64,000 nucleotides of DNA, taken from the IMG/VR virus record IMGVR_UViG_3300037067_018091, positions 23,700 to 87,699 of that record. One strand, 5' to 3'. A program made the translations under genes and the position numbers. This stretch comes from a virus. Its lineage: Duplodnaviria > Caudoviricetes. Positions 1 to 64,000 of the stretch are shown here, piece by piece. Positions within the stretch are counted from its first letter, which is position 1. Every line of letters begins with the position of its first letter. The notes under the pieces were generated by a model. The model was not told where the DNA came from and made no database searches. It saw only the letters and a program-made list of their open reading frames with translations.

Positions 1-1401
<1,401 letters not shown>

Positions 1402-1434
1402 CGTTTAACGTTTTCCCAAGGAGGTTTAGTCTAA

Positions 1435-1932
1435 ATGGCTAACACTATTACTTTGAGAGGACACTTCGGCATTAAACAGTCGTTTAACGTTGCGTCTACG
1501 TATAGTTCTACTACTGGTTTGTATGCTCCTACGGCATCGTGGGTCGCCGGACAACTTTTTGTCATCGGCACGGCATCAACTTCATTAGTAGATGAGTACG
1601 TAGTAAAATGTTCAACGTCTGGATCTGCGGTCCTTGGAGTAGCTCTTGAGAACAGTGCGGATGCATCTACTGCTGTTGCAGGTATGGCGCAACCGTCAGG
1701 TTCTAAAGTAACTATTCTTCATGGCCACAGCAAGTTCGAAGTGAAGAACGGATCCGCTAATGGATGCTACGAATCAGAAATTGATGAAAATACTTCATTG
1801 ATGACTCTGTTGTACGCTTCCAGTAACGGTAAGTTCGCTAAGACAGCGGGCAGCGGCCACGCAATTGGTTTCTTAACCAAAGCTCCGTCTGCTTCAAACA
1901 GTTACACAATTGGAGTCGTTTTATTCGGCTAA
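1435..1932 (+). CDS. Capsid decoration/stabilising protein
   Basis: 165 aa, Gly/Ser/Ala-rich beta protein immediately before the MCP; GGAGG RBS. Confidence 0.6.
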   Translation: MANTITLRGHFGIKQSFNVASTYSSTTGLYAPTASWVAGQLFVIGTASTSLVDEYVVKCSTSGSAVLGVALENSADASTAVAGMAQPSGSKVTILHGHSKFEVKNGSANGCYESEIDENTSLMTLLYASSNGKFAKTAGSGHAIGFLTKAPSASNSYTIGVVLFG

Positions 1933-1953
1933 TTAGGAGGTTAGTACTTTATT

Positions 1954-2943
1954 ATGAAAAAGAATGCAAGTGCATACCCGCCCGGATATCAGCAGAAAAC
2001 TGCGACTCCTGAAGCGGGGTTTGGTGTGGAGAAGACAGCTGACTTCTCAACAACTGATCCATATACGCAGTATACAGATGCTGCCGAGGCGGATCAGATT
2101 TTTACGCTTTTGCAATCGGAAGCAGGGCGCCAGGCATTAGGTGCTCAAATGGCGATTCCTATTCGTACCCAGCTCGATTACCAGGGCATGGCGCGTAGAT
2201 TTTTCGAGATCGACGTTCTAGGTCAGGGACAAATTGCGCGGTACGATCGGGATATTAACGCATTCGCGGCCACAGTAACTAAGAAAGGTGAGTCTGTTCA
2301 GTTTATTGTTGAAGGCGCATACGTTGAGCCCGTAACGTGGGAAATTTTTGCTCCCGCGGCAATTCGGTTGAAAGAAATCCAACAGCGTCGTTTCAATGTT
2401 CTCGATCGTATGCAGGAGAGAATCCGTATTGCGGTCCAGATCGAAGAAGACACGCAATTCTTGGCCCTCACTGAAACGGTCGTGTCTAACAACACGTCCA
2501 ACAACCCGATTACTACTTCTACTGCGGGCGCATCTAAGGATTTCTATAATCAACTTTCTGCGGAAATTATGAAGTGGGATTTGCCCGCTTATGCGTACTT
2601 GATGAATTTCAAGACGTTCAGTCATTTCCGTTCATGGCGTCGTAATGACGTTGATCCTGTAACCCAACGTGAAATTTGGCAAACTGGATTATTTGGTAGT
2701 CTTTGGGGAGTCGATATCATTGTCTCCCGTTTGGTTCCAAATAACTGGGTCTATTGCTATTCTGAGCCGCGGTTTACAGGTGTATTACCTGTTCGTACTG
2801 ATTTGATTCTTCTTCCGGATGATACGCCGAAGGAAGCATTGATCGGTTATGTCGGGTACGAAGAAATCGGTATGTTGATTGTTAATTCGAATAGTGTCGC
2901 CCGCGGGTCATTTAGTGGTTTTATTTCTACTGGTGTTGCTTAA
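1954..2943 (+). CDS. Major capsid protein, HK97 fold (encapsulin/linocin-like subtype)
   Basis: 329 aa; ALGAQMAIPIRTQLDYQGMARR..GQIARYDRD and C-terminal GYVGYEEIGMLIVNSNSV resemble large-phage MCPs; AGGAGG RBS; followed by a hairpin. Confidence 0.8.
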   Translation: MKKNASAYPPGYQQKTATPEAGFGVEKTADFSTTDPYTQYTDAAEADQIFTLLQSEAGRQALGAQMAIPIRTQLDYQGMARRFFEIDVLGQGQIARYDRDINAFAATVTKKGESVQFIVEGAYVEPVTWEIFAPAAIRLKEIQQRRFNVLDRMQERIRIAVQIEEDTQFLALTETVVSNNTSNNPITTSTAGASKDFYNQLSAEIMKWDLPAYAYLMNFKTFSHFRSWRRNDVDPVTQREIWQTGLFGSLWGVDIIVSRLVPNNWVYCYSEPRFTGVLPVRTDLILLPDDTPKEALIGYVGYEEIGMLIVNSNSVARGSFSGFISTGVA

Positions 2944-2957
2944 TCGTTGTTGAATAA

Positions 2958-2987
2958 GTAAAGAGGGGGGTAATTCCCCCTCTTTAC
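2958..2987 (+). terminator. Stem-loop after the MCP gene, probable terminator or transcript stabiliser
   Basis: GTAAAGAGGGGG-gtaatt-CCCCCTCTTTAC, perfect 12-bp stem; no clear U-tract. Confidence 0.7.
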
Positions 2988-3009
2988 CGTTAAGAAAGGA
3001 TTTTATAGA

Positions 3010-3198
3010 ATGGCGGAGTCCAAGGAGAAATTAAGTAAGATTATGAATCGTCTTCGGGCTAGATTATTTAATCACTTTGAAGCAATGGGTCTTACGGAGG
3101 AACAGCTTAAGGCGCATAAGCAAGCAGTGAAAGATATTACATCATCTACTTGGAACGATTTAGATGTTCTTTTAAATGATGAAAGGGGAAGTAAGTAA
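3010..3198 (+). CDS. Small hypothetical protein
   Basis: 62 aa, AAGGA RBS, TAATG-coupled to next gene. Confidence 0.6.
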   Translation: MAESKEKLSKIMNRLRARLFNHFEAMGLTEEQLKAHKQAVKDITSSTWNDLDVLLNDERGSK

Positions 3199-3872
3199 TG
3201 TTAAATTCTGATGAAGAAAAGGCTATTATAGTTGTAGCTAGTCCCGGTTATCAAGTTCTCTTGAATGTTGGAAATGATTGTCTTACAATTGATGCATTTA
3301 ATCCCGTTAATTTGAGTCAGTTATACAATACAGAAATTTTAAGTAAATGTGGTTCTTTAGCGACACATTTACGAGATGGGCATTTAATTATGTATACAGG
3401 TGAAAACCTTCCAAAAGATCCAAATACACAACGAATAAATGCTCTCCGTAATTCAACTGCGCAGCATATTGAAGCGCAATTTTCTCAAACTGCGCAGGAT
3501 TCAAATCATCCAGATATGCAAATAGAAACTAAAGCGGTTAATGTTAATGAAACTAATAAAGTATCTTTGCAACAACAAGTGACTGAATCGCGAGAAGCCT
3601 CGAAAAAGGTTGAAAGTAGACTACGTGCAAATATTGCAAAAGAATATGAGCATTCTGCATCAGTTACTTCAGATCCCGCACGAACTGTGTCGGATCCGGA
3701 TACAAAGGATTTACTTAAAATGAAAGTTTCATTTGATGTTGATCCTAAAGTTTTTGCTGCGAAACAAGAAGCATCTCGTAAGAAATTAGACACTATTGCG
3801 CAACAAGAAGAAGATGATGCGCAAAATGAAATTAATCAAATTGAATCAAAAGAAGAAACTGGAGGAAAATAA
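3198..3872 (+). CDS. Hypothetical protein (head region)
   Basis: 224 aa ORF with charged helical C-terminus. Confidence 0.65.
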   Translation: MLNSDEEKAIIVVASPGYQVLLNVGNDCLTIDAFNPVNLSQLYNTEILSKCGSLATHLRDGHLIMYTGENLPKDPNTQRINALRNSTAQHIEAQFSQTAQDSNHPDMQIETKAVNVNETNKVSLQQQVTESREASKKVESRLRANIAKEYEHSASVTSDPARTVSDPDTKDLLKMKVSFDVDPKVFAAKQEASRKKLDTIAQQEEDDAQNEINQIESKEETGGK

Positions 3873-3875
3873 TAA

Positions 3876-4418
3876 ATGGCGGTAACGGTTTATTGGGTAG
3901 AATTTAACGCTGGGTATGGTGATGGTAGTACAGGGACCGCACTTGCTCAAAGTTTAAATTTTGGCAGTGTAGATCTTGCGAATTTGACTCCTGCCAGTTA
4001 TCCGATCGCCGCGGGATCTAATGGTTTTGCTAAGTATATAAAGATTCATTTTTCTGGATCTTATACACAAATTAGTAATGCAAAACTTTGGAAGTCTAAT
4101 GGAGCGTATAAGACTGGAGAAGCAATTAAATTCTCTGGTAATTACGTAAAAGGTACTGGTGCGCCTACTGCGACTGCTCTGCCAGCAGTTAGTGGTAAAG
4201 CAGTTCCAGATATTGCTGTGGCATCTCCGGGTAGTGCGAACGTTTGCTTACCTGATTTGACTACAGATATTTTGAAACAATCAGAACATGAAAGCTCTCC
4301 TGGGTATGCTTCAGGTGCGTATTCATCTATGATGGCGTTCCAGCTCCAAACTACTTCGAGTGCTCCGGCCGGTCCGGTTAACACAAAGACAATTTCGCTT
4401 ACATACGATCGACAGTAA
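3876..4418 (+). CDS. Putative virion structural protein
   Basis: 180 aa, Ala/Gly/Ser/Thr-rich beta composition, GGAGG RBS, in head-neck block. Confidence 0.55.
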   Translation: MAVTVYWVEFNAGYGDGSTGTALAQSLNFGSVDLANLTPASYPIAAGSNGFAKYIKIHFSGSYTQISNAKLWKSNGAYKTGEAIKFSGNYVKGTGAPTATALPAVSGKAVPDIAVASPGSANVCLPDLTTDILKQSEHESSPGYASGAYSSMMAFQLQTTSSAPAGPVNTKTISLTYDRQ

Positions 4419-4505
4419 TTGTAATACAATACGTTACCAAAATTTATATTAGATTCGAAAAGAGATACAACTGTTTTCGTTTCTAATTTTTTAGGTGGAG
4501 TAAAT

Positions 4506-4943
4506 ATGTGGAAAGCAAAGTTTAAAGATGGTTCAACTCTCCAAGAATTTGATGATTCTGGAAAAAATGAAGTACTTTTTGGAAAAGTGATGGCTCGTGT
4601 AACAGAATTAGAAACTCTTTCAATTCTTTTAACTTCTTCTAAAAGTTTTACAATTCGTTTTACCGATGGCCGATTTACCTTATCTAATAATGGTGTAGAT
4701 ATTCATATTTATGGATTTGATTTTCAAAAATATGATATTTTTAAATTAACGAATATACGGCCAATTTATTTTGTTCGTGAAACCGTAGATTTTAACATTG
4801 GCGCGCGTAAAGGTTTGCAAGTTGCATCTCAACCGCAGATTAATTTTATTGCATTAGGATTTCAAGCAAATTATGAGAATAAAAATATTAAACGATATTT
4901 GTTAATTTCTCCGGGTGGAGATAGTTTAATTAAGGACGAATAA
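4506..4943 (+). CDS. Hypothetical protein
   Basis: 145 aa, GGTGGAG RBS, TAATG-coupled to next gene. Confidence 0.65.
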   Translation: MWKAKFKDGSTLQEFDDSGKNEVLFGKVMARVTELETLSILLTSSKSFTIRFTDGRFTLSNNGVDIHIYGFDFQKYDIFKLTNIRPIYFVRETVDFNIGARKGLQVASQPQINFIALGFQANYENKNIKRYLLISPGGDSLIKDE

Positions 4944-5725
4944 TGCAAATTTTATATCGGGATAAGACAGAGCGCATCTGGACAGATTTTAAAGATGAAA
5001 ATGGTATTTCTATACAACCATCTGGTAGTATCACTGTAAGTATTCAATATCAAAGTGATGCGACTCCTCGAGTTGCGGCTGCAGTAGCTACGCATTATGC
5101 TAACGGGCAATATTTTTACGAGATTGATGTAGATAGTACTTGGCCATATGGGTATTATGGTGCATTTTGGCAAGCGGATCAATCTGGATTAATTCTTGCT
5201 GCAGATGTTCCAAATGTATTTAAAATAGAAAGTACTAATGAGTCGATCATAAAAGGAATTATGCTTGAACGTGTACGGTCTCAATTATATATGCATGAAG
5301 ATATGGGCGGATTTATAAATAAATTTCCACGAAATCGAGAACTATTAGATCATTTACAAACAAGCTTAAATTGGTGGAATGCTTATCCACCTGCAATAAC
5401 ATTTCATTCATTTCTTGATGTGCCTCAACCATATTATTCTATTATTGAAGAAGGCGCTGTTATAAATGCATTAGTTGCTATTGGGGTATTTGAAGCGGGT
5501 AAACATTTTATTTATAATGATAACGGAATTTCATTAACTCGTGATCGTAGCGGTAAATATCAAGCAATTTTTAATCAATTGATGACGAGTTATATACAAA
5601 ATTTAAAAGCCATGCGTACAAAATATGCACTTGATCATGTAATCGCGCGCGGATTATTCTCTAGTACTACTGGTTTCCCGAGAAGTTTGTCTCGTGCGCT
5701 CAGAGGCGTGAGCAAGTTCGCATAG
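4943..5725 (+). CDS. Head-tail adaptor (neck) protein with N-terminal Ig-like extension
   Basis: C-half LNWWNAYPP..GAVINALVAIG..YNDNGISLTRDRSGKYQ resembles large-phage neck proteins; N-terminal ~95 aa beta-sandwich-like. Confidence 0.6.
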   Translation: MQILYRDKTERIWTDFKDENGISIQPSGSITVSIQYQSDATPRVAAAVATHYANGQYFYEIDVDSTWPYGYYGAFWQADQSGLILAADVPNVFKIESTNESIIKGIMLERVRSQLYMHEDMGGFINKFPRNRELLDHLQTSLNWWNAYPPAITFHSFLDVPQPYYSIIEEGAVINALVAIGVFEAGKHFIYNDNGISLTRDRSGKYQAIFNQLMTSYIQNLKAMRTKYALDHVIARGLFSSTTGFPRSLSRALRGVSKFA

Positions 5726-5775
5726 AACTTGTTGAATAACAATAAGTTAACTATACTAATAGAGATTATAGTTTT

Positions 5776-6033
5776 ATGATAAAACAAGAAAAGTGTATAG
5801 AATTTCGTAAGTTATTTGAAGAAGGGCATCTTACTATTGTTGATATCGCGCGGATGTATAAAGTATCAGATGGTACTGTTCGTCGATCTATTGTTAGAGC
5901 AGGTGGCAATATTCCAATTCCTGTAGGACGAAAATATTCGACTGAGCTAGTTAAAAAATGGGCGGATCTTTCTGGATGTATGGGATTTACTATTGGTGAA
6001 GAGAAGCCAGCGAAAGAAAAAAGGAACTATTAG
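5776..6033 (+). CDS. Helix-turn-helix protein
   Basis: LTIVDIARMYKVSDGTVRRSI is an HTH-like pattern. Confidence 0.6.
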   Translation: MIKQEKCIEFRKLFEEGHLTIVDIARMYKVSDGTVRRSIVRAGGNIPIPVGRKYSTELVKKWADLSGCMGFTIGEEKPAKEKRNY

Positions 6034-6053
6034 CCTTAAATAAGGATCTTCAG

Positions 6054-6194
6054 ATGTATGGAAAACTCGCACAACAGGTTGGATTTATCACTGATCTTTC
6101 TCAATGGCAAATGAAAGTAAATCATGGAATGTATCAAGTTCCGCAGATAACCGTACAAAAACCTGAGAATAAAAATGTCTCCAATTATAAATAG
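6054..6194 (+). CDS. Small hypothetical protein (46 aa, below ORF-track cutoff)
   Basis: Translated by hand: MYGKLAQQVGFITDLSQWQMKVNHGMYQVPQITVQKPENKNVSNYK; AAGGA upstream; fills the gap between two genes. Confidence 0.45.
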   Translation: MYGKLAQQVGFITDLSQWQMKVNHGMYQVPQITVQKPENKNVSNYK

Positions 6195-7104
6195 TGGAAA
6201 TCCTCTCTCACCGGGTGAGAATTTATTTACTGATTGTGAAATTGGATTAGATAAAGAAATTATCGCTTATATAAAGGAAAACCATACTCTTCAAGTGAGA
6301 ATTGGTGCAGAACCATTTTATTTATTTCAACGAATAGATCAAGGAGAGTTAATAAGTCGTTCGGTCGTTAGATGGGCTACGGCTGCTCCACAATATTCTG
6401 CAATAATTTGGCAACCTGGAGATAGTGATACACTTCATCCAAATCATAGGATACAAACAAATCATTGGACATTATTTAATAATGCTTCTCCAATGACAAG
6501 AGTATATGATAAGGATTCTATTGCGTATGATAATGAATATGCAATAGAATTTTTACGCTCAAATTCTGAAAGTACGTTTGGAACAGTTAAAGTTTGGTTT
6601 AATAATAATTTTGTACCGACAAATGTTTCATATTCATTTCGAAATTTGTGTATTTGTGTAGATGCTACAACAGGATATCCAAATAGAGAATGTCCGCTTT
6701 GTCGTGGAACAAGTTATCCTGCAGCATTTACGCTTTATACATGTGCTGCTTCTAAATATAAACCAACAAATACAATTTTAGTACGTGTTCCTATGATAAA
6801 ACAGGAAGATCCTGTGGAACAAGTTGGTAGAATTCGTAGACGTGATACATTTCATTGGACTGAAGCAGATCCATATGTTAATAATTATGATTTAATTATG
6901 GGGACAATAGGAAACGATGCGGGCGTTTTATTTGAAATTGTTCGTAAAGCGGATAGTAGATGGCGTGGAATTTTAACGCATCAAGAATTTGATACTGTAC
7001 GTATTGAAGATAGCGATATTCGTTATCAACTTGCACCTATTTCAATAATTCCAAAGATAACTGAAATTGCAACAATTACATCAGATGCGGTTATTACAGT
7101 ATGA
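6175..7104 (+). CDS. Head-closure/neck protein with Cys motif
   Basis: GAEPFYLFQR..CICVD..ECPLCRGT..FEIVRKADSRWRGILTHQEF; located between adaptor and terminator. Confidence 0.55.
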   Translation: MSPIINSGNPLSPGENLFTDCEIGLDKEIIAYIKENHTLQVRIGAEPFYLFQRIDQGELISRSVVRWATAAPQYSAIIWQPGDSDTLHPNHRIQTNHWTLFNNASPMTRVYDKDSIAYDNEYAIEFLRSNSESTFGTVKVWFNNNFVPTNVSYSFRNLCICVDATTGYPNRECPLCRGTSYPAAFTLYTCAASKYKPTNTILVRVPMIKQEDPVEQVGRIRRRDTFHWTEADPYVNNYDLIMGTIGNDAGVLFEIVRKADSRWRGILTHQEFDTVRIEDSDIRYQLAPISIIPKITEIATITSDAVITV

Positions 7105-8189
7105 GTTTAGAATTTAGACAATCGAGAGATATCAAACAAGTTTTTGTAGAATTTGTAAATAAAATCTTTCATTTAAATTCTCAATGGATAAATGTAGATA
7201 CTGAAGTTATATCTGTATCTGCGGAAAATGCTCCAAATGCGTACGAACAATATCCATGGGACAATGAAAAATATCCAATAGTCGTATGTTTATCTGATGG
7301 ATCTTCCGATGATCATTGGGCAATAGATTCGCGCATTGGAAATTTTTGGGAAACTTTACGTGTAGGTTCTGCTGCAAGAGATTATGTTCAACTCGGGAAT
7401 AATCCAGTTGCGTTTGGAGTACATATAGATGATACTCCATTAACGCTTCGACAAGTAAAATTACCTCTTTTGTATCTTGGACCTTATGAAGAATCCGTTG
7501 GAATTACTCTTTGGTCTTCAGGCTCTTTAGGTCCTGCGGTTAAATTAGCTAGTGGAAGTATTAATCCGGGGAGAAATGCTAATTATAAATGGTACCAGAC
7601 GGGCATGTATGATTTAGCTAGTGATAATGTAATACTTACGGCTAATACGAATTATTTTATTTCGGTTAAAGTATTGAGTGGTTCGTATGCATTGATGTTG
7701 GATAATGCTCCAAAACCATCAATTACACCTTTTGTAAGATATTTACAATTTAATGGTACTAATTGGAATATAGATTATACCAAAACAGGGTACGCATTAT
7801 TAAACGGCCCGATTTATAGACGCCTCGGCGGTGGTCTTCAAAGTAATATTCGACTTTTTATAGAGGCAAAAGATCTTTCTACTACCCAGAAAATTGCAGA
7901 ATTACTTTTTATTTATTTACACTTACAAAAGCACTCTAATGTAAAACGTAAAATTAAACAGACATTAGAATCGAATCAAACTGGGATGGAATACGATTTT
8001 GTAAGTAATTTATCTGAAAAAGGTATTTTTATTATTGATGTTAATAAAGGTGGCGAAAATGTTCGAAATCGTGGAAATGACCGCCTTTTTTCTATAGAAT
8101 TGACCATTACTTGCTATAGTGCATGGACTGAGGACTTTGTACTACCTGAATTGAAGGATATAAATACAGATGATATAGGTTCTTTTTAA
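7101..8189 (+). CDS. Tail completion/terminator protein with inserted beta domain
   Basis: YEQYPWDNEKYPIVV at N-end and IRLFIEAKD..LFSIELTITCYSAW at C-end flank a jelly-roll-like insert; directly upstream of sheath. Confidence 0.55.
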   Translation: MSLEFRQSRDIKQVFVEFVNKIFHLNSQWINVDTEVISVSAENAPNAYEQYPWDNEKYPIVVCLSDGSSDDHWAIDSRIGNFWETLRVGSAARDYVQLGNNPVAFGVHIDDTPLTLRQVKLPLLYLGPYEESVGITLWSSGSLGPAVKLASGSINPGRNANYKWYQTGMYDLASDNVILTANTNYFISVKVLSGSYALMLDNAPKPSITPFVRYLQFNGTNWNIDYTKTGYALLNGPIYRRLGGGLQSNIRLFIEAKDLSTTQKIAELLFIYLHLQKHSNVKRKIKQTLESNQTGMEYDFVSNLSEKGIFIIDVNKGGENVRNRGNDRLFSIELTITCYSAWTEDFVLPELKDINTDDIGSF

Positions 8190-8201
8190 AACGACCTATA
8201 T
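8173..8201 (+). terminator. Inverted repeat at the end of the tail-terminator gene
   Basis: ATATAGGT-13 nt-ACCTATAT; immediately followed by TATAAATG. Confidence 0.3.
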
Positions 8202-8262
8202 TATAAATGTATAGTTGGCGCTTTTGAAAATATTTTGTTTATCATAATTTTTGGAGGTTAAC

Positions 8263-9654
8263 ATGGCTTATACACCACCGAGTGTACGAGTTACAAGTAT
8301 TGCGAATAGCCGAATAATTAATATTTCCGGTGATGTTCGTATTCCTGCAATTGTTGGTGAAGGTCCGTCTGTACGTACGGTCACTGATCAGGCAATTGTG
8401 CGCGGATCAGGCGCGGGCCCGGATCTTTTAAATATTACTCCAAGCGGTAGCGCAGGAACTGTAACATTAACTCGTGTATCTCCCTATCCGGGAGCAACTT
8501 CAAGCTATTCAGCTTGGGATAATCGCTATTCACTTTCTGGATCGTTTGGTGATGTTTATTGGGATCCAGGTGCAGTTCAAGGAAGTACGGCGCCGCGCCG
8601 GGGTGAAATTTATTATGTCTCATATGTTTATCCTGTGCCCGCCACTCAATTTGATCCAGTAATTTTTACGGATTCGAATGATATCATCGCCGCATATGGA
8701 GCTGAAAGTGCTTTAAATAAGTTAACGGTTGCTGCAAATATGGCATTAGAAAATGGTGCACCCGCAGTACTTTGTTTACAAGTTTCAGGATCTGGATCAT
8801 CGTTGGCTAATTGGCAAAGTGCTTTAAATAAGTTAAGAAAGAAAGATAATATCGCGTATGTTGTACCTATTACAACAGACGTTGCCGTAACGGGTATCGT
8901 TGCTGCAGTCGTTCAACATTGTAATGAACAATCTTCTCCAGATATTGGACATGAGCGTGAAGCGATTGTCGGTATGGATAGTGCGGCAACTGTAGATACT
9001 ACTGTTACTAAATCTACTGCATTAGATGATAAGCGCGCAATTTTAGTTGCTCCGGGCGTATCAGTTACTCGTACTACCGCGGCTGGTACAACGTTAACTC
9101 TAGACGGATCATATATAGCTGCGGCACTTGCGGGATTAATTACTGCGCAAGCAAAACCAATTCAACCTGTTACAGGAAAAATAATTACAGGATTTGTAAT
9201 TCCCGATGATCAATATGAACCGTATGAGATGAATCGAATGGGGGCAGCCGGTGCGACAGTTATTTATGCTAAATCGGGTATAAATAAAGTTAGACATGCT
9301 GTGACGACTGATCCTACTTCTTCAGATACTTTTGAAATTTCTGTAGTTGCCGCAGATGATTTAGTTCGTAGAATTACACGACAAAAATTAACTGATGCGT
9401 ATATCGGTAAAGGTCTTGTAATTACGGCGAGCACTCCGGCGCAAGTTGAAGGTACCGTTAAGGCAATTTGGAATTCACTTGTTAGAGATGGTTTAATTTT
9501 TGAATATGGTACGAAAAATAATCCTACTACAGGAGAGGTACCTATTTCAGCTGCGCAAGATCCAAATGAGCCGACTCGTATTAATGTAACTGGATCAGTT
9601 AAGTTTTTGTATCCACTTAACTATATCAGTTTAGAATTTTATATCTATGTGTAA
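8263..9654 (+). CDS. Contractile tail sheath protein
   Basis: MAYTPPSVRVTS..IPAIVGEG, DIIAAYG, C-terminal EISVVAADD..RINVTGSVKFLYPLNYI; ATG at 8263 has GGAGG RBS (track start 8251 is TTG). Confidence 0.9.
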   Translation: MAYTPPSVRVTSIANSRIINISGDVRIPAIVGEGPSVRTVTDQAIVRGSGAGPDLLNITPSGSAGTVTLTRVSPYPGATSSYSAWDNRYSLSGSFGDVYWDPGAVQGSTAPRRGEIYYVSYVYPVPATQFDPVIFTDSNDIIAAYGAESALNKLTVAANMALENGAPAVLCLQVSGSGSSLANWQSALNKLRKKDNIAYVVPITTDVAVTGIVAAVVQHCNEQSSPDIGHEREAIVGMDSAATVDTTVTKSTALDDKRAILVAPGVSVTRTTAAGTTLTLDGSYIAAALAGLITAQAKPIQPVTGKIITGFVIPDDQYEPYEMNRMGAAGATVIYAKSGINKVRHAVTTDPTSSDTFEISVVAADDLVRRITRQKLTDAYIGKGLVITASTPAQVEGTVKAIWNSLVRDGLIFEYGTKNNPTTGEVPISAAQDPNEPTRINVTGSVKFLYPLNYISLEFYIYV

Positions 9655-9676
9655 ACTAATAAAGAGGTAATTTATT

Positions 9677-10159
9677 ATGGCAAGATTGCCCGTCACACGA
9701 TCAGAAGTTTTTTATTCGTATGAAATACAGATTAATAACATTCCGGTAGGAACGTTAAAATCTTTTACTCCGCGTCATACGAGAACTCATGAAATTGTGC
9801 GTGAAATTTCAACAAATGGTGGAGAGATCGTTGAAATCGCTCCTGGTGTACCTACTTATCAACTTACTTTGAATAAAGTACGGTTATACGAAGATACATT
9901 ATTAGATTTTTTTGGTGTTGTATCTCAAGATATTCAAAAACAAGTACAAGCAATTAATATTATTGAAACCGTTTGGCAGCCCGACAGCACTATTCAAAAT
10001 GATCAAATCACTGGACCGGCAGAAGCAGATTCTTCAGGAACCCGCCTTCGTACAATTACATACGAAGATTGTTGGATCATAGAGTGGGGGAAAACTGTTT
10101 CATCTGATGGAATTCTGATTGTTGAAGATATGACTGTTCAGTGTACGCGCGTAGTTTAA
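9677..10159 (+). CDS. Tail tube protein
   Basis: 160 aa after sheath; VGTLKSF..ITYEDCWIIEWGK..EDMTVQC typical tube pattern. Confidence 0.85.
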   Translation: MARLPVTRSEVFYSYEIQINNIPVGTLKSFTPRHTRTHEIVREISTNGGEIVEIAPGVPTYQLTLNKVRLYEDTLLDFFGVVSQDIQKQVQAINIIETVWQPDSTIQNDQITGPAEADSSGTRLRTITYEDCWIIEWGKTVSSDGILIVEDMTVQCTRVV

Positions 10160-10200
10160 TTTTAATAAGTATCGACATTTATAGATAAGAAGGAGTTGTT

Positions 10201-10740
10201 ATGGCGTCTATCCTAGAAAAGTTAGGTATAGCAACTTGTGGTTTAGAACAAACTATTACTCCATTTAAATCTTGGAAAGAAAGCCCCGTTAAAGAATGGA
10301 AGATAGTTCTACGTATGCTCACTACAGGTGAATTAGTCGAATTAGCGGAAAAAACTGCACATACTGCATCATCTGCTGTAGGAATTTCATATTTGAGTAA
10401 AGTATATTTATTAGCTACCGCTTTAGTAAGTATTAATAATCAACCGGTTGCGACAGATGAAGATGTAGAAAATCATAATAAAGAATATAGTCTTTTTGGA
10501 GCGCAAAAGATTTCTTTATATGATTACAAAGTAATTTTAATTAAAAAGTTATCGGAACCAGTTGTAAATACTTTAGTGATCGCTTATGATAGTGTACAAG
10601 ATCAGTATATGCGAAAACATTTCGGTGAAAATATTGTAGATTCTCAACAACAAAAATCAGATTTAGATTTATTAAGTAAGGTACCGAATAATGAATCCCC
10701 TGAAGCTTCCCCAGAACGCGGCGAAACAAGCAGTAATTGA
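10201..10740 (+). CDS. Tail assembly chaperone
   Basis: Position after tube; LRMLTTGELVE and LATALVSINNQP motifs. Confidence 0.6.
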   Translation: MASILEKLGIATCGLEQTITPFKSWKESPVKEWKIVLRMLTTGELVELAEKTAHTASSAVGISYLSKVYLLATALVSINNQPVATDEDVENHNKEYSLFGAQKISLYDYKVILIKKLSEPVVNTLVIAYDSVQDQYMRKHFGENIVDSQQQKSDLDLLSKVPNNESPEASPERGETSSN

Positions 10741-11359
10741 GGGAATATTACCTAAGTATCCTATTGAAGTTTTTAATATTCCATTTATAATTCATTTTAT
10801 TGATACTCCTTCAGCGCCGGGTGCGTTTGCACAATTACACTATTTTGAACAAATAATATCATGTAAAGGATTTTCGGGAAAAGAATTTGTAAAAGATCTT
10901 CCACCAATATTTTATCAAGAAATTATTAGAATTTTTTGTGATATTCAACCTGTTATAGGTGCTCAATTATTGCAACAGCTTGATGAATTTCTTGAAACTG
11001 ATGAATCACGTAATTATTGGGAACTTTTTAAAATTACTCGTCCTGAATTAGTTGTAAATATTAACGAACGTTTAAATTTTTTACAACGTAAATGGATTTT
11101 AGTTAATGTTCAAAAAGATAAGCAGGATACTGTACAACTCATTGGACAAATATTTGATGCCATTAAACCATGGCTTAATTCTGAATTATATCAACGCGTT
11201 CAAGAAGTAGAAGAAAGTCAGCGGGAAAATGTATTTTATGATGATGCTAATATAGAAAAAATTGATGCACGGATTCGAGCAAAAGCTAAAAAATTTAAAC
11301 AATCGCCACAAAAATTAACAAATGATTTAGATGAAATTTCAATTGATGAAGGTAAATAA
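10691..11359 (+). CDS. Second tail assembly chaperone / hypothetical
   Basis: 222 aa helical protein between chaperone and TMP. Confidence 0.45.
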   Translation: MNPLKLPQNAAKQAVIEGILPKYPIEVFNIPFIIHFIDTPSAPGAFAQLHYFEQIISCKGFSGKEFVKDLPPIFYQEIIRIFCDIQPVIGAQLLQQLDEFLETDESRNYWELFKITRPELVVNINERLNFLQRKWILVNVQKDKQDTVQLIGQIFDAIKPWLNSELYQRVQEVEESQRENVFYDDANIEKIDARIRAKAKKFKQSPQKLTNDLDEISIDEGK

Positions 11360-13233
11360 TGGCTGATAATTTTCAAGGTGGCGAAGATCTTTATAAAAGT
11401 GGCCGACAAGAACAAGATCCAAAACATTTAGCGGAAATAGTTAAACAGTATTTAGAGATAATTAAAGCCAATAAAGAGCTTGAAGCACTTACCCTTAAGC
11501 AAACAAAATCTTTAGCCGCACAAGAAAAAAATTACGAACGTCTTGAAAAACGATTAACCTCATTACGAACTAAAGCAATCGACCCAGTTGTAAAAGCAAT
11601 AGATTCCCTTACAACTAAATTTACCGGAAGTAGTGGAATTAATCAAGCGATCACTAAATTTACTGGGGCAACTACAGATTCTATTTTTCAAGTCGATAAA
11701 ATAAATGATAAAGTAAGTTTTTTTGGTCGCACGTTAGATATTTCTGCTACTACAGCGCTTCGATATACTGCAGCGATTCAACTTATTATTGCAGCAACAC
11801 TTAAATATTTAGAATTTCAAGATAAAGCGCAAAAACAACAGGGTGTGTTAATGAAATCATTCGCGCAGACGGATATTTCTATTTCAGGAACTTATGATCG
11901 CGCCGCGCAAGGATGGCGAGTAGCGGGTAGTACGGGTAAAGATGCTGCTAAAACATTAGATACTGTTATTTCTAAAGCACGTATGACTGGTGCGAAAGAA
12001 TTTTTTAAAGGAATAGATACTACAGAACTTGCAAAAGCTACAGATGAATATAATAAATTATTATATTTAACGTCTACATTTTCTGATAAAGTTCCTGAAT
12101 TCATCACCCGACTTTCAGAATCATTTGCGGTACGTAGCCAAACGACTGTCGTTGATCAACTTGAACAATTAGCAATTTTGGCCACTAAATCCGGCGCACC
12201 AGTAGATCAGCTTGGTGAAATGATTTTTAGTCTCGGTGAAAATTTTGCATATTTAGGAATGCAAGTAAAAGATTCTCAAGAAATGGTTGCAGAATTTGCA
12301 GATGCGGTTGGAAAAAAGGGGATGCCTGCCGCAGTAGGGATGGCGATTGCTTCACAATTTGCGTCAGAATTTCAAACAGCTGCGGGTGTTCCTAATGTTG
12401 GTAAAACTGCGTGGATGGTTTCACAACAATTTAGTAAGCTTCCTGAACCGCTTCAAAAATTGGTCGGGGGGCAACAATTTTTAGAAAAAGATATATATCA
12501 ACAAATGGAGCAATTATATAAATTATCTCCTGCTGAATATACTACACTTAAAGCTACTGCTGGATATCAACAAATGAAAGAAATTGAACGTACTCAAGGA
12601 ACAGTTGCAGCGCGGGCCGCCACCCCGGAATTAACTGCAGTAGAAGCTAGAACATTGCAAGAGTATTTTGAAAAAGCAACTCCAGGAATTACTACAAAAG
12701 AAGAAACTGCAAAAGCGTATGAAGATTTAATTAAAAAAATGCAAGATCAAATAGAGCGTACGGGGGTAACTTCAGCAGATGTAAGAGATGCCATAGATAA
12801 AGAACGAGAAGAATTATCTAGTCGTTTATCAACAATTGCAGAGAGACTGCAGGAATGGCACAGTGGAATTTCTGCGGCGTGGGAAGATGTTAAAGGTACT
12901 TTTGCAGGTAAACAAGAAGGTGTTCGCAGGGATACAAAATTAAGCACACTTAAAAACTTTAGTTTAGCGATATCTGAAAGTCTGGATAATTTAACGAGAT
13001 TTGATAATGATCAAGAGGTAGAAGCAGAATTTGAGCGCCGGTTTCCGCCTAAATTACCATCGAAAATTACGAAGCCTAAGAAGTCTACTACAGTAGAAAC
13101 TGAAGGAAATGACGTCATTACTTCTGATGGAAAACGTATTAAAGTTACAAATATAATTACATATGATCCACAAGCAAGTGCTCCTACAGGTAAAGTTTCA
13201 CGTTCGCAAATGCATCAACCTAATAAGGAATAA
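11359..13233 (+). CDS. Tape measure protein
   Basis: 624 aa, Ala/Gln/Lys-rich helical; follows tube and chaperones. Confidence 0.7.
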   Translation: MADNFQGGEDLYKSGRQEQDPKHLAEIVKQYLEIIKANKELEALTLKQTKSLAAQEKNYERLEKRLTSLRTKAIDPVVKAIDSLTTKFTGSSGINQAITKFTGATTDSIFQVDKINDKVSFFGRTLDISATTALRYTAAIQLIIAATLKYLEFQDKAQKQQGVLMKSFAQTDISISGTYDRAAQGWRVAGSTGKDAAKTLDTVISKARMTGAKEFFKGIDTTELAKATDEYNKLLYLTSTFSDKVPEFITRLSESFAVRSQTTVVDQLEQLAILATKSGAPVDQLGEMIFSLGENFAYLGMQVKDSQEMVAEFADAVGKKGMPAAVGMAIASQFASEFQTAAGVPNVGKTAWMVSQQFSKLPEPLQKLVGGQQFLEKDIYQQMEQLYKLSPAEYTTLKATAGYQQMKEIERTQGTVAARAATPELTAVEARTLQEYFEKATPGITTKEETAKAYEDLIKKMQDQIERTGVTSADVRDAIDKEREELSSRLSTIAERLQEWHSGISAAWEDVKGTFAGKQEGVRRDTKLSTLKNFSLAISESLDNLTRFDNDQEVEAEFERRFPPKLPSKITKPKKSTTVETEGNDVITSDGKRIKVTNIITYDPQASAPTGKVSRSQMHQPNKE

Positions 13234-13235
13234 GC

Positions 13236-14198
13236 ATGGCGTCTAAAAAAGAGACATTAAAAATTTATCGACTTGAAACTCGCCCGAGTTATTTAACGTC
13301 TGATGTTCCCGCTAATCAAACAATTCGTGGATATGTAAATTATTACGATGAATTTAAACAATGGGATGTAGAATATACAAAAGATTATTCATCTATAACA
13401 CAATACTATGATTTTATTGGACCTCGAAATTTCTTTACAGATGAAGCTCAATATGGAAATTATAAAGATATAAGTTTTGTGATAGATGGTATTTTTGTTC
13501 CATATAATCGTGGTACGCACGATTTAACAGAATTGCAAGATCGTATTTATACATTGAGATTTACTTTATCCCAAACAGAAGCAATTCCTATTATTCCTGG
13601 AAATTTAAATAAAATTTATGAAGAAGTTTTTTCATCTATTCCAAAAGTATTAACATTTAGAATTAATCCTACAAATTTACGGCTTATTAAACGTAAATTA
13701 TTCCAACAAATCCGTACTCGTGCTGGATGGGCATTTCAACATTGGGGTCCTCAAATTGGAGAAATAGATTTAGAAGGTGTTACTGGAAATATTCAAGCGA
13801 CTCCTCAAATTCAAATTGGAACTATTGCAGGTATCCCAATTATACCTCAAGTAGTTGATGAAATTCCTACTGAAGAAAATTCTCCCGCGTTGAAAGCGTT
13901 TCGTGAATTAGAGCGTTGGTATGATGAAGATCAAGATGAAAATTTTCAAAGTAAAGGATATTTATCTGCGATTGAATATCGCGGGCGTATTTATGTAGGA
14001 CATATTGCAGATTTTCAATATGAAGAACGTGAAACAAGTCCTTTTATGCTTTATTATCGAATGAAATTTTTAGTTCACTATGATGCGGGTAATTTACAAG
14101 CGGCAACGAGTCGTGCCCGAAATCAAATTGTACGGAATGAAGAAACGTTAAGATATATTGAGAATTTAAAAAATTCTCCTTCGGAAAGTGAGACATAG
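13236..14198 (+). CDS. Baseplate tube-initiator-like protein
   Basis: LTFRINPTNL..RTRAGWAFQHWG..IDLEGVTG..YVGHIADFQYEE..PFMLYYRMKF tube-like fold pattern. Confidence 0.6.
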   Translation: MASKKETLKIYRLETRPSYLTSDVPANQTIRGYVNYYDEFKQWDVEYTKDYSSITQYYDFIGPRNFFTDEAQYGNYKDISFVIDGIFVPYNRGTHDLTELQDRIYTLRFTLSQTEAIPIIPGNLNKIYEEVFSSIPKVLTFRINPTNLRLIKRKLFQQIRTRAGWAFQHWGPQIGEIDLEGVTGNIQATPQIQIGTIAGIPIIPQVVDEIPTEENSPALKAFRELERWYDEDQDENFQSKGYLSAIEYRGRIYVGHIADFQYEERETSPFMLYYRMKFLVHYDAGNLQAATSRARNQIVRNEETLRYIENLKNSPSESET

Positions 14199-16225
14199 TG
14201 GCAAAACAAAATACAGTCCAAAAAGTTGAAAATTATTTTCCTGATGCAATGGTTGTATTTATTACATTAGATTTTGAAGGAAAACCTATTCGAGATCTTT
14301 CAACTGCGCATACAATTGTACCCGATATAGATGATATTACTGATATTCAATTAACATTAGGATCAACGGGAAAATCTGGACAGTTTGTAATTAAAATAAA
14401 TAATACTAGAAATAAGTATTTTTATGCCGACGATATTGTAACTGAAATAACAAATTTAAAAGATGGTAAGGCGATAACATACATTGCTCAACAAGAAAAT
14501 CAGTTTTCAACTTTAAAAACAATTGTTCCAAGTACTACGTGGGAATCTCCTAAAGAATATTTAAATGATAAAGCTTGGGATCGTTTATACACTCCACCGA
14601 ATGCAGACGATTCTAAAATATATTTGTTATTTCAAGATATTTCTTTAAAATATACTGATGCAGAATTAGCTACAATTGTAGATACAGAATTACGTAGTGA
14701 TCTTTCAAAAGGACAAATTCGATATAGAAGTATAAATAAAACTTCTGTATCTTCATATAATGTACAAAAAGATACTACATCAACTAGTTCATCTCGCTCA
14801 GATGGAGAAGAAATTGTTTCGTTACCGATTGCTGAAGCCGCAGGTATTTTAACGCGCGCACGTAAACAATCTGCAATGTTTGAAGAATTTGGGGGACAAA
14901 TTGAGCATGGTAGATGCATGTTTCAACCAATGCAACTTTGTGTTGTGTTAATGCGGAAACGTTTTCAAGAAAAAAATAGCCGCGACGACATGATCGTAGC
15001 ATTTACTGGATATGTCGATTCGGTTTCAGATATTTTTTCAGGGGTTGCTCATGAAATTCAAATAATGGGTACGGATGTAACAAAAGTTATGCGTATTACG
15101 CAAGCTAATATAAATCCATCAATTTTTACTAAGGGGCTTCCTGAAGGCGGAATATTTATAATTTGGCAAAAACGATTTGCGGGCCTACTTGGTTGGGAAA
15201 TAATTAAACTTTTGACCGTCGGCGGAGACGATCCAGTAGGATTTCGAATTCGCGGGGCAGGATATTTTGATTATATTGAAGCTACGAGTCCTTCTTCGAG
15301 CGCTTATCAAAAAGTTGCGTCTAAAGTTGATTTAACTGTTGGGTTTAAACGCACTAGAAGCGAGGAACTTGAGGAAGAACGCGATAAATTAGATGATTTA
15401 CTATTCTCTCCGCGGAAAGTTCATTTACAGATTCTTCCGTTTGATTCTACTCCAAAAAGTACCCACGACTTCGCCGCATATAAACGTATTTATGGTGATT
15501 CTTTTTCAAATTGGCAAAATGAGTATATTGATAATTTAACAATTGCGAATGAAGTTGCACTGTTAACTAATTATGAATTTTATGCCGATCAAAATGGAGA
15601 TATTTGGTATCATCAACCGAGATTTAATAATTATCATATACTAACTGAGAGTAACCCAGAAGTTTATGTTTTACGGGATACTGATATAATTAACGCAAAT
15701 TTTTCTGAAAGTGATTTGGAGGTAATTAGTTCAATTTATGTTACCGGACAGCAAAATATTATAGATGGACAACCGGAAATTTATAAAATGGCCGCTTTTT
15801 TTGAAGATCCGAGTTTAGTTCGTAGATACGGTAGACGAATTCAACCAGTTAGTCATCCATATATTACTGATTCAGAAAGTTGTTTTTATTTTGGTAAATC
15901 CTGGATGTTACGGGTAAATGCCGGACGTTTTGTAGGACAAGTTACGATTTTGGGGCGCCCCGAATTACGAGTACATATGCCGATATACATTCCATATAGA
16001 AATATGGTATATTATATTGAGGGAATTAGTCACAGTTTTCGTTTTGGTACTGCGTTTACTACAACTCTTACTTTAAAATATGGGCGTAAACCTTGGCAAA
16101 TTTTACCTGAAGTTTTAGATTATAACGTAGAAACGCAACCAAATCTTAATCCATACACAGATGATAGAACTGCGTCGTTACAATTACCTGCATCAACTGA
16201 TAATGAAACAAAGGTGAGTCCATAA
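14198..16225 (+). CDS. Baseplate hub protein
   Basis: GTG start; VAFTGYVDSVSD, EFYADQNGDIWY, VTILGRPELR..YYIEGISHSF..FTTTLTLKYGR are hub (gp27/gpD-like) features. Confidence 0.75.
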   Translation: MAKQNTVQKVENYFPDAMVVFITLDFEGKPIRDLSTAHTIVPDIDDITDIQLTLGSTGKSGQFVIKINNTRNKYFYADDIVTEITNLKDGKAITYIAQQENQFSTLKTIVPSTTWESPKEYLNDKAWDRLYTPPNADDSKIYLLFQDISLKYTDAELATIVDTELRSDLSKGQIRYRSINKTSVSSYNVQKDTTSTSSSRSDGEEIVSLPIAEAAGILTRARKQSAMFEEFGGQIEHGRCMFQPMQLCVVLMRKRFQEKNSRDDMIVAFTGYVDSVSDIFSGVAHEIQIMGTDVTKVMRITQANINPSIFTKGLPEGGIFIIWQKRFAGLLGWEIIKLLTVGGDDPVGFRIRGAGYFDYIEATSPSSSAYQKVASKVDLTVGFKRTRSEELEEERDKLDDLLFSPRKVHLQILPFDSTPKSTHDFAAYKRIYGDSFSNWQNEYIDNLTIANEVALLTNYEFYADQNGDIWYHQPRFNNYHILTESNPEVYVLRDTDIINANFSESDLEVISSIYVTGQQNIIDGQPEIYKMAAFFEDPSLVRRYGRRIQPVSHPYITDSESCFYFGKSWMLRVNAGRFVGQVTILGRPELRVHMPIYIPYRNMVYYIEGISHSFRFGTAFTTTLTLKYGRKPWQILPEVLDYNVETQPNLNPYTDDRTASLQLPASTDNETKVSP

Positions 16226-17415
16226 TGTCTGAAGCACAATTTTTTCCTGTTGTTTATACACCTGCAGCATTTAAATCTTCTTTTACTGGGTGGGAAGGAC
16301 AAAATCCTTATCTCCGTCCAGCGGTTATTTTAGCAATTAATTCTACAGCGGGTACAATAAATGTTGAATGGTTAGATCACCCAGGATCAAGATCGGATTT
16401 GCCTATTTCTTTTGCCGGACAAGGTATTTTTGAAATGCCTACACCGGGTGCAGTCGTATTAATGGGATTTGATAAGGCATATCAAGCGCATATTTTAAGA
16501 TTTATTCAACCTGGGTACGCAGCATTAATTAATAATAATACGATCTGGGGGATACAACCCGGTGAAAAAATGTTGGTATCTTATTTGAATGATTCAATTG
16601 TTAATAAAGAACGTCAATTTGCGTTGCCAATTCCAACGGGTACATATTTGCATTTAAATAATGTCGGTGATATATTAATGACAACTGCGGATGGAGATTA
16701 TTGGCAATTAAATCGACGTGAACAATTAATTGAACAGTATTCTTTAAACCATTCAGTACGTACTGAGGCGGGTATTTTAGATTTTGGATTAATTAAACGT
16801 TCAACTGCAGATGGAATTAAAATCATATCTGCCGCGGGAAAGCCTTTAGATGATTCGTCGGCGTCGCAAAATAGTTTAACCGAATTTAGATTACGTGTAC
16901 TTGAAACTGCTGATGCAAGTATAGAAACTACTCCGGAAATAGATAATCCGTTTATTGAATTAACATTGGGAACAAAATTAAAAGAAACGATTAATAATGA
17001 TGATTCTCGACAATATGAATTAGCAAAAACAGATAATTCATATGCTGGCGGCGCTGATAAAGAGATTATGATTCAATTGAAAACAAAAGCTGATCAGGGA
17101 TTTGAATTTACTGTCGATAAAGATGGAAATTTAACAATGAAAGTTAAGGGAAATATTAAATTTGATATTACTAATGGTAATATGTTAATTAATGTAGGTG
17201 ATAATGGTAAAGTTCAACTTGGTGGTGAAAATGGAGAAAAAACTTTATTAGGAGAATCTTTTCAAAAGAAGTTTAATGCACTCGTTGATTATATAAATAG
17301 TTTATATTTTACAAATACTGCGGGCGCGCCAACCCCATGTTTTCAAGGGGCACCAGCGGGTACTGCTCAAAAATCTACTTCAACAGATTTATCAAATAAA
17401 GTTAATAACGAATAA
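16225..17415 (+). CDS. Baseplate central spike protein (gp5/gpV-like)
   Basis: N-terminal OB-like AVILAINSTAGTINVEW..MPTPGAVVLMGF; C-terminal beta repeats and LLGESFQKKFNALVD. Confidence 0.65.
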   Translation: MSEAQFFPVVYTPAAFKSSFTGWEGQNPYLRPAVILAINSTAGTINVEWLDHPGSRSDLPISFAGQGIFEMPTPGAVVLMGFDKAYQAHILRFIQPGYAALINNNTIWGIQPGEKMLVSYLNDSIVNKERQFALPIPTGTYLHLNNVGDILMTTADGDYWQLNRREQLIEQYSLNHSVRTEAGILDFGLIKRSTADGIKIISAAGKPLDDSSASQNSLTEFRLRVLETADASIETTPEIDNPFIELTLGTKLKETINNDDSRQYELAKTDNSYAGGADKEIMIQLKTKADQGFEFTVDKDGNLTMKVKGNIKFDITNGNMLINVGDNGKVQLGGENGEKTLLGESFQKKFNALVDYINSLYFTNTAGAPTPCFQGAPAGTAQKSTSTDLSNKVNNE

Positions 17416-19967
17416 TGTCAATTACATATACTAATTATACTCCTGAAGAAGTTAAATTACTTTTAGGTCCCGCGTTAGCAGTTGCTATTGCAAGTGTTAC
17501 AACAGATATTAAATTAGATCCGCGTAAAACTCGTGATTACGGCACATTATTGTGGACAGCTGCTGCTGGACCACTCGTTGATTATTTATATTCAAAAGCA
17601 TCTGGATCCGCACCAGATTTAAATGCAGTTCTTTCTGCAGGAAATTCTTCAACAAATAATATTACTGTAGGAAATGTTAAAGCGACCCAAAATCTTCAAA
17701 CAAATAATAATCTTTATTTAAATATGGGCGGATCTTTAAGTGATGCCCAAGTATATTGGTTTGATGGAAATTTATCAGGTGCGTGGTTAGGATATAATTT
17801 AACGAATCATGTATTTATATTTTCAAATGTTGTACGAGTACCGTATCCATCAGGATCATTAGATGCGGTAAATAAAGGATATGTTAATAGTGTCTCAGGA
17901 AGTATAGGAGCTGATTTAAATCATCAAGTATTATCCTTATACAATTATGTAGATAATGCATCTGGAAGTTGTGCACAGAACTTACAAAGCGTTACTAATG
18001 TTGGAAACGTTACTAATAACGAAGTTATTGCTGGAACATTATCTTCTAACGGTAATATTTATGTAAATAAAAATGGCGCTGATGGAGATAGTTATCTTTA
18101 TTTTTATGATGGTAGTTCAGCTACTGGACAATATATAAAATGGCAAGATTCAAATAACCGTTTTTACATGACTGGATTATTTCAGGTCGCTACTGGGGTA
18201 GTATCAGGATACCTAGCTTCTAATGGACATATTTATATTAATTACGATGGACCGGATGGCGACCAGTATCTTTATTTCTACCAAGGCAGTTCTGGAACGG
18301 GCGCATATCTTGAGTTTGTGGATGCAACTCCGGGATTTAAGTTATCTCATACTCTTGATATGAGTGCGGCTAAGATTACAGGTGTAGCAAATCCAACAGC
18401 TGCTCAAGACGCGGCCACAAAAAATTATGTAGATAATATTTCAGGATCAATTGGGACTGATTTAAATCATCAAGTATTAACTCTCCATAATTATGTAGAT
18501 AATATTTCAGGATCAATTGGTAATGATTTAAATCATCAAGTATTATCCTTATACAATTATGTAGATAATGCATCTGGTAGTTGTGCTCAAAACCTTCAAA
18601 ATGTTACTAATCATGGTAATACTACATCCCATGAAATTATTGCGGGCACACTTTCTTCTAACGGTAATATTTATGTAAATAAAAATGGTGCAGACGGCGA
18701 TTCATTTATTTATTTTTATGATGGGGGTTCTCCTACTGGACAATCTTTAAAATGGCAAGATAGTAATTCTCGTTTTTATATGACAGGGGCTTTACAAGTC
18801 AATAGCGGTATTATTGGGTCTTATTTAGCATCAAATGGCGCTGCATATGTTAACTACGACGGTCCAGATGGAAATTCGTTTCTGTATTTTTACGAAGGAA
18901 GTTCTGCAACCGGGGCATATTTAGAATTTGTAAATACGCCTACCATGTTTCAGCTTTCCCACAGTTTATCAACTCCTGGAAGTATTCTTGCAGACGGAGA
19001 TTTTGCAAATGCGGGTAATATTCGAACAAGCGGAAGTATATCTGCAACCGGTGCTGTTTTACAACTTTGGACAAATGTTTTAGTAGTAGACGGTGGCGGA
19101 AAAGGAGATTATTCGTCGATTCAGGCTGCAGTAGCGGCATCTTCATCAGGGGATGTTATTTTTGTAATGCCGGGAACTTATACTGAGACAAGTAGTATAG
19201 TAATGCCTGATGGCGTTTCTTTAATAGGAATTGATAGAGATCGTTGTATAATAACAACTACATCTGAAATTACTTTACTTTTAGGAACTAATCAAACAAC
19301 TCCTATTGGTAATAATATTCAAAATATCACTTTAGATCATAATAGTGCGGTAGGATATACAGTTAGTTGCGGTGGATCTGCCATAACAAATAAACATATG
19401 AAGATGCGATTTTTTAATTGTAAGATTACATCTACTTCGGGAAATGGCAATGTATCTGTGGGTGGAGGAGAAATCCTATTAAATAAGTGCGTACTTTCTT
19501 CAGCCGCGGGGATAGCTTTGACTTTTACATCGGGAGTTTCAAATTATATTGCGTTGGGTACAATTTATGATTGTGAGATTTCTGCGTCTGCAGAATCAGC
19601 GTTATCAATACAAACGTATTGCTCTGTCGGGATAATGCGAACGTATATTTTTTGTAGTCATGCTTCTTATTGGCCAGTAAATTGGTTGGGATCTACTTCG
19701 GGTGCAGTAGATTTTGATAGTTGTAGGATTCAAGGTGTGAATAGTAATGCTGCTGCGCAAACAACTACAAGTTGTACTGAGGCTGCTTTAAGATTTACAA
19801 ATTGTCATCTTATTTCAGCGGGCACAAATTTAATCGATGTAGCGGCAGGCACACCAACAATAGGTATGTATAATTGTACGATAAATAATGATACAAAACC
19901 AGTAGCATTAACAGTAACGTCGGGGTCAGCCGCCACAAATTATGGTGGTACTAATATTAAACGTTAG
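17415..19967 (+). CDS. Tail fibre/spike with internal duplication and C-terminal right-handed beta-helix (pectate-lyase-like)
   Basis: Repeated DAVNKGYV/DAATKNYVD fibre motifs; VVDGGGKGDYSSIQAAV..GDVIFVMPGTYTE is the typical beta-helix entry. Confidence 0.75.
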   Translation: MSITYTNYTPEEVKLLLGPALAVAIASVTTDIKLDPRKTRDYGTLLWTAAAGPLVDYLYSKASGSAPDLNAVLSAGNSSTNNITVGNVKATQNLQTNNNLYLNMGGSLSDAQVYWFDGNLSGAWLGYNLTNHVFIFSNVVRVPYPSGSLDAVNKGYVNSVSGSIGADLNHQVLSLYNYVDNASGSCAQNLQSVTNVGNVTNNEVIAGTLSSNGNIYVNKNGADGDSYLYFYDGSSATGQYIKWQDSNNRFYMTGLFQVATGVVSGYLASNGHIYINYDGPDGDQYLYFYQGSSGTGAYLEFVDATPGFKLSHTLDMSAAKITGVANPTAAQDAATKNYVDNISGSIGTDLNHQVLTLHNYVDNISGSIGNDLNHQVLSLYNYVDNASGSCAQNLQNVTNHGNTTSHEIIAGTLSSNGNIYVNKNGADGDSFIYFYDGGSPTGQSLKWQDSNSRFYMTGALQVNSGIIGSYLASNGAAYVNYDGPDGNSFLYFYEGSSATGAYLEFVNTPTMFQLSHSLSTPGSILADGDFANAGNIRTSGSISATGAVLQLWTNVLVVDGGGKGDYSSIQAAVAASSSGDVIFVMPGTYTETSSIVMPDGVSLIGIDRDRCIITTTSEITLLLGTNQTTPIGNNIQNITLDHNSAVGYTVSCGGSAITNKHMKMRFFNCKITSTSGNGNVSVGGGEILLNKCVLSSAAGIALTFTSGVSNYIALGTIYDCEISASAESALSIQTYCSVGIMRTYIFCSHASYWPVNWLGSTSGAVDFDSCRIQGVNSNAAAQTTTSCTEAALRFTNCHLISAGTNLIDVAAGTPTIGMYNCTINNDTKPVALTVTSGSAATNYGGTNIKR
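18423..18554 (+). repeat. 66-bp tandem duplication (22 aa) within the fibre gene
   Basis: aattatgtagataatatttcaggatcaattgg at 18423 and 18489; gatttaaatcatcaagtatta also at 17913. Confidence 0.85.
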
Positions 19968-19976
19968 GAGATAGAT

Positions 19977-20150
19977 ATGGCAGATGAGATTAAACAAGAG
20001 CAGAAATTATTTCGAGGAGTAGTTATTCATATTCCGGAAGAAGGCAGATTTGGAATACAAATTTCGGGTGAAATTAAACTTCTCGAAATTTATGGAGCAT
20101 TGACGATTCTTATGAAACAGGTAGAAAAAGATTTAGGTATCAATAAATAA
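19977..20150 (+). CDS. Small protein after the fibre gene (57 aa, below cutoff), possible fibre chaperone
   Basis: Translated by hand: MADEIKQEQKLFRGVVIHIPEEGRFGIQISGEIKLLEIYGALTILMKQVEKDLGINK; AGGAG RBS; TAATG-coupled to next gene. Confidence 0.7.
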   Translation: MADEIKQEQKLFRGVVIHIPEEGRFGIQISGEIKLLEIYGALTILMKQVEKDLGINK

Positions 20151-20674
20151 TGGCGATTTCAATTACAAATATTAAACAAATTGCGAGTACCGTCGGGATA
20201 TCGACGATATTTATTAAAGCTCTTGTGGGACTTTCTCAACCTGCTCGAAATGCTTTAAGATTACAATTAAATTCAATCAAACAAAGTTTAAAAGGTGAAC
20301 TTTCTACACTTGCATTTAAAGCGCGAATTGCTAAAAGAAAACAAACTGAAATTAATAAAATTTATAGTTCTGCAGGTGCAAAGTTAAGCCAGGCTAAACG
20401 AATTTTAAATTTATTAAATTTTGGGCCAGATTTTAATGATGAACCTGAGGTACAGAAATTAATTGATACACTATTGGCAAGCGTTAAGATTAAAGGAATT
20501 TCTCTTGGTGGCTATAGAGATGCAGATAATATAATTAATGCCCTTAATTTTAAGGCGCAGCAAGCCGCAAAAGCAGTAGATTTTGCAGAAATCGGTGTTC
20601 GCACAATTAATGCAAAAATTGATACAATTGATAAATATTTAAACGTTTTAACCGAAATTGATCGACTTAGTTAA
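20150..20674 (+). CDS. Hypothetical basic helical protein
   Basis: 174 aa, coupled start. Confidence 0.6.
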   Translation: MAISITNIKQIASTVGISTIFIKALVGLSQPARNALRLQLNSIKQSLKGELSTLAFKARIAKRKQTEINKIYSSAGAKLSQAKRILNLLNFGPDFNDEPEVQKLIDTLLASVKIKGISLGGYRDADNIINALNFKAQQAAKAVDFAEIGVRTINAKIDTIDKYLNVLTEIDRLS

Positions 20675-20713
20675 AATTATTATGTATACTACGTTAAGCG
20701 GTAACTAATATTT

Positions 20714-21673
20714 ATGGGTATTCTTGGAACTGGACAAAGTAACTGGACGCCGGGTAGTCAAACTAATTCGGATCGATACCCCACATCTCCGGCAACAATG
20801 GCCGCAGTATCGGGGATGTATTTAGATAAATTATGGGCGAGTTTTAAATATGACGGCACCCCTGCAGAAAAATCGTTTCAATTAGGACTTTATGCAAGTG
20901 CGGGTACGTCCCCGAATCATTATCCTAGTACATTAATTGCTGCCTCTGAAATCCGATTAATTACTTTAACAACGAACTTTTTATGGTATGAATTTGATGT
21001 ACCTTCAAAACCAATTCTTTCATCAGGCACGATTTATTGGTTAGCTGCGGCGTCTACGGGCGCAGGAGCTGCTGTAGTAGTACAAAATGGAGCTCCTTCA
21101 ACAGGTGATCGTAAAAAACGTATTACAAATGTTGCTCAAACGTTACCACTAGTTAGTCCTTATCCTGCATATGACGTGTTCTCGACACGTACTATGATGA
21201 TCTATGGAGTATATGAACCCAGTATTGTACAGGAACAAGTTGATATCAATTCTAATGGATCTATTTTTGTAATTGATTCTGTAAATATTCCAATAGATGC
21301 GTGGATTTTTGCGACAGATCAAGTAGATATTAATTCAAATGGTTATATAATTTTTAGAGATCAAGTAGATATTGATTCTAATTCAAGTATACAAGTAACT
21401 GATCAAATAGATATTAATTCTAATTCAAATATATTAAAAAATGAACAAGGTACACGTTTTTCAAATAGTTTAATTATTCCGCTTTATCCTCCGACATTAT
21501 ATGCACAAATTATTTCAGATGCCTATATAATTGAAAAAACTGTCACTGAGAGAATTAGTTCAGATGCATATATAATAAATAATATTTCTCCTGCGGTGCG
21601 CGTACAACCGCGTTTACGAGAAACTGCCCCAACTTCATTTTGGGATAAACGCACAGGAATAGAAATTTTTTAA
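20714..21673 (+). CDS. Virion appendage protein: N-terminal jelly-roll-like domain plus C-terminal repeat stalk
   Basis: QVDINSNG-type repeats and ISSDAYII repeats; C-terminus homologous to that of the next gene. Confidence 0.5.
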   Translation: MGILGTGQSNWTPGSQTNSDRYPTSPATMAAVSGMYLDKLWASFKYDGTPAEKSFQLGLYASAGTSPNHYPSTLIAASEIRLITLTTNFLWYEFDVPSKPILSSGTIYWLAAASTGAGAAVVVQNGAPSTGDRKKRITNVAQTLPLVSPYPAYDVFSTRTMMIYGVYEPSIVQEQVDINSNGSIFVIDSVNIPIDAWIFATDQVDINSNGYIIFRDQVDIDSNSSIQVTDQIDINSNSNILKNEQGTRFSNSLIIPLYPPTLYAQIISDAYIIEKTVTERISSDAYIINNISPAVRVQPRLRETAPTSFWDKRTGIEIF

Positions 21674-21675
21674 TT

Positions 21676-23145
21676 ATGTCTACTGGTAGTATTATACAAA
21701 AAGATACAATCGCGTTATTAACCGATTATAATTATACAAATTTACGGGTTTTTTACGCACGTGATAATATATATGGATTACTGTGTACAAATAATACTCT
21801 TGCAAACGATTATTATTTAAAAACGTTTTCAATAGATGTTGATGGAAATATTGGAAGTGTTTTAGATTCTGTTCGTTTAAGTGATGCGGGGACATCAAGT
21901 TTAACTGATGCAATTGCAATATCGACTGCAGATGGGATTATTCTTTTTAATTTAATTACTACTGCAAGCGGGAGTATTCAAACTCGACAAATCGCCGCGG
22001 ATGGGACAATTGGAACCGTAATTGATGCATTTTCATATACAGACGGCGCTCAAAATAGTCTTGCTTATGGCGCTGTTGCTCAAATTACATCTGATTTATT
22101 CATGGCATCATACTATAATAATAAAAATACTTCAGGAAAAACTGCAACATTCACATGTGATAGTATTGGCAATTTAAGTAATGGATTTATTCAAACATAT
22201 ACATATGAACCAGTATTGGCAAAATGGCCGCAAATTATTTTACAGGGTAGTGATGCAGGAAAAAATGTAGTTTTACTTACACGAGTTGAAGGAAATTCTA
22301 TCTCAGTAGTTACGGCCGTTAAAGTTTCAGATACTGGAACTTTTGAGAGTACCCCTACATTATTAGATCGTATAGATTCAGATGATGGTTATAGATCGCA
22401 AACTGCAGTTGTTTTCCCCGCGCAACGAATTTACGCAACTGTTGCGGAAGGAATATCTACTCAAGATGGCTGGATTTATTCATGGACGCTTAAAGTAAAC
22501 GGTACAGTACCAGATATAAATAATCCTATAGATCAATATGAATATGCTCCAGTTAAGGGTATATATAATCAAATTATATCTATTGATCAAGGAGTTATAT
22601 TAATTGCATCAGTCGATACCGATAATGATGGTTGGGTACGATCATGGCAAATAGACTCGGCAGGCGCGATTACAAAAACACCATTAGATACTTTTGAATT
22701 TGCAAATAATCAATTTGTATTTGAACAATCAATGATTTTAACAGAACATCCTAAAACAGTATTGCTTGCGTCGCGATATAGTGGCGGATCTGTTTATCTT
22801 TTTACATTTGAAGTAGAGACACCTACAATTGTAACTGATACAATTGTAATTGGAATTGATGCACACATTAAAGCACAAGAAAATGTATTTTTAGTATCTG
22901 ATGCATTAATTAAAAATATAGAAGCAGTTTCAATTTTTTCTGATAGTTTAATTATACCAGTTTGGCCTCCAACAGATTATGTACAGTTAAATTCAAGTGC
23001 AGAAATTATTGATCATGATCAAATAATAATTACATCAGAAGCATATATTATTCAAAATACTCAAGATAAGCTTGAGGTACAGTCTAGAGTTCGGAGTATA
23101 ATTCCCGCATCATCAAGTGATGATGGTGGATTTCAAATATTTTAA
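21676..23145 (+). CDS. Virion appendage protein: beta-propeller-like head plus C-terminal repeat stalk
   Basis: About 50-aa blades (TFSIDVDGNIGSVLD, QIAADGTIGTVID, WQIDSAGAITKTPLD); SDALI/SEAYII repeats. Confidence 0.55.
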   Translation: MSTGSIIQKDTIALLTDYNYTNLRVFYARDNIYGLLCTNNTLANDYYLKTFSIDVDGNIGSVLDSVRLSDAGTSSLTDAIAISTADGIILFNLITTASGSIQTRQIAADGTIGTVIDAFSYTDGAQNSLAYGAVAQITSDLFMASYYNNKNTSGKTATFTCDSIGNLSNGFIQTYTYEPVLAKWPQIILQGSDAGKNVVLLTRVEGNSISVVTAVKVSDTGTFESTPTLLDRIDSDDGYRSQTAVVFPAQRIYATVAEGISTQDGWIYSWTLKVNGTVPDINNPIDQYEYAPVKGIYNQIISIDQGVILIASVDTDNDGWVRSWQIDSAGAITKTPLDTFEFANNQFVFEQSMILTEHPKTVLLASRYSGGSVYLFTFEVETPTIVTDTIVIGIDAHIKAQENVFLVSDALIKNIEAVSIFSDSLIIPVWPPTDYVQLNSSAEIIDHDQIIITSEAYIIQNTQDKLEVQSRVRSIIPASSSDDGGFQIF

Positions 23146-23146
23146 T

Positions 23147-24259
23147 ATGGCATTAAGTAAACTTATACCGGTTGCGGGTCTTAGTAAGACAAATAGTAGT
23201 GCGTGGACCCCGACAAACACCGCGCTTTCAAATAACAGTAAAGTTATTGATGGTGATTTTATCGCCGCAATTCAAACTGTTTTAAATTATCAAGCAGTTG
23301 GATTAGATTTAGGTAGCCCCCAAATAATTGAGAGACTTATTTTATATGATCAAACTTCGAGTGCAGATGCGGGTATATGGACAGGCGGTAATCATGATAA
23401 TTTAAGTGTATATATATCAAATGATAATTCGACATGGACATTTGTCGAATCGTTTAATCCTCCCTCACGCGCGGGTACTACTAGTGGTATTATTACTATG
23501 GATTTAGCAATACCACAAACTGCTAGATATATTCAAGTATTTACTACAGATTATAATTTATATGCTAAAAATGGTACCCCATTAGTACATGTAGAATTAG
23601 AAGCGTATCATTATGAACTCGTAACAATTTTATCTGATGCACAAATAATTTTATCAACGCAAGATATTGTAACTATTTTATCTAATGCACAAATAGTTAA
23701 TCCGTTCGCGTTTACATATGCAAATGCGGGTATAACGGCTGATACCGTTGATACTTTAGAAGTTAATTTTAACACGATCAATCCAAAATTAAAACATGTA
23801 TGCAGCCATAAATTATCTTCGGGTACTTATCGATTATCAAATTGTCCAAGATGTCTAAGTACCGGATATTATTACGATATCAAGTTTAATGAAACGGGCC
23901 AATTAGTTACAATTCCATTGATTGAGCAGCTTGCTCAGATATTAGAAAAACTTGCTATTACTGAGGAAAATAAATTTCACCCGGAAATTGCGGTGAATAT
24001 TACAAAATGGCTGGGAAATTTTTCAATTCCTGAAATACGGAATGCAATAAAATTTGACTTATTAAAAAGTTTAATGGTTCTACAAGAAGCTCAAAAAGGT
24101 GTTTCAAATCTTTCTGGAGAGGTTCAAATAGGTCGGGTAGATAGTGTTGAAGTTTATGAGAATCCGGATGATAATACAAGTGCAATTTATATTATTAAAG
24201 TTACTTCTGTATCTGGGGTTAACAAAGAACTTTCTGGTGCAATAATATTTAACGGTTAA
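23147..24259 (+). CDS. Discoidin (F5/8-type C)-like domain fused to a gp25-like baseplate wedge domain
   Basis: VGLDLGSPQIIERLILY..VYISNDNSTWT..TARYIQV; C-terminal CPRCLSTGYYYDI..ENKFHPE; ATG at 23147 preferred to the track GTG at 23117. Confidence 0.6.
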   Translation: MALSKLIPVAGLSKTNSSAWTPTNTALSNNSKVIDGDFIAAIQTVLNYQAVGLDLGSPQIIERLILYDQTSSADAGIWTGGNHDNLSVYISNDNSTWTFVESFNPPSRAGTTSGIITMDLAIPQTARYIQVFTTDYNLYAKNGTPLVHVELEAYHYELVTILSDAQIILSTQDIVTILSNAQIVNPFAFTYANAGITADTVDTLEVNFNTINPKLKHVCSHKLSSGTYRLSNCPRCLSTGYYYDIKFNETGQLVTIPLIEQLAQILEKLAITEENKFHPEIAVNITKWLGNFSIPEIRNAIKFDLLKSLMVLQEAQKGVSNLSGEVQIGRVDSVEVYENPDDNTSAIYIIKVTSVSGVNKELSGAIIFNG

Positions 24260-24490
24260 AATATGACTGAAGAAACCAAAACGATTACATGCTCGGCGGT
24301 TATTGTACATCCGGAATCATTTATATTTGCGACGCCTAGTGTTACTACGGCGACAACATTGAATAAAAACCAAGTTGCGTTTGATTTGAAGTTAAAACAT
24401 ACTTGTGATCATAGACTTTTAACCGGTACGTATAAACTCGTTAATTGTCCAAGATGTCTAAGTACTGGATATTATTACGATATCAAGTTT
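23840..24490 (+). repeat. Dispersed 48-bp near-identical repeat shared by two wedge paralogues
   Basis: aattgtccaagatgtctaagtac(c/t)ggatattattacgatatcaagttt at 23840-23887 and 24443-24490, one mismatch. Confidence 0.85.
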
Positions 24491-24871
24491 GGGGATACCG
24501 GACAATTTTTAACCGTATCTTTAGAAGATAAATTAATACAAGAATTAGAAAAACTTGCTCTTACTGAGGAAAATAAATTTCATCCAGAAATTATAATGGG
24601 TATACAAAAATGGTTGGGGGCGTTAGGAAATAATGAAAATCTGGGAATAATTAAAGATGATATTGTCTCAACTCTTGTAAGTCTTCAAGAAATACAAAAA
24701 AATGTGCATAATCTTTCGCCCCGTGCAAGAATTTCGACGGTAAATTCAATTACGGTAGATTTAACAGATCCGGGTACTCTTTTGTATACTATAACGTTAA
24801 CGACCGTTTCGGGTGAGGACAAAACTATTTCGGGCACTATAACGCTTAGTGATCTTAGAACTAAATTATAA
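24263..24871 (+). CDS. gp25-like baseplate wedge / sheath-initiator paralogue
   Basis: Homologous to the C-terminal half of the preceding gene; directly upstream of baseplate J. Confidence 0.6.
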   Translation: MTEETKTITCSAVIVHPESFIFATPSVTTATTLNKNQVAFDLKLKHTCDHRLLTGTYKLVNCPRCLSTGYYYDIKFGDTGQFLTVSLEDKLIQELEKLALTEENKFHPEIIMGIQKWLGALGNNENLGIIKDDIVSTLVSLQEIQKNVHNLSPRARISTVNSITVDLTDPGTLLYTITLTTVSGEDKTISGTITLSDLRTKL

Positions 24872-24894
24872 GTAGGGAAATATACGAGGATAAT

Positions 24895-26325
24895 ATGGCA
24901 ACAATAAAACAATTTAAAGATATCGTTAATTCTATGTTACGTTTTTTATCTTCAAAACGTCCTAATGTAGATACTAGTCCTGGGACATTTACTCGTGATG
25001 TCGTCGTTGATGCTGTTGCCAGTGAGTTAGAATTATTGTATAATGATCTTAATAGAACATCAAATGCACAATCGCCTGATTTAGCGGCGGTCACAGATGT
25101 AGAACGACTTGGTAAAAATTTTCAACTCAGACGAAAAGGTCCAATTAAAGCGACCGGAATAATTACATTTTACGCGTTCAATTCTCCGTCATCTACAATA
25201 ACTGTTCTTCAAGGAACTACGTTATCAAGTAAAGCTACTTCAACAGGTGCATCTCAACAATTTGTAACTACTCAAGACGCTACACTCAGTTCGTTAAATT
25301 TTAATCCTGATACGGGTCGATATGAAACAGATGTGCCTATTCGCGCAGTCGTGCCCGGTACGGATAGTAATGTTGCGCCTGGAACAATTGCAGCGTTATT
25401 AACTCCTGTTTCAGGTGTAGATGGTTGTTACAATTTTAATGCAATTACTAATGGTGCAGATTTTGAACCATTAGCTACATTTAGACAACGACTTAAAACA
25501 GTATTAACTGGAAATAATGTGGGTACTTCAAATGGTTATTATCAAGCTGCGGCAGCAAACTCAGATGTAATTGATGTAAAAATTGCTTCAGTTGGTTCTG
25601 GAATTGAACAACTTCGTAGAAATGATGTAGGAGCCGTAGATATCTATATTCGCGGATTAATTTCGACTCAAGCACCTATAGAAACATATATTATTCCTAC
25701 AATTACTCCGTATGAATTTATACCATCTAAACAACCATTAGATATACTTGCGTCAAGTGGATTTTCTTTAACTGGAAGTATTCATGGAGTTCTTGTAGAA
25801 GGAACTGATTATAATATTACTCAAGATAGTGGGAAATTAGCTGGATCAATTCGCGCAGCTGATAAATTTGTTTTCGTATCTTCAAAAGTATCTGTAGGGG
25901 AAGAAATTTCAATAACATATTCATATAATTCTTTAATTGAATCTTTACAAAATTATATGGATGATGATTCACGAAAAGTATTAGGTGCAGATCTTTTAGT
26001 GAAGGCAGCAATTCCACGACAGATCGATATTAGTTGCACCATACGTGTTTTATCAGGATATAATCAATCTGATATTATAAGTGCGGTAGGTGTTGCGTTA
26101 TCCGCAGCGTTGGATGCATATACGATAGGTGAAGAAGTTCAACAATCTGATATTTTAGCAGTTATCGCAAATACTACAGGGGTCGATGATGTAACAGTTC
26201 CATTAGATATATTTGAAGAGAATAGTAATACTGGAACATTAACACAAGATAGTTCAGGAAATATTGAAATGCCCGCAAACTCATATGCTACTAGCGGTAC
26301 AATTACAGTTACAGTAAGGTCATAA
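24895..26325 (+). CDS. Baseplate J-like wedge protein
   Basis: DTSPGTFTRDVVVD, KATGIITF, VPIRAVVPGTDSNVAPGTI, NAITNGADFEPLATFRQR, VGEEVQQSDILAVIANTTGVDDV. Confidence 0.9.
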   Translation: MATIKQFKDIVNSMLRFLSSKRPNVDTSPGTFTRDVVVDAVASELELLYNDLNRTSNAQSPDLAAVTDVERLGKNFQLRRKGPIKATGIITFYAFNSPSSTITVLQGTTLSSKATSTGASQQFVTTQDATLSSLNFNPDTGRYETDVPIRAVVPGTDSNVAPGTIAALLTPVSGVDGCYNFNAITNGADFEPLATFRQRLKTVLTGNNVGTSNGYYQAAAANSDVIDVKIASVGSGIEQLRRNDVGAVDIYIRGLISTQAPIETYIIPTITPYEFIPSKQPLDILASSGFSLTGSIHGVLVEGTDYNITQDSGKLAGSIRAADKFVFVSSKVSVGEEISITYSYNSLIESLQNYMDDDSRKVLGADLLVKAAIPRQIDISCTIRVLSGYNQSDIISAVGVALSAALDAYTIGEEVQQSDILAVIANTTGVDDVTVPLDIFEENSNTGTLTQDSSGNIEMPANSYATSGTITVTVRS

Positions 26326-26326
26326 A

Positions 26327-28264
26327 ATGGCGCGCAATCTTAATACATTTCTTCAAAGTCTCTTAAAAAATATTACTACATATTATACCGCAACGTATTC
26401 AAATGATACGGATCTCTATTCTATTCTTCAGATGTATGGTGCAGAATTGGCATCTGGATCAACTACATTAGAAACCGTTCGAAATAATCTGTTTATCGTT
26501 ACTTGTGAAGATTCAAAATTAACCGATAATTTCGGTACATATTTTGGACAATTAAAATATTCTAATCAAGATTATAACGAAGATAGATATATATCAACAA
26601 TTGCAGATTGGTATAAATCTGGATCATTATTACATCAAAGATATAGTCAACCTGATTATAATCATCCTTTTGAATTAATTTCATTTACAACTCCTTCAGT
26701 AACAAATAATCCCTGGAGTTTTTCTGTCGTAACTGGCCCAAGTACAAATGTGGGCAGAAATCCATATGTTGCAGCAGTTTTTAGTGGAAGTATTGTATTT
26801 GCATTTCGTGGCCAACCAATAGTATATGAAAATCCATATCAAAACGTTTATTCGCCATGGCGCCTTTCAGCATATGATCCAATTTTAAATACATGGACGC
26901 CACTAACTGCGCAATATGACGTTACCGCCGGCGCAGTATATCTTTATGGATTAACTTCATATGCACCTTATTTAGGGCATGGACAATATTCAAGTGAACG
27001 TTTTTGGGCATGGGATGTATTTGTAACAACTTTAATGGGCGATCCGTCAGATAAAACCCCGCGAATTAGATTATATGAGTATAATGGAGATTATGTTCAA
27101 ACGATTCATGATAGTACAACCGCAGCGGTTAAATTACCACATGTTTTAGATCCTGTTACATATGGATGGAACGCAACAAATAAATCTGTAATATTCCATG
27201 ATAAAATTTATATTGGATGGTCTCATGATAACAGTGATCCACATTTAGTTTCATACGATCCTATTACTGATGCATTTGTAGATCATGATTTAGCTACGTA
27301 TGCATCTGGATCGATTGCTTCTTCGGGATCAATTGCAACTACTTTTAATATGCATAATCCAATTGTAATTCATGATAATAAAGTAATGGTGGAGGTAGAT
27401 TATACTTCAGATATTCCGGCAACGGGAAATAAAATATTTGCATTCGATAGTACAAATTGGACAATGTTAGATGCGCCGAGTAATTCTATAAGTTCAAATA
27501 AATTTATCGATTTTAATGGAACACTGTATGCAATTATAGATGATTCTGTAATGGTATACAATGATTTTTCGGGGTCTTGGACTACGCATACAAGTTTTAA
27601 TGGACTTTATCCACGAGATATTTTTGTTTTTCAAAATAATTTAATAGTTTCAGTTAATTATGGGACGGTATATAGATTATCGCTTGCAGATAATCAATTT
27701 ATTGAATTTGATCAATTAGATAATAGTATTAAAGATTCGCCGTCCTTATTTGTTGAACTTGCAGATACAATATATGCATATTATCAAAATGGTTGGTATT
27801 CTTCATCGTTTGTTTCTACTACAGAATGGTCACAATTATGGCCGGCACCGCATACTGCAGGTACCGCAATACAAAATGTCTCTATTCCAGGATACAGAAA
27901 ACAATTAGAATTTATGTTAGAGGCTGCAGTAAACGGTAGTACTCATAAGGGGATTACACGAATGGTTAATGCATTTACACTAATTAACCCAGATATTCGT
28001 GAAATATATACCCTTCCTCAATGGAAACTTACAAATAAAACATATAATGTTACGCAACTAAGTTCTAATACTTGGCAATTTTCTGGTGCGACTAATTTTA
28101 GAACAAATTTATTTGCTGGTGCGCACGCAACATTTGTAAGTGGGAGTACGCCGCAGGATAAAGTTGCTGCCGCATATTTAGTTTTAATAAATGATAATGA
28201 TTCAGTTACTGTCGGCGCAATTGAAGATAAACGACTATTAATGGAAATAGTGAGACCGTCATAA
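26327..28264 (+). CDS. Baseplate wedge protein (gpI/gp7-like N-half) with a large inserted beta-propeller-like domain
   Basis: LQMYGAEL..LTDNFGTYFG and YRKQLEFMLEAAVNGSTHKGI flank several hundred residues of propeller-like repeats. Confidence 0.55.
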   Translation: MARNLNTFLQSLLKNITTYYTATYSNDTDLYSILQMYGAELASGSTTLETVRNNLFIVTCEDSKLTDNFGTYFGQLKYSNQDYNEDRYISTIADWYKSGSLLHQRYSQPDYNHPFELISFTTPSVTNNPWSFSVVTGPSTNVGRNPYVAAVFSGSIVFAFRGQPIVYENPYQNVYSPWRLSAYDPILNTWTPLTAQYDVTAGAVYLYGLTSYAPYLGHGQYSSERFWAWDVFVTTLMGDPSDKTPRIRLYEYNGDYVQTIHDSTTAAVKLPHVLDPVTYGWNATNKSVIFHDKIYIGWSHDNSDPHLVSYDPITDAFVDHDLATYASGSIASSGSIATTFNMHNPIVIHDNKVMVEVDYTSDIPATGNKIFAFDSTNWTMLDAPSNSISSNKFIDFNGTLYAIIDDSVMVYNDFSGSWTTHTSFNGLYPRDIFVFQNNLIVSVNYGTVYRLSLADNQFIEFDQLDNSIKDSPSLFVELADTIYAYYQNGWYSSSFVSTTEWSQLWPAPHTAGTAIQNVSIPGYRKQLEFMLEAAVNGSTHKGITRMVNAFTLINPDIREIYTLPQWKLTNKTYNVTQLSSNTWQFSGATNFRTNLFAGAHATFVSGSTPQDKVAAAYLVLINDNDSVTVGAIEDKRLLMEIVRPS

Positions 28265-28935
28265 TGGGCGCAGAAATAAATAATTTTATAGCAACTCCCT
28301 ATGATAGTGGGGTAGTTTTAGAATGGACTGCAGGATACGGTGCGTCTATAAATTCTGGATCTATCGACTGTAAAGTAACAATTCAATATTCAACAGATAC
28401 AATTCCAAATAATGTACAAAATACTCCTCCTTTTGTAGTTAGGGATTTAGGACAAAAACAAGGTACAAAAAATATTTTATGGGTGCCCAATTTAACAAAT
28501 GATCAACAATATTGGTATAGTCTTTGGGTATATTATTATGATACGGGTATGTGGCATGGCCCGTTTACGACATTTGCCACCCCAGTATCAGGATCATTTC
28601 TTTCTTGGCGAACCGGCACATTATCTTTTACAAAACTCGGTACGAATACCCGGTTGTCACCACTGCAACAAATTGTATCTAATATAATTATATGGTTGCC
28701 TAATAGTGAATCGTCTCGTGAAAATGTTATTGAACAAGCGTTGAAAAATATTGCTCCGGCGCACGTTAAATTAAATATATTTTATGAACATTATTATGTT
28801 GCATGTACTACTACGGAACAATTTAGTGGGTCTACATATGATCCTAGTGTTTGGACAATAGAACAAGGTAAAATGGTTAACAAACTCCCGACTATTGATT
28901 CAAGTTATAGCGGGCACGCAGATATCAAGTCTTAA
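28264..28935 (+). CDS. Baseplate wedge protein (C-half-like) with fn3-like N-terminus
   Basis: FIATPYDSGVVLEW..YWYSLW fn3-like; VIEQALKNIAPAHVKL is the gpI-type PAH motif. Confidence 0.5.
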   Translation: MGAEINNFIATPYDSGVVLEWTAGYGASINSGSIDCKVTIQYSTDTIPNNVQNTPPFVVRDLGQKQGTKNILWVPNLTNDQQYWYSLWVYYYDTGMWHGPFTTFATPVSGSFLSWRTGTLSFTKLGTNTRLSPLQQIVSNIIIWLPNSESSRENVIEQALKNIAPAHVKLNIFYEHYYVACTTTEQFSGSTYDPSVWTIEQGKMVNKLPTIDSSYSGHADIKS

Positions 28936-28946
28936 TGGAGATATAA

Positions 28947-29510
28947 ATGACTCTATTAGTTCAGTTCAAAGGTGGCGACGATGTCGTTACATTAAGTAGT
29001 GGCCAATTAATTGGATTTTTTGGATCTGGTTCTATAAGTGCTTTTGGTGAATCTATTCCACCGAATGCATATAATAGATATACTGCAGTTACAAATACTT
29101 TAGGAACAATTAATTATGGTGCACTCCCAAATGTACAATATATATCCTCTATCACAGGCGATATTGGAAATGGCGCAGTTGCATTAACTTCAATTCCATC
29201 GGGATCTTGTACATTACATATTCGATTAACTTCGGGGTCTGCACTTACAAGACTTCAAGCAGTTAGATTAATTGTATACGATAATAGATTTGGTCTTACG
29301 GTAGGACCATTTGATGTTGCAGTAAAAGGATTTGAATATGGAAGTATTACTTGGAGTACGATGTCGGGTTCAGCAGCTCCATTAGTTTTAACTCCTCATA
29401 CAGGAAGTGCGCAACTTTATCACGATTATTATGTAGGTATTTCAGCATCTCCTGCGTTATCAGGATCACATGTAACAACTGCACTTGCACTTTATGCCGA
29501 ATGGTATTAG
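28947..29510 (+). CDS. Putative virion structural protein, SGS-rich
   Basis: 187 aa, five SGS motifs, GGAG RBS. Confidence 0.55.
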   Translation: MTLLVQFKGGDDVVTLSSGQLIGFFGSGSISAFGESIPPNAYNRYTAVTNTLGTINYGALPNVQYISSITGDIGNGAVALTSIPSGSCTLHIRLTSGSALTRLQAVRLIVYDNRFGLTVGPFDVAVKGFEYGSITWSTMSGSAAPLVLTPHTGSAQLYHDYYVGISASPALSGSHVTTALALYAEWY

Positions 29511-29519
29511 GATAAATAA

Positions 29520-31022
29520 ATGGCTCAAGCAAATATAGCAGCATTTGGATCAATTGTAAGTTATTCTTCGCAGGATTCTGCTTATCCTTGGATTAATCTA
29601 CTCGATGGTAATACTGCTACGAATGGAAGATCCGCTATAGGTAATCCAAGGTATCAATGGGTAATTATCGATTTAGGTACCGTTTGGCCACTTACAGGAT
29701 TTAAACTTTGGGGCGGATCTCTTAGTGATGTTACTTCAGATGTATTCGGTTTTGATATAGCGATTTCTGCTACAGGAATTACAGATAGTGATTTTATAAA
29801 AATTTCTCCTTATAGTCATCTCATGCCTCCGCGCAAGATTACTGGTGCTGTACAAAGTTCACAAATAGCGATTGCACCATCGAATGTAAGATATGTAAAA
29901 TTATATTTATATTCTAATCGTCTCAATGCTTTATATATTAATGCATCGGATTTAGAAATTTATTCGTTAACAATTGACCAAATAACAACATCAATTTCGT
30001 CTGCTGCAACAATTTATCTTCCGCAACAAACAGAAACTATTGCATCAAATGCATTTATTTTTTATCCAGTTTTCACAGATCAAAGAAGTATTTTAGCGAA
30101 TGCAGAAATTACTGATACGAAAAGTGATCAATTATCAGATGCTCTTATTGTTGATGGCCTCATTTATTCGAATTCAGTTATTAAAAGTATAGAATCTAAT
30201 ACAATTATATCTAACGCATATGTTTATCGAAGTGGTTCGTATAAAACAAATCTTTTATTATTTGGGACTGCAAATCCTGTATCTCAAACACATAATATGT
30301 TAGTATTTTCAACTGATATATCTTCTTCTAAAGAAGTTATTGTTGATGATATGATTACTGGGCCAATTATGGATATGAATACTATTAGTCCTCCGCTTGG
30401 CTATAACAATTATGATTGGAAATATGATTGGGTTGTACGTACTTTTAATCAATGTCAATATAAATTTGAAGTACGTTCAGCAGACGAATTGCTTGAATTA
30501 TCTGCTGAACCGTTCCATGCAATTCAATTAGAGGATCAAATTTATAAAGGACAAGTAAATAGATATCATCAATGGCGCTGTCATATTTGGGCAAGTGGAT
30601 CTGGAGATTTTGAATTACATCAATTTACTATTAAAGGGTATGTTGATTATCCTGCGAATCCATTATATCGAACATTGTATGAAAAACCTTTTATTACAAC
30701 ATCCCATGTAAAAGCACCTGGAGATACGTTTACACAACAATTATATGAACCTCCGTTAGAAGCAATGTCATGGGCAGGCCCGTATATTCCAGGTGATTTA
30801 AATGGTGATTTCAATTTAACAACGATGGACGCAACTATTTTAATTCAGACGGTTTTTGGAATTCTTTCTAAAGATTTAATCCCTGCTCCAGGATTTTACA
30901 TACGGGGAATATACTCTGATTTTGCAGGGCACATTGTTCCAAATGTCGGTGATGCAGTACAAATAAATCAATATATCCTTTCTGCCGGCCCTCCGCCGAA
31001 AAAGCGACAAGAACCAATTTAA
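29520..31022 (+). CDS. Tail appendage protein: discoidin-like N-domain, repeat stalk, C-terminal dockerin-like domain
   Basis: WVIIDLGTVWPLTGFKLW..NVRYVKL; SNAFI/SDALI repeats; GDLNGDFNLTTMDA..NVGDAVQINQYILSAGPPP. Confidence 0.6.
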   Translation: MAQANIAAFGSIVSYSSQDSAYPWINLLDGNTATNGRSAIGNPRYQWVIIDLGTVWPLTGFKLWGGSLSDVTSDVFGFDIAISATGITDSDFIKISPYSHLMPPRKITGAVQSSQIAIAPSNVRYVKLYLYSNRLNALYINASDLEIYSLTIDQITTSISSAATIYLPQQTETIASNAFIFYPVFTDQRSILANAEITDTKSDQLSDALIVDGLIYSNSVIKSIESNTIISNAYVYRSGSYKTNLLLFGTANPVSQTHNMLVFSTDISSSKEVIVDDMITGPIMDMNTISPPLGYNNYDWKYDWVVRTFNQCQYKFEVRSADELLELSAEPFHAIQLEDQIYKGQVNRYHQWRCHIWASGSGDFELHQFTIKGYVDYPANPLYRTLYEKPFITTSHVKAPGDTFTQQLYEPPLEAMSWAGPYIPGDLNGDFNLTTMDATILIQTVFGILSKDLIPAPGFYIRGIYSDFAGHIVPNVGDAVQINQYILSAGPPPKKRQEPI

Positions 31023-31036
31023 GTTGAGGTGTATAA

Positions 31037-32032
31037 ATGTCGAACGTAGTTAATGGTTTCGGGTCTCAATTTTTTGAAGACCAGCATGTTTTACCAAAAG
31101 ATTTGAATATGATTGAGTATTCTAAAACTCAATTACTTCGTAATTATATTCGAACAAAAACCAGACAACCAGGTGTATTAATTGATGCTCTTTCAGATCC
31201 TGATTTACAAGTTACTACTATAGATGGTACTACATTTAATGTAGGTTCGGGCGCTGCGATAGATTCTGAAGGAAGATTAATAATTATACCAAATAGTACT
31301 ATTGCAAGTGGGAGTACTGGAACTGATCCAAAATATCATCCTGTATGGCCGAATAGAGAAAATTTAGTATCTGGAATTTCTGTTGCTGGAATTTATTATA
31401 TTAATTTAAAATATGCACAACAATCTGGAGATATTAGATACGATGACTCTGGCGTTTCGCATGAAACACGTATTTATGATAGTTTTTCAATAGTTGTTGA
31501 ATCTACTCGAAAGGGCGTTACTCTTGCAAAAGTACAACTTAATGCAAGTGGAAGTATCGTTACAGATGATAGTGAACTTGGCTATTATAATCCAACTACT
31601 GGAATTTATTATGCTTTATTTGATGACAGACCTTTATATAAAGTAACTGATGGTACAGTTGCAAGTTTAGAAGTTCAAGTAGGAGAGAATACTGAAGATT
31701 TACAAGAAGAACTTCGTAAGAGCGCAGGATTTTTATTTCCAGTTGCTGCGCAGACTCTTACAGATAAATGGGGCCGAAATGTAAATCTTTTACGAATGGA
31801 AGTGTATGCAGAAGGTACAAGTGGTAATGTATCGTTCCAGCTCTATTCAGGATCTTCCCCGAATGGCTTAAAAGGTCCATTGACTGTAGTATCAACGACC
31901 GCGGGTGCATGGACTGTATCAAGTACTCTTAATTTGGTCGGGTATAAAGGGGATACTCTTCAACTTTATGTTTCATCCGCGGATTCTACAATCACTGCTG
32001 CGACGTGTAGTTTAGTATATACGAGACATTAA
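31037..32032 (+). CDS. Baseplate/fibre-attachment protein
   Basis: FFEDQHVLPKDLNMIE..FNVGSGAAIDSEGRLI is a common fibre-base pattern. Confidence 0.5.
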   Translation: MSNVVNGFGSQFFEDQHVLPKDLNMIEYSKTQLLRNYIRTKTRQPGVLIDALSDPDLQVTTIDGTTFNVGSGAAIDSEGRLIIIPNSTIASGSTGTDPKYHPVWPNRENLVSGISVAGIYYINLKYAQQSGDIRYDDSGVSHETRIYDSFSIVVESTRKGVTLAKVQLNASGSIVTDDSELGYYNPTTGIYYALFDDRPLYKVTDGTVASLEVQVGENTEDLQEELRKSAGFLFPVAAQTLTDKWGRNVNLLRMEVYAEGTSGNVSFQLYSGSSPNGLKGPLTVVSTTAGAWTVSSTLNLVGYKGDTLQLYVSSADSTITAATCSLVYTRH

Positions 32033-32045
32033 TGAGGTAAAAGTT

Positions 32046-34286
32046 ATGCCGTGGTTAAATATTCGTCAAAATCTTCCTGGAACTGCTAAATGGTATTTTT
32101 CATATAAAAGTGAACTTTATGTAATAGTAGAACCGACTGCTGGTGGAACCTGGCAAATTTATAAATTAGATGCGGCGCGCGCCGGATCTTCATGGGCAAT
32201 AGATACATTATACTTAACTGTCGCACCTAATGATAATTATATAATAACTGGTGCAATTGAAAATCCATCTAATGAATATATGTTTGTTACAAATGCCGCA
32301 TCTGGTGAGGTTTATATTAACCCCACTGGAGATTTTTCAAGTATTTCTAACTGGATAAGTACGCCAGGTCCTTTCGCAGGATATGTAGACGCTGAGGCGC
32401 AACTTGGAGAACTCGTTTATTATAATAGAAAAGTGTATTTAGCACACAGGGGCGGAGTTTCTACTTTCAATTCCGAACAAAATATAAATCAATGGGAACA
32501 AGTTGCAGATTTTACTACAGGTTTTGAAGGAATCGGCCAATGTACTGGTATGCACGTTTTAAATGGTGTTTTATATGTAATTGTTTCGTTCGATACTCTT
32601 TATGCAATTTATCAATATGATGCGGCGCAACCTACATTGAATTGGATTAAATTTGCAGAATATCCTCGAGATTTAGTAAGTACAACGCATGCGGCAAAAT
32701 CTCGTTATATTACGTCTCGCAACAATGTTATTTTTACTTCGGATTATGGATTAAATTTAAATATATTTAATAGTAGAGGGTTGGATACAACTTTAACTGG
32801 ACAACCACGATTCACTCAGGGAGTTCATTTAAACGGTGTTCCATCCAGTATGATTACTTATACTGAAAATGGATTTGATTATATTTTTACAACGTGTTGG
32901 GATACAGATTTTTCGGGACAAGTTTCAAGTGCATATAGTGAAAATTTAATAACAACTTTTAATGTTGTCGATAATTCCGCACAAGAACCAGGAGAAACAT
33001 GGTTTACGGGATTTTCTACATTTGTTGATACCAATAATACAACTGCTTTAACATTAACTGATGGTGCATTAGGATTCAAAAATATTCCACCGGTAATAGA
33101 TCCTACAAAATTATCTTCTTTTCGTATTGATTTTCATATTAAAACAAATATACTTTCCTTACTTCCAGGTGAAACTTATACAATTACTTGGGAGCAGGCG
33201 GTACAAGCATCCGCGACTAAGACAGCAGGACAAGGAAAAATTAATGGTAGCGGGGCAACACAAATAGGATTTAGTAATCTTGCAGGTAATGGAATTGATG
33301 TCAATTCACCTAATAAGAGTCTTCCCATAACTGGCACATTATTTGGTATGATGGGATCGCAATACGAAAAGGTTTCATTTACTTTTAATATGAATGATAT
33401 AGATTTTGATACAACTGATGGAAGTATTTATATCCAGGGTGCTGCAGCTGTAAAAATAACTGTGCCAAATTTATTATCCGGAGAGTATAAAGTTTTTACG
33501 GCAAACGCGGCATATCGAAATATAAAATTATATCGTGGTACGACTGAAGATGCAAATACCATCTATTTAAATACAGAATATATTATTAAAGAATATGCAG
33601 ATATTCCACCAGTTGAAAATGATAATCATGCGATTGAACCTCCTTCACCACCTGATCAATGGTTTATAAAATTCTCGCAAAATTCTTCCTTGTCATCAAT
33701 TACTCAACGATTGGGACGTCGATTAATTACAAATAAATTAACTTTACAACCAAATGAAAATTATAAATTACATTTCATGGTAAAAAAAGGTACAAATGGA
33801 ATTCCTACAAAAACATATAGGGTACGTACAATTTCTCCTGTTAGCGGGATTCCTGAACTTTCGGCAACGTGTTCCGGTACAGAACAGCGGCCATTTGAAT
33901 GGGTTTTTGATACGACTGGAATTGCTGTAGATAATTTAAAAAATATTCAATTTGAAATTGAGGTATGGGAAGAAGATATTTTGCCGGGGTTCGGTGCAAC
34001 GTTTTATATTAGTGATATAAATATTCAACAACAAATTGCGCAAATTGCAGAAAATACAATTTATCGATATGATGGGCAAGCATGGGACGACGCGCAAACA
34101 AAATTGAGCAATGATGGTAATATTATTGTACAACCGTTTGGATTACATAAAGAATTCGAAACAAATAGTGATTCAACGCGGTTGTATTGCATTGCAAATG
34201 ACGATCCTTATGTTTGGAGTACTGGCCCCAGTGATCCTTTTGGTGGGCAGGTAGTTCCTCGAATAATTATGACGTGGGAAGATTAA
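32046..34286 (+). CDS. Large putative receptor-binding protein (propeller-like plus carbohydrate-binding-like domains)
   Basis: 746 aa, aromatic/Thr/Asn-rich beta composition at the end of the tail module. Confidence 0.45.
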   Translation: MPWLNIRQNLPGTAKWYFSYKSELYVIVEPTAGGTWQIYKLDAARAGSSWAIDTLYLTVAPNDNYIITGAIENPSNEYMFVTNAASGEVYINPTGDFSSISNWISTPGPFAGYVDAEAQLGELVYYNRKVYLAHRGGVSTFNSEQNINQWEQVADFTTGFEGIGQCTGMHVLNGVLYVIVSFDTLYAIYQYDAAQPTLNWIKFAEYPRDLVSTTHAAKSRYITSRNNVIFTSDYGLNLNIFNSRGLDTTLTGQPRFTQGVHLNGVPSSMITYTENGFDYIFTTCWDTDFSGQVSSAYSENLITTFNVVDNSAQEPGETWFTGFSTFVDTNNTTALTLTDGALGFKNIPPVIDPTKLSSFRIDFHIKTNILSLLPGETYTITWEQAVQASATKTAGQGKINGSGATQIGFSNLAGNGIDVNSPNKSLPITGTLFGMMGSQYEKVSFTFNMNDIDFDTTDGSIYIQGAAAVKITVPNLLSGEYKVFTANAAYRNIKLYRGTTEDANTIYLNTEYIIKEYADIPPVENDNHAIEPPSPPDQWFIKFSQNSSLSSITQRLGRRLITNKLTLQPNENYKLHFMVKKGTNGIPTKTYRVRTISPVSGIPELSATCSGTEQRPFEWVFDTTGIAVDNLKNIQFEIEVWEEDILPGFGATFYISDINIQQQIAQIAENTIYRYDGQAWDDAQTKLSNDGNIIVQPFGLHKEFETNSDSTRLYCIANDDPYVWSTGPSDPFGGQVVPRIIMTWED

Positions 34287-34301
34287 TAGAAGGAGAATAT
34301 A

Positions 34302-34874
34302 ATGGCCAGTTTCGATACTGCTTATAATATAACATTAGAATATGAAGGCGGATATTCAAATGATCCTGATGATGTTGGACAAGAAACCTACAAGGGAATA
34401 TCGCGCAAGTATTGCCCTAATTGGAAGGGTTGGAAAATTATAGACGGCCAAAAATCTAAAACAGACTTTCCAGATTGTTTAGATAGTTTAACTGATCTGC
34501 AAGTATTAGTTCATGATTATTTCAAAAAAACTTATTGGGATGTATTTCAAGGCGATAACATTTTAGATCAAGCAATTGCAAATGAAATGTACGATACCGC
34601 GGTAAATATGGGCGCGGTAAGAGCGGTTTCATATTTGCAAATAGGTTTGAACATTTTAAACCGTAATCAACAAAGTTATCCAGATATTAGTGAAGACGGA
34701 CAATTTGGCGCACAAACACTTTTAACTTTAAAGAAATATTTAGCGGCCGATTCAAATGAATGTCTTTTAAAAGTAATGATTATTCTACGTGGGATGCATT
34801 ATATCGACTATGTGAAGAAAAACCCGAAACAGGAAAAATTTATGCGTGGATGGTTGGGGCGCTTGGGTATTTAG
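34302..34874 (+). CDS. Endolysin, glycoside hydrolase family 108 with peptidoglycan-binding C-domain
   Basis: YEGGYSNDPDDVGQETYKGI; MYDTAVNMG; EDGQFGAQTL; KFMRGWLGR. Confidence 0.9.
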   Translation: MASFDTAYNITLEYEGGYSNDPDDVGQETYKGISRKYCPNWKGWKIIDGQKSKTDFPDCLDSLTDLQVLVHDYFKKTYWDVFQGDNILDQAIANEMYDTAVNMGAVRAVSYLQIGLNILNRNQQSYPDISEDGQFGAQTLLTLKKYLAADSNECLLKVMIILRGMHYIDYVKKNPKQEKFMRGWLGRLGI

Positions 34875-34990
34875 ATAGGTATATATAAATGAATTAAGAA
34901 CGTTAAAAATTTATTTTTAGTTGGACGCTTTAAATGAATTTATAGGTATTACAGAATATTATTGTAAGTATTGTTGAAACTATTTAAAGT
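34875..34990 (+). promoter_or_regulatory. Module-boundary intergenic region with direct repeat, probable promoter of the glycosylation island
   Basis: Longest intergenic gap noted in the window; TAAATGAATT at 34886 and 34931. Confidence 0.35.
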
Positions 34991-36259
34991 TTGGAGAAGC
35001 TTGTGAAGATATTATGGATTTCTGATAATCCGTCTAGTAACAGCGGTTACGGTAAAATCACTGCACAAACAGTTCGGCATTTAAAATCTCAAGGACATGA
35101 AATACTATTAATGGCGGGCGGCGCTCCGTTTTATAACATACCTTTTCAAGAACAGGCTTGGGAAGGTTGCCGTCTATGGTTGGTTGCAGATTATGGTAAT
35201 GCTGAACAAATAAGATATTTTTTGAATGTTGAAAAACCAGATGTCGTAGTTGCAAATGCTGATCCGCGATTTTTTGATTATCTTTTCAAATTAGATAATG
35301 AAATCCGCCGCGTTTGTCCCCTTGTTTTCTATCATCTCTGGGATGATGGACCTTTCCCAAAATTTAATGTTCCTTACTATAATAGTTGCGATCATATTAT
35401 AGCGGGATCAAAATTTACATACGAATTACTTCGTGCGAACAGTACTCCCGATACCATGCTTTCCTATGCCCCGATTGGATTTGATTCAAGTACATATCAT
35501 CCAATTTCAAAAGATGAAGTTATTGAATTTAGACAACAATTTAATCAACTTACAAATTTTGAACATGTCGATGCAAAATTTATCGCCGGTGTCGTTGCCC
35601 GCCACTCAGAGCGGAAAAATTTGTTAAGTATTATGGAGTCTTTTACAAAGTGGGCCGAAGGAAAGAAGGATGTCTTGCTTTTTGTTCATTCGCCTGGACA
35701 AGATGCGGGTCGTAGTCTTGAATACGCGATGAATAATATGTTCGCGGATAAAAAGATTATTTTAAGTAATGCTGCCCCACAGATGCAAAAGGACGATTTA
35801 GTTAATCGATTTTATAATTTTTTTGATGTAATTTTAAATCGTTCTACTGCAGAAGGTTTTGGAATGCCTATCGCAGAAGCGATGCTGGCGGGAACCCCAG
35901 CAATTACAATAGATTGTCCGGGACCTGCAGGATTGGTGGACGATTCTAATGGTTGGTTGCTTAAAACAGATGTAAAACCTTTGTTAAGTAATCAAGTTGT
36001 GCCGTTCATTTATAGTAGATATATAACGGACGAGAAATTTATTGCGGCATTAGATGAAGCATATAATAATCCAGTACTCCGTGAACAAAAGGCTGCAAAA
36101 TGTCGTCAGTTTATCATGGATAATTATTCTCTTAATGGGATGGTTAAGGGGATTGAAACGGCTTTACAAAAAGCAATTGCGAATTGGCGTAGATATCCTG
36201 AATTTACCGTTCATTCATTTCCTGCAGTTGAATTGAAGAAAGCAGAAACAACTGAATAA
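34991..36259 (+). CDS. Glycosyltransferase family 4 (GT-B)
   Basis: ILWISD..SGYG; STAEGFGMPIAEAMLAGTP; true start may be GTG at 35003. Confidence 0.9.
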   Translation: MEKLVKILWISDNPSSNSGYGKITAQTVRHLKSQGHEILLMAGGAPFYNIPFQEQAWEGCRLWLVADYGNAEQIRYFLNVEKPDVVVANADPRFFDYLFKLDNEIRRVCPLVFYHLWDDGPFPKFNVPYYNSCDHIIAGSKFTYELLRANSTPDTMLSYAPIGFDSSTYHPISKDEVIEFRQQFNQLTNFEHVDAKFIAGVVARHSERKNLLSIMESFTKWAEGKKDVLLFVHSPGQDAGRSLEYAMNNMFADKKIILSNAAPQMQKDDLVNRFYNFFDVILNRSTAEGFGMPIAEAMLAGTPAITIDCPGPAGLVDDSNGWLLKTDVKPLLSNQVVPFIYSRYITDEKFIAALDEAYNNPVLREQKAAKCRQFIMDNYSLNGMVKGIETALQKAIANWRRYPEFTVHSFPAVELKKAETTE

Positions 36260-36717
36260 TGGGTGCTTGGGGAACACGGTCATCCGAAAACGACGCTGTA
36301 CATGATCTGTTAAGCATGGCCGGCCGTAAGAATGCTCACTATGGGTTTGAGGATCCTGGAGAACTTACAAATGAACAGCTTGAGCAGTTTATTATGAATA
36401 GATTTGTAGTACCTTTACAACTTTCTAATGATGAAAAACATGTTCAAGCTGCGTTAGGCACTTTACGGAAACTTAATGAATTAATACATCCTATGCATTT
36501 TCTTGGATTAATAATTTGGGGATTTGATCGTGGCTGGACATTTAATAGAGATATTTTAACTATTGCAGATGAATCAAGTATGAAATTGATTTACGATCAA
36601 AATGAATGGTTTAGATATATTCATATGTGGGCGCATCCAAAAATTCGTCATTATCGACTTTTAAAAGAAATGTGCAAAATTAAACAAGCAATAAAGGAAA
36701 AGAATGATGGCAGATAA
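36259..36717 (+). CDS. Hypothetical protein with internal ExxVQxALG motif
   Basis: MGAWG..ENDAVHD N-terminus; DEKHVQAALGT. Confidence 0.6.
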   Translation: MGAWGTRSSENDAVHDLLSMAGRKNAHYGFEDPGELTNEQLEQFIMNRFVVPLQLSNDEKHVQAALGTLRKLNELIHPMHFLGLIIWGFDRGWTFNRDILTIADESSMKLIYDQNEWFRYIHMWAHPKIRHYRLLKEMCKIKQAIKEKNDGR

Positions 36718-37873
36718 AATTAAGGTTTTGTTCAAAGCCCCTTTTGCAGATTACAGCGGATATGCCACAATTGCTCGTAATTTGTTGATTCAACTCTATA
36801 AATTAGATAAATTTGATCTTTATCTTGAGCCAATTGTATGGATCAATTCTGGGAATCTTGAACTTCCCGAAGAAGAGAAGAAAATTATCGATGAACTTCT
36901 TGCAAAGTCTGTTCAAATTGATCCAACAGATAAAACTCTTATTCATTTTTCAATTGCAACTGAATTTTTTGGTGAAAAAAGTCCTTTTCGCAAAACAATT
37001 GGATTTACAATGATTGAGACTGATAAAACTGCGAACGGATGGGCGTGGAAATGTAATCAAATGGACGCAGTTTTTGTTCCATCCACGTTTTGCCTTGGCT
37101 CTTTTATGCAATCTAATGTCTCAGTGCCGATAAGAGTTGTACCGTTTGGGATTGATTTTGAAAAATATACGCCTGAGGGCGAAAAACTTCTTGATCTTCC
37201 TACAAAATTTAACTTTCTTACGGTTGGCCAATGGCTTCCACAAGGAGATCGTAAAAATATTATAGGCGTATTGCAAACTTTCTTGCATAATTTTAGAAAT
37301 AATCCAGATGTGGGATTAATTTTAAAGACTTATCACGTCGGCGCAGGAACTGTCGATAAATTGCAAATTGAAAATTCTATTCAACAAATTAGACAGCAAG
37401 TAGGTATTAAAAATAATGAAGGGCCCCAGATTTATTTAGTGCATGGTGCAATGAGTGAAGAAAATATGATCAAATTGTATCGTAATGCAGATGTATTTTT
37501 ACTCCCGACATGCGGTGAAGCTTGGGGAATGCCGTTAATGGAAGCTGCTGCGATGGGTCTCCCAATTATTACAACTCGAGGTACCGGTGCTGAAGCGTTT
37601 TTGAATGAAGAGCATGTGGTAATGGTTGATGCAGAATGGAAACCTATTGGAAATAGAATTTATTGGCCTCATGTTTATGAACATTATCAGCAATTGTTGA
37701 TTCCAAATATGGAAGAATTTGCCAGAATGGTTCATAGAGTTTATAAATATCCTGAAATGTCTAGAGAACAAGCAAAAAAGCAGCGGCTTGAAATGATTGA
37801 ACGTGGTTTTACTTGGAAGGCAGCCGCGGAACAACTTGCTGAGGCAATTGAGGATCTTAATGATGCGGAATAA
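36704..37873 (+). CDS. Glycosyltransferase family 4 (GT-B)
   Basis: APFADYSGYA; DRKNI; PTCGEAWGMPLMEAAAMGLP. Confidence 0.9.
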   Translation: MMADKIKVLFKAPFADYSGYATIARNLLIQLYKLDKFDLYLEPIVWINSGNLELPEEEKKIIDELLAKSVQIDPTDKTLIHFSIATEFFGEKSPFRKTIGFTMIETDKTANGWAWKCNQMDAVFVPSTFCLGSFMQSNVSVPIRVVPFGIDFEKYTPEGEKLLDLPTKFNFLTVGQWLPQGDRKNIIGVLQTFLHNFRNNPDVGLILKTYHVGAGTVDKLQIENSIQQIRQQVGIKNNEGPQIYLVHGAMSEENMIKLYRNADVFLLPTCGEAWGMPLMEAAAMGLPIITTRGTGAEAFLNEEHVVMVDAEWKPIGNRIYWPHVYEHYQQLLIPNMEEFARMVHRVYKYPEMSREQAKKQRLEMIERGFTWKAAAEQLAEAIEDLNDAE

Positions 37874-38150
37874 AATTAAGGATACTCCTAATTTTTATAA
37901 AGATATAGAATTCGGTATTAGAGATGTTGTCAAATTACTTCGAGACAACGGTATTAATACTACATGTTCTTGCGGCCATGAAATGTATGTCGAATTTGAA
38001 TGTTGTTCTTCGACTATGGTAGAGAATATTTATAATGTTTTATTTAACGCAGGATATCGTGGTTTTAGAATTAATTATGCTCTACAATGTCCTCCTGATG
38101 GGTTTGTTATACGGCGAGGAACAATTCTATTAAATAAATGGATGGAGTAA
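37860..38150 (+). CDS. Hypothetical protein with TCSCGH motif
   Basis: IEFGIRDVVKLLRDNGINTTCSCGH; ATG at 37860 chosen over track start 37797. Confidence 0.5.
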   Translation: MMRNKIKDTPNFYKDIEFGIRDVVKLLRDNGINTTCSCGHEMYVEFECCSSTMVENIYNVLFNAGYRGFRINYALQCPPDGFVIRRGTILLNKWME

Positions 38151-38151
38151 A

Positions 38152-38661
38152 TTGCAGAATAAAACTGTTTATTTAATGGTTGGGAATATCGGTACTGGAA
38201 AATCGACAACTGTTGCAAAATTAACTAAAGGAAATTTAGATAAAATTGCGGTTCTTGATACAGATGGACTTGCAATGATGTATTCTGCAAATGATTATGG
38301 ACCGCATATTTGGACTGCCGAACGTAGAAATTTATATCGTACTTCTTTGTTAAAACTTGAAGATTTAGCATTACAAAAAGGGTTTGATGTTATCGTAGAT
38401 AGTACCGCAATGTCTCGAGAATGTCGAAAATCTTTTATAGATATTGCAAAAAATAACGGTGCGCGGATAGTAGTATATCTTCATCGTACTCCAGGAGGAT
38501 TAGAGAGACGGTGTCAGGAACCACGCGGCCAAACACGTGAACTTTGGACAATAGTATATGAAGGATTTGAAAATGAGTTTGAAGAACCTTCATTAGATGA
38601 AGGAATTGATGAAATAATTAATTGTACGCGGGTGTATCATAATCATGGGATTAAATCTTAA
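38152..38661 (+). CDS. P-loop kinase (polynucleotide-kinase/AAA_33-like)
   Basis: GNIGTGKST; VIVDSTAMSRECRK; EEPSLDEGIDE. Confidence 0.75.
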   Translation: MQNKTVYLMVGNIGTGKSTTVAKLTKGNLDKIAVLDTDGLAMMYSANDYGPHIWTAERRNLYRTSLLKLEDLALQKGFDVIVDSTAMSRECRKSFIDIAKNNGARIVVYLHRTPGGLERRCQEPRGQTRELWTIVYEGFENEFEEPSLDEGIDEIINCTRVYHNHGIKS

Positions 38662-39004
38662 AAAGAACTCCAAAAAAGATGGCGAATGGTACGGTTGCGA
38701 CCTCGATGGAACTTTGGCATACCACGATAAGTGGGGCGGAATTGAACATATTGGTAAGCCGATTCCTAAAATGCTTGAAAGAGTTAAAAAATGGATTTCT
38801 GAGGGAAAGACTGTAAAAATATTTACGGCTCGCGCTGCAGAAGGTCCTGAAGCAATCAAATATGTCGAAGATTGGCTTGAAGAAAATGGTATTGGTGGCC
38901 TTGAAGTTACGAATAAAAAAGATTTTAAACTTGTTGAACTTTGGGATGATCGAGTAGTTCAAGTTAAGAAAAATACTGGCGAACGAGTTGATGGAAAAGA
39001 GTAA
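38645..39004 (+). CDS. HAD-family phosphatase (PNK 3'-phosphatase-like)
   Basis: CDLDGTLA; IFTAR; LWDDR. Confidence 0.8.
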   Translation: MGLNLKKNSKKDGEWYGCDLDGTLAYHDKWGGIEHIGKPIPKMLERVKKWISEGKTVKIFTARAAEGPEAIKYVEDWLEENGIGGLEVTNKKDFKLVELWDDRVVQVKKNTGERVDGKE

Positions 39005-39006
39005 AT

Positions 39007-39177
39007 ATGGGTTTGATTTTACCTCCAGAAGCAAGTATATATTTTCATAAAATGACTGCAAAAGAGTTGGGTATTTCAGAAGATGAATATAAAATTCAAG
39101 ATGCATTAGGATTAATTTCTTCGGTTATAGGGGTTGATTGGGGTATAAGTGACAATGGGCATGATTTTACCACCTAA
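39007..39177 (+). CDS. Small ExxIQxALG-family protein (56 aa, below cutoff)
   Basis: Translated by hand: MGLILPPEASIYFHKMTAKELGISEDEYKIQDALGLISSVIGVDWGISDNGHDFTT. Confidence 0.65.
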   Translation: MGLILPPEASIYFHKMTAKELGISEDEYKIQDALGLISSVIGVDWGISDNGHDFTT

Positions 39178-39316
39178 GATTTATAAACGGCCGATGACTG
39201 CAGACGAAATGGGCATTTCGGAAGATGAATATAAAATTCAAGAAGCATTGGGAATAATTCCTAAAATTGAAATGGTTAAATATCTTGGTAAAAGTCGAAA
39301 GTTGGTTCGAAAATGA
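39161..39316 (+). CDS. Small ExxIQxALG-family protein (51 aa, below cutoff)
   Basis: Translated by hand: MILPPKIYKRPMTADEMGISEDEYKIQEALGIIPKIEMVKYLGKSRKLVRK; ATGA-coupled to 39313. Confidence 0.7.
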   Translation: MILPPKIYKRPMTADEMGISEDEYKIQEALGIIPKIEMVKYLGKSRKLVRK

Positions 39317-39684
39317 TTTGGATAATTATATCAATTATTTTGTTGTGTATAATTTTGCATCCGCTTCAAAAGACTTTATCGTTAAGTTGGGATAAAAAGA
39401 ATACTCTTTGGGGAAATTTTGAAACTTTTATCTCTATTGTAAAACATGAAGATAGAGACATTGATTTCACATTATCAATACATCCACAATACTTCAGTTT
39501 TCAGTTTTCTTTATGGTTCGTCGCGGCAGGAATTTTTTGGAGTATGCATGGAACCCATTTAGATTGTGAACGAGATCAGGGAGAAACCGCTGCTATTGAA
39601 TTATTGAAAAGAGTATTGCAAGAAGAAAAGAATTCTTTAGAATTAACTAAAGATATTACAATTTATCTACAAAGAAAAGAATAA
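39313..39684 (+). CDS. Hypothetical membrane-anchored protein
   Basis: Hydrophobic N-terminus MIWIIISIILLCIIL. Confidence 0.55.
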   Translation: MIWIIISIILLCIILHPLQKTLSLSWDKKNTLWGNFETFISIVKHEDRDIDFTLSIHPQYFSFQFSLWFVAAGIFWSMHGTHLDCERDQGETAAIELLKRVLQEEKNSLELTKDITIYLQRKE

Positions 39685-40481
39685 TGAAAATCTCTATTTT
39701 GATCCCTACTTTAGATAATCCCGATTACGTCGAATTAGTTACAAACGCATTTCGAAAAAATACGACTAATCCATTTGAAATTCTTGTATTTGCAAATAAT
39801 ATATCTAAACAGATGAAAGAGTTAGCAAATAAATTACAATTTGATTATTTTAATGGATCGGATAAAAATAAAGGTGTTGCAGAAGCAACTAATTTTTTGG
39901 CAAAATATGCAACAGGTGATATAATATTTTATGTCGGTGACGATGTTTATTGTGTTCCTAAGTGGGATGAGATTTTAATTACAAAAATGAATCCCGAAAT
40001 ACGTTATCAATATCTTACAGGAGTTATGTTTGGGCCAACGCATAAAAATCCAATGATGCATGCACCTATTTTTTATGGTAAAACTTCGAAACAATGGAAA
40101 GAGAATGAAGAAAAATTTTTAAAAGAATGGCGTGATAGACGAACAATTAAACAAGATATAATTAGTATTTTAGGCCCAGTATTTATCCGGAAAGAATTGT
40201 GGGATGAAATTGGGGGATTCGATGAAAAATTTTATCCTGGTTTTGGGACTGATCCAGATTTAATTGCGAAAATTTATTTTGCGGCAAAAAAGAAAAATGT
40301 TCCATATGAGTTTAGAGGAGTTTGTGATTGTGGAATGTATCATTTTGAATGTATAGGAACTACTAAAATACCTGAGGGGCATGGGATTCGCAGGGATGTA
40401 CACCACGTATTTCGTAAAAAATGGGGATTATTTCCATTAGAATTACAAGCAAAATTAGGATGCGGGAAACCAATTGATTAG
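39684..40481 (+). CDS. Glycosyltransferase family 2 (GT-A)
   Basis: MKISILIPT; YVGDD; GGFDEKFYPGFGTD. Confidence 0.85.
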   Translation: MKISILIPTLDNPDYVELVTNAFRKNTTNPFEILVFANNISKQMKELANKLQFDYFNGSDKNKGVAEATNFLAKYATGDIIFYVGDDVYCVPKWDEILITKMNPEIRYQYLTGVMFGPTHKNPMMHAPIFYGKTSKQWKENEEKFLKEWRDRRTIKQDIISILGPVFIRKELWDEIGGFDEKFYPGFGTDPDLIAKIYFAAKKKNVPYEFRGVCDCGMYHFECIGTTKIPEGHGIRRDVHHVFRKKWGLFPLELQAKLGCGKPID

Positions 40482-41469
40482 AATTCTTACACATTATGCT
40501 CATGAAAGTTATCAACAAGCACTTTCTAAAATTCCAGGAGTAGAATTTTACCATGTTATCGATTCTACTGGTGTTTGGCCCGCAGATAAAAAACCTAAAT
40601 TTATTTGGCCTGAAAATGTAAGTAAACCTGATAATATAAAAGGTATTGAAGCGCGCGATATTAGAATACAGGATTTTGATTTAGTTCTTATTCACTGGCA
40701 CCCATTTATAGAGACGTTTAGTAATCTTTGGGGCGATCTTCCAGTTATCTTTCTAGAGCATACATGGCCAAAAAATAATCATCCGGGTGAAATAAACCAT
40801 TGGAAAAACGTGCGTCATGAATTTGTAGATCATACAGTATTTATTACGCTATCTTCTAAAAAAGCTTGGGACTATGAACACGATGAGAATTCTTCTTATA
40901 TTTACCATTCAATTGATGTAGATGCTTTTCCAAAGAAGATTTTGTACGATAGTAAAACAATAATGACTACTACCAACGAATTTATTACGCGCGATTGGGC
41001 ATGTGGATTTACTTTTTGGGCGAATGTCTTAGGTCTTTCTGGAAAACCTTATTTTCCAAAAGATCAAATTCAATTGTTTGGATACGGAAACGATAATATT
41101 AAACCATATGCAAAAGGACGTCGTAGTCGTGAAGAAGTTTTAGATTTATTAGTAAACGCTGGTGTATATTTTAACCCTTCCCAAATGTCGCCTATACCGA
41201 TGTCATTATTAGAAGCGGCTGCTGTAGGGACGCCAATTGTTTCAACTGCAAAATGTGAAGTAGGTAGATTATTTAAAAATAAAATTCATGGAATTATTTC
41301 AGATGACATCGTTGAACTTCGTTGTGGTATAAAAGAATTATTAAATCATCTCGAACACGCAAAAGTAATGGCTGAAAACGCGCGTGAAGTAGTACAAGTT
41401 AATTTCAGTCCTGAAAAATTTCAAGAAAATTGGTTGAAAGTATTTAAAAAGGTTATGTATGACAAATAA
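40474..41469 (+). CDS. Glycosyltransferase family 4 (GT-B)
   Basis: YFNPSQMSPIPMSLLEAAAVGTPIV. Confidence 0.8.
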   Translation: MIRILTHYAHESYQQALSKIPGVEFYHVIDSTGVWPADKKPKFIWPENVSKPDNIKGIEARDIRIQDFDLVLIHWHPFIETFSNLWGDLPVIFLEHTWPKNNHPGEINHWKNVRHEFVDHTVFITLSSKKAWDYEHDENSSYIYHSIDVDAFPKKILYDSKTIMTTTNEFITRDWACGFTFWANVLGLSGKPYFPKDQIQLFGYGNDNIKPYAKGRRSREEVLDLLVNAGVYFNPSQMSPIPMSLLEAAAVGTPIVSTAKCEVGRLFKNKIHGIISDDIVELRCGIKELLNHLEHAKVMAENAREVVQVNFSPEKFQENWLKVFKKVMYDK

Positions 41470-41893
41470 TTTTAAAAGCCGGAAATTTTGGACACTTATT
41501 GTAGTGTACATAGCTTCGTTAGGGTTAACTTTAGGAAAACCCGCGTTAATTGATTCAACTACTGTATTATTTAATTTTTGGACGATGATTGCAGGGATTT
41601 TCTTTGGGACAGATATTTATGGTGGATATCAAACTGCAAAAAATAACGGCGGCGACCTGCTTGATTATGGAATTCAAAGTAAAAAATTTATAGTTTTTCT
41701 AGGACTTTTATTCACATCATTTATTCTCACATGGGTGGGTAAAGTTGAATCCGCAGCAGATTTATTTACTTTTTGGGGACAGCTTTGCGGGCTATATTTT
41801 ACTGGAAACGTTGTAGAAAAACAACTTAAAGGGCGTGCACAACGAGTTTCTAAAGCATTTAAAGAACAGAGCGCCAAAATCCCGATTGATTAA
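41459..41893 (+). CDS. Four-TM membrane protein with duplicated halves, holin candidate
   Basis: FKSRKFW..FNFWTMIAGIFFG and IQSKKFI..FTFWGQLCGLYFTG; basic C-tail. Confidence 0.45.
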   Translation: MTNNFKSRKFWTLIVVYIASLGLTLGKPALIDSTTVLFNFWTMIAGIFFGTDIYGGYQTAKNNGGDLLDYGIQSKKFIVFLGLLFTSFILTWVGKVESAADLFTFWGQLCGLYFTGNVVEKQLKGRAQRVSKAFKEQSAKIPID

Positions 41894-41921
41894 ATAGGAG
41901 TATCCCGCTCTTAATTAACTG

Positions 41922-41951
41922 CAGGTACCTGGAAGAAATTTCAGGTACCTG
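41922..41951 (+). terminator. Hairpin with GAAA tetraloop built from two CAGGTACCTG palindromes
   Basis: CAGGTACCTG-GAA-GAAA-TTT-CAGGTACCTG; followed by TTGTATAAT (TATAAT at 41955-41960). Confidence 0.6.
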
Positions 41952-41967
41952 TTGTATAATATATTGT

Positions 41968-42954
41968 ATGCGCATAGCGATAATTGGAAATACAAATGAT
42001 GCTTCCCAAAATGGTATAAGAATTGGGCAAGCGTGGACTCTACAACGGCATAACGTTAGAAATTTTCCTTTTAGTCCTCAATCAATTGAACAAATTTTAA
42101 AATTTCGCCCTGCTTTTTGTTTAACTACGCAAGGGCGCACATTTGATCATAATGCCTTAAATCAACTTAAAAATGTAGGAATTTATTTAGTTCAATGGAT
42201 TCCAGACGAATACGGGCCAGGAGATTCTCCCGGAGGCCTTTGGTTTGATCGTATAAAAGGAATTTATAATCTTGCATTAGTAGAAACAAAAGGAATTATT
42301 CCAAAACTTAAAGAAGGAAATTATTTCGGTGATGTTATCTGGGCGCCTCAATTTTTTGATCCCCGGTTTCATGGTAATTATGAAAAGCGCCTGCAATATT
42401 ATGAGAATTCTGATTTAGGTTTTGTTGGAGGGGTAAATTTAGAACAATCTACAGTTCGATTAGAGTTTTTACGTAAATTACTTAAAGATGAATATAAATT
42501 AAAAATTGCAGGTGGCACCCAATGGCTCTGGGGAGGAATTGCAGGGATAGATCCTGATTTTCCGTTGGATAAATTTATTGGTGAAGGAGTTCTTGTAGGC
42601 CCCGATCTGGCAAAATTTTTCTTGCGGGTTAAAATTAATTTAAATTTTGTAAATGATTTATTGCCGCAATATGAATTGGGACTATCTAATCGAGCATTTA
42701 AGTGTATTGGATCAGGCGGGTTCTTGTTAACACAGGCTGTAGAGGGCTTGGAAAACATGCTTATACCTGGGGAACATTGCATAACTTATGCTCCCACGAG
42801 TTATGAAGACCTGATTGAAAAAATTAAGTATTTCCTCAAACATGAAGATAAAAGAGAGCAAATTGTTCGTCGGGGCCAGAAACACGTTCTTGAAAATTAT
42901 AGTATAGATAAGATTACCAAGGGTTTTATTGATGAAATATCAAAAAGAATATGA
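41968..42954 (+). CDS. CgeB-like glycosyltransferase (Glyco_trans_1_2 type)
   Basis: LGFVGG; KINLNF..SNRAFKCIGSGGFLLT..YFLKHEDKREQI. Confidence 0.8.
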   Translation: MRIAIIGNTNDASQNGIRIGQAWTLQRHNVRNFPFSPQSIEQILKFRPAFCLTTQGRTFDHNALNQLKNVGIYLVQWIPDEYGPGDSPGGLWFDRIKGIYNLALVETKGIIPKLKEGNYFGDVIWAPQFFDPRFHGNYEKRLQYYENSDLGFVGGVNLEQSTVRLEFLRKLLKDEYKLKIAGGTQWLWGGIAGIDPDFPLDKFIGEGVLVGPDLAKFFLRVKINLNFVNDLLPQYELGLSNRAFKCIGSGGFLLTQAVEGLENMLIPGEHCITYAPTSYEDLIEKIKYFLKHEDKREQIVRRGQKHVLENYSIDKITKGFIDEISKRI

Positions 42955-43237
42955 AATTCAACGCGCTCTCGGAACTTTACCTATTTTTATAGTTGAACGT
43001 AAAGATTGTAAATATGTACATAGAGAAAATGATTTATTTTCCTTAGTAGACAAAAAGGGAAGTAAGACATGGCTTTTAAAAGCGATAACAAAGGCGATTA
43101 GTCCTATAGATGCAATTGATCGTATAATAAAGAAGTATAACTTTTCTGAAGAAGCGCGACAACATTTACACGCATATAGATATATAGTTGGACATGATAA
43201 AGATAACGATGCTTGGATTAATGGCGACGACGATTAA
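42929..43237 (+). CDS. Small ExxIQxALG-family protein
   Basis: MMKYQKEYEIQRALGTLP. Confidence 0.65.
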   Translation: MMKYQKEYEIQRALGTLPIFIVERKDCKYVHRENDLFSLVDKKGSKTWLLKAITKAISPIDAIDRIIKKYNFSEEARQHLHAYRYIVGHDKDNDAWINGDDD

Positions 43238-43481
43238 AATGTATGAAATTTTTTTCAAATATGATGATTCTTGGAATGAGTTAGAAATTCTTGAATTGGT
43301 ACAAATTATTCAAAGAATTTTAGGGCTTAAAGAAAGTCTTTCCGTAGAAAGAACTTTAAACTCTGAAATGATAATTCCTGTACGAGTAGATTCTAATGAG
43401 GATATTCAAAAACTTCTCGATAAGATTAATAAAACGGTAATGATGGCAGAACCTTATAAGATTGAGTATCGTAAACAATGA
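43221..43481 (+). CDS. Hypothetical protein
   Basis: Fills gap, ATGA-coupled to 43478; start uncertain (43221 or 43239). Confidence 0.5.
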   Translation: MATTIKMYEIFFKYDDSWNELEILELVQIIQRILGLKESLSVERTLNSEMIIPVRVDSNEDIQKLLDKINKTVMMAEPYKIEYRKQ

Positions 43482-43726
43482 CCGAAGAAGAATTTGAAGT
43501 TCAAAAAGCATTAGGGCCCTTGAGACACTTCGCTGTAAGGATTCCTCGAGATTTGAGTCCAAATACTGGACAGGTTTATTATAAATATGTTATAGCGATT
43601 AACGAAAAAGATGCTATAAATCGAGCTTGTAGCGAGTGGCCAGAGTTAGCACTTTATAAGTTAGGATTAGTTGCGCATGGATATTATGTTAAAGATAATG
43701 GGCAGATGCATTGGGAGAGTATATGA
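43478..43726 (+). CDS. Small ExxVQxALG-family protein
   Basis: MTEEEFEVQKALGPL. Confidence 0.65.
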   Translation: MTEEEFEVQKALGPLRHFAVRIPRDLSPNTGQVYYKYVIAINEKDAINRACSEWPELALYKLGLVAHGYYVKDNGQMHWESI

Positions 43727-43745
43727 AAGCAAAATACGTAAAACC

Positions 43746-44045
43746 ATGCGTATAAAAAATAAAATGATTGAAAATAAAATTAAAGATTTTGGAGAAGCAC
43801 CTAAAACATTAAAAAATTCTTTTCTTACAGAGGAAGAGTTTGAAGTACAAATGGCATTAGGTGCATTAGAATGGTTTCAATTTTTTGATGAAAATGAAGT
43901 AGATGATTCTGGAATGGGTGATGGGCCTTTTCTTGTTTGGGCGACTACTTATGAACAAGCCTTACAGGTCTACATGAAAGATCATGGTAATTGTCGCGGA
44001 TTATCATGTGCGCGACATAAAAATGGATGGGTTCGATTATGGTAG
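43746..44045 (+). CDS. Small ExxVQxALG-family protein
   Basis: LTEEEFEVQMALGAL; start uncertain. Confidence 0.6.
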   Translation: MRIKNKMIENKIKDFGEAPKTLKNSFLTEEEFEVQMALGALEWFQFFDENEVDDSGMGDGPFLVWATTYEQALQVYMKDHGNCRGLSCARHKNGWVRLW

Positions 44046-45085
44046 GTATAATTTCATACAATAATAATTCAGGCCTTGGACAGATGGCACGTGCACTCCG
44101 TGGACAAAAAATTGTAAATAGTCAAATGATTATTCGTCATCCTATCAAAGATCCTAAAAATATTTTAGATATTGATATTCCTCATACGTATGCTGACTTA
44201 GAACCTACAAAAGAACAACTTTATGAATATCTTAATATATGTAATCCAGATGTTGTAGTTATTATTGAGACCCCGTTTAATTTTGAATTCTTTCAAGAAC
44301 TCCATTCACTAGGCAAAAAAGTTGTTTTAATTCCAATGATTGATAGTATTGGGATGGAAAAATTTATTCCATATCAAAAATATATTGATCTTGTGATTCA
44401 TCCAACTGCGATCGGGTATGGTTTTTATCAACAAAAGGGATGGAAAGGAAATTTTGTATATTTACCTTGGCCAACAGATACAGCCTATTTTAATCCAAAA
44501 CATTTAGATAAACCTGTTATATTTTTACATAATGAAGGATTTGGTGGAGCGGGATTTAGAAAAGGAACTGATAAAGTTCTTACCGCATTTAAACAATTGT
44601 GGTGCATGTATCCAAGTATTGATATGCATATACGCGGCCAACGTGCGGAGTTTGAACATAGTCAAATTCAAAGACATCTACAAAATGTATCAATTGCAAA
44701 TATGGATTTCGATAATAATATTGATATTTATAAAGGGGGTAAAATATATATTGCGCCGTCCCGGCGCGAAGGTCTAGGACTTCCAATACCCGAAGCAATG
44801 GCTTGCGGACTTCCGGTTATAACAACAGACGCGCCACCTATGAATGAACGGTTTTCTAAAGATTATCCATTATTAGTAAAAGTGTATCATCAATCAATGC
44901 TTCCTTATGGAGATATTCCACTATATGATTGTTCGGTTTTAGACCTTATGAATAAAATGAAATTTGCGGCGGAAAATTTAGATTTAATGGAAGAAATTGG
45001 CAAACAGAATTGTAGAATAATTGAAGAATCTTTTTCATGGCATGTTCTTAAAGATAAATGGAGTAATGCATTAAATGATCATTGA
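44027..45085 (+). CDS. Glycosyltransferase family 4 (GT-B)
   Basis: NNNSGLGQ; RKGTDKV; APSRREGLGLPIPEAMACGLP. Confidence 0.9.
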   Translation: MGSIMVGIISYNNNSGLGQMARALRGQKIVNSQMIIRHPIKDPKNILDIDIPHTYADLEPTKEQLYEYLNICNPDVVVIIETPFNFEFFQELHSLGKKVVLIPMIDSIGMEKFIPYQKYIDLVIHPTAIGYGFYQQKGWKGNFVYLPWPTDTAYFNPKHLDKPVIFLHNEGFGGAGFRKGTDKVLTAFKQLWCMYPSIDMHIRGQRAEFEHSQIQRHLQNVSIANMDFDNNIDIYKGGKIYIAPSRREGLGLPIPEAMACGLPVITTDAPPMNERFSKDYPLLVKVYHQSMLPYGDIPLYDCSVLDLMNKMKFAAENLDLMEEIGKQNCRIIEESFSWHVLKDKWSNALNDH

Positions 45086-45533
45086 TATGTTTCAAATTTT
45101 GTGGATGCAATTGTTAAATTGGAATCCAATTCTTACCATTGCAATTGTATCATTAAGTTGCGGATTTATAATAGGAATTGAAAGAGAATTTTTAGATAAA
45201 CCCGCAGGACTTCGTACTACGATGTTAGTAGTTCTGGGCGCGGCACTTTTTACATACCTCTCTTCATTAATCGCGGACATGAATACTACAAGAATTGCTG
45301 CCAATATTGTTGTAGGGATTGGATTTATTGGCGCCGGAACAATTATTCATGAAAAGGAACATGTCCAAGGGATGACGACTGCTGCAACTATATGGGTTTG
45401 CGGCGCAGTAGGAATGATGATCGGTGCAATGTTGTATTTAGATGCATTTATAATAACAATTTTTATTATGGCGGTTTTAATAGGTGTTGGAAGACTTGAA
45501 CATTTCTTTAAAACAAATAGAGGTAAAAAATGA
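45075..45533 (+). CDS. MgtC/SapB-family membrane protein (membrane domain only)
   Basis: GFIIGIERE..KPAGLRT; TRIAANIVVGIGFIGAGTI; GMTTAATIW. Confidence 0.9.
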   Translation: MIIDMFQILWMQLLNWNPILTIAIVSLSCGFIIGIEREFLDKPAGLRTTMLVVLGAALFTYLSSLIADMNTTRIAANIVVGIGFIGAGTIIHEKEHVQGMTTAATIWVCGAVGMMIGAMLYLDAFIITIFIMAVLIGVGRLEHFFKTNRGKK

Positions 45534-45808
45534 TCGAAATAATATTATCAATCATTGCAGGAATTGCGTTTACGGTCTCAGGAATATTTCAAATAATTAG
45601 GATGTGTAAAACACAGTCGTCTCGAGACGTAAGTCTTTTGTTTATTACACTTATGCTTGTTGGAGTTCTTGCTACAACTACTCTTACATATTTAGGTCAA
45701 AATTCTATAGGATATATTTTAGAACGCACAATTAATTCATTACTTACTATGGTTGTTGTCGGGGCAGTGGTTTATTATCGAATTAAAGCACGGAAACAAT
45801 CTAAATAA
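45530..45808 (+). CDS. PQ-loop/SemiSWEET-like three-helix membrane protein
   Basis: IFQIIRMCKTQSSRDVS matches the PQ-loop pattern (PQ appears as FQ); 92 aa with three hydrophobic segments. Confidence 0.65.
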   Translation: MIEIILSIIAGIAFTVSGIFQIIRMCKTQSSRDVSLLFITLMLVGVLATTTLTYLGQNSIGYILERTINSLLTMVVVGAVVYYRIKARKQSK

Positions 45809-46725
45809 TGAAAGTACATGTATTAGGAAAATGGTGTTCTCCTTGGCAAAATGGTAAACTTATTTATGAGGAAGCACGCCGGCAAGGGTTAAATGCAACT
45901 TCTGGTATTCTCGAACAACCTCATAAAGAAATTTTACGTATTATTGATCAACAGAAACCAGATTGGGTTTTTTTAACCGGTTCTCGAACACTTCCAGTTG
46001 AAATTCTTGAACAAATAAAACAGCGCGCTAAATTACTTCTTTGGGACGCAGATGCGAATAGTAATGATCGTCGAAAAACCTGGGAAGAACGTTTACATAT
46101 TCCTGATATAATTATTACTTCTGTTTTAGCAATTGCACAAGAATATAAAAATAAAACAAATAAAATTGTTTGGATGCCTCAATATTATGATAATACATAT
46201 TATCGATCAAGTTTACCTGAAAACCGCCAATTTGATGTAGTATTTCTTGGTGGGTTGGATGTGCATCGAAAAGAAATTTTAAATAGACTCTCTAAAAAAT
46301 TTAAAGTCGCATATCATTGGCATATGTTTGGCGAAGATATGGTAGATTCTTACAATCAGGCTAAAATTGCAATTGGTATGAATTGGCTTCAAACGTCATA
46401 TGAATATTCAGGATCGTTTACAACCTCGGATAGAATATTTAAAGCGCTCGGTTGCGGGATATTTTATTTGGGAAATCCTATTAAAAATATTGAATTGTTA
46501 TTTAATCCTGGCGAACATTTAGATATTTATGATGGTACATATGAAAATCTTGAACAAAAATTTCAATATTGGTTAGAGCATGAGAAAGAACGTCTTGAGA
46601 TTGCAAAACAAGGGCAGGAAGAAGTTTTTAAAAATCATACATTAAAAGTTCGAATACATCAATACTGGCGACTTATGGAAGACCCAAATTATACATCGCC
46701 ATTTAAACAAGGTTTACATGATTAG
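45808..46725 (+). CDS. CgeB-like glycosyltransferase
   Basis: DVVFLGG; YNQAKIAI..SDRIFKALGCGIFYL..WLEHEKERLEIA. Confidence 0.8.
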   Translation: MKVHVLGKWCSPWQNGKLIYEEARRQGLNATSGILEQPHKEILRIIDQQKPDWVFLTGSRTLPVEILEQIKQRAKLLLWDADANSNDRRKTWEERLHIPDIIITSVLAIAQEYKNKTNKIVWMPQYYDNTYYRSSLPENRQFDVVFLGGLDVHRKEILNRLSKKFKVAYHWHMFGEDMVDSYNQAKIAIGMNWLQTSYEYSGSFTTSDRIFKALGCGIFYLGNPIKNIELLFNPGEHLDIYDGTYENLEQKFQYWLEHEKERLEIAKQGQEEVFKNHTLKVRIHQYWRLMEDPNYTSPFKQGLHD

Positions 46726-47605
46726 ATTCGCACACTATTCTCCAAATAAATGGCATCAATTATTTTTAGATTATCTAAAAGGATTTGATCCAGTTATAAA
46801 TTCATGCGATAAAAATTGTGAATTTATTTGGTGTGGGAGTGCATCTATGTTAGAAAAAGCATTCCCTGCAAGTATCAAATATAAAAAACCTATTATATGT
46901 TGGGTTTGGGATATCCCAAATATTTTTCCTGAACATGCGATGCGTACACAAATGTATGTAAATACACTTAAGCAATGTACAAAAGTTATTGCAGCCAGTA
47001 AATTTACACAAACGATATTGGTGAATTGTGGAATAGATGCGGATCAAATATATTTTTATGCGGATACGCGCGATCTTAAAAAAGGACAAAAGAAGAATCA
47101 AGTAATTCAAATTAGTCGATTTACTCCGCATAAAAGATTTGAAATTGCTCAAAAAGTAACAAAAGAGTTAAATATCCCACTTGTTAATGTAGGAATTGTA
47201 AACGATCAAGAATTTTATTATTATAGTCGACTTCAAAAAGAAGCAGGAAATAATGTAATATTTAAACCTGATCTTTCTCGAGAAGATATGATAAAAGAAT
47301 TACAATCTTCTCAAGTATTAATTACTTCATCAATATTTGAAGGATGGGGGCTCTCACCTATAGAAGCGTTATTCTGTGATGTTCCCGTTATTATAAGTGA
47401 TATTCCTATATTTCGAGAACAATATGGTGATAGTGTTCTTTACCATAATCCATTTAATCCTGATAGTCTTAAAGAACAGTTAAAAAAATTACTTGCAGAT
47501 GAAAGTCTTCAAAATAAGATTATACAAAAAGGACGCGAATGCGTTAACGAATATACTCCTGAAAGATTTGTAGAACGATGGCTGAAAATCGTAAACCAGT
47601 TGTAG
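46718..47605 (+). CDS. Glycosyltransferase family 4 (GT-B)
   Basis: ISRFTPHKR; SSIFEGWGLSPIEALFCDVP. Confidence 0.9.
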   Translation: MIRFAHYSPNKWHQLFLDYLKGFDPVINSCDKNCEFIWCGSASMLEKAFPASIKYKKPIICWVWDIPNIFPEHAMRTQMYVNTLKQCTKVIAASKFTQTILVNCGIDADQIYFYADTRDLKKGQKKNQVIQISRFTPHKRFEIAQKVTKELNIPLVNVGIVNDQEFYYYSRLQKEAGNNVIFKPDLSREDMIKELQSSQVLITSSIFEGWGLSPIEALFCDVPVIISDIPIFREQYGDSVLYHNPFNPDSLKEQLKKLLADESLQNKIIQKGRECVNEYTPERFVERWLKIVNQL

Positions 47606-48552
47606 TATTTTTATGTCTTGCGGATTTTGCTGCTTCTGCTTATAATGCATGCCAGGCAGTTAATCGTGTTGGACAGATTGAAGCACATCATATAGTACTT
47701 TCTCAACCTCCTTACGATTTTCCTGCAGAAGTTATTTGTCCTCTTATGTATAAAAAAATTGATCCAACTACTGCAATTAATTACAGTAAAGTTAAAGAAT
47801 TGATTGATAAAGCAGATTTAATTCATTGTTGGAATAACGAACGTGAAGGATTTCCGCTTTTTGCTAACCTTCAAATCCCATATAAAAAAGTTAAGTCGTA
47901 CACGTTTACGGGCACTAGTTATAGAATTGGACATACGGTCGCAAATCAAAATATTCGAAATTATCGTGATGGATCCAGAGTAATTGTGCAGGATCCTTTA
48001 TTTTTAAAATATTTGAATGAATTTCCCGTTGAATATATTCCACATGCGGTTGATACTGATTTACTTAAACCTAATAAAGATAAGGTGCCTAATACAATAG
48101 GCTTCTATAATAAAGCTGATCAAGAATATAAAAATTATATTCAATTGTTGAAACAATTACTCCAAAAGAGTTATTATCCAGAATGGAAAATGGTTGCAGG
48201 AACGACGGCATCTTGGTGGGATAGATTACAAGAATTATCTAGATGTATGTTTTTCTTTCAAAATTTATCTCAAACATTAGGAAATCCCGGACGATCTACT
48301 TGGGAAGCAATGGCAATGGGCGTACCGACGTTTACATATATAAGTCCTGATGTGTTTAAATTAACTTCTCGGTTTGATGGTATACCTGTCCAATCTGTAA
48401 CTGTTTCAACATTAGAAAATGTTTTAAAAATAGTATTAAATTGTACGGACTACTCACAATTATCTAAAAATTCACGTGAATGGGTCATAAACAATTTAGG
48501 GTATACAAGAGTAGGTAAAGAATATACTAAATTGTTTGAAGATTTATTATGA
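47578..48552 (+). CDS. Glycosyltransferase, GT-B fold (GT4-like)
   Basis: YIPHAVDTDL; GNPGRSTWEAMAMGVP. Confidence 0.75.
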   Translation: MAENRKPVVVFLCLADFAASAYNACQAVNRVGQIEAHHIVLSQPPYDFPAEVICPLMYKKIDPTTAINYSKVKELIDKADLIHCWNNEREGFPLFANLQIPYKKVKSYTFTGTSYRIGHTVANQNIRNYRDGSRVIVQDPLFLKYLNEFPVEYIPHAVDTDLLKPNKDKVPNTIGFYNKADQEYKNYIQLLKQLLQKSYYPEWKMVAGTTASWWDRLQELSRCMFFFQNLSQTLGNPGRSTWEAMAMGVPTFTYISPDVFKLTSRFDGIPVQSVTVSTLENVLKIVLNCTDYSQLSKNSREWVINNLGYTRVGKEYTKLFEDLL

Positions 48553-48893
48553 ATAAAAAAGAAGAAAAAATACAAGAAGCTCTTGGAACCCTTCTTCAAG
48601 CAGCATGGCGAGAATATTTAAAAACTATAGATTCAATTAAAAATTTGCAAAAAGAAATTAATCGTATTCAAAGAATTATACGATTCATAGCTAAATGCAA
48701 TAGACTTACTGTAGAAGCACAACTTTTATGTGCAAGGACAATACAAATACAGACACATATCGAGAAGGTACAGATAGATGCCCGTGTAAATTTGTTAAAA
48801 ATTATTAAAAAGATTTATGGAAAAGATATTGTTGTACGTTTTATTAATAATTATTGTTGTAAACTTAGTAATGGGATTACATTAAAAAAATGA
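48549..48893 (+). CDS. Small ExxIQxALG-family protein
   Basis: MNKKEEKIQEALGTLL. Confidence 0.65.
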   Translation: MNKKEEKIQEALGTLLQAAWREYLKTIDSIKNLQKEINRIQRIIRFIAKCNRLTVEAQLLCARTIQIQTHIEKVQIDARVNLLKIIKKIYGKDIVVRFINNYCCKLSNGITLKK

Positions 48894-49678
48894 TTTCTAT
48901 TGCGATTGTATCATTAAATAATCCGGAATATTTGGATTTAACCTTACAAAGTATTGTTCAAAATACTTCAGGGACATATGAAATTTTAATTCATTTAAAT
49001 AGTTGTACATCTGAAGATAAACAAATCGTCGATAAGTGGCAGGGAAAAGCAAATATTGCAATATGTACTACAAGTATTGAAAATGAATTCTGTGCAGCAC
49101 CTTTAAATCGATTATTTAATAGATACGCAAAAGGCGAATATTTTATTTTTCTAGATGACGATATATATGTGGCACCGGGATGGGATAAAGCACTTATTGA
49201 AGCAATTCCAAATCAAAAATATTGGTGGCTTAGTCCAACTTTATATTATCCTAAATATTTACACCAGCCTGCACGATTTAATATTCAATCTTTTGGGATA
49301 ACTCCAAAAACATTTAATAAGACTGCATTCAATCAATATTATTTAGACTTACGCAATATAACAGAAGATAATAAAGGATGGATTAGTGGCGCCGGTTTAA
49401 TTTCACGTGAAGTCTGGAATGAAATAGGGGGATATGATGAACAATTTAAACTCGGTGAAGATGTAGATATAAAAGCAAAAATTTGGAAAGCTGCAACAAC
49501 CGCAGGAGAATCTTATGATTTTCGAAGTATCGCAGATTCGATAGTATATCATTTTGGACATTCGGGGTCTTCAAAAAGGCCGGTAGTAATTAATCCATTT
49601 GAGCTATTTCGACAAAAATGGGGTATGAGTATTACGGAATTTTATAAAAAAGCTTTGCCCGAAATTCAATATTTATGA
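48890..49678 (+). CDS. Glycosyltransferase family 2 (GT-A)
   Basis: ISIAIVSLN; FIFLDDD; IGGYDEQFKLGED. Confidence 0.85.
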   Translation: MISIAIVSLNNPEYLDLTLQSIVQNTSGTYEILIHLNSCTSEDKQIVDKWQGKANIAICTTSIENEFCAAPLNRLFNRYAKGEYFIFLDDDIYVAPGWDKALIEAIPNQKYWWLSPTLYYPKYLHQPARFNIQSFGITPKTFNKTAFNQYYLDLRNITEDNKGWISGAGLISREVWNEIGGYDEQFKLGEDVDIKAKIWKAATTAGESYDFRSIADSIVYHFGHSGSSKRPVVINPFELFRQKWGMSITEFYKKALPEIQYL

Positions 49679-49687
49679 GGCATGTAA

Positions 49688-50656
49688 ATGATCTATAAAT
49701 TGAAACCATTGTCATGTGAAAAAAATTATCTTGTAGATGCGATAGATAGTATATATAAACACATTGATTCAACAATATTTCAAGAAACCGCCGGCACAAT
49801 ACTTGTAGGAAATATACAGGCGATGATAAGTGCAGATCATTATTTCTCAGGATTGAGAGATAATGTTCCTAATACGATTACATTTTGTCATTGTAAACCA
49901 AAAGAAACTATTGAAAACGCTATACACCGGTTAGAAAAAGCAGAACAATCTGTTGTGTTACTTCCATATATATTTCATAAGATTGCAAAACCAAAAAAGC
50001 ATCAACTATTTATATTTCTTATTAGTGAAGATCCTGCGATCGTTTTTGCACGTATGATGGCAAATAGTGTGATTGAGGTTTATCCCAAATTTAAGCGCCC
50101 TGAAGATTTTCCAAAATCTTGTTATGTAGGTCCGGGGGTACATGTTGCAGAAGACGTAGAAATTGGTGAAAATGTAAGATTAATTGGAAACATTTTTATT
50201 TATAGTGGCGTAAAGATAGGAAATAACGTTATCGTTAAACCGAATACAGTTATTGGCGGCGAAGGATTTGAAAAAGATTATGATCCAAAAATGGATTGCA
50301 TATGGCATTGGCCGCATATGGCAAGTGTAATTATTGAAGATAATGTTCAAATTGGGTCGTGTGTTTGTATTGATCGCGGAATGTTTAAGGATACTATTAT
50401 TCATCGAGGGGCAATGTTAGATAATCTTATTCATGTTGCACATTCTGTTGAAATTGGTGAAAATGCACGGATAGTTGCATCTACTATGATTGCAGGCAGT
50501 GTAAAAATTGGCGCCCGCGCGTGGGTGGCCACGTCGATAATAAAGAATGGAATTACTCTTGGTGATGAATGTTATATAGGTCTTGGATCAGTTGTAGTTA
50601 AAGATATTCCCGCAGGCAAGTTGGCATTTGGAGTTCCCGCAAAGGTGAAAGAATGA
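49688..50656 (+). CDS. LpxD-like hexapeptide-repeat acyltransferase
   Basis: VIGGEGFE, VIIEDNVQIGSCVCIDRG, LDNLIHVAHSVEIG left-handed beta-helix repeats. Confidence 0.8.
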   Translation: MIYKLKPLSCEKNYLVDAIDSIYKHIDSTIFQETAGTILVGNIQAMISADHYFSGLRDNVPNTITFCHCKPKETIENAIHRLEKAEQSVVLLPYIFHKIAKPKKHQLFIFLISEDPAIVFARMMANSVIEVYPKFKRPEDFPKSCYVGPGVHVAEDVEIGENVRLIGNIFIYSGVKIGNNVIVKPNTVIGGEGFEKDYDPKMDCIWHWPHMASVIIEDNVQIGSCVCIDRGMFKDTIIHRGAMLDNLIHVAHSVEIGENARIVASTMIAGSVKIGARAWVATSIIKNGITLGDECYIGLGSVVVKDIPAGKLAFGVPAKVKE

Positions 50657-51573
50657 AAATTTTAATTACGGGTGGCACAGGTAGTTTAGGTTCGTGTATT
50701 GTAAATAGGTTGGTTAATGAAACCGATCATACTATTATTGTATTTTCTCGTGGCGAACAAAAACAGTTTCAGCAACGTTTAAAATATCAAAGTAATCTTG
50801 CAGTTGCAGATAAACAACAACGTATTTATTATGTTTTAGGAGATGTTTGTAATTCGAACGATGTTTTTAAAGTGTTTAATTTACACGCTCCGGATATTGT
50901 TATACACACTGCTGCACAAAAGCATGTTCGAATTTGCGATGAAAACCCTGAACAAGCGGTACGAACAAATATTTTAGGCACAATTAATGTTGCGGATGCA
51001 GCATTACAATATAATACTGTTATGTGCATGGTATCAACGGATAAAGCAGTAAATCCAACAACGTTGTACGGTATGACTAAAGCACTTGCTGAAAAACATC
51101 TTAATAATATTGCCATGCATCATCCAAAATTATTTTGCGGAGTTCGATATGGGAATGTACTTAATTCTGCCGGATCTTTAATTCCATTTTTTCGTGAAAA
51201 AGCAAAAATATCCGGGGATACTTTTTATGTCACCCATCGAGAAATGACTCGATTTTTCATTTCATTAGAAAAAGCGGTCGATTTAATTTGTCAAACTTTA
51301 ACTTATACTACAGGAAAGAAAGTATTCCCACATAAAACCATTGATTTATTTGGGACTGATGGTATATTTGTTATCCCAATGCTTAAATCGGTTAAAATTA
51401 TGCATCTTGCGGAATATTATGCAAAATTTAATAATGGTAGTATTAAGGTAATGCTTCCTTATCCTACAGAAAAGCTTCATGAAGAGATGATGACAAATTA
51501 TTCATCGAAAGATCATGTTATGAGTAAAAAATTATTAGAAAAAATGTTAGAAGAAGAAAATCTTTCAATATAA
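50653..51573 (+). CDS. NDP-sugar 4,6-dehydratase (PseB/FnlA/CapD family)
   Basis: ITGGTGSLG; HTAAQKHV; STDKAVNPTTLYGMTK; RYGNVLNSAGS; MTRFF. Confidence 0.9.
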   Translation: MKILITGGTGSLGSCIVNRLVNETDHTIIVFSRGEQKQFQQRLKYQSNLAVADKQQRIYYVLGDVCNSNDVFKVFNLHAPDIVIHTAAQKHVRICDENPEQAVRTNILGTINVADAALQYNTVMCMVSTDKAVNPTTLYGMTKALAEKHLNNIAMHHPKLFCGVRYGNVLNSAGSLIPFFREKAKISGDTFYVTHREMTRFFISLEKAVDLICQTLTYTTGKKVFPHKTIDLFGTDGIFVIPMLKSVKIMHLAEYYAKFNNGSIKVMLPYPTEKLHEEMMTNYSSKDHVMSKKLLEKMLEEENLSI

Positions 51574-51574
51574 G

Positions 51575-51745
51575 ATGACTGAAGAAGAAGAGAAAATACA
51601 AGTTGCGCTCGGTACTGGACAATATTGTATTGAGTGTAAAAAAATGTTATTAGTTACAAATTTAAATAATAGTGCAATTTGTAATTCATGTTTAATCAAT
51701 GGCCCTATTTGCAACTTACAAAAATATTTAAATGGTTTAGCATGA
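51575..51745 (+). CDS. Small ExxIQxALG-family protein with Cys pairs (56 aa, below cutoff)
   Basis: Translated by hand: MTEEEEKIQVALGTGQYCIECKKMLLVTNLNNSAICNSCLINGPICNLQKYLNGLA; ATGA-coupled to 51742. Confidence 0.7.
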   Translation: MTEEEEKIQVALGTGQYCIECKKMLLVTNLNNSAICNSCLINGPICNLQKYLNGLA

Positions 51746-52866
51746 TTCCACTTTTTAAAGTATATATGCCGGCCACTGCAGGTTATTTAGTGCAGAAAGT
51801 TATGTACTCAGGATATTTAGCTGAGGGGAAATGCGTTCAATCTTTTGAAGACGAACTAAAAAAGTTTTTAAAATGCGATAATGTAATTACAGTTAATTCT
51901 TGTACAAGTGCAATTCATCTCGCGTTAAAATTATTTGGAGCAAGTGAATTTAATAATTATGTATTATCAACTCCGGTAACATGCGTGGCTTCAAATGCTT
52001 CAATTGTTAATCTTGGCGCAACACCTATTTGGGTTGATGTAGATCCTAAGCATGGCATGATTACTTCTAAAACTCTTCGCAGAGCATATAATGAATGTCG
52101 TTATAAAGGATTAGATTTTAAAATTGCGGCACTTATATATGTATGCTGGGGCGGTGACATCGGGCCACTTAAAGAAGTTTCAGAGGTATGTAAAGAATTG
52201 GGGATTCCACTAATCGTAGATGCGGCACAAGCTTTTGGAGGAATTCCAAAAAATTTGGCAGATATTATATGCTATTCATTCCAAGCTATAAAGCATATTA
52301 CAACGGGTGACGGTGGCGCAATGCAATTTAAAGATACAGATTTAATGCAACGTGCAATTAACCTTAAATGGTTTGGAATTAATAGGGACAGCTTTAGAAC
52401 ATCGAACGGTGAAATTAATTGGTCATCGGATATACCAGAAATTGGATTTAAATTTCATATGAATAATATTGCTGGAGCGATTGGAACGACACAACTTCAA
52501 GATTCGATATTAAAATCGCGCCTTCGTAGTTATAATAATAATGATGTATTTTTAACTAATTCTTTACGAGGTATTTTAGAGCGTTCTTGGACGGGGGCGT
52601 CGACTTCTTGGGTATCTACATTTCTTTGTGAAGATCCAATTCAATTGATGGAATATTTAAATAAATGTAAAATACATACATCGCAAATGCATATCAATAA
52701 TAATATTTATACGGGATTTAACGATGCGCGTACGCTCACTCCTCTTACGGGCGCTGAAGAATTTATGCAACACCATATTTGTATTCCATGTGGTTGGTGG
52801 TTGAAACCTGAAGATCTTACATATATTATAAAAACGGTGAAAAATTTTTATGGCAAATCCATTTAA
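51742..52866 (+). CDS. DegT/DnrJ/EryC1/StrS PLP-dependent sugar aminotransferase
   Basis: MIPLFKV start (ATGA coupling, preferred to track 51688); NSCTSAIHLA; VDAAQAFG; SFQAIKHITTGDGG. Confidence 0.92.
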   Translation: MIPLFKVYMPATAGYLVQKVMYSGYLAEGKCVQSFEDELKKFLKCDNVITVNSCTSAIHLALKLFGASEFNNYVLSTPVTCVASNASIVNLGATPIWVDVDPKHGMITSKTLRRAYNECRYKGLDFKIAALIYVCWGGDIGPLKEVSEVCKELGIPLIVDAAQAFGGIPKNLADIICYSFQAIKHITTGDGGAMQFKDTDLMQRAINLKWFGINRDSFRTSNGEINWSSDIPEIGFKFHMNNIAGAIGTTQLQDSILKSRLRSYNNNDVFLTNSLRGILERSWTGASTSWVSTFLCEDPIQLMEYLNKCKIHTSQMHINNNIYTGFNDARTLTPLTGAEEFMQHHICIPCGWWLKPEDLTYIIKTVKNFYGKSI

Positions 52867-53638
52867 AGATATGGAACGAAAATATCAAGAAAGTTTTCGT
52901 ATACAAATTGATTGGGCATCTCTCTCAAATGAACGGTCGATAGAAGTACCGTGGCTTCTTAATCGTTTAAAAACAATTAAACCCGGAACACTTTTAGACG
53001 TTGGGTTTGCGGGAAGTTTTTATCAAAATGAAATTTTAGATTTAGGAATCGATTATACCGGTCTAGATTTCGATCTTTCCCGAATAACTGGACAATCTCT
53101 TTACGTCGGCGCCGATCGAAAATCTGCGTGGAAAGAATTGATTAAACGATTTAAATGGATTCAAGGGGATATAGTTAATTTACCTGAGGAACTTGCGCAA
53201 CAACAATTTGATATAGTTATGGCCATTTCAACAATAGAACACATTGTTCCCGCAGGATACGCATCAAATTATGAGAATTTCCAGGCTGATCTTAAAGCTG
53301 TTGCCAATATGAAGACTTTAGTTAAAAAAGATGGGAGTTTACTGTTAACTTTTCCGGTCGGGAAAACTGCGTATTTCTTTAATCCGGATATAAATCGAAA
53401 TACAGAAATTTTACGTAAAACGGGCAAGTTTAAAGAAGGCGTCCATGATCAAATGTTTTACGACTCAGGACGTATTAAACAAATAGTCGGTGATTGGACA
53501 ATTGTAGAGAAAAAATTTTACAAAAAGGACGATAAACAGTGGAATGAATGCTCCGAAGAAGCCGCATGTTCTGTTGAACATTTAACGTCGGAAGCAACCA
53601 CAGTTTGTTTATTGGAAATTAAAAATGAAACAACGTAA
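52850..53638 (+). CDS. Class I SAM-dependent methyltransferase
   Basis: RSIEVPW; LLDVGFAGS; ISTIEHI; LVKKDGSLLLTFP. Confidence 0.75.
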   Translation: MANPFKDMERKYQESFRIQIDWASLSNERSIEVPWLLNRLKTIKPGTLLDVGFAGSFYQNEILDLGIDYTGLDFDLSRITGQSLYVGADRKSAWKELIKRFKWIQGDIVNLPEELAQQQFDIVMAISTIEHIVPAGYASNYENFQADLKAVANMKTLVKKDGSLLLTFPVGKTAYFFNPDINRNTEILRKTGKFKEGVHDQMFYDSGRIKQIVGDWTIVEKKFYKKDDKQWNECSEEAACSVEHLTSEATTVCLLEIKNETT

Positions 53639-54464
53639 GTTATGGGCAGGGCCATGGGTAGGTGAGTTCGGGTGGGAACTATTTTGTTGGCAAGCATATT
53701 TACGTAAAATTGCCAAACAATACGATCACATAACTGTTTGTTCACGCCCTGGAAAAGAATTTCTTTATCAAGATTTTGCACATAAATTTTTACCTTTTAC
53801 CCCGCCCTCAGAAGACGTTACGATGTGGGCGAATTATGGTTTAGATGAAAATTATATAAATAGAATATTTGCTCCTCCTTTAGATACTACTTGGTTGGAT
53901 CCCCGAAAATTTCTTTCGGCCTTGTTGCAAGAACGTAAAAAACTTTCAGGTCTTACGGTTTTAGAGATGTTTACGCCACCCGATCAAGAATTTATCTCTT
54001 ACGGGAATCCAAATAAAGATAAAGCATTTGATATTGTCATTCATGCGCGGAATCGTACGGATAAAAAAGCATGGCCTGAGAAAAATTGGCCAATAGAAAA
54101 TTGGGATGCTTTAGTTGCGCATTTTAGTAATATGCGTATCGCATGCGTAGGACATCTATCAGCATCTAATGGCATAGATGGAACAATTGATTTACGCGGT
54201 ATTCCATTAAATGAGGTAGCTGATATTCTCGCCAGTAGTAAACTTTGTGTAGGTTGTTCTGATGGACTTTTAAATTTTGCAGCTTTATGTAAAACACCTA
54301 GATTAATTTGGACAATTAAATCTGAAGCAGAAAAGAATATAGATAGACACAGTAAATGCTGGAATCCTTTTAATGTGCCCGTACAAATGATTGTGCATGA
54401 TACTTGGCGCCCATCCCCATTACAAGTTATTAAAGCAATTGAGGAATATTTTGAACAAAGCTGA
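53625..54464 (+). CDS. GT9-like (heptosyltransferase-like) glycosyltransferase
   Basis: GEFGWE; KNWPIENWDAL; IDLRGIPLNEVADILASSKLCVGCSDGLLNFAALCKTP. Confidence 0.65.
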   Translation: MKQRKLWAGPWVGEFGWELFCWQAYLRKIAKQYDHITVCSRPGKEFLYQDFAHKFLPFTPPSEDVTMWANYGLDENYINRIFAPPLDTTWLDPRKFLSALLQERKKLSGLTVLEMFTPPDQEFISYGNPNKDKAFDIVIHARNRTDKKAWPEKNWPIENWDALVAHFSNMRIACVGHLSASNGIDGTIDLRGIPLNEVADILASSKLCVGCSDGLLNFAALCKTPRLIWTIKSEAEKNIDRHSKCWNPFNVPVQMIVHDTWRPSPLQVIKAIEEYFEQS

Positions 54465-54717
54465 ATATGAAGTACAAAAAGCGCTTGGACTTATGCATGA
54501 GTGGGATGTGTTTGCACGGTTTCAAAAAGATTCTTTTTATACTGTTTATGAAGTTGAGGCGCCAACAAAAGATATTGCACTTGCTTTAGGTTATGAAATT
54601 ATTTTAAAGCAAGGGTGTAAAATAAGTAGACAAGTAAATGGTACGTTTGCTATATTTGTCGAGGCGCGTTGTTTAAAAAGAATGGAAGGCTCTAAAGTTG
54701 CAAAAAAGCCCTATTAA
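54451..54717 (+). CDS. Small ExxVQxALG-family protein
   Basis: TTG start after GAGGA gives MNKAEYEVQKALGLM. Confidence 0.6.
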   Translation: MNKAEYEVQKALGLMHEWDVFARFQKDSFYTVYEVEAPTKDIALALGYEIILKQGCKISRQVNGTFAIFVEARCLKRMEGSKVAKKPY

Positions 54718-56170
54718 ATTAATTATAAAATCTCTTGGGGCCAAACTCGTGGTTTTGGACAACAGTTATCCATACTTAACTGAGTTATGGGGATATTTAG
54801 ATAGTTTTCTATCTTATGAAATACATAATAATTTTTTTATTAAAGCCATGAGTGGAAATTCTTGGGTTAGAGACACGTGGGACGGCCGGAAACATTTGTT
54901 TAATTCTCAAACCGGGGTTTTTCCAACAGGACTTTTACCTTATGTACTTGAAGGATTAAAACAATATAATATTCCATATGATGTGGAAGATTTACGACCG
55001 AAATATAATTGTGGAACAACTATTCCTACAGAAGATTTGTTGCCCAGAAATTATCAAGAAGATGCCGTTAAGCTTGCGATGGATAATAAACGGGGTATTA
55101 TTTGGGCGCGGCCAAGATCCGGCAAGACGATTTGTGAAATTATGTTAGTTTCGCGACTTGCAATATTTCCGGTACTTAGTATTTGTCAAAGTATTGATAT
55201 TGCAAAACAAACAAAAGAAAAATTTGTAAAATTTCTTCCAAGTGTCAAAGTGGGCATTATTGGGGATGGTGAATGTGATATTCAAGACATAACAATTACG
55301 ACTATACAATCGCTGGCGGCGGCGTATGATATTCAGGAAAAGATTCCTAAAAAAGAACAAGAACGTACCCCAATGCAACAAAAAAAGGTATTAATTCAAC
55401 AGTTAGTCGAAAGTGCAAAATTTGTATGGGTCGACGAATGTCATCATGCAGTATCAAATACGCATAAATTTATTTTACAAAATAAATGTTATTCGGCAGA
55501 ATATATTTTAGGATGTTCTGGGACGCCTTTTCGTGAAGATAATACAAATTTATTAATGGAAGGATTATTAGGACCTATAATATATGAAATCAATTACAGC
55601 AGATTAATTAACGACGGATTTTTGGTGCAACCTACAATTCATCTTATTAAAATTCCAAAAACATTGAGTATTTCCGATGATGAACCATTCGCGACACTTT
55701 ATAAACAAGCAATTACTGAAAACGATTTTCGTAATGATATAATTTCAAATATTGTGTCCAATTTGTCTAAACGCGGTAAAAGTTGCATGATTTTAGTGAA
55801 CAAAATTAAACATGGTGAAGAATTAGTTAAAAAAATTCCGGGGGCTAAATTTTCTCAAGCAAAATCTAAAGATAGAGCATCATTGTGGCATCAGTTACGT
55901 GTTAAACAATTAAAAGTTTTGATAACAACTCTTGGGGATGAAGGAATTGATATACCTTCATTAGATGCAACAATCATTGCCGCCGGCGGCGAATCAGCTA
56001 TAAAGGTTTTTCAACGCCTTCGATGTTTAACCCCATTTAAAAATAAACAACACGCAATAGTGGTTGATTTTTTGGACCCTTATAAATATTTACGGAGTCA
56101 TAGTAAGAAACGAGAACGTTTATATAGAAGTGAACCTAGTTTTAAAGTTGTGTATAGAAAAACAAAATGA
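54698..56170 (+). CDS. Superfamily 2 helicase (UvsW/DEAD-like)
   Basis: PRNYQEDA; ARPRSGKT; VDECHH; SGTP; EGIDIPSL; QRLR. Confidence 0.9.
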   Translation: MQKSPIKLIIKSLGAKLVVLDNSYPYLTELWGYLDSFLSYEIHNNFFIKAMSGNSWVRDTWDGRKHLFNSQTGVFPTGLLPYVLEGLKQYNIPYDVEDLRPKYNCGTTIPTEDLLPRNYQEDAVKLAMDNKRGIIWARPRSGKTICEIMLVSRLAIFPVLSICQSIDIAKQTKEKFVKFLPSVKVGIIGDGECDIQDITITTIQSLAAAYDIQEKIPKKEQERTPMQQKKVLIQQLVESAKFVWVDECHHAVSNTHKFILQNKCYSAEYILGCSGTPFREDNTNLLMEGLLGPIIYEINYSRLINDGFLVQPTIHLIKIPKTLSISDDEPFATLYKQAITENDFRNDIISNIVSNLSKRGKSCMILVNKIKHGEELVKKIPGAKFSQAKSKDRASLWHQLRVKQLKVLITTLGDEGIDIPSLDATIIAAGGESAIKVFQRLRCLTPFKNKQHAIVVDFLDPYKYLRSHSKKRERLYRSEPSFKVVYRKTK

Positions 56171-56481
56171 CAGAACAAGAAAAACAAATACAAATTGCAT
56201 TAGGAACATATTTACCATATATGTGGAAAGAATGCGAACAATTGTTTACTGAAGGTCTTATTCGTTTTGATGAAGCTAAAAAATTAGATAGTGTCGCCAT
56301 GGATTTCACACCTTTGGGGGATAAACTTATTATCGAAGGCCGTATATTGTATACGCAAGGAATGCAACTTTATATAGATGCAGTAAATGAAGTTTATGAA
56401 AAGAAAGAAGTTGAAATTAATTGGGCTAATGGCGAACTGGTAAAAGCAACAAAAGCAACAGTAGTAAAAGAAGTTAAATAA
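56167..56481 (+). CDS. Small ExxIQxALG-family protein
   Basis: MTEQEKQIQIALGTYL. Confidence 0.65.
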   Translation: MTEQEKQIQIALGTYLPYMWKECEQLFTEGLIRFDEAKKLDSVAMDFTPLGDKLIIEGRILYTQGMQLYIDAVNEVYEKKEVEINWANGELVKATKATVVKEVK

Positions 56482-56483
56482 TT

Positions 56484-57068
56484 ATGAGTATATTTTTAAT
56501 TAGAGAAGATCCAATTCAAGTAGATCGATGGCTCTTTAGTATTCGTGCGCGATTAGCACAATATAAAAGTGAAAATATGTCATTGAAGCAAGAAATAGAA
56601 CAACTTCGTAATAAACCAGATATTGTATATGATTTGCCAAAAAAGAAAAATTTAATAGTTAAAGGATCCGCAACAAAAATAGATATGCTTGCGCCAGTAG
56701 AAAAATGGAATACGCATCATTTCATACGACTTTTTCAAGAATTATTTCAAGATAAGTATAAAACAGATTTTGCAATACGGGGCGCACAGTGGAAAGCATT
56801 TGCATTGCGTATTAAACAATTTCGAGATTGCCATGAAGAAATTAGTGATAATTATGAATATAAAAATATGATTGAATGGTTATTTAAACACTCTTTCAAT
56901 AAAAAATTTATTGCATCTATTCCATTAATTACAAGTGATTCAATGTTGTATCAATGGAAAGGTGCTACTAATGGACGCCAACAAACTTCTCCAGAAGCAT
57001 TTAAAAAAATTGCAGCGATCGCACCGAAAACTCATAAAGATATTAGTGATATTATAGGATCATTCTAA
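56484..57068 (+). CDS. Hypothetical protein, possible replication initiator/loader partner
   Basis: 194 aa, directly upstream of the DnaC-like gene. Confidence 0.5.
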   Translation: MSIFLIREDPIQVDRWLFSIRARLAQYKSENMSLKQEIEQLRNKPDIVYDLPKKKNLIVKGSATKIDMLAPVEKWNTHHFIRLFQELFQDKYKTDFAIRGAQWKAFALRIKQFRDCHEEISDNYEYKNMIEWLFKHSFNKKFIASIPLITSDSMLYQWKGATNGRQQTSPEAFKKIAAIAPKTHKDISDIIGSF

Positions 57069-57829
57069 TGTTTGAATCTGATGCATTTAAAGTTTCTCAA
57101 GAAATTATTGATACTCTTCGTAAAAAATATTGCGATAATTGTTCTATTTGCAAAGGTCGGCGAATTCTTGAAACTGCTCAAGGACCTATTAAATGTGAAT
57201 GTGTTAAACAATTTAATCAAGAGTACGGTTTAATTCAAGCGAACTTGCCTAAAAAATTTCATGCATTGACAAAACATGATTTAGATCCTGAATTCATAGC
57301 ACAGAATACAGAAAATATGGCGTTGGTTGCGCAATATAATGATAAACTTGATGAAATGCTTAAATTGGGCAAAGGATTATTTTTACAAGGTGAAAATGGC
57401 GCGGGGAAATCTTTTATTGCTACATTAATATTACGAAAAGCACTTGAACTTGGATATACCGGATATTTTATTCTTCAACGAGATTTAGTAGATATTGCAT
57501 TCGCTGCGTTATTCGATAATGATATACAGAAAGATCTTGAAACAATAATTTGCCAAATAGATTTCTTAATTATTGATGAAATAGATAAAATATTTATAGA
57601 TAATGGGGAAAAAGTTCAAAATTTATTAGAAGGATTACTTAAAAAACGTTCTTACGTGGGTAAACCATTAATCGTCACGTCGAATAAAGTAATGTCTCAA
57701 TTAGGGGCTACTTTAGGTAAAACAATAGTATCAGCATTTGAAGAGGATTTAATTGAAATTACGTTTGTTGGAAATTATCGGCCAAAACTTAGTCAGCGGA
57801 ACAAGGATTTATTAAATGGCGATGAGTAA
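57068..57829 (+). CDS. DnaC/IstB-like helicase loader ATPase
   Basis: N-terminal CSICKG..CEC; GENGAGKS; LIIDEID; LIVTSN. Confidence 0.85.
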   Translation: MFESDAFKVSQEIIDTLRKKYCDNCSICKGRRILETAQGPIKCECVKQFNQEYGLIQANLPKKFHALTKHDLDPEFIAQNTENMALVAQYNDKLDEMLKLGKGLFLQGENGAGKSFIATLILRKALELGYTGYFILQRDLVDIAFAALFDNDIQKDLETIICQIDFLIIDEIDKIFIDNGEKVQNLLEGLLKKRSYVGKPLIVTSNKVMSQLGATLGKTIVSAFEEDLIEITFVGNYRPKLSQRNKDLLNGDE

Positions 57830-58070
57830 ACAAGAAATTGATAACATCGTAGATCAGTTTGTAATTGTTTTAAAAGAAAAATTACATAAAAATTTACATA
57901 AAGGTGGCTGGCGAACGGAAGATTATAGATATTTATTGTCTCGGTTAAAAGAAGAAACAGATGAACTTGAAAATGCATTAAATGAACAAAATTTTGAAAA
58001 TGCAATAAAAGAATGCGCAGACGTTGCTGCGTTCACTATATTTATTAATGATAGAATAATCAATGGCTGA
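57816..58070 (+). CDS. MazG-like nucleotide pyrophosphohydrolase
   Basis: LKEETDEL..KECADVAAF (ExxE..ExxD). Confidence 0.6.
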   Translation: MAMSKQEIDNIVDQFVIVLKEKLHKNLHKGGWRTEDYRYLLSRLKEETDELENALNEQNFENAIKECADVAAFTIFINDRIING

Positions 58071-59457
58071 ATTTTTTAACGCACAAACAGAAAAATCCGT
58101 ACTTAATGGATTACTCCAAGATGAAACATCTTTAGAGTACGGGATTAATTTATTGAATATCGATGATTTTTATGTAGAATCTCATAAATATTTATTTGAA
58201 ATAATTGTACGATTTTATCATAAATTTTTTAAGCCAATTAATAGAGAAATACTTATAAAATGGCTTACTAAAAATGATCCAAATAGGAAATCTGAAATAT
58301 TATTATTGTTTGGAGAAATTAAAGCACTACCTTTAGATGAATATTTACGATTTTATATTGATGAACTTACTTCTTTGGCTGCAAAACGTCGTTTATATTC
58401 TGTCTATAAAATAATTCAAACGGGTCTTGAAGATGATACAGATCCTGTAAAAATTTATAGTGGAATCACTACAGATATTCTTAAAGGAAATACAATTACT
58501 AATGTTTCACGTAAATGGATTTTTGATGATCCAGAAGAACGGATTCAAAGTTATATAGATCGAAGAGATCATCCTGAAAAATATAAAGGCGTTGCGTATA
58601 ATATTAAATCTTTAGATGATATAACTGGTGGAATGTTTCCGCAGCAATTGTATTTAATTATCGGCAGAACTGGTATGGGTAAATCTCGATTTCTATTTAA
58701 CATTGCTTGCAATGCTGCAAAAGCTGGTAAAAACGTGATGTATTGTACGATTGAAATGGAACTTAAAATGATCCAGCAAATGTGGGAATCTCGTGAAGCT
58801 CAAATTTCTTTAACTCGAATTTTACAACAACAATTAACGCCTGCCGATGAAGAAAGGTATTTTAAATTTTTAAGAGATCAGGCACAAATACAACACCCAT
58901 TTTATATTGTTGATATCCCACAAGGATGTACGACAGGTATTATAGAGGCAGAAGTTAATACGTTTAGAAAAATTCATGGGAAAGTTCCAGACATTGTTTT
59001 AATAGATTATGCAAATTTAATTGAACCGGTTTCAAAATATAGAGATCGAACTGAAAAATTTGATCATGTCTTTAGAGAATTAAAAGAAGCGACGCGTGCA
59101 AATAACACAATTTATTATACCGCCGCGCAGATGAACAGAGAATCATTGAAAGCAAAAAAAGCGGGTACGGAACATGTTGCATTCTCTGACGCATCTACCC
59201 ACCATTGTGATGGTATCTATCATATTCATTCAGATGAAAAAGATGAAATTAATCAAGAAGTTCATATAGATGTAATTAAAGGTAGATTTCATAAGAAAAG
59301 TCAAGTGTCATTATCTTGGGCGCGGGATACTAATCATATTCGCGACTGGGATGATTTAGTAAGGAGAGCGCCTAGTGCCCCTCAAAATACGGATGCAGCA
59401 GGAAACCAATCCAGTTCAACCGCAACCCAATCATCAAACGACGACGCAGATTACTGA
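58063..59457 (+). CDS. dnaB: Replicative DnaB-like helicase
   Basis: SLDDITGG; GRTGMGKS; TIEM; IDYANL; AAQMNR; IKGRF. Confidence 0.92.
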   Translation: MAEFFNAQTEKSVLNGLLQDETSLEYGINLLNIDDFYVESHKYLFEIIVRFYHKFFKPINREILIKWLTKNDPNRKSEILLLFGEIKALPLDEYLRFYIDELTSLAAKRRLYSVYKIIQTGLEDDTDPVKIYSGITTDILKGNTITNVSRKWIFDDPEERIQSYIDRRDHPEKYKGVAYNIKSLDDITGGMFPQQLYLIIGRTGMGKSRFLFNIACNAAKAGKNVMYCTIEMELKMIQQMWESREAQISLTRILQQQLTPADEERYFKFLRDQAQIQHPFYIVDIPQGCTTGIIEAEVNTFRKIHGKVPDIVLIDYANLIEPVSKYRDRTEKFDHVFRELKEATRANNTIYYTAAQMNRESLKAKKAGTEHVAFSDASTHHCDGIYHIHSDEKDEINQEVHIDVIKGRFHKKSQVSLSWARDTNHIRDWDDLVRRAPSAPQNTDAAGNQSSSTATQSSNDDADY

Positions 59458-60070
59458 CCGGATTGATACTGCGGCATTAAACGAAAAAATTGATATCGTT
59501 TCGTTGGCGTTAGATTATGGATTAGATTTAATTCAACAATCAAACGGCGAATATATCTGTGTTTGCCCTTTTCATGCTGATGTTAATCCTAGTATGCGCA
59601 TATATCCAAATTCTAATTCATTCCATTGTTTTGGGTGCCAGGCGGGGGCCAGTATATTTGAATTTGTAATGCGAATGGAAAATATTGAATTTAAGGAAGC
59701 GTTATATAGATTGGCAGAACGCGCGGGGTATAATTCAACTTTTGTTCTACGGGATATTGAAATTCATGAAATGAATGAAAATTTTAATTCTCAACGGGAT
59801 CAAATTGAAAAAATATTGTATATAAGTGCAAAAAGAATTTACACAACTATTCTTAATTCTGGTATAGTATCGAAGAAAGTTTTATTTGAACGTTTTGAAA
59901 AGTTATGGTGTTGGTATGACCGACAACAATATATTTTTGATAAAAAACGGTTTATAGGCCAAGACTCGAATCAACTTGTTGTAATATTATATAGATTTCA
60001 TGAAGTATTTTTACAAAAACTTCAAGAATTGGAAAAAGAATTACTTCAAGGAGTAAATAATGTCGAATAA
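59375..60070 (+). CDS. Primase CHC2 zinc-binding domain protein without TOPRIM domain
   Basis: CPFHADVNPSM..FHCFGCQAG..IEFKEALYRLA; GTG start with AGGAG upstream. Confidence 0.85.
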   Translation: MPLKIRMQQETNPVQPQPNHQTTTQITDRIDTAALNEKIDIVSLALDYGLDLIQQSNGEYICVCPFHADVNPSMRIYPNSNSFHCFGCQAGASIFEFVMRMENIEFKEALYRLAERAGYNSTFVLRDIEIHEMNENFNSQRDQIEKILYISAKRIYTTILNSGIVSKKVLFERFEKLWCWYDRQQYIFDKKRFIGQDSNQLVVILYRFHEVFLQKLQELEKELLQGVNNVE

Positions 60071-60728
60071 CAATATTATGGGGATTATTGATGATACTGC
60101 AAATCAATTTTATACTACGAAAGATAAAAAACATTTTAATAAATTTGTTCATTGCGCAACGCCTATAATTAAAAAATTTATTTCTAAATCATGTATAGGA
60201 TCTAATTGGGATGCCGATGAACTTTTTTCCATTTTACTAGTTGATATGTGGCGACTTTTTAATAGTTGGCACCCTGTAGAAGGAAAACAATTTCATTGGC
60301 TTATGCTTCGACAATTACGAAATAAAATAATTAATTATATTCATACACAAACAGGCAGGCCCCATAAAATTTGTCCCGTATGCAATGTACGACAAGATGA
60401 ACAATCATTATATTGTCATAATTGTAAATCTTCATTACGGATATCAAATATAATTATATCAGATGCACATGAATTTTCTTCTCCACATTTTTCTGATTTT
60501 TTAACTGAAATTGCAAATAAACAATTAGTATCACAATTACTTAGTGAAGTTAAGAATGATCCTAAAACACATAGAATTTTAATAATGCTTTTGGAGGGTG
60601 AATCTAAAACCACAATAAGTGCAGCTGTTGGAATTGCTCAAAATGCGATAAATAATAGATTAAAAAAATGTCAAAAAATAATTAGTAGATTAATGGAGGA
60701 ATCCAATGCAATTGGCCGCAATAACTAA
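60060..60728 (+). CDS. Sigma70/ECF-like factor with a zinc ribbon between regions 2 and 4
   Basis: DADELFS..LRNKIINY (region 2-like); CPVC..CHNC; LLEGESKTTISAAVGIAQNAINNRLKK (HTH). Confidence 0.65.
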   Translation: MSNNNIMGIIDDTANQFYTTKDKKHFNKFVHCATPIIKKFISKSCIGSNWDADELFSILLVDMWRLFNSWHPVEGKQFHWLMLRQLRNKIINYIHTQTGRPHKICPVCNVRQDEQSLYCHNCKSSLRISNIIISDAHEFSSPHFSDFLTEIANKQLVSQLLSEVKNDPKTHRILIMLLEGESKTTISAAVGIAQNAINNRLKKCQKIISRLMEESNAIGRNN

Positions 60729-61242
60729 ACATCTTTCATTTGATTGCGCGCATTTTCTTCTAAATCCTAAATGGTCTCGAGAAGAAAATATGGCAAAATT
60801 TCATAAATGTTGTTTATATAAAGATGATGGGACGGAGGAGCCACACGGACACACATATCACATGGAGATAACTGTTTTTGGAATGGTTGATCCAGAAACG
60901 GGGTTTGTTATTGATTTCAAAGAATTGAAACGAATTTTAAAAGAAGGAGTTGTTGAAAGACTTGATCATAGATTAATTAATAATATTCCTTATTTTAAAG
61001 ATTATAATCGTCTTGCAACGGTTGAAAATATACTTCAATATATTTGGAAAGAAATAGCACCATCAATTGATGCGCTCCGTCCAAAATTGGCGCGATTACA
61101 GAAAATTAAAATTTGGGAAACCCCTGATTCATTTGCAGAACTTACTGATAAAGATATTGCATGGCAAGAACACGTCGCACAAGAACATCGGTGTTCTTGT
61201 GGCCAAAATGGTGCATGCGAACATTGTACAAAAAAGGACTAA
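60706..61242 (+). CDS. queD: 6-carboxy-5,6,7,8-tetrahydropterin synthase
   Basis: FDCAH; HGHTY; VIDFKELK; LDHRLIN; TVENI; WETPDS. Confidence 0.9.
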   Translation: MQLAAITKHLSFDCAHFLLNPKWSREENMAKFHKCCLYKDDGTEEPHGHTYHMEITVFGMVDPETGFVIDFKELKRILKEGVVERLDHRLINNIPYFKDYNRLATVENILQYIWKEIAPSIDALRPKLARLQKIKIWETPDSFAELTDKDIAWQEHVAQEHRCSCGQNGACEHCTKKD

Positions 61243-61246
61243 ACTG

Positions 61247-62086
61247 ATGGCTGATAAAGTTAATCGAGATACACTTCCCGATCTTCAAAATACAATAGAT
61301 CAACGCGGGAAATCTATTGAACGAGTTGGTATTGAAGGAATAAAGATTCCGCTTAAACTTCGACGAAAAGATCCCACTGATGGACTTTCTGAAAATGTTC
61401 AAGCTAATGTTTCTATGTATGTGAAAATAGATAAACAGTTTAAAGGCGTAAACATGTCACGTTTCATGGAAACATTAATGATGTATCAATCTGATACATT
61501 AACTTCTGATCATCTAGAAAAAATTATTACGGAGATGGTACAAAAGTTAGAATCGACCGATGGATATATTAAAATTGCTTTTCAGTATCCTATTATAAGA
61601 TTTGCGCCAGTATCAAGACGTCGCGGTGTACAATATTATGATGTTGCATTCATTGGAAGATTAATACAAAATAAGGATAATACTTTCAATTACGATTTTG
61701 TAATGGAAGTAACTATTATGGGTACAAATCTTTGTCCGTGTTCAAAAGAAATTTCGAATTATGGCGCACATAATCAACGAAATTGTATTCGGCTTCGATT
61801 TGTACCGAATGAAAATTTATGGTGGATTGAAGATGTAGTTGCAACTATAGAAACTCAAATTAGTTGTCCAATCTTTCCCGTACTTAAACGTGAAGATGAA
61901 AAATGGGTAACTGAAACCGCATATGAAAATCCTAAATTTGTTGAAGATGTGGTTCGAGATGTTGCACTTACATTGGATGAAATAGAAATTCAAAAATATG
62001 AAATCAAGAGCATCGCGGAAGAATCGATTCATCATCACAACGCGGTTGCTGTTTTAAAGCATAATTGGCATGATACTCCGGAATAA
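61247..62086 (+). CDS. folE2: GTP cyclohydrolase I, FolE2 type
   Basis: LPDLQN; GVNMSRF; LCPCSKEIS..GAHNQR; ENPKFVEDVVRD; ESIHHHNA; ATG at 61247 preferred to track 61067. Confidence 0.92.
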   Translation: MADKVNRDTLPDLQNTIDQRGKSIERVGIEGIKIPLKLRRKDPTDGLSENVQANVSMYVKIDKQFKGVNMSRFMETLMMYQSDTLTSDHLEKIITEMVQKLESTDGYIKIAFQYPIIRFAPVSRRRGVQYYDVAFIGRLIQNKDNTFNYDFVMEVTIMGTNLCPCSKEISNYGAHNQRNCIRLRFVPNENLWWIEDVVATIETQISCPIFPVLKREDEKWVTETAYENPKFVEDVVRDVALTLDEIEIQKYEIKSIAEESIHHHNAVAVLKHNWHDTPE

Positions 62087-62088
62087 TT

Positions 62089-62328
62089 ATGGATATTGAT
62101 GAAGAAAAACAATTCAAACAATATATAGATGATCAATTAAAAGGCCGTAAAGATGGTAAACACCATTGGTCTGGTTGGCCCGGAGCATGGTGTTTAGATT
62201 GCGGTTGTGCGGATCCTGCTGAAATTTGTATTGCGGGTGATACTGTAGATGATGATCATCCTGGATGGAAAGATTGTGAACATGCTGGAGAAAATCTTTT
62301 TAATCCTTATATAAAGAAAGAAAAATAA
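62089..62328 (+). CDS. Small Cys/His-rich hypothetical protein
   Basis: HHWSGWPGAWCLDCG..C..CEH. Confidence 0.55.
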   Translation: MDIDEEKQFKQYIDDQLKGRKDGKHHWSGWPGAWCLDCGCADPAEICIAGDTVDDDHPGWKDCEHAGENLFNPYIKKEK

Positions 62329-62329
62329 A

Positions 62330-62800
62330 ATGTCGACACCACGTAATGCTAATAATAAAAAAATTTCTAAAATGATACTTGATTGGCCCGCGTACCTAGA
62401 AGCAATAAAACGTATTTTTGCACAAATTGCACTTAAAAATGAAAAATTTGATATAGTTGTAGGTCTTTCACGTGGCGGACTTATTCCTGCGGTAATGTTT
62501 TCACATACATTTAATATTCCAATGATATCATTTAATCCGCATCTGCTTCATGTAAATGGGTCTCCGCGCGCCCCTATTAATTTAGATATTTCTCCCGCAA
62601 TAATTCGACGTATATTAATTATTGATGATATCTCTGATTCTGGTAAAACTCTTAATAAATCTATAAAATTTTTTGAAAATTGTGGGTTCATAGTTAAAAC
62701 CGCAACTGTATATACTAATGAGAAAACTTGCTGTATACCGAATTTTACTTTATGTACAATGAATAATTGGGTAACTTTCCCTTATGAGGAGAAAACATGA
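62330..62800 (+). CDS. Type I phosphoribosyltransferase (Gpt/Hpt-like)
   Basis: VGLSRGGLIPA; ILIIDDISDSGKT PRPP-binding loop; WVTFPYE. Confidence 0.88.
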   Translation: MSTPRNANNKKISKMILDWPAYLEAIKRIFAQIALKNEKFDIVVGLSRGGLIPAVMFSHTFNIPMISFNPHLLHVNGSPRAPINLDISPAIIRRILIIDDISDSGKTLNKSIKFFENCGFIVKTATVYTNEKTCCIPNFTLCTMNNWVTFPYEEKT

Positions 62801-63891
62801 ATGAGAAAAATTTAGCAGATTTTCAAGTTGTGGGCGAAAAAACCGCACAATTTAAATCATTTAATGATGCAATTAATGGATATGAACCATTTAGACTTAC
62901 AGTCGAAAGTGTTGCGACAAAAGATATATCATTAATCGGGGATAGTGTTGTCCAATTATGTCTTGGAACTACTACATATCCAATTACAGATTGGGGAATT
63001 AAATCATTGTGCAAACTTTTCGGGATTCCTAATCCGTTTGCGCGTAAAATTCCGTTTGATTTACTTCAACATAACATTCAACGGTTAACACAAACGTACA
63101 GTAAAACGCCTGAAATAAATATTTCACTTGATTCTGACGGACATGTTGTTGGGGTTACGCCTTTTGCATATCGCCCTTTACAAACGTATGATATTTTAAA
63201 AAATCTTGCAGAGACGTTTAAAACTGCATCTGAAATTGATATCAAACTAACTTCACATAATCTTTTTATGTACGCCTTAAGAAATTTAGTAAAGGATCTT
63301 GAACCGGTAACAGGAGATTTTACAAAAGTTGGTACCGTAATTACAAATTCTGAAGTTGGCGATCTAGACGCACATGCGAATTTATATTTACTTCGACTCA
63401 TCTGTACAAACGGTGCGGTCGTAGGAGATAAGTGGGGTAGAGTAGTTAGAAATAAAAATAATACGCTTTCTTATGAAAAAGTCTTGGAACAATTTATTCG
63501 TGGTTGCGGAATACTTGCTGGAAATCAGGCATCCCTGGAACAATGTTATAATCAACTTCCTCAAATAAGTTTGAATAGTTCACAATTTGTTCGAACTCAA
63601 AGAACTCTTCATACAGTATTGCGGGACAAAGATGAAGTTAATAGAATATTGAAAACTGATCCAGAAGAAATTAAGTCTTTCTTTATTCATGAGCGAATGC
63701 GCGGAAATCCTGATTCACTTCAATATGGAAGTGCTCCAATTGATACTAAAAAGAACGCATATGAAGTTTTCAATAATATGACTGAATCTGCGCGCGATCT
63801 GCCTAATTGGCGTCATGGATTTATTCTACAAAAATTAAGTGGAAAATATCTTTGGACATTAGCGCAAGATATGAAAGTACTTAATAATTAG
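62797..63891 (+). CDS. DUF932-like protein
   Basis: ITNSEVG..LYLLRLICTNGAV. Confidence 0.55.
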   Translation: MNEKNLADFQVVGEKTAQFKSFNDAINGYEPFRLTVESVATKDISLIGDSVVQLCLGTTTYPITDWGIKSLCKLFGIPNPFARKIPFDLLQHNIQRLTQTYSKTPEINISLDSDGHVVGVTPFAYRPLQTYDILKNLAETFKTASEIDIKLTSHNLFMYALRNLVKDLEPVTGDFTKVGTVITNSEVGDLDAHANLYLLRLICTNGAVVGDKWGRVVRNKNNTLSYEKVLEQFIRGCGILAGNQASLEQCYNQLPQISLNSSQFVRTQRTLHTVLRDKDEVNRILKTDPEEIKSFFIHERMRGNPDSLQYGSAPIDTKKNAYEVFNNMTESARDLPNWRHGFILQKLSGKYLWTLAQDMKVLNN

Positions 63892-63898
63892 GAAAACT

Positions 63899-64000
63899 AT
63901 GGAAGAAATTAAAGCAGTTGTCACTCTTAGTGGTGGCGCAGATAGTACTACACTTTTACATTTAGCAATGGCGGAATGTCAGGAAGTTGCAGCCATATCA
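63899..64000 (+). CDS. queC: 7-cyano-7-deazaguanine synthase, 3'-truncated by the window end
   Basis: Translated by hand: MEEIKAVVTLSGGADSTTLLHLAMAECQEVAAIS; SGGxDS motif near queD and folE2. Confidence 0.8.
   Translation, partial: MEEIKAVVTLSGGADSTTLLHLAMAECQEVAAIS

Follow-up and report, generated by a model that had tools for sequence, protein, structure and literature searches.

Gene content of the window

We analysed a window of 64,000 nucleotides from the genome of an uncultured 88-kb phage, in which a block of virion genes is followed by an island rich in glycosyltransferase (GT) genes. The tripeptide Ser-Gly-Ser (SGS) was counted per gene on the window proteins, overlapping matches included, and genes are named below by their start positions. 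The virion genes that carry SGS are the following:

1435..1932, + strand: all-beta protein of 165 aa, directly upstream of the major capsid protein (MCP) gene; 2 SGS
3876..4418, + strand: head/neck-module protein, 180 aa; 1 SGS
4943..5725, + strand: head/neck-module protein, 260 aa; 1 SGS
7101..8189, + strand: 362-aa protein, with the sheath gene directly downstream; 3 SGS
8251..9654, + strand: tail sheath (PHROG tail sheath; TTG start at 8251); 4 SGS, at residues 65, 96, 179 and 181
17415..19967, + strand: fibre-like protein, 850 aa, with internal 22-residue repeats; 9 SGS
21676..23145, + strand: baseplate-region protein, 489 aa; 1 SGS
26327..28264, + strand: 645-aa protein 3' of the baseplate-J gene (peripheral baseplate or fibre); 7 SGS
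28264..28935, + strand: distal tail protein, 223 aa; 3 SGS
28947..29510, + strand: distal tail protein, 187 aa; 5 SGS
29520..31022, + strand: distal tail protein, 500 aa; 2 SGS
31037..32032, + strand: distal tail protein, 331 aa; 3 SGS

The product of 1435 is possibly a head decoration or accessory protein. The island was annotated from Pfam, with NCBIfam added for its nucleotide-sugar genes:

34991..36259, + strand: GT4 glycosyltransferase, first of a conserved pair (Pfam Glycos_transf_1)
36704..37873, + strand: GT4 glycosyltransferase, second of the pair
38152: AAA_33/zeta-like kinase inside the island
39684..49678, + strand: variable part, patchily conserved across relatives, with GT2 genes (39684, 48890), CgeB-like GTs (41968, 45808), GT4 genes (44027, 46718), MgtC (45075) and small ORFs
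40474..41469, + strand: GT4-like glycosyltransferase, in nearer relatives only (G002 64%, G004 43%, G005 39%)
49688..53638, + strand: nucleotide-sugar genes, all matched below equivalog cut-offs, namely an LpxD/NeuD-like N-acyltransferase (49688), a PseB-like 4,6-dehydratase (50653), a PseC-like aminotransferase (51688) and a methyltransferase (52850)

The catalytic E-x7-E motif is invariant in 34991 and, in five of five aligned sequences, in 36704. The island GTs are soluble, and the window encodes no large polytopic membrane protein, flippase, polymerase, initiating phosphoglycosyltransferase or oligosaccharyltransferase. Since the enzymes are soluble, membrane glycan machinery is missing and both pair members keep E-x7-E, the island suits direct protein glycosylation. 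What the pair matches in PDB and NCBIfam is generic to GT4 enzymes and does not indicate the acceptor; among PDB sequences 34991 matches the GT4 protein B736L of PBCV-1 best (E 1.3e-6), over about 60 residues of the generic nucleotide-binding region only, and the pair also gave weak, generic matches to Gtf1/GtfA (4pqg, 5e9t; TIGR02918).

SGS is enriched in outward-facing virion proteins

The virion genes from 1435 to 32046 contain 41 SGS in 10,624 aa, and the rest of the window (genes 34302 to 63891) contains 2 in 9,798 aa, in agreement with the first-pass annotation, which had counted about 40 against 2 by eye. The excess withstood 5000 within-protein shuffles, which gave a mean of 5.9 for the virion genes (sd 2.4, maximum 16; Poisson P for the observed count about 3e-21). 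Outward-facing tail, baseplate and fibre proteins thereby carry SGS at seven times the chance level. Among all tripeptides in the window virion proteins SGS is the top outlier by a wide margin, followed by GSI (21 against 4.9 expected), which overlaps SGS-I, and control tripeptides are near background (SSG 1.9x, GSS 1.4x, SGT 1.4x, TGS 0.9x, GSG 1.7x). GSG occurs 8 times, or 9 with ORF 1..1401, much as annotated before. The earlier per-gene counts were also reproduced apart from that of the sheath, which has four sites rather than three because SGSGS counts twice.

No SGS was counted in the MCP (1954), the presumed tube (9677), the presumed tape measure protein (11359), the baseplate-J protein (24895) or the product of 32046, as had been stated, nor in those of 13236, 14198 and 16225. 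Inner virion proteins without SGS are likewise the rule in relatives and in three T4-like loci considered below (L131-L133). The SGS carriers are not paralogues, internal repeats of 17415 aside, where about three of the nine sites are copies of the 22-residue repeat. Serine codons within SGS match general serine usage and mix TCN with AGY; therefore SGS is not a DNA motif, and selection acts on the protein.

The motif is maintained across relatives and sits in loops of the sheath

Pooled virion blocks of five divergent relatives hold 259 SGS against 37.3 expected, and the same genomes hold 27 against 31.2 outside these blocks. Pooled controls were SSG 1.58, GSS 1.07, SGT 1.06, TGS 1.63, AGS 1.1 and NGS 0.88, and none of the other turn-forming tripeptides examined (NGS, DGS, SGN, SGT, TGS, GSG) is enriched. 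T4 and loci whose sheath is at most 30% identical show no clear excess, these distant controls being only mildly raised (about 1.5x). Between orthologues SGS is 2-10 times better kept than the average tripeptide, and new sites gained elsewhere offset those lost. Among 334 non-redundant sites, obtained after removal of near-duplicates, P/A/V are over-represented at position -1, 67% of the residues at +1 are hydrophobic against 41% in the background, D/E/K/R are depleted around the motif, and D/E are depleted from -3 to +1. Selection acts on the SGS motif itself.

The sheath, which has no repeats, is the one protein with a confident structure model (AF2, pLDDT 77.6; VIA-align Z 31 against the phage 812 sheath). 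On average its 71 homologues each contain 3.3 SGS, roughly 13 times the number of about 0.25 that their composition would predict. The sites are spread over about 12 alignment positions and are lost and regained, the count staying near three; such turnover at a kept count means that descent alone is not the explanation. All SGS columns fall within residues 53-244, at loops or hairpin tips of the N-terminal half of the model, and the conserved C-terminal half has none in the 71 homologues. For the sheath, then, the modelled placement is consistent with the surface exposure that had been supposed.

Other carriers show the same mixture of retention and replacement. In the G002 relative, the counterpart of fibre 17415 has 17 SGS, the orthologue of 28947 has four (two at the same positions) and all three sites of 31037 are kept; 31037 is triplicated in G004, with 3, 2 and 4 sites in the copies. 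Counterparts of 26327 in G002, G004 and G005 carry 8-10, orthologues of 7101 carry 0-4 at partly different positions, and the single site of 3876 is kept in G002 and G001. In the 1435 family two sites are kept in 53 and 57 of 67 homologues, the second inside a strongly conserved stretch; the AF2 model of 1435 is poor (pLDDT 63.7) and places both in loops. Fibre repeats hold SGS at a fixed place with hydrophobic flanks, with a period of 22 residues in 17415 and 25 in G016. Such fixed placement, like the conserved 1435 stretch, would also be expected of a structural role.

The SGS excess accompanies one GT4 pair

The GT4 pair lies 3' of the fibre genes in every clade genome covering that region, the 34991 type being found there in G002, G004, G005, G008, G016, G007 (L089), L081 and L090. 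The 34991 type forms a discrete family, its members seen solely on phage-sized metagenomic contigs, and has homologues in phage immuto and in Mel-JY01; the 36704 type always adjoins it, including in immuto, Mel-JY01 and L131-L133. The pair represents the only non-structural, non-replication genes present in all SGS-rich genomes examined. An association of SGS with GT clusters had been anticipated; it holds for this pair and not for GTs in general, since outgroup G010, with nine GT4 hits, shows no SGS excess.

Immuto, a cultured Flavobacterium phage, has both homologues adjacent and in the same order as in the window phage (profile A2, E 2.7e-65; BLASTP identity 26% and 29%), followed by a GT2, a DegT aminotransferase, a methyltransferase, an acetyltransferase and an epimerase; its island aminotransferase is 34% identical to 51688. 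Unlike in the clade, the immuto pair lies away from the fibre genes. Immuto has a T4-like virion module (annotated gp23 and gp20), in which BLAST detected no similarity to the structural proteins of the window phage, and it shares with that phage only island genes and one phosphoribosyltransferase. Immuto virion proteins nevertheless contain 62 SGS against 16.5 expected (1 against 3.4 elsewhere); SGS is again the top tripeptide outlier, with hydrophobic -1/+1 flanks as in the clade, whereas TGS is also enriched in immuto, at 2.7x compared with 0.9-1.6x here. L131-L133, which were picked only for the GT pair, have [ST]GS counts of 10, 10 and 18 against 3.6, 2.9 and 3.1 expected, confined to two peripheral baseplate proteins in two of the three loci and nearly so in the third. 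Mel-JY01 also carries the pair; low-complexity S/G/T stretches confound its SGS count. The pair thus predicts the motif even in phages with unrelated virion genes, and from these comparisons the excess appears to travel with it; the few independent lineages concerned are the window clade, immuto, the L131-L133 group and, weakly, Mel-JY01, and shared ecology could confound the association.

DNA is an unlikely target of the island, because digested immuto DNA yielded only dA, dC, dT and fdPreQ1 (bioRxiv 10.1101/2023.04.13.536721), with no glycosylated nucleoside, and no hydroxymethyl-pyrimidine enzyme was found among the proteins scanned.

Discussion

We consider SGS to be a recognition motif for post-translational modification of virion proteins, most likely O-glycosylation, with a probability of about 0.6. 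We regard it as highly improbable that Ser/Gly-rich, low-complexity or repeated segments produce the excess as a statistical artefact. Serine and glycine are indeed commoner in structural proteins than in enzymes, some sites are repeat copies, distant controls are mildly raised and the Mel-JY01 stretches can inflate counts; however, within-protein shuffling already corrects for composition, SSG and GSS of the same composition reach only 1.1-1.9x, the 334 contexts were left after near-duplicate removal, and the repeat-free sheath family still shows its roughly 13-fold excess. A purely structural function, with SGS serving fibre repeats and tail proteins rich in beta structure as a favoured tight turn or as a linker, fixed by descent in this lineage and unconnected to the GTs, would account for the modelled sheath sites all lying in turns or loops, for the fixed place within fibre repeats and for the conserved second site of the 1435 family. 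It is nonetheless quite unlikely, given that other turn-forming tripeptides are at background, that the motif occurs in unrelated proteins, that sites change position at a maintained count, that T4 and distant sheath relatives lack an excess, and that the excess reappears where virion genes are unrelated and the GT pair is common.

It is also doubtful, though less so, that something other than the GT island modifies or binds SGS: 38152 or a host kinase could phosphorylate it, or it could be a short motif for binding or adhesion to a ligand from host or environment, and the island would then act on a different target, such as glycans of the host envelope or some other macromolecule. Many kinases are specific for Ser alone, the kinase-like gene sits in the island, and the tie between SGS and the GT pair is correlative. 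Strict serine at both positions, with threonine rejected, is unusual for O-glycosyltransferases and counts against a glycosylation sequon. On the other hand, 38152 is absent from G004 and G005, lies elsewhere in G002 and is not conserved with the motif; structural and replication genes aside, the pair alone is present in every SGS-rich genome examined, immuto has little besides the island in common with the window phage, the island lacks membrane machinery for envelope glycans, and the lack of a glycosylated nucleoside in immuto DNA speaks against DNA as the target.

Several known systems bear a partial likeness to the proposed sequon. Freeman and colleagues are said to have reported in Cell Host Microbe in 2023 that mycobacteriophage virions are glycosylated by phage-encoded glycosyltransferases. 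Their study is cited in PMC12619734. There, as here, soluble phage GTs adjoin structural genes, and the glycan coat proposed here would likewise be cytoplasmic with no lipid carrier. In the mycobacteriophages, which are siphoviruses, the glycans reportedly decorate the C-termini of capsid and tail-tube subunits, whereas in our myoviruses the MCP and presumed tube have no site, the candidate sites are copies of a defined tripeptide dispersed among loops of the sheath, baseplate and fibre proteins, and the GTs form a different, discrete GT4 family. The chlorovirus PBCV-1 has its capsid glycosylated by virus-encoded cytoplasmic glycosyltransferases, and would share with the proposed system a machinery that is encoded by the virus, independent of the host and directed to a non-canonical acceptor motif of its own in virion proteins; in PBCV-1, however, the host is a eukaryote and the glycans are attached through N-linkage to Asn in the major capsid protein. 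GtfA/GtfB, which O-GlcNAcylate serine-rich repeat adhesins of Gram-positive bacteria, are cytoplasmic, Ser-directed and a pair of adjacent GT4-fold proteins. However, GtfB is a non-catalytic co-activator while both phage proteins keep E-x7-E, their substrates are long Ser-rich repeats rather than isolated tripeptides in folded domains, and they come with an accessory Sec system that is lacking here. The general O-glycosylation sequon of Bacteroidota, D-(S/T)-(A/I/L/V/M/T), also has three residues with a small or hydrophobic one after the modified Ser/Thr, and a Flavobacterium phage is among the SGS carriers; that system is periplasmic, uses a lipid-linked glycan, accepts Thr and needs Asp at -1, which is depleted here. 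The analogy with proteoglycan xylosylation drawn in the first-pass annotation, which is Ser-specific with Gly next to the acceptor, does not hold, since xylosyltransferase sites have acidic neighbours whereas D/E are depleted around SGS, no GT14-type enzyme was found and GSG is not enriched.

Under the glycosylation reading, one or both serines of SGS, set between a small-or-hydrophobic and a hydrophobic residue without charged neighbours, would be O-glycosylated by soluble phage GTs in the host cytoplasm late in infection. The GT4 pair (34991 and 36704) would recognise SGS and add the first sugar or sugars, 34991 being a candidate for the sequon-recognising or priming enzyme. The variable downstream GTs and the PseB, PseC, acyltransferase and methyltransferase genes would provide and attach sugars that differ between lineages, with a 2,4-diamino-2,4,6-trideoxyhexose derivative probably among them. 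The original proposal of SGS as acceptor for the adjacent island gains from the enrichment, the placement and the association with the pair, and the acceptor role stands as a candidate. Immuto, being cultured, is a natural system for a test. The glycan coat once envisaged for the particle as a whole should be narrowed mainly to tail, baseplate, fibres and a few small head-module proteins, because the MCP has no site. SGS is thus probably an attachment signal for a phage-made sugar coat, which would clothe the sheath surface, the peripheral baseplate, the fibres and some head-module proteins and leave the capsid shell, tube, tape measure and inner baseplate bare.

Ser-Gly-Ser excess in virion proteins

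We found 41 Ser-Gly-Ser (SGS) tripeptides in the 10,624 aa of virion genes in the window, versus 2 in its other 9,798 aa. The window spans bases 23700-87699 of an 87.7-kb virus record, and every gene lies on the + strand:

1-34286, + strand: myovirus morphogenesis module, including MCP 1954, sheath 8251 and baseplate-J-like wedge protein 24895; most other proteins have no PHROG match
34302, + strand: GH108 endolysin
34991-53638, + strand: glycosylation island with seven GT4/GT1-type glycosyltransferases (GTs), two GT2s, an LpxD/NeuD-like acyltransferase, a PseB-like dehydratase, a PseC-like aminotransferase and a methyltransferase
From 54698, + strand: replication and 7-deazaguanine genes

The first-pass annotation had given per-gene SGS counts, which agree with ours except for the sheath (4 here, 3 there), and had regarded the tripeptide as strongly enriched. 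This holds against composition: when each protein was shuffled within itself, 5.9 ± 2.4 SGS were expected where 41 were observed, and the maximum in 5000 shuffles was 16. Of all tripeptides, SGS alone was an extreme outlier (P about 3e-21), and only GSI, which overlaps it, came next. Counts close to expectation were obtained for the permutations SSG and GSS, for the variants SGT, TGS, AGS and SGA, and for the turn-formers NGS and DGS; GSG and SGD were at background, and Thr at the first motif position also stayed at background level in this phage. The serine codons within SGS mirror general Ser usage, with TCN and AGY mixed, which indicates selection on the peptide rather than on the DNA and rules out a DNA-motif reading. 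The motif glycine moderately over-uses GGA (25 of 41 versus 39%).

The carrier proteins are mutually unrelated, apart from a 22-residue repeat internal to fibre 17415. Paralogy among carriers was rejected as an explanation, as the only BLAST-level paralogues, 20714/21676 and 23117/24263, hold 0-1 sites. The first two have a common C-terminal domain of ~107 aa at 37% identity (window 20714-23145), and the C-terminal half of 23117 is 49% identical to 24263 (window 23117-24871). In the fibre (17415-19967), the repeats (NYVDN[IA]-SGS-[IC]...) stand at residues 161/183 and 343/365/387, so that about three of its nine SGS are repeat copies. Upstream of the window we found 8 further SGS, 6 of them in four small proteins right before its start; these proteins, of 116, 152, 201 and 203 aa with 2, 1, 2 and 1 SGS (genome 18583-20808, locus L076), are encoded before the head module and may also belong to the virion surface. 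The ORF at 1..1401 corresponds to the C-terminal portion of a very long protein of the head module (genome 21.3-25.1 kb), with homologues of 1330-1444 aa in the related IMG/VR records G002 and G004 and a split one in G016; it has no PHROG match and no SGS.

Placement and turnover of SGS sites

Between orthologues, SGS was kept 2-10 times more often than the average tripeptide, for example at 12 of 21 sites in G002 (average tripeptide, 19%) and 4 of 8 in the relative G008 (5%). Sites lost are balanced by gains elsewhere, with losses and gains of 9/7, 10/8 and 8/9 in the orthologue comparisons. The 71 homologues of the sheath carry 1-5 SGS each, a mean of 3.3 versus about 0.25 expected, spread over about a dozen alignment positions that all fall within residues 53-244. 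In an AF2 model of the sheath (pLDDT 77.6; Z 31 against the sheath of phage 812), every SGS position maps to a loop or to the tip of a hairpin, with residues 65-67 in a flexible loop, 96-98 at the tip joining strands 93-96 and 101-104, and 179-183 in a strand-to-helix connection. No SGS occurs in the conserved C-terminal half of the sheath, which in sheath structures forms the inner layer. The AF2 model of the 1435 protein (pLDDT 63.7) was too poor for a fold search. Across 334 non-redundant sites, the preferred context is P, A or V at -1 and a hydrophobic residue at +1 (67% versus 41%), with a depletion of charged residues between -3 and +1.

Distribution of the excess among relatives

We found no close GenBank phage by megablast; the best match to the MCP was Bacillus phage G (38%), and an IMG/VR scan with protein 26327 gave no match. 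The comparison series was built from sheath homologues in metagenomes and IMG/VR loci. At sheath identities of at least 35%, SGS reached 2.8-8.2 times expectation in 22 of 23 loci, whereas at 30% or below it was mostly 1-2 times expectation, and the SGS excess belongs to a clade. Locus L003, with a sheath 35% identical, has an observed/expected ratio of 0.9 and is uninformative, since it consists of replication genes and inner tail proteins only; positions 1-2867 of this distant relative also hold the gene of a family-A DNA polymerase that carries a fused UDG domain and is interrupted by a LAGLIDADG-containing intein.

Over whole records, SGS counts were 51 against 13.1 expected in G002, 47 against 11.6 in G004, 51 against 6.1 in G005, 53 against 16.2 in G008, 35 against 5.4 in G001 and 84 against 18.5 in G016. 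Five genomes pooled gave 259 SGS versus 37.3 expected in the virion blocks and 27 versus 31.2 in the remaining genes. The classes of carrier are constant across genomes (the sheath, a small MCP-adjacent protein, fibres and proteins distal to baseplate-J), and in the same genomes SGS is absent from the MCP, tube, tape measure and hub, with 0 or at most 1 in baseplate-J.

Two fibre-like proteins of G016, L093:2220-5927 (42220-45927) and L097:11032-13086 (131032-133086), are built of 25-residue tandem repeats with the consensus DNNLQNQITLV-SGS-LxTEIQNRINx and exactly one SGS per repeat, 37 and 15 in all. The hydrophobic spacing of these repeats resembles that of a coiled coil in which SGS falls between two positions of the core. 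In G004 (L037-L045), SDA (51 against 7.8), QQI (38 against 7.0) and DAN (35 against 6.2) are stronger outliers than SGS, which suggests that this genome encodes a large protein of tandem repeats. Several contigs of relatives (L104 and L105; P0070, P0103 and P0241) are binned in Cloacimonadota, Omnitrophota, Novosphingobium and Chloroflexota MAGs, the Omnitrophota-binned one measuring 164.6 kb. In all likelihood they are phage contigs that were swept into the MAGs by binning, and the MAG taxonomy therefore names no host; they do point to anoxic sediment or wastewater habitats.

The glycosyltransferase pair and its island

About ten GT genes begin 700 bases past the last tail gene and the endolysin. 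Conservation of this island is limited to its first genes, and the remainder varies between relatives. Orthologues of the two GT4 genes 34991 and 36704 (the pair) directly follow the fibre genes in G002, G004, G005 and G016; in G008 and G007 a few small genes separate the fibres from the pair, and loci L081 and L090 show such an interval ahead of their 34991-type gene. The nearer relatives have an orthologue of 40474 as well. Both families keep the catalytic E-x7-E motif without variation (E288/E296 in 34991, E272/E280 in 36704). The 34991 type formed a discrete family found only on metagenomic contigs of phage-like size, with ~110 clusters at E <= 1e-73 before a fall to 1e-16. The adjacent partner gene is present in G002, G004, G005, G008 and G016, in the cultured Flavobacterium phage immuto, in Microcystis phage Mel-JY01 and in loci L131-L133. 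In gene order, and at a level well above generic GT4 similarity, the two adjacent genes of this phage belong with the immuto-type pair family. PDB and NCBIfam searches with the pair returned generic GT4 matches only, and 40474 had no PDB sequence match.

The first-pass annotation had linked the motif to these GTs. The excess does track them, in that the pair is present in the SGS-rich clade genomes that cover this region, although the outgroup G010 has nine GT4 matches and no excess (33 SGS against 27.7 expected). No GT-less relative was found: GT clusters occur in every record estimated to be at least 75% complete, and the GT-less fragments (G001, G003, G006 and G011-G015), which leave out the relevant region, are uninformative. 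Midway through the otherwise soluble island lie an MgtC-family membrane protein (152 aa) and a 92-aa ORF with three hydrophobic segments (window 45075-45808); in G004, an MgtC homologue is encoded at a different place.

Pair carriers outside the clade

Co-occurrence within one clade amounts to a single evolutionary event, and the comparison was therefore extended beyond it. In immuto the pair is followed by a GT2, an aminotransferase, a methyltransferase, an acetyltransferase and an epimerase. Its virion module is annotated as T4-like, and BLAST detected no structural protein common to immuto and this phage; the unrelated virion module described here is phage-G-like. SGS is nevertheless the top tripeptide outlier in immuto virion proteins (62 versus 16.5 expected), with TGS also raised (47 versus 17.1), whereas its other genes hold 1 SGS versus 3.4 expected. 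The flanking preferences match those of this phage's clade.

Loci L131-L133, on contigs of 121-264 kb, were selected solely for encoding the GT family. In each of them the partner gene lies alongside and a T4-like baseplate module comes next; [ST]GS counts were 10, 10 and 18 versus 3.6, 2.9 and 3.1 expected. These lie only in two peripheral proteins in L131 and L132, which in L133 hold 15 of 18. An (S/T)-G-S excess in outward-facing virion proteins was thus found in pair carriers, whereas T4, without the pair, has 15 versus 14.9 expected. Mel-JY01, with the pair, shows a 2.8-fold excess that is confounded by S/G/T low-complexity stretches. In its annotation the 34991-type GT is spread over two consecutive CDS (83441-84932; L109:10-1501), one matching the N-terminal and one the C-terminal half; the gene is either split or frameshifted. 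This phage (61067-62800; L075:8446-12506) and immuto (30.6-37 kb) also have in common 7-deazaguanine genes, here FolE2, a radical-SAM QueE-like gene and DUF366, and a phosphoribosyltransferase, which at 29% identity is the only BLAST-detected gene shared with immuto outside the glyco-island.

Comparison with known glycosylation systems

As in mycobacteriophage virion glycosylation, phage GTs adjoin structural genes, the pair being syntenic in relatives here. Mycobacteriophage acceptors, however, are at the C-terminal ends of capsid and tail-tube subunits, whereas the candidate sites here are internal loops elsewhere. We found no SGS in MCP 1954 or the presumed tube 9677, nor did the sites include a Ser/Thr-rich C-terminal extension; the system differs from the mycobacteriophage one in carriers, sites and enzymes. 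A GtfA/GtfB-like pair with an inactive partner was ruled out, since both proteins keep E-x7-E, and the GtfA equivalog TIGR02918 scored 18.4 bits against a cut-off of 574.6.

Lipid-carrier en-bloc O-glycosylation of the PglL or Bacteroidota type does not fit either: Pfam and NCBIfam searches of the window found no initiating phosphoglycosyltransferase, flippase or oligosaccharyltransferase. Its only multi-segment hydrophobic proteins are MgtC and ORFs of 92 and 144 aa, and it has no polymerase, so that an envelope-glycan pathway is unlikely. The Bacteroidota sequon has Asp before the acceptor, whereas acidic residues are depleted from -3 to +1 at the 334 sites. For the same reason, the analogy with proteoglycan Ser-Gly drawn in the first-pass annotation fails: xylosylation of that type uses acidic-flanked Ser-Gly, and GSG and SGD show no excess. 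Of the pseudaminic-acid flagellin type (PseB, C, H, G, I, F and Maf), only the PseB-like enzyme (191.9 bits against a cut-off of 407.75), the PseC-like enzyme (172.9 against 423.5) and an acyltransferase were found; the proteins scanned included no synthase, CMP-transferase or Maf. DNA glycosylation is likewise unlikely, given the published nucleosides of immuto DNA, which are dA, dC, dT and fdPreQ1 replacing dG, with no glycosylated base (10.1101/2023.04.13.536721), and the lack of a hydroxymethyl-pyrimidine enzyme among the proteins scanned here. No publication on a phage SGS sequon came up in our literature search; the 'moraphage' paper goes no further than a list of core GTs.

Interpretation and significance

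The best explanation, to which we assign a probability of roughly 0.6, is phage-encoded cytoplasmic O-glycosylation with SGS in an uncharged loop with hydrophobic flanks as the acceptor. In this scheme the two conserved GTs would form the core that recognises the motif, and lineage-specific glycans would be built by the variable island genes. Weighed against this reading were the fixed place that fibre SGS also takes in periodic repeats and the strict Ser-only specificity, which is unusual. Some other modification of SGS, or a binding role, is unlikely. More doubtful still is a purely structural turn; SGS does sit in loops and hairpin tips, and the turn-formers show no comparable excess. An artefact of composition is very improbable beside the shuffled expectation.

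For the glycosylation reading in its wider form, we put the odds only a little above even. A mobile two-gene GT4 module would define a portable, strictly ordered tripeptide O-glycosylation sequon, and unrelated myovirus lineages acquiring the module independently would have written that sequon into exposed sheath, baseplate and fibre loops, where it would be kept by continual loss and regain. Since Flavobacterium sp. LMO8 and phage vB_FspM_immuto are a cultured pair with the same module and motif, the hypothesis is testable at once. If the motif is a sequon, the short tag with its two small soluble enzymes would further be a candidate means of directing glycosylation to chosen sites in the bacterial cytoplasm.

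If true, this would be the first defined sequon for bacteriophage virion glycosylation, and glycosylation sites would be readable directly from genomes. Glycan coats would then be no mycobacteriophage curiosity but widespread among environmental myoviruses and predictable from sequence. Many uncultured aquatic and sediment phages would be glycan-coated particles, their glycans lineage-specific through the variable part of the island. Such a coat would matter for how phages bind receptors and stick to particles and mucus, for their resistance to proteases and antibodies, and for the interpretation of cryo-EM maps.

Follow-up and report, generated by a model that had tools for sequence, protein, structure and literature searches.

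A short conserved tag on diverse small proteins of phage-G-related myoviruses

Huge phages carry many small orphan genes that offer no handle on what they do. The locus analysed here raises the question of why ten such genes, found over some 20 kb of one viral contig, share the peptide motif E-x-x-[IV]-Q-x-A-L-G, and whether the proteins that carry it have anything else in common. This motif forms the core of a 15-residue tag found on hundreds of small phage genes.

Motif copies in the window and in the contig

All ten copies listed in the first-pass annotation were found again on the + strand of the window, i.e., the whole 64 kb stretch of DNA that was analysed (the figures given in that annotation are ORF starts, not motif positions). 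The ten ORFs are as follows.

36259..36717, + strand: 152-aa ORF, internal motif at residues 59-67 (nt 36433-36459)
39007..39177, + strand: 56-aa ORF, motif at residues 27-35 (nt 39085-39111)
39149..39316, + strand: 55-aa ORF, motif at residues 27-35 (nt 39227-39253)
42929..43237, + strand: 102-aa ORF, N-terminal tag (nt 42947-42973), predicted alpha/beta tail
43478..43726, + strand: 82-aa ORF, N-terminal tag M-T-E-E-E-F-E-V-Q-K-A-L-G (nt 43490-43516)
43671..44045, + strand: ORF of up to 124 aa, motif at nt 43836-43862
48549..48893, + strand: 114-aa ORF, N-terminal tag (nt 48561-48587), helical tail
51575..51745, + strand: 56-aa ORF, N-terminal tag (nt 51587-51613), then CxxC...CxxC (zinc-ribbon-like)
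54451..54717, + strand: 88-aa ORF with a TTG start, N-terminal tag (nt 54463-54489), alpha/beta-like tail
56167..56481, + strand: 104-aa ORF, N-terminal tag (nt 56179-56205)

As had been claimed, the motif falls within the first 15 residues in six of these (42929, 43478, 48549, 51575, 54451, and 56167); the three members said to lie below the ORF-track cutoff are those under 60 aa (39007, 39149, and 51575). The internal copy in ORF 36259 is preceded by L-S-x-x, like the N-terminal copies. The true start of ORF 39149 may be an internal ATG (M-T-A-D-E-M...), and the start of ORF 43671 is uncertain (F-L-T-E-E-E-F..., with no standard start codon four residues before the E).

Seven of the ORFs have orthologues in the related phage L009, with dN/dS values of 0.27 (36259), 0.28 (39149), 0.52 (42929), 0.33 (43478), 0.24 (43671), 0.54 (48549), and 0.37 (51575). 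The range of 0.24-0.54 indicates that these seven are genuine coding genes. Pfam and PHROG scans of the ten proteins, ORF 36259 included, gave nothing significant, and megablast of the region against GenBank phages gave no match. In the literature we found no description of a motif of this kind.

The loose pattern Q-x-A-L-G, searched in all six frames of the window, returned exactly the ten copies. The complete 87.7 kb contig contains 17 copies, more than had been noted, plus one Q-K-S-L-G; 0.48 ± 0.74 copies were expected by chance, with a maximum of 4 in 100 shuffles. The codons differ between copies (GCT/GCA/GCG for A, TTA/TTG/CTC/CTT for L, GGN for G), so the constraint acts on the peptide and the copies are not a DNA repeat. 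No copy lies in the structural module (window positions 1-36000), in agreement with the first reading, or in the structural blocks of two other contigs (G001 and G004).

Tails, distribution and spread of the tag

The sequences behind the motif had been described as unrelated. At the BLAST level this stands (the best mutual E among the ten tails is 0.08), but it does not hold throughout: ORF 39149 is a tandem paralogue of 39007, and 42929, 43478, and 54451 (43671 perhaps too) align to one tag-strand-strand-helix architecture. The AF2 model of the 82-aa protein (43478; pLDDT 79, pTM 0.67) places the tag in a helix at residues 3-12, followed by strand, strand, helix, helix, strand, and strand. 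A homologue search with this protein returned one relative besides itself. Foldseek returned no match for the model at E ≤ 0.001, and with VIA the best Z was 4.5 (ribosomal proteins, T7 Gp2, and AcrIE2), within noise; no fold was assigned. Tagged CxxC proteins similar to 51575 also occur further upstream in the contig. ORF 56167 belongs to a Lys-rich repeat family of 20 members with the signature G-T-Y-L-P-x-x-W-K-E, whose members stand in tandem in metagenome contig L080, in arrays of as many as 7.

Beyond the window, the tag was found in at least 119 metagenome contigs and in 312 protein clusters (50% identity, library of 1.84-billion proteins). Instances were gathered by regular expression, and decayed tags are under-counted. 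By BLAST, the tails that follow the tag separate into at least 107 distinct groups. The largest, with 94 of 279 tails, consists of HEAT/LRV repeats and is the sole group with a Pfam family (L157:366-1133 matches LRV, PF01816, with E 9.2e-50, above the gathering score); the LRV/HEAT-like assignment holds for this family only and not for the ten window proteins. A model from the LRV family (L144 Y, pLDDT 93) is a solenoid that aligns to 1lrv and to alphaRep (3ltm_B, Z 13.1, rmsd 3.2 over 135 residues, model residues 2-139).

These numbers bear on the simplest explanation, that nothing lies behind the motif but chance, a repeat in the DNA or a single ordinary family of paralogous domains. The share of the LRV group and the alpha/beta architecture that three or four window members may have in common would fit the last of these. 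However, the shuffles speak against chance, the synonymous codon variation excludes a DNA repeat, and the tails, which range from an all-alpha solenoid and an alpha/beta fold to zinc ribbons, Lys-rich repeats, wHTH-like bodies, NADAR, and primase, cannot be one domain. We regard this explanation as extremely unlikely.

Within families defined by their tails, nearly all members keep the tag (122 of 144, 21 of 22, 20 of 20, and 10 of 11, among others), and the tag is 54-82% identical where the tail is 28-63% identical. The tag is thus maintained at the protein level by selection, and the idea of a shared peptide module on many unrelated, quickly turning-over small proteins is borne out.

About 80% of the tag copies are N-terminal. 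Among 190 instances that are independent of the search pattern, 125 are N-terminal, 13-16 C-terminal, and 52 internal or unclear, and the start codon lies exactly four residues ahead of the Glu in 89 of the 125. Three unrelated families stop 2-3 residues past the Gly (..Q-V-A-L-G-S-L stop, ..Q-K-A-L-G-L-L stop), and internal tags occur at domain junctions, as in a NADAR-tag-helical fusion (P0071) and in double LRV proteins (P0075-77). Upstream of the tagged genes there is no conserved promoter and no strong Shine-Dalgarno sequence (SD-like in 54 of 227).

The tag marks a single clade of myoviruses related to phage G. Within it, four IMG/VR contigs contain 12-18 copies each, with no genome-specific switch of core tag residues among the four, and the sheath proteins of G000 and G001 are only 64% identical. 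This uncultured huge phage and its relatives from groundwater and sediment carry the tag. Phage G and the other cultured relatives lack it, no cultured phage bearing it is known, and in 596 Gb of prokaryote genomes it occurs at chance level only. The sequencing runs that hold the DNA are groundwater and landfill metagenomes; no RNA run is listed.

One transfer of the tag was caught by comparing two contigs. In L176, an 84-aa tagged gene sits between the metallophosphatase and primase genes; in G001 the body of that gene is missing, and the tag has been joined in frame to the primase. The tag is therefore portable between genes, and the cassette shuffling suspected at first reading gains direct support. 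No tag stands on 47 other primases that are orthologous, so the G001 primase can evidently do without the one it has. The tagged primase was accordingly rejected as a clue to the replisome: its tag came from the deleted upstream gene. This is a concrete route to new small phage genes, with a body exchanged behind a kept start and helix.

The tag probably originated as the N-terminal capping helix of small HEAT/LRV-repeat proteins in the phage-G-related clade and would later have reached other families of small proteins, more than a hundred in number. One route is deletion or replacement of the body behind the kept start codon and tag, as in the one documented case; tandem genes also fuse.

The tag as a predicted capped helix

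The full unit, [M/L/I]-[TS]-x-K-E-h-x-[IV]-Q-x-A-L-G-[TSL]-[LI], can be read as an alpha-helix that carries a capping motif at either end, N and C. A T/S-x-x-E with flanking hydrophobics and an A-L-G end correspond to a capping box, a hydrophobic staple, and a Schellman-type Gly C-cap, which are requirements of an intrinsically stable helix. Part of the conservation therefore needs no partner. Selection holds one face of the helix (K-1, E0, I/V+3, Q+4, A+6, L+7, G+8, and L/I+10) near-invariant, irrespective of the fold behind it. On a helical wheel, the face conserved in all families spans 240-80 degrees, and the hydrophobic face seen in the LRV family only spans 100-200 degrees; family-specific packing is thus not the explanation of the conserved face. 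In AF2 models of the LRV family the tag is the first helix of the fold (pLDDT 96), and in the alpha/beta family it is built into the fold (pLDDT about 80). Tag residues 1-22 matched LRV/HEAT clusters only in the ESM Atlas, with scores of 0.81-0.84, under the 0.9 level and therefore a lead only. A word-indexed search with a 40-aa tag profile was uninformative (merely 14 weak matches).

The main rival to a docking function is that the tag is a very stable, doubly capped starter or cap helix, generic and mostly N-terminal but at times C-terminal, or a folding nucleus, that has no common reader and is kept because new small genes of these phages come from body swapping behind start and tag. It would account for a tag that AF2 integrates into two different folds and that can be aligned to the first helix of the HEAT-like alphaRep solenoids, and for most conserved positions fitting textbook capping motifs. 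The documented body deletion behind a kept tag and the dense arrays of tagged genes (median spacing 385 nt) also suit it. On the other hand, generic structural helices tolerate many sequences, whereas here E, Q, A-L-G, and I/V hardly vary from one tail family to the next (of more than 100) or between the four diverged genomes. The universally conserved face is not the hydrophobic face of LRV, and the invariant Gln has no obvious capping role. We hold such a purely intrinsic helix to be possible, though on the unlikely side.

From the conserved face we infer a docking or address epitope for one common partner. That the tag is a portable docking or address helix with such a putative partner is, in our judgment, plausible at a little short of an even chance. 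Docking is favored by the excess of copies over chance together with their synonymous codon variation, by the variety of tails behind a tag that is more conserved than they are, by the recurrence of the same tag 12-18 times in each of the four diverged contigs, by a conserved face that family-specific packing does not explain, and by the portability seen in the primase fusion; the unit also keeps its form at C-termini and fusion junctions, outside the N-terminal context. Against docking count the AF2 placement of the helix inside the fold, the capping motifs that account for part of the conservation, and the dispensable tag of the G001 primase. Candidates for the partner would be the procapsid interior, the phage's own HEAT-like binders, and a host hub. 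The bolder claim of an address label for a single receptor we rate as rather doubtful; its striking version would be encapsulin-like cargo loading in a true phage capsid, and its alternative a 'helix-addition' handle by which unrelated effectors would be attached to the phage's own HEAT-like binders.

If the tag is such an address label, about two genes per 10 kb in these huge phages would have products that are handled as one group. Finding the common partner, whether inside the capsid, in a host hub or among the repeat proteins of the phage itself, could sort a large part of the accessory proteome in a single step. A helix that proves autonomously stable and portable could serve as a natural fusion or addressing tag.

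Candidate partners and comparison with known systems

A capsid-targeting or cargo-loading peptide, which would dock proteins inside the procapsid (on the major capsid protein or scaffold) for packaging and injection, is a special case of the docking reading. This phage has an HK97-type major capsid protein (window positions 1954-2940), a relative of that of huge phage G; the tag end A-L-G-[ST]-L resembles the G-S-L of encapsulin peptides; and the tails are small and mostly basic (median pI 9.0). However, background small ORFs have the same median pI, the likeness to G-S-L covers three residues, and no tagged gene lies in a structural module. Nor was a Q-x-[AS]-[LIVM]-G-like site, the form that a protease site shared with head proteins might take, found in the structural module of the window. 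C-terminal and internal copies are also ill-suited to a cleaved N-terminal leader. Capsid targeting therefore seems improbable to us.

The T-even internal proteins, with which the tag had been compared at first reading, carry a short conserved N-terminal peptide (CTS) on diverse small proteins (PMC3012670). The likeness lies in the conserved short N-terminal peptide on diverse, quickly turning-over small phage proteins whose genes are outside the structural module. The sequence of the tag is different, however, and the tag is also found C-terminally and internally, as part of the predicted fold, on 12-18 genes per contig rather than a handful. The T4 CTS is N-terminal only and is cut off by the prohead protease. 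The C-terminal and internal copies and the AF2 placement inside a fold thus complicate a T4-like cleavable CTS.

Encapsulin targeting peptides (native PLTVGSLRRGG, consensus DGSLGIGSLKG), in which G-S-L is widely conserved (PMC7925596), are likewise short terminal peptides on unrelated proteins, and their G-S-L compares with the A-L-G-[ST]-L of the tag. Encapsulin peptides bind in a luminal pocket of the HK97-fold shell protein; they have an extended form, sit mostly at the C-terminus and precede basic residues, whereas the tag would be a capped helix ahead of G-[ST]-L. The N-cap helices of LRV and alphaRep proteins compare with the tag in that it is the first solenoid helix in the largest tagged family, and its start T-x-K-E-h echoes the T-P-K-E-[VI]-L start of LRV repeats. 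Unlike those caps, the tag is also found at C-termini and with folds that have no repeats, and its conservation far exceeds that of the repeats.

RiPP precursors combine one conserved leader with many variable bodies. By the same logic, the tag might be a recognition leader, with one phage enzyme binding the helix and modifying the attached protein or the tag itself. Its Thr/Ser, Lys, Glu, and Gln are modifiable, and about 11 glycosyltransferases are interleaved with the tagged genes in G000. Yet related glycosyltransferase genes occur in just a few other tag-rich contigs, and no enzyme family consistently co-occurs with the tag in the metagenome contigs. ORF clustering over 127 tag-bearing contigs gave no recurrent untagged enzyme family beside the arrays and no co-occurring candidate reader gene. 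The bodies are folded domains of 50-150 aa and not short cores. We find a modification leader highly improbable.

The beta-clamp peptide at the C-terminus of Pol IV is Q-L-V-L-G-L, and Q-x-A-L-G-[L/S]-L might mimic such peptides and tether the proteins to the host sliding clamp. Like clamp motifs (QL[SD]LF, QLxLxL), the tag has a Gln-x-x-Leu-Gly-Leu-like core at protein termini, either N- or C-terminal, and C-terminal copies stop right after G-L-L or G-S-L. Against this, clamp motifs contain nothing like the helical, conserved upstream half T-x-K-E-h-x-I of the tag, and a variety of residues, often charged ones, fill position 2 after the Gln (L 17%, I 16%, K 13%, Y 12%, R 9%). A DnaN or gp45-type clamp (PF00712, PF02916) was not found in the four contigs, which is a weak argument as these are fragments. 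The G001 polymerase belongs to family A, whose members generally work without a clamp, and the sole tagged replication enzyme, the primase, gained its tag by accidental deletion. Clamp binding thus has a very faint chance of being correct.

Polymorphic toxin/CDI systems offer a further comparison, having a constant junction, exchangeable bodies, tandem arrays, and replacement by recombination or deletion. Here, in contrast, the constant part is merely 15 residues, there is no trafficking domain, and no toxin domains or immunity genes were recognised.

A minor observation concerns the arrangement of tagged genes in contig L144, where the LRV protein Y2 is translationally coupled to its C-terminally tagged neighbour X1.

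Copies of the motif and extent of the unit

The first-pass annotation had reported ten copies of E-x-x-[IV]-Q-x-A-L-G in the window, and all ten were found on the + strand; the coordinates it gave mark ORF starts, not motif positions. A search of all six frames of the 64 kb window with the minimal pattern Q-x-A-L-G returned the same ten matches only. The window covers bases 23700-87699 of the IMG/VR contig G000, which is linear, 87.7 kb long and 30% complete by CheckV estimate. The entire contig carries 17 Q-x-A-L-G and one Q-K-S-L-G, where 100 shuffles gave an expectation of 0.48 ± 0.74, so the copy number is not explained by chance frequency. Alanine, leucine and glycine codons vary among the copies and the DNA upstream of the tagged genes showed no conservation, which indicates that it is the peptide that is constrained, not an element in the DNA or RNA. 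We consider it barely credible that the tag reflects chance, a DNA repeat or one ordinary family. Seven of the ten window ORFs have orthologues in the syntenic Logan contig L009 (about 55-73% amino-acid identity, dN/dS 0.24-0.54). These seven are real genes.

We gathered 359 tag instances from G000, three related IMG/VR contigs and metagenome contigs, and these extend the unit to [M/L/I]-[T/S]-x-K-E-h-x-[I/V]-Q-x-A-L-G-[T/S/L]-[L/I]. Among the 190 instances outside the DNA pattern used for collection, the tag is N-terminal in 125 (with the start codon exactly four residues before the Glu in 89 of these), lies at the extreme C-terminus in 13-16, and is internal or unclear in 52. The C-terminal tags of at least three unrelated families end 2-3 residues past the Gly (..Q-V-A-L-G-S-L, ..Q-K-A-L-G-L-L and ..Q-I-A-I-G-S-I), which fixes the C-terminal boundary of the unit.

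Bodies, occurrence and spread between genes

The 279 tails (the protein sequence other than the tag) fell into at least 107 BLAST-distinct clusters, including 76 singletons. The biggest, with 94 tails, consists of LRV/HEAT-like repeats (Pfam LRV, E 9e-50); nearly all other clusters were without a Pfam family.

Body types found with the tag
Zinc-ribbon-like bodies with CxxC pairs
Lys-rich bodies with G-x-K-L repeats
Small alpha/beta bodies
wHTH-like bodies with the tag C-terminal
NADAR-tag-helical fusion
Two tagged LRV genes fused in frame

The ten window proteins had been described as unrelated. BLAST among their tails found no significant similarity, but ORFs 39007 and 39149 (named by window start) are tandem paralogues, and ORFs 42929, 43478 and 54451, aligned together with metagenome relatives, show a single tag-strand-strand-helix pattern, so the description was somewhat overstated. 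Tagged proteins have a median size of 99 aa, and their genes are clustered, with successive tags separated by a median of 385 nt. None lies in the structural blocks of the window, G001 or G004, which agrees with and extends the earlier observation.

In P0071 and L035:1315-1686:-, both from marine-sediment contigs, a tagged helical-repeat protein carries an in-frame NADAR domain. Since NADAR enzymes reverse ADP-ribosylation, some tagged proteins may act in counter-defence. Tandem small proteins of 65-125 aa at L058:3-795:+ and L036:845-1275:+ carry the tag at their end; at least one has CxxxCxxC near the N-terminus and a weak Radical_SAM match (E 1.8e-4), and they are far too short for a complete radical-SAM enzyme. 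Upstream of the window, two tagged zinc-ribbon genes (G000 4253 and 5998) begin within ~10 nt of tRNA gene 3' ends; the region is rich in tRNA genes and contains HNH genes as well.

The phage is a myovirus (sheath gene at window 8251-9654, major capsid protein gene at 1954-2943). Its closest cultured relative is Bacillus phage G (38% capsid protein identity); Tunturiibacter phage Tunturi_5 and an uncultured 485 kb phage come next. No tag enrichment was found in these nearest relatives: phage G gave 3 pattern matches vs. 1 in the control and the others were at control level. Three contigs related to G000 have 18 (G001, 130 kb), 17 (G003, 59 kb) and 12 (G004, 54 kb) tagged ORFs. These three were the only IMG/VR matches, besides G000, to a 38-bit DNA pattern encoding M-T-x-[KE]-E-x-x-[IV]-Q-x-A-L-G. 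The same pattern matched at least 119 metagenome contigs, many of them repeatedly, with as many as 7 copies in tandem within 2.9 kb. Prokaryote genomes totalling 596 Gb yielded 7 matching sites, vs. roughly 4 expected by chance (our own arithmetic from the pattern's information content); two of the seven belong to very short MAG contigs that look like phage. Tagged LRV genes lie on two MAG contigs of 2-3 kb assigned to Bacteroidales and Zixibacteria bins, which may be phage DNA binned in error. A profile built on residues 1-40 retrieved 312 clusters among 1.84 billion representatives (50% identity clusters, E <= 0.001); the motif is present in 146 of the best 149 and N-terminal in 133. DNA of this phage occurs in groundwater and landfill metagenomes. 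Of 227 tagged genes, only 54 have a Shine-Dalgarno-like sequence between -20 and -5, a stretch rich in A, which hints at a host with weak Shine-Dalgarno usage.

The G001 primase has a DnaG-type core (DNAG_N + Toprim, without zinc-binding domain) with the tag at its start; 47 primase orthologues (46-79% identity) begin right past the position of the tag end. On a contig orthologous to G001, the metallophosphatase and primase genes flank an 84-aa tagged alpha/beta gene (L176:2750-3004). G001 lacks the body of this gene, and its tag there runs in frame into the primase. Tags can thus pass to the gene next door when a deletion removes the body but leaves the start, and internal copies arise because tandem genes fuse. 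Compared with G000, L009 has two additional tagged genes in an otherwise syntenic 20 kb, and a single copy where G000 has a tandem duplicate. These observations support the trace of cassette shuffling that was proposed earlier as an alternative.

Helix structure, conserved face and possible function

From general helix-capping knowledge, we take the N-end of the tag to be a hydrophobic staple plus S/T-x-x-E capping box, and the C-end to be a Gly-based C-cap with hydrophobic contact between +3 and +10 (counted from the Glu). The tag reads as a minimal, doubly capped alpha-helix, and AlphaFold2 placed a helix over exactly the tag residues in two families. In the LRV model (69 sequences, pLDDT 93, pTM 0.85), the tag helix (residues 3-11, pLDDT 96) is the first of the solenoid. 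Residues 1 or 2 to 139 superpose on alphaRep HEAT-like proteins (3ltm_B, Z 13.1, rmsd 3.2 over 135 residues); the comparison with 1lrv gave Z 9.1. The model of the 82-aa window protein (ORF 43478; 13 sequences, pLDDT 79, pTM 0.67) has the tag as helix 3-12, followed by strand-strand-helix-helix-strand-strand, and fold searches with it gave no match. Because T-x-K-E-h at the tag start resembles the T-P-K-E-[VI]-L repeat start within the same LRV proteins, the tag plausibly originated as the N-cap helix of LRV/HEAT-like repeat proteins. It is possible, if doubtful, that it serves only as an intrinsic cap or starter helix without a reader.

Tail-defined families retain the tag in 122/144, 21/22, 20/20, 10/11, 8/9 and 7/7 members, among others, and within families the 19-residue tag region is 54-82% identical vs. 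28-63% for tails. The four contigs share the same core, apart from a relaxed position -1 in G000. Plotted on a helical wheel, the positions that every family conserves (A+6, K-1, L/I+10, I/V+3, L+7, E0, Q+4, T-3 and G+8) span one arc of ~200 degrees, whereas the other face (-2, +1, +2, +5) is hydrophobic in LRV and variable in non-LRV families. We infer from this difference, our main argument, that the universal face is constrained by something besides family-specific packing. We tentatively read the tag as a portable docking helix recognised by a partner, with a confidence somewhat short of even. That the tags dock on the phage's own HEAT-like proteins is an attractive idea; on L144, wHTH-like genes with the tag at the C-terminus alternate with LRV genes that have it at the N-terminus, and their stop and start codons overlap.

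A capsid-loading peptide would be a particular form of docking, which we weigh as a reading of its own. T4 capsid targeting follows the same logic, a short conserved peptide on diverse small phage proteins (PMC3012670), and the tag end A-L-G-[ST]-L recalls the G-S-L of encapsulin targeting peptides (PMC7925596). However, C-terminal and internal tags do not fit a cleaved leader, and we judge capsid loading improbable. A modification leader is more improbable still; ORF clustering on tag-bearing contigs found no enzyme recurring beside tagged gene arrays. The tag core also resembles Q-L-V-L-G-L, the beta-clamp peptide at the Pol IV C-terminus, but no clamp gene was found in the four partial contigs, the G001 polymerase is of family A and the tag on its primase is an accident of deletion; clamp binding is very improbable.

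That unrelated phage proteins can share a terminal tag is known, the textbook case being the T4 capsid-targeting sequence. For the present motif we found no earlier description in the literature and no Pfam or PHROG family. The present tag is new in being of the helix type, mostly N-terminal and unusually broad, in having one documented transfer and in having probably arisen as a repeat-protein cap.

Other features of the genomes

DnaG primase is split in this clade (window 59375-60070; G001, L167:6084-6800:-). A 231-aa protein with only the CHC2 zinc-finger domain adjoins DnaB, and the catalytic core (DNAG_N + Toprim, ~220 aa) is a separate gene elsewhere, without zinc-binding and helicase-binding domains. 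A 7-deazaguanine pathway set (window 60706-62800 and G000 8446-9294) suggests that the phage DNA bases are modified:

Window 60706-61239, PTPS/QueD-like gene
Window 61067-62083, FolE2 GTP cyclohydrolase gene, its ORF overlapping the preceding one
Window 62330-62797, phosphoribosyltransferase gene
G000 8446-9294, upstream of the window, putative QueE-like protein, judged from sequence alone

The DnaB-like helicase (915 aa, 64611-67358, L168) and large terminase (1009 aa, 31118-34147, L166) of G001 are far above usual length and their PHROG matches are interrupted, suggesting that they contain inteins or some other insert. A GroEL-type chaperonin (557 aa, E 4e-154) is encoded in G001 as well. 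Between the tagged genes of window 34991-54464 lie about eleven glycosyltransferase genes, together with sugar-modifying genes (epimerase/dehydratase, aminotransferase, acetyltransferase-like and methyltransferase). This island is syntenic in L009, and related glycosyltransferase genes occur on a few other tag-bearing metagenome contigs, e.g., L061 and L077.

Follow-up and report, generated by a model that had tools for sequence, protein, structure and literature searches.

The window, a stretch of 64,000 nucleotides, belongs to an 87.7 kb fragment of the genome of an uncultured tailed phage (CheckV ~30% complete). It carries an island of ~19.5 kb (34991-54464), flanked by an endolysin and a helicase and having all ORFs on the + strand, with the major head and sheath proteins encoded upstream of the endolysin. 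Eleven co-oriented glycosyltransferase (GT) genes, mostly overlapping their neighbours, share the island with four sugar-nucleotide/tailoring genes (49688-53638) and about 12 non-glycan ORFs, as follows:

34302..34874, +, endolysin, left boundary, where the virion/lysis module ends (phrog_315, E 2e-31)
34991..36259, +, GT4a, EX7E-bearing retaining GT-B enzyme, first in the conserved GT4 pair (PF00534, 46 bits)
36259..36717, +, small inserted ORF with internal ExxxQxALG, missing from relatives' islands
36704..37873, +, GT4b, second of the conserved pair, with EX7E (PF13692, 48 bits)
37797..39684, +, inserted non-glycan cargo block, starting with a small ORF, with no island counterpart in the relatives G002 and G005
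38152-38661, +, AAA_33/Zeta-type kinase, cargo
38645-39004, +, small protein with HAD-type DLDGT motif, cargo
39313-39684, +, protein with an N-terminal transmembrane (TM) segment, cargo
39684..40481, +, GT2 (GT-A fold) keeping xDD (PF00535, 46 bits; alignment)
40474..41469, +, GT4c, the lineage's third conserved core GT (PF00534, 45 bits)
41459..41893, +, small inserted 2-TM protein
41968..42954, +, CgeB-type (Glyco_trans_1_2) GT-B enzyme (PF13524, 79 bits)
42929..44045, +, four small inserted ORFs, three with N-terminal ExxxQxALG, missing from relatives' islands
44027..45085, +, GT4d with EX7E (PF00534, 59 bits)
45075..45808, +, inserted membrane cassette of MgtC-family (5 TM) and PQ-loop/SemiSWEET-like proteins (PF02308, 122 bits)
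45808..46725, +, second CgeB-type (Glyco_trans_1_2) GT (PF13524, 83 bits)
46718..47605, +, GT4e with EX7E (PF00534, 95 bits)
47578..48552, +, GT-B, GT4-like GT (fold only)
48549..48893, +, small ORF with N-terminal ExxxQxALG
48890..49678, +, second GT2, DDD motif (PF00535, 50 bits)
49688..50656, +, left-handed β-helix sugar N-acyltransferase, LpxD-like in its C-terminal half (Hexapep, 75 bits)
50653..51573, +, member of the UDP-GlcNAc 4,6-dehydratase family, PseB/FlaA1/CapE/PglF type (PF02719, 244 bits)
51688..52866, +, DegT-family sugar 4-aminotransferase, PseC/PglE/CalS13 type (PF01041, 199 bits)
52850..53638, +, SAM-dependent methyltransferase, DUF268-like (PF08241, PF03269)
53625..54464, +, GT9-like GT-B enzyme, short, of a mostly viral family (fold)
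54698..56170, +, ResIII/SNF2-type helicase, right boundary (PF04851, 70 bits)

At most junctions neighbouring genes overlap by 1-28 nt, and gaps above 70 nt occur only at 39005-39312, 41894-41967 and 51574-51687. The island is a late-oriented gene array with the lysin on one side and replication genes on the other. A preliminary description had placed co-oriented, coupled genes directly after the virion/lysis module, and the ORFs do lie on the + strand with the starts it gave, mostly overlapping, after an endolysin that ends at 34874. Its gene content stood for the GTs, but it had overlooked the sugar-nucleotide/tailoring genes and the cargo ORFs.

The 11 GTs of four types that had been described are borne out, nine exceeding the curated Pfam cut-off and those at 47578 and 53625 being recognised by fold. 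PF00534/PF13692 (GT4) was assigned to 34991, 36704, 40474, 44027 and 46718, PF00535 (GT2) to 39684 and 48890, and PF13524 (Glyco_trans_1_2, the CgeB-type family) to 41968 and 45808. Neither of the two remaining proteins has a match in Pfam or NCBIfam; the ESM Atlas model of the exact 47578 protein reaches TM 0.80-0.84 to GT1/GT4 clusters, and the AlphaFold2 model of 53625 (pLDDT 94.3) finds its best Foldseek matches in the GT9 heptosyltransferases WaaF 1psw, WaaC 2h1f and 3tov, and also in TibC 4rap, PF01075 being present on ~10% of its homologues among the matches listed. Loss of catalytic residues in most GTs had been named as an observation that would speak against the proposal; catalytic-type motifs are retained, namely EX7E in 34991, 36704, 44027 and 46718, an invariant second Glu where 40474 and 47578 align, and an invariant xDD in both GT2s. 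As had been proposed, the GTs have no membrane anchor, a hydrophobic segment being predicted in 0 of the 11.

Regarding GT4a, its true start is probably the GTG at 35003 rather than 34991, and its AF2 model (pLDDT 91.6) has as top fold match the chlorovirus NY-2A protein B736L (3oy2, TM 0.72-0.77). The family comprises only 73 proteins at E<=1e-10, nearly all on phage-like contigs. In fold comparisons GT4a lies among generic soluble retaining GT4s (MshA, BshA, HepE), none of them a proven protein O-glycosyltransferase; similarity to Gtf1 amounts to E 1.5e-4 across 57 residues, and no mycobacteriophage homologue was found by tblastn at E<=1e-3.

Besides the GTs, the dehydratase matches PseB (E 1e-56, under the equivalog cut-off) and FlaA1 2gn4 (E 3e-39), and the aminotransferase matches PseC (E 9e-51, below cut-off), 4xau (E 3e-38) and PglE 1o61 (E 1e-27). 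The acyltransferase scores 160 bits with TIGR01853, below cut-off, E 9e-26 with the NeuD/PglB/VioB family and E 4e-26 with LpxD 3eh0 across residues 147-318, its N-terminal 140 aa lying outside known families. By their sequences, these three enzymes form a route from UDP-GlcNAc to a 4-N-acylated 2-acetamido-2,4,6-trideoxyhexose (bacillosamine-type), accompanied by the methyltransferase, whose substrate is probably a sugar and whose type recurs at the same place in the relative L038.

Synteny of the island extends to four relatives (G002, G005, G004 and L038), and the helicase is kept in G002, G005 and L038, with 54-65% identity in relatives. A conserved core of GT4a-GT4b-GT4c, one CgeB-type GT and GT4d is accompanied by a variable periphery, where relatives carry five methyltransferases, RmlD-like, SDR and GNAT genes and further GTs. 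GT4a orthologues are 43-60% identical and those of GT4c 40-64% (both in G002, G005 and G004, GT4c there lying immediately 3' of GT4b), and GT4b shares 45-65% identity with its relatives. Counterparts exist for 41968 (G002 52%, G005 33%), GT4d (G002 46%, G005 38%), 45808 (G005, 36%) and 47578 (a G005 island gene, 33%), and the GT2 at 39684 shares 43% identity with one G002 gene. Four of the non-glycan ORFs encode membrane proteins (39313, 41459, MgtC 45075 and PQ-loop-like 45530), the last with 92 aa, 3 TM and matches below cut-off (PQ-loop E 2e-4; NF037968 24 bits). Comparison with the relatives' islands identifies these membrane proteins as inserted cargo, the MgtC homologue of G005 lying elsewhere than in its island; the kinase and the small ORFs, like the MgtC and PQ-loop proteins, appear to be cargo outside the glycan pathway.

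GT4a-GT4b adjacency extends to L049, to the distant phages L047 and L048, where the pair adjoins baseplate/fibre genes, and to the cultured Flavobacterium phage vB_FspM_immuto, where the homologues gp181 (26% identity to GT4a, E 4e-34) and gp180 (29% to GT4b, E 4e-33) lie side by side. After this pair immuto encodes a GT2, aminotransferases, a methyltransferase, an acetyltransferase of NeuD/PglB type, an epimerase and more GTs; however, besides this low identity of 26-29%, its island measures only ~11 kb and lies away from the tail genes.

The tripeptide Ser-Gly-Ser (SGS) is the most over-represented one in the virion module of this phage, with 41 occurrences against a shuffled mean of 6.0 (shuffle maximum 14). 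The proteins concerned, which form the proposed acceptor set, include:

1435..32032, +, proposed acceptor set, virion proteins with 41 SGS
1435-1932, +, putative head-decoration protein, SGS-bearing
8251-9654, +, sheath, SGS-bearing
17415-19967, +, 850-aa protein, SGS-bearing
26327-32032, +, fibre/baseplate-periphery proteins, SGS-bearing

The virion modules of G005 (33 vs 4.2) and G002 (46 vs 7.4) behave alike, so that the excess is ~6-8-fold in three members of the lineage, and no excess occurs outside virion proteins (G002 5 vs 6.2, G005 14 vs 7.8; ~1-2x, within the shuffle range). The major head protein has no SGS. The tail proteins of immuto, where SGS is enriched in the tail spikes, hold 33 against 7.4 expected, part of this count coming from repetitive fibre N-termini, and its non-structural region has none in 12.5k aa. 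Neither phage G (1 vs 2.5) nor the distant capsid relatives L014-L017, taken as controls, have an excess. The association between SGS and the GTs is based on three phage lineages and lacks a clear counter-case, the relatives without excess being short fragments without coverage of the island region. In the 850-aa protein, five of nine sites fall within internal repeats; the 51 SGS sites comprise 31 distinct nonamers and use both Ser codon boxes, which therefore indicates selection at the protein level. Orthologues of the decoration protein carry one or, mostly, two SGS, at positions differing between two clades.

Taken together, and on indirect evidence, the island is probably, in our moderately confident reading, a cytoplasmic protein O-glycosylation system by which the phage decorates its own outward-facing virion proteins. 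The earlier suggestion that a virion target fits better than O-antigen conversion is supported by the confinement of the SGS excess to virion proteins, also in island-bearing relatives, and by SGS enrichment in immuto, which has just the first two GT4 genes in common with this phage. Likewise, its statement that flippase, polymerase and initiating transferase are missing agrees with a maximum of five predicted TM segments per protein, no polytopic membrane protein (>5 TM) being encoded in the 87.7-kb record or in the 75%- and 90%-complete relatives.

Missing membrane anchors alone leave a host-surface target possible, because soluble GTs also build LPS cores at the inner membrane face. It is unlikely, though deserving of weight, that the GTs remodel the host envelope from there, modifying lipid A-core or an undecaprenyl-linked host glycan that host MsbA, Wzx or ABC exporters carry outward, as a late cell-surface change that could, for instance, block adsorption of progeny or competitors. 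The LPS-core enzymes WaaC, WaaF and WaaG are soluble/peripheral GT-B proteins, and 53625 comes closest in fold to WaaF/WaaC; however, this GT9-like gene is not in G002 or G005, although both retain the island. LpxD is the best match of the acyltransferase, yet across the β-helix half only. Soluble phage GTs can target a host glycopolymer, the prophage protein TarP being one precedent. Related phage genes are annotated RfaG/WcaA, RfaG-like similarity suiting an LPS core, and cyanophage GT sets have been read as host-envelope enzymes (PMC12801897). Against this, envelope remodelling leaves unexplained the virion-confined SGS excess common to the pair-bearing phages; the GT4a family is nearly confined to phage-like contigs; and the genes run co-oriented straight after those for virion and lysis, while the regions examined showed no lysogeny functions.

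Glycosylation of a modified base of the phage DNA, evading restriction, is highly improbable. The island adjoins the replication module and lies 6 kb upstream of a 7-deazaguanine-type pathway (QueD, FolE2, PRTase; QueC in one relative), and RB69 and DLP3 have poly-glycosylated cytosines (PMC13326640). In addition, PF20706 ('GT4 in conflict systems') exceeds its cut-off for 36704 and 46718, but these matches cover the generic C-terminal domain only and score no better than PF00534/PF13692. Published DNA glycosylation routes begin with a thymidylate-synthase homologue or a methyltransferase plus TET (PMC13326640; bioRxiv 10.1101/2023.12.21.572611), and neither a thymidylate-synthase (PF00303) nor a TET/JBP (PF12851) homologue was found at E<=1 in the record, the 90%-complete relative and four others, consistent with the earlier statement that no hydroxymethylase is visible in the window. 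The published study of immuto concerns DNA (fdPreQ1) only, and by LC-UV-MS/MS that DNA contains only dA, dC, dT and fdPreQ1, with no glycosylated base, despite the homologous GT pair and sugar genes. Moreover, 11 GTs and a bacillosamine-type pathway far exceed any known DNA glycan.

It is also rather unlikely that virion proteins are the target of the conserved pair or core alone, with the variable GTs making a separate product (for example free oligosaccharide, glycolipid, small-molecule glycoside or a modified non-virion protein of phage or host), or that SGS marks an unrelated modification or folding motif. Conservation along with the SGS signal extends to only 2-5 of the 11 GTs, small-molecule GTs (MshA, BshA, pterin glucosyltransferase) are among the fold neighbours of GT4a, and SGS is commonly flanked by hydrophobic residues, beta-turn-like. 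However, the array is a single overlapping co-oriented block with one sugar pathway, SGS positions turn over while one or two sites stay per orthologue, contrary to a fold requirement, and none of twelve related tripeptides is enriched, including the turn-forming SGT, SGG, GSG and SNS.

The closest known case to virion glycosylation as proposed here is that of the mycobacteriophages Che8, Corndog and Myrna, reportedly described by Freeman et al. 2023 in Cell Host Microbe and cited for this in papers such as PMC12619734. There, soluble phage GTs encoded beside structural genes attach O-glycans to capsid and tail proteins of the phage itself, as is proposed here, in the cytoplasm and without export machinery. 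Those phages carry 1-4 GTs and have C-terminally placed glycans on their capsid and tail-tube subunits; in contrast, the present phage has 11 GTs, an amino-sugar pathway and a dispersed tripeptide on outer tail, sheath and decoration proteins, absent from the major head protein. In chloroviruses, capsid glycans are built by virus-encoded cytoplasmic GTs and methyltransferase domains. B736L, which GT4a matches best in both sequence and fold, has a putative function and shares only 18% identity with GT4a, and chloroviruses differ in their eukaryotic host and in atypical N-linked glycans on the major capsid protein. In bacterial cytoplasmic O-glycosylation (GtfA/GtfB, TibC/Aah, flagellin Pse/Leg), soluble GT-B enzymes modify Ser of nascent or already folded proteins before export; the adjacent GT4-type pair GtfA/GtfB starts the chain on serine-rich repeat adhesins and other GTs extend it, flagellin islands hold PseB/PseC-type sugar genes, and TibC is a fold match of 53625, yet at TM 0.46. 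The island differs in having no Maf or nonulosonate synthase and no detected DUF1975 domain. GtfB is non-catalytic, whereas both members of the phage pair retain EX7E.

O-antigen conversion (GtrABC, Wzy/Iap types) and Wzx/Wzy loci resemble the island in GT and sugar-gene content that varies between relatives; however, no GtrA/GtrB/GtrC-like, Wzx, Wzy, WaaL or polyprenyl-phosphate transferase-like membrane protein occurs here, and the GTs form a co-oriented late array, lysogeny genes being unseen in the regions examined. Other large aquatic phages have many GT genes with putative targets, such as the cyanomyovirus S-SCSM2R with 13 GTs (PMC12801897) and moraphages, of predicted Bacteroidota hosts, with four core GT orthogroups (PMC12619734), but by their descriptions these are cell-wall or DNA related, without contiguous island or acceptor motif.

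In the virion glycosylation proposed, the GT4a/GT4b pair would prime Ser in Ser-Gly-Ser turns of freshly made sheath, decoration, baseplate-periphery and fibre proteins. The remaining nine GTs would then lengthen the chain stepwise, using host and phage-made nucleotide sugars, and the methyl- and acyltransferases would tailor it. Each relative may make a different glycan through the variable genes of its island, in analogy to O-antigen loci, and the resulting coat probably serves to shield or tune the surface of the particle.

The glycosylation island at 34991-54464 probably serves the glycosylation of the phage's own virion, as had been proposed from the sequence, and this reading is indirectly supported by an excess of the tripeptide Ser-Gly-Ser (SGS) specific to virion proteins, a phage-restricted pair of glycosyltransferases (GTs), and the lack of export proteins and of DNA-route enzymes in the records searched. 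The window is the final 64 kb of a linear IMG/VR record of 87,699 bp (G000), approximately 30% complete according to CheckV, with a GC content of ~34%, where all called genes and nearly all ORFs of at least 100 aa lie on the plus strand and many genes miss a clear Shine-Dalgarno sequence. As both a sheath and a major head protein are encoded, the phage is a myovirus, with the following landmarks:

1954-2943, plus strand, major head protein (phrog_2522)
8251-9654, plus strand, tail sheath
34302-34874, plus strand, endolysin (phrog_315), closing the virion/lysis module

The endolysin and the start of the island are 117 nt apart, with the same placement in the relatives, and the island's GT genes adjoin structural genes, as in virion glycosylation of the mycobacteriophage type. 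The gene junctions are mostly overlapping, and a consensus scan counted promoters and terminators no more often than in shuffles. The sole long non-coding gap comprises 308 nt (39005-39312) and is partly overlapped by a probably spurious minus-strand ORF (38651-39106, 151 aa). Megablast matched the island as a whole to none of 50,697 phage records, and at the DNA level no close cultured phage was found; the capsid protein has its best cultured match in Bacillus phage G (38% identity), and most tail and fibre proteins stay without a name in PHROGs.

The eleven GTs of the preliminary description all stand, nine by Pfam matches above the curated cut-offs and two (47578 and 53625, named by ORF start, without Pfam or NCBIfam match) by their GT-B fold, and its description of them as GT2, GT4, CgeB-like and GT9-like is correct. 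The proteins 34991 (GT4a), 36704 (GT4b), 40474 (GT4c), 44027 (GT4d) and 46718 match PF00534/PF13692 above the gathering score (44-95 bits against cut-offs of 26-27), 39684 and 48890 match PF00535 above its cut-off (46 and 50 bits), and 41968 and 45808 are assigned to the CgeB type by their family match to PF13524 (Glyco_trans_1_2; 79 and 83 bits, cut-off 25). Catalytic-type motifs are retained, as 34991, 36704, 44027 and 46718 bear a full EX7E, whose second Glu is also kept without exception in the alignment that includes 40474 and 47578, and the Asp-Asp columns of the DxD-type motif are invariant in both GT2 proteins. The model of 34991 (pLDDT 91.6) has a two-Rossmann GT-B fold with TM 0.65-0.77 to GT4 structures, and the ESM Atlas model of the exact 47578 sequence superposes on GT1/GT4 clusters with TM 0.80-0.84. 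Searching IMG/VR by pattern for the 45808 protein yielded no match.

Regarding 53625, 206 homologues were gathered, some of them with PF01075 or a heptosyltransferase name. Its model, built from a 42-sequence alignment (pLDDT 94), has its best PDB matches in WaaF, WaaC, a Veillonella GT9 (3tov) and TibC; among the top five Foldseek matches, WaaF and WaaC come first, followed by TibC and 3tov (TM 0.46-0.58, 12-16% identity), and a profile search against the PDB reached WaaC at E 0.006. The protein is ~60 residues shorter than WaaC and gave no match to PF01075 (CAZy GT9); it is GT9-like by its modelled fold and is not counted as a GT9 member. Heptose-synthesis genes were not seen by Pfam in the island.

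When the capsid protein was used as a query, 20 IMG/VR loci were retrieved, and the same island occupies the same place in three longer records, G002 (130 kb), G005 (168 kb, 90% complete) and G004, where its start after the tail genes is visible. The island's downstream half and a GT4a orthologue (P0124) also occur on L038, a 183.5-kb metagenome contig from NCBI, and a ResIII helicase marks the downstream boundary in G002, G005 and L038. In G002, GT4a, GT4b, GT4c, a CgeB-type transferase and GT4d are five contiguous genes, indicating that the small ORFs lying between them in G000 are insertions. The periphery of G002 includes an extra Glyco_trans_1_2 protein, an RmlD-like reductase, an SDR, a GNAT and a methyltransferase; that of G005, five methyltransferases, further GTs and homing endonucleases of NUMOD3/Vsr type; and that of L038, a PIG-L deacetylase, an FdtA-type isomerase and two beta-helix acyltransferases. 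A core kept among the relatives and a periphery that varies are the pattern expected from diversifying selection on the structure of the glycan. Homing-endonuclease genes of the NUMOD3 and Vsr/DUF559 types, standing among the relatives' glycosylation genes, are another source of island rearrangement:

L022, 389-967 (from G002), homing endonuclease
L024, 8846-9619 (from G005), homing endonuclease
L024, 11069-11773 (from G005), homing endonuclease

The GT array of G000 is also broken by non-glycan ORFs that had gone unmentioned, namely small ORFs (several with an N-terminal ExxxQxALG), an AAA_33 kinase, a small protein with a HAD-type motif, two small TM proteins, an MgtC protein and a 3-TM PQ-loop-like protein. 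The ExxxQxALG motif is common to seven small ORFs in or beside the island, mostly at the very N-terminus, which are located at:

36259-36717, plus strand, ExxxQxALG type
42929-44045, plus strand, ExxxQxALG type
48549-48893, plus strand, ExxxQxALG type
54391-54717, plus strand, ExxxQxALG type
56167-56481, plus strand, ExxxQxALG type

The called starts of 36259, 43671 and 54391 lie upstream of the motif, and thus the real starts are probably later; having no counterpart in the islands of G002 and G005, these ORFs look like inserted cassettes. At 38152-39004, the AAA_33/Zeta-type kinase, with a weak PNK-3'Pase match, overlaps a protein of 119 aa carrying the HAD-type motif DLDGT; in sequence the two resemble a split polynucleotide kinase-phosphatase, and they may be linked to the phage's large tRNA set rather than to sugars. 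The G002 homologue of this kinase is located elsewhere in the genome. An MgtC-family protein followed by a small 3-TM protein is present at 45075-45808 and, in an unrelated place, in G005 (reverse complement, 123079-123878); the two 3-TM proteins have no detectable similarity to each other, and the arrangement may be a mobile two-gene membrane cassette. The MgtC and PQ-loop/SemiSWEET-like proteins were considered as the missing transporter and rejected, because the cassette is absent from the relatives' islands, the MgtC homologue of G005 lies elsewhere and the SemiSWEET score is far below the cut-off.

Besides the transferases, 49688-53638 holds four sugar-nucleotide and tailoring genes that were absent from the preliminary description:

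49688, plus strand, beta-helix N-acyltransferase with an LpxD-like C-terminal half
50653, plus strand, UDP-GlcNAc 4,6-dehydratase family (PF02719, 244 bits; best PDB matches FlaA1/PseB, then FnlA, CapE and PglF)
51688, plus strand, DegT 4-aminotransferase
52850, plus strand, SAM methyltransferase

Judging by these families, the predicted product is likely a 4-N-acylated 2-acetamido-2,4,6-trideoxyhexose, made through a bacillosamine-type diamino-trideoxyhexose route. The pseudaminic-acid pathway does not fit, as the PseB and PseC equivalog scores were missed (192 bits against a cut-off of 408 and 173 against 424), neither a NeuB/PseI-type nonulosonate synthase nor a cytidylyltransferase was found by Pfam in the island, and the acyltransferase 49688 is a beta-helix enzyme, whereas PseH of that pathway is a GNAT.

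SGS, the proposed acceptor motif, is the most over-represented tripeptide of the virion module, with 41 observed against 6.0 expected and a maximum of 14-16 in shuffle runs. Elsewhere in G000, 10 are counted where 3.3 are expected, several of them lying just upstream of the window in unannotated proteins that are maybe structural too. Upstream of the island, 33 SGS are found against 4.2 expected in G005 and 46 against 7.4 in G002, with no excess in the remainder of either genome, and twelve related tripeptides (SGT, TGS, SAS, SSS, GSG and others) are not enriched. The sites are encoded by 31 different nonamers using both serine codon boxes, and on account of this codon diversity a DNA motif as the source of SGS was rejected. 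The major head protein lacks SGS in nearly all relatives. A 165-aa protein encoded just before it (1435-1932, plus strand), at the position of the capsid-decoration gene (gp26) of phage G, is by this analogy probably a capsid decoration protein, and its orthologues in the retrieved loci L001-L012 each have one or two SGS, mostly two, at alignment positions that differ between two clades. That SGS is kept yet shifted speaks for a transferable site of modification and against a requirement of the structure. Another virion protein, of 850 aa (17415-19967, plus strand), carries at least five copies of the internal repeat NYVDN[AI]-SGS-[IC], so that five of its nine SGS are not independent observations. 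No SGS excess is seen in phage G or in the distant capsid relatives L014-L017; phage G is a weak control, since the stretch used (10-60 kb) excludes its fibres, and the capsid relatives without an excess (L014-L017, L019 and L020) are 10-25% fragments ending short of the island position, so that their lack of GT matches carries no weight.

The GT4a family comprises 73 proteins at E<=1e-10 among 5.8 billion, almost all without names and from metagenomic, phage-like contigs, and an alignment-based search of IMG/VR gave six loci only. Members at 27-31% identity are found on contigs of 87-264 kb, and a GT4b homologue directly follows GT4a in the three contigs examined (L047, L048 and L049). In L047 and L048 the pair is preceded by sugar-nucleotide genes and followed by baseplate and fibre genes, where the outer fibre proteins have 6 and 9 SGS, respectively, and the inner baseplate proteins zero. 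Both the pair and the SGS excess are found in the cultured Flavobacterium phage vB_FspM_immuto (immuto), in which the genes after the pair encode a GT2, aminotransferases, a methyltransferase, a NeuD/PglB-type acetyltransferase, an epimerase and additional GTs; its tail spikes and neighbouring proteins contain 33 SGS against 7.4 expected, and its non-structural region of 12.5k residues contains zero. The best structural match of GT4a is B736L of chlorovirus NY-2A, a likeness consistent with virus-encoded cytoplasmic glycosylation that proves nothing about the acceptor.

Synthesis of an export-type surface glycan by the phage's own machinery finds little room in these genomes. A hydropathy scan of G000, G002 and the 90%-complete G005 found no protein with more than five TM segments, the maxima being 5 in G000 (MgtC), 4 in G005 and 3 in G002, and thereby recognised no polytopic membrane flippase, polymerase, ligase or polyprenyl-phosphate transferase of the Wzx/Wzy or Gtr type, in agreement with the preliminary description; likewise, none of the 11 GTs has a hydrophobic segment that could be the membrane anchor already thought to be lacking. 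A host-dependent route, with LPS-core-type assembly on the inner leaflet, is hinted at by the similarities of 53625 to GT9 and of 49688 to LpxD; however, it leaves both the SGS pattern and the phage-restricted distribution of the GT4a/GT4b pair without explanation.

The island GTs could also act on DNA, for which the published routes to glycosylated bases need a thymidylate-synthase homologue (hydroxymethylase/hydroxylase) or a methyltransferase plus TET/JBP dioxygenase (PMC13326640; 10.1101/2023.12.21.572611). No thymidylate-synthase or TET/JBP homologue was found in the records searched, as PF00303 and PF12851 at E<=1 gave no match in G000 (a fragment), G001, G002, G004 and G005 (90% complete), nor PF00303 in G003, with control genomes that do match, extending to the relatives the earlier remark that no hydroxymethylase is visible. 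In addition, the DNA of immuto, a phage with the homologous pair, shows only dA, dC, dT and fdPreQ1 by published LC-UV-MS/MS. After DnaB and primase, 60706-62800 of the window and 16551-19514 of L038 encode QueD/PTPS, a FolE2-type GTP cyclohydrolase and a phosphoribosyltransferase; L038 continues with QueC, and the G000 record ends at position 64000 of the window. By sequence these genes look like the preQ0/7-deazaguanine pathway, as in immuto with its fdPreQ1 DNA, making DNA or tRNA chemistry of the 7-deazaguanine type more likely in this lineage; since a canonical TGT/DpdA (PF01702) was not found in G000, G002 and G005, a DNA rather than a tRNA role could not be shown. Pterin glycosylation, considered from a BGluT fold match and the PTPS/GCH1 genes, was rejected, because the fold likeness is generic for GT4 and the relative continues with QueC.

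With virion glycosylation as the preferred reading, the closest experimentally shown system is that of mycobacteriophages, which uses far fewer enzymes and C-terminal sites on capsid and tail tube. To our knowledge, phage-encoded virion glycosylation has been chemically demonstrated only there, with one to four transferases. A tblastn with GT4a as the only query against the 50,697 phage records gave 17 matches, none from a mycobacteriophage. Among bacterial systems, GtfA/GtfB, TibC and the flagellin islands are analogous in mechanism only. A cyanomyovirus with 13 GTs has been published (PMC12801897), so the eleven found here are a high number, not a record.

A broader reading, put forward tentatively and with somewhat more doubt than belief, is a widespread, hitherto undescribed phage O-glycosylation in which a phage-specific GT4a/GT4b pair, a Ser-Gly-Ser sequon, rapidly diversifying transferases and a bacillosamine-type glycan are shared by unrelated myoviruses, including immuto. 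In this picture, Ser-Gly-Ser turns of exposed virion proteins would be recognised in the cytoplasm by GT4a and GT4b, after which up to ~ten further transferases and the tailoring enzymes would assemble a complex glycan that is specific to the lineage and includes a bacillosamine-type sugar. What is new here is the extent and layout of the island, the conserved candidate for a priming pair, the tripeptide link and a cultured test phage; as immuto has the pair and the motif, and its DNA chemistry is already published, the hypothesis is directly testable. If the island does glycosylate the virion in this way, it would provide the candidate acceptor motif and priming pair that the field lacks, as well as soluble enzymes for sequon-directed protein glycoengineering. 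It would also extend self-glycosylation to large myoviruses from the environment whose hosts are probably Bacteroidota, and raise its known complexity to an eleven-enzyme pathway including a rare diamino sugar. On the broader reading, environmental phages, including jumbo phages, would have their own variable 'serotype'. A glycan coat that varies would matter for phage-host recognition, particle stability, aquatic aggregation and the recognition of phages by antibodies.
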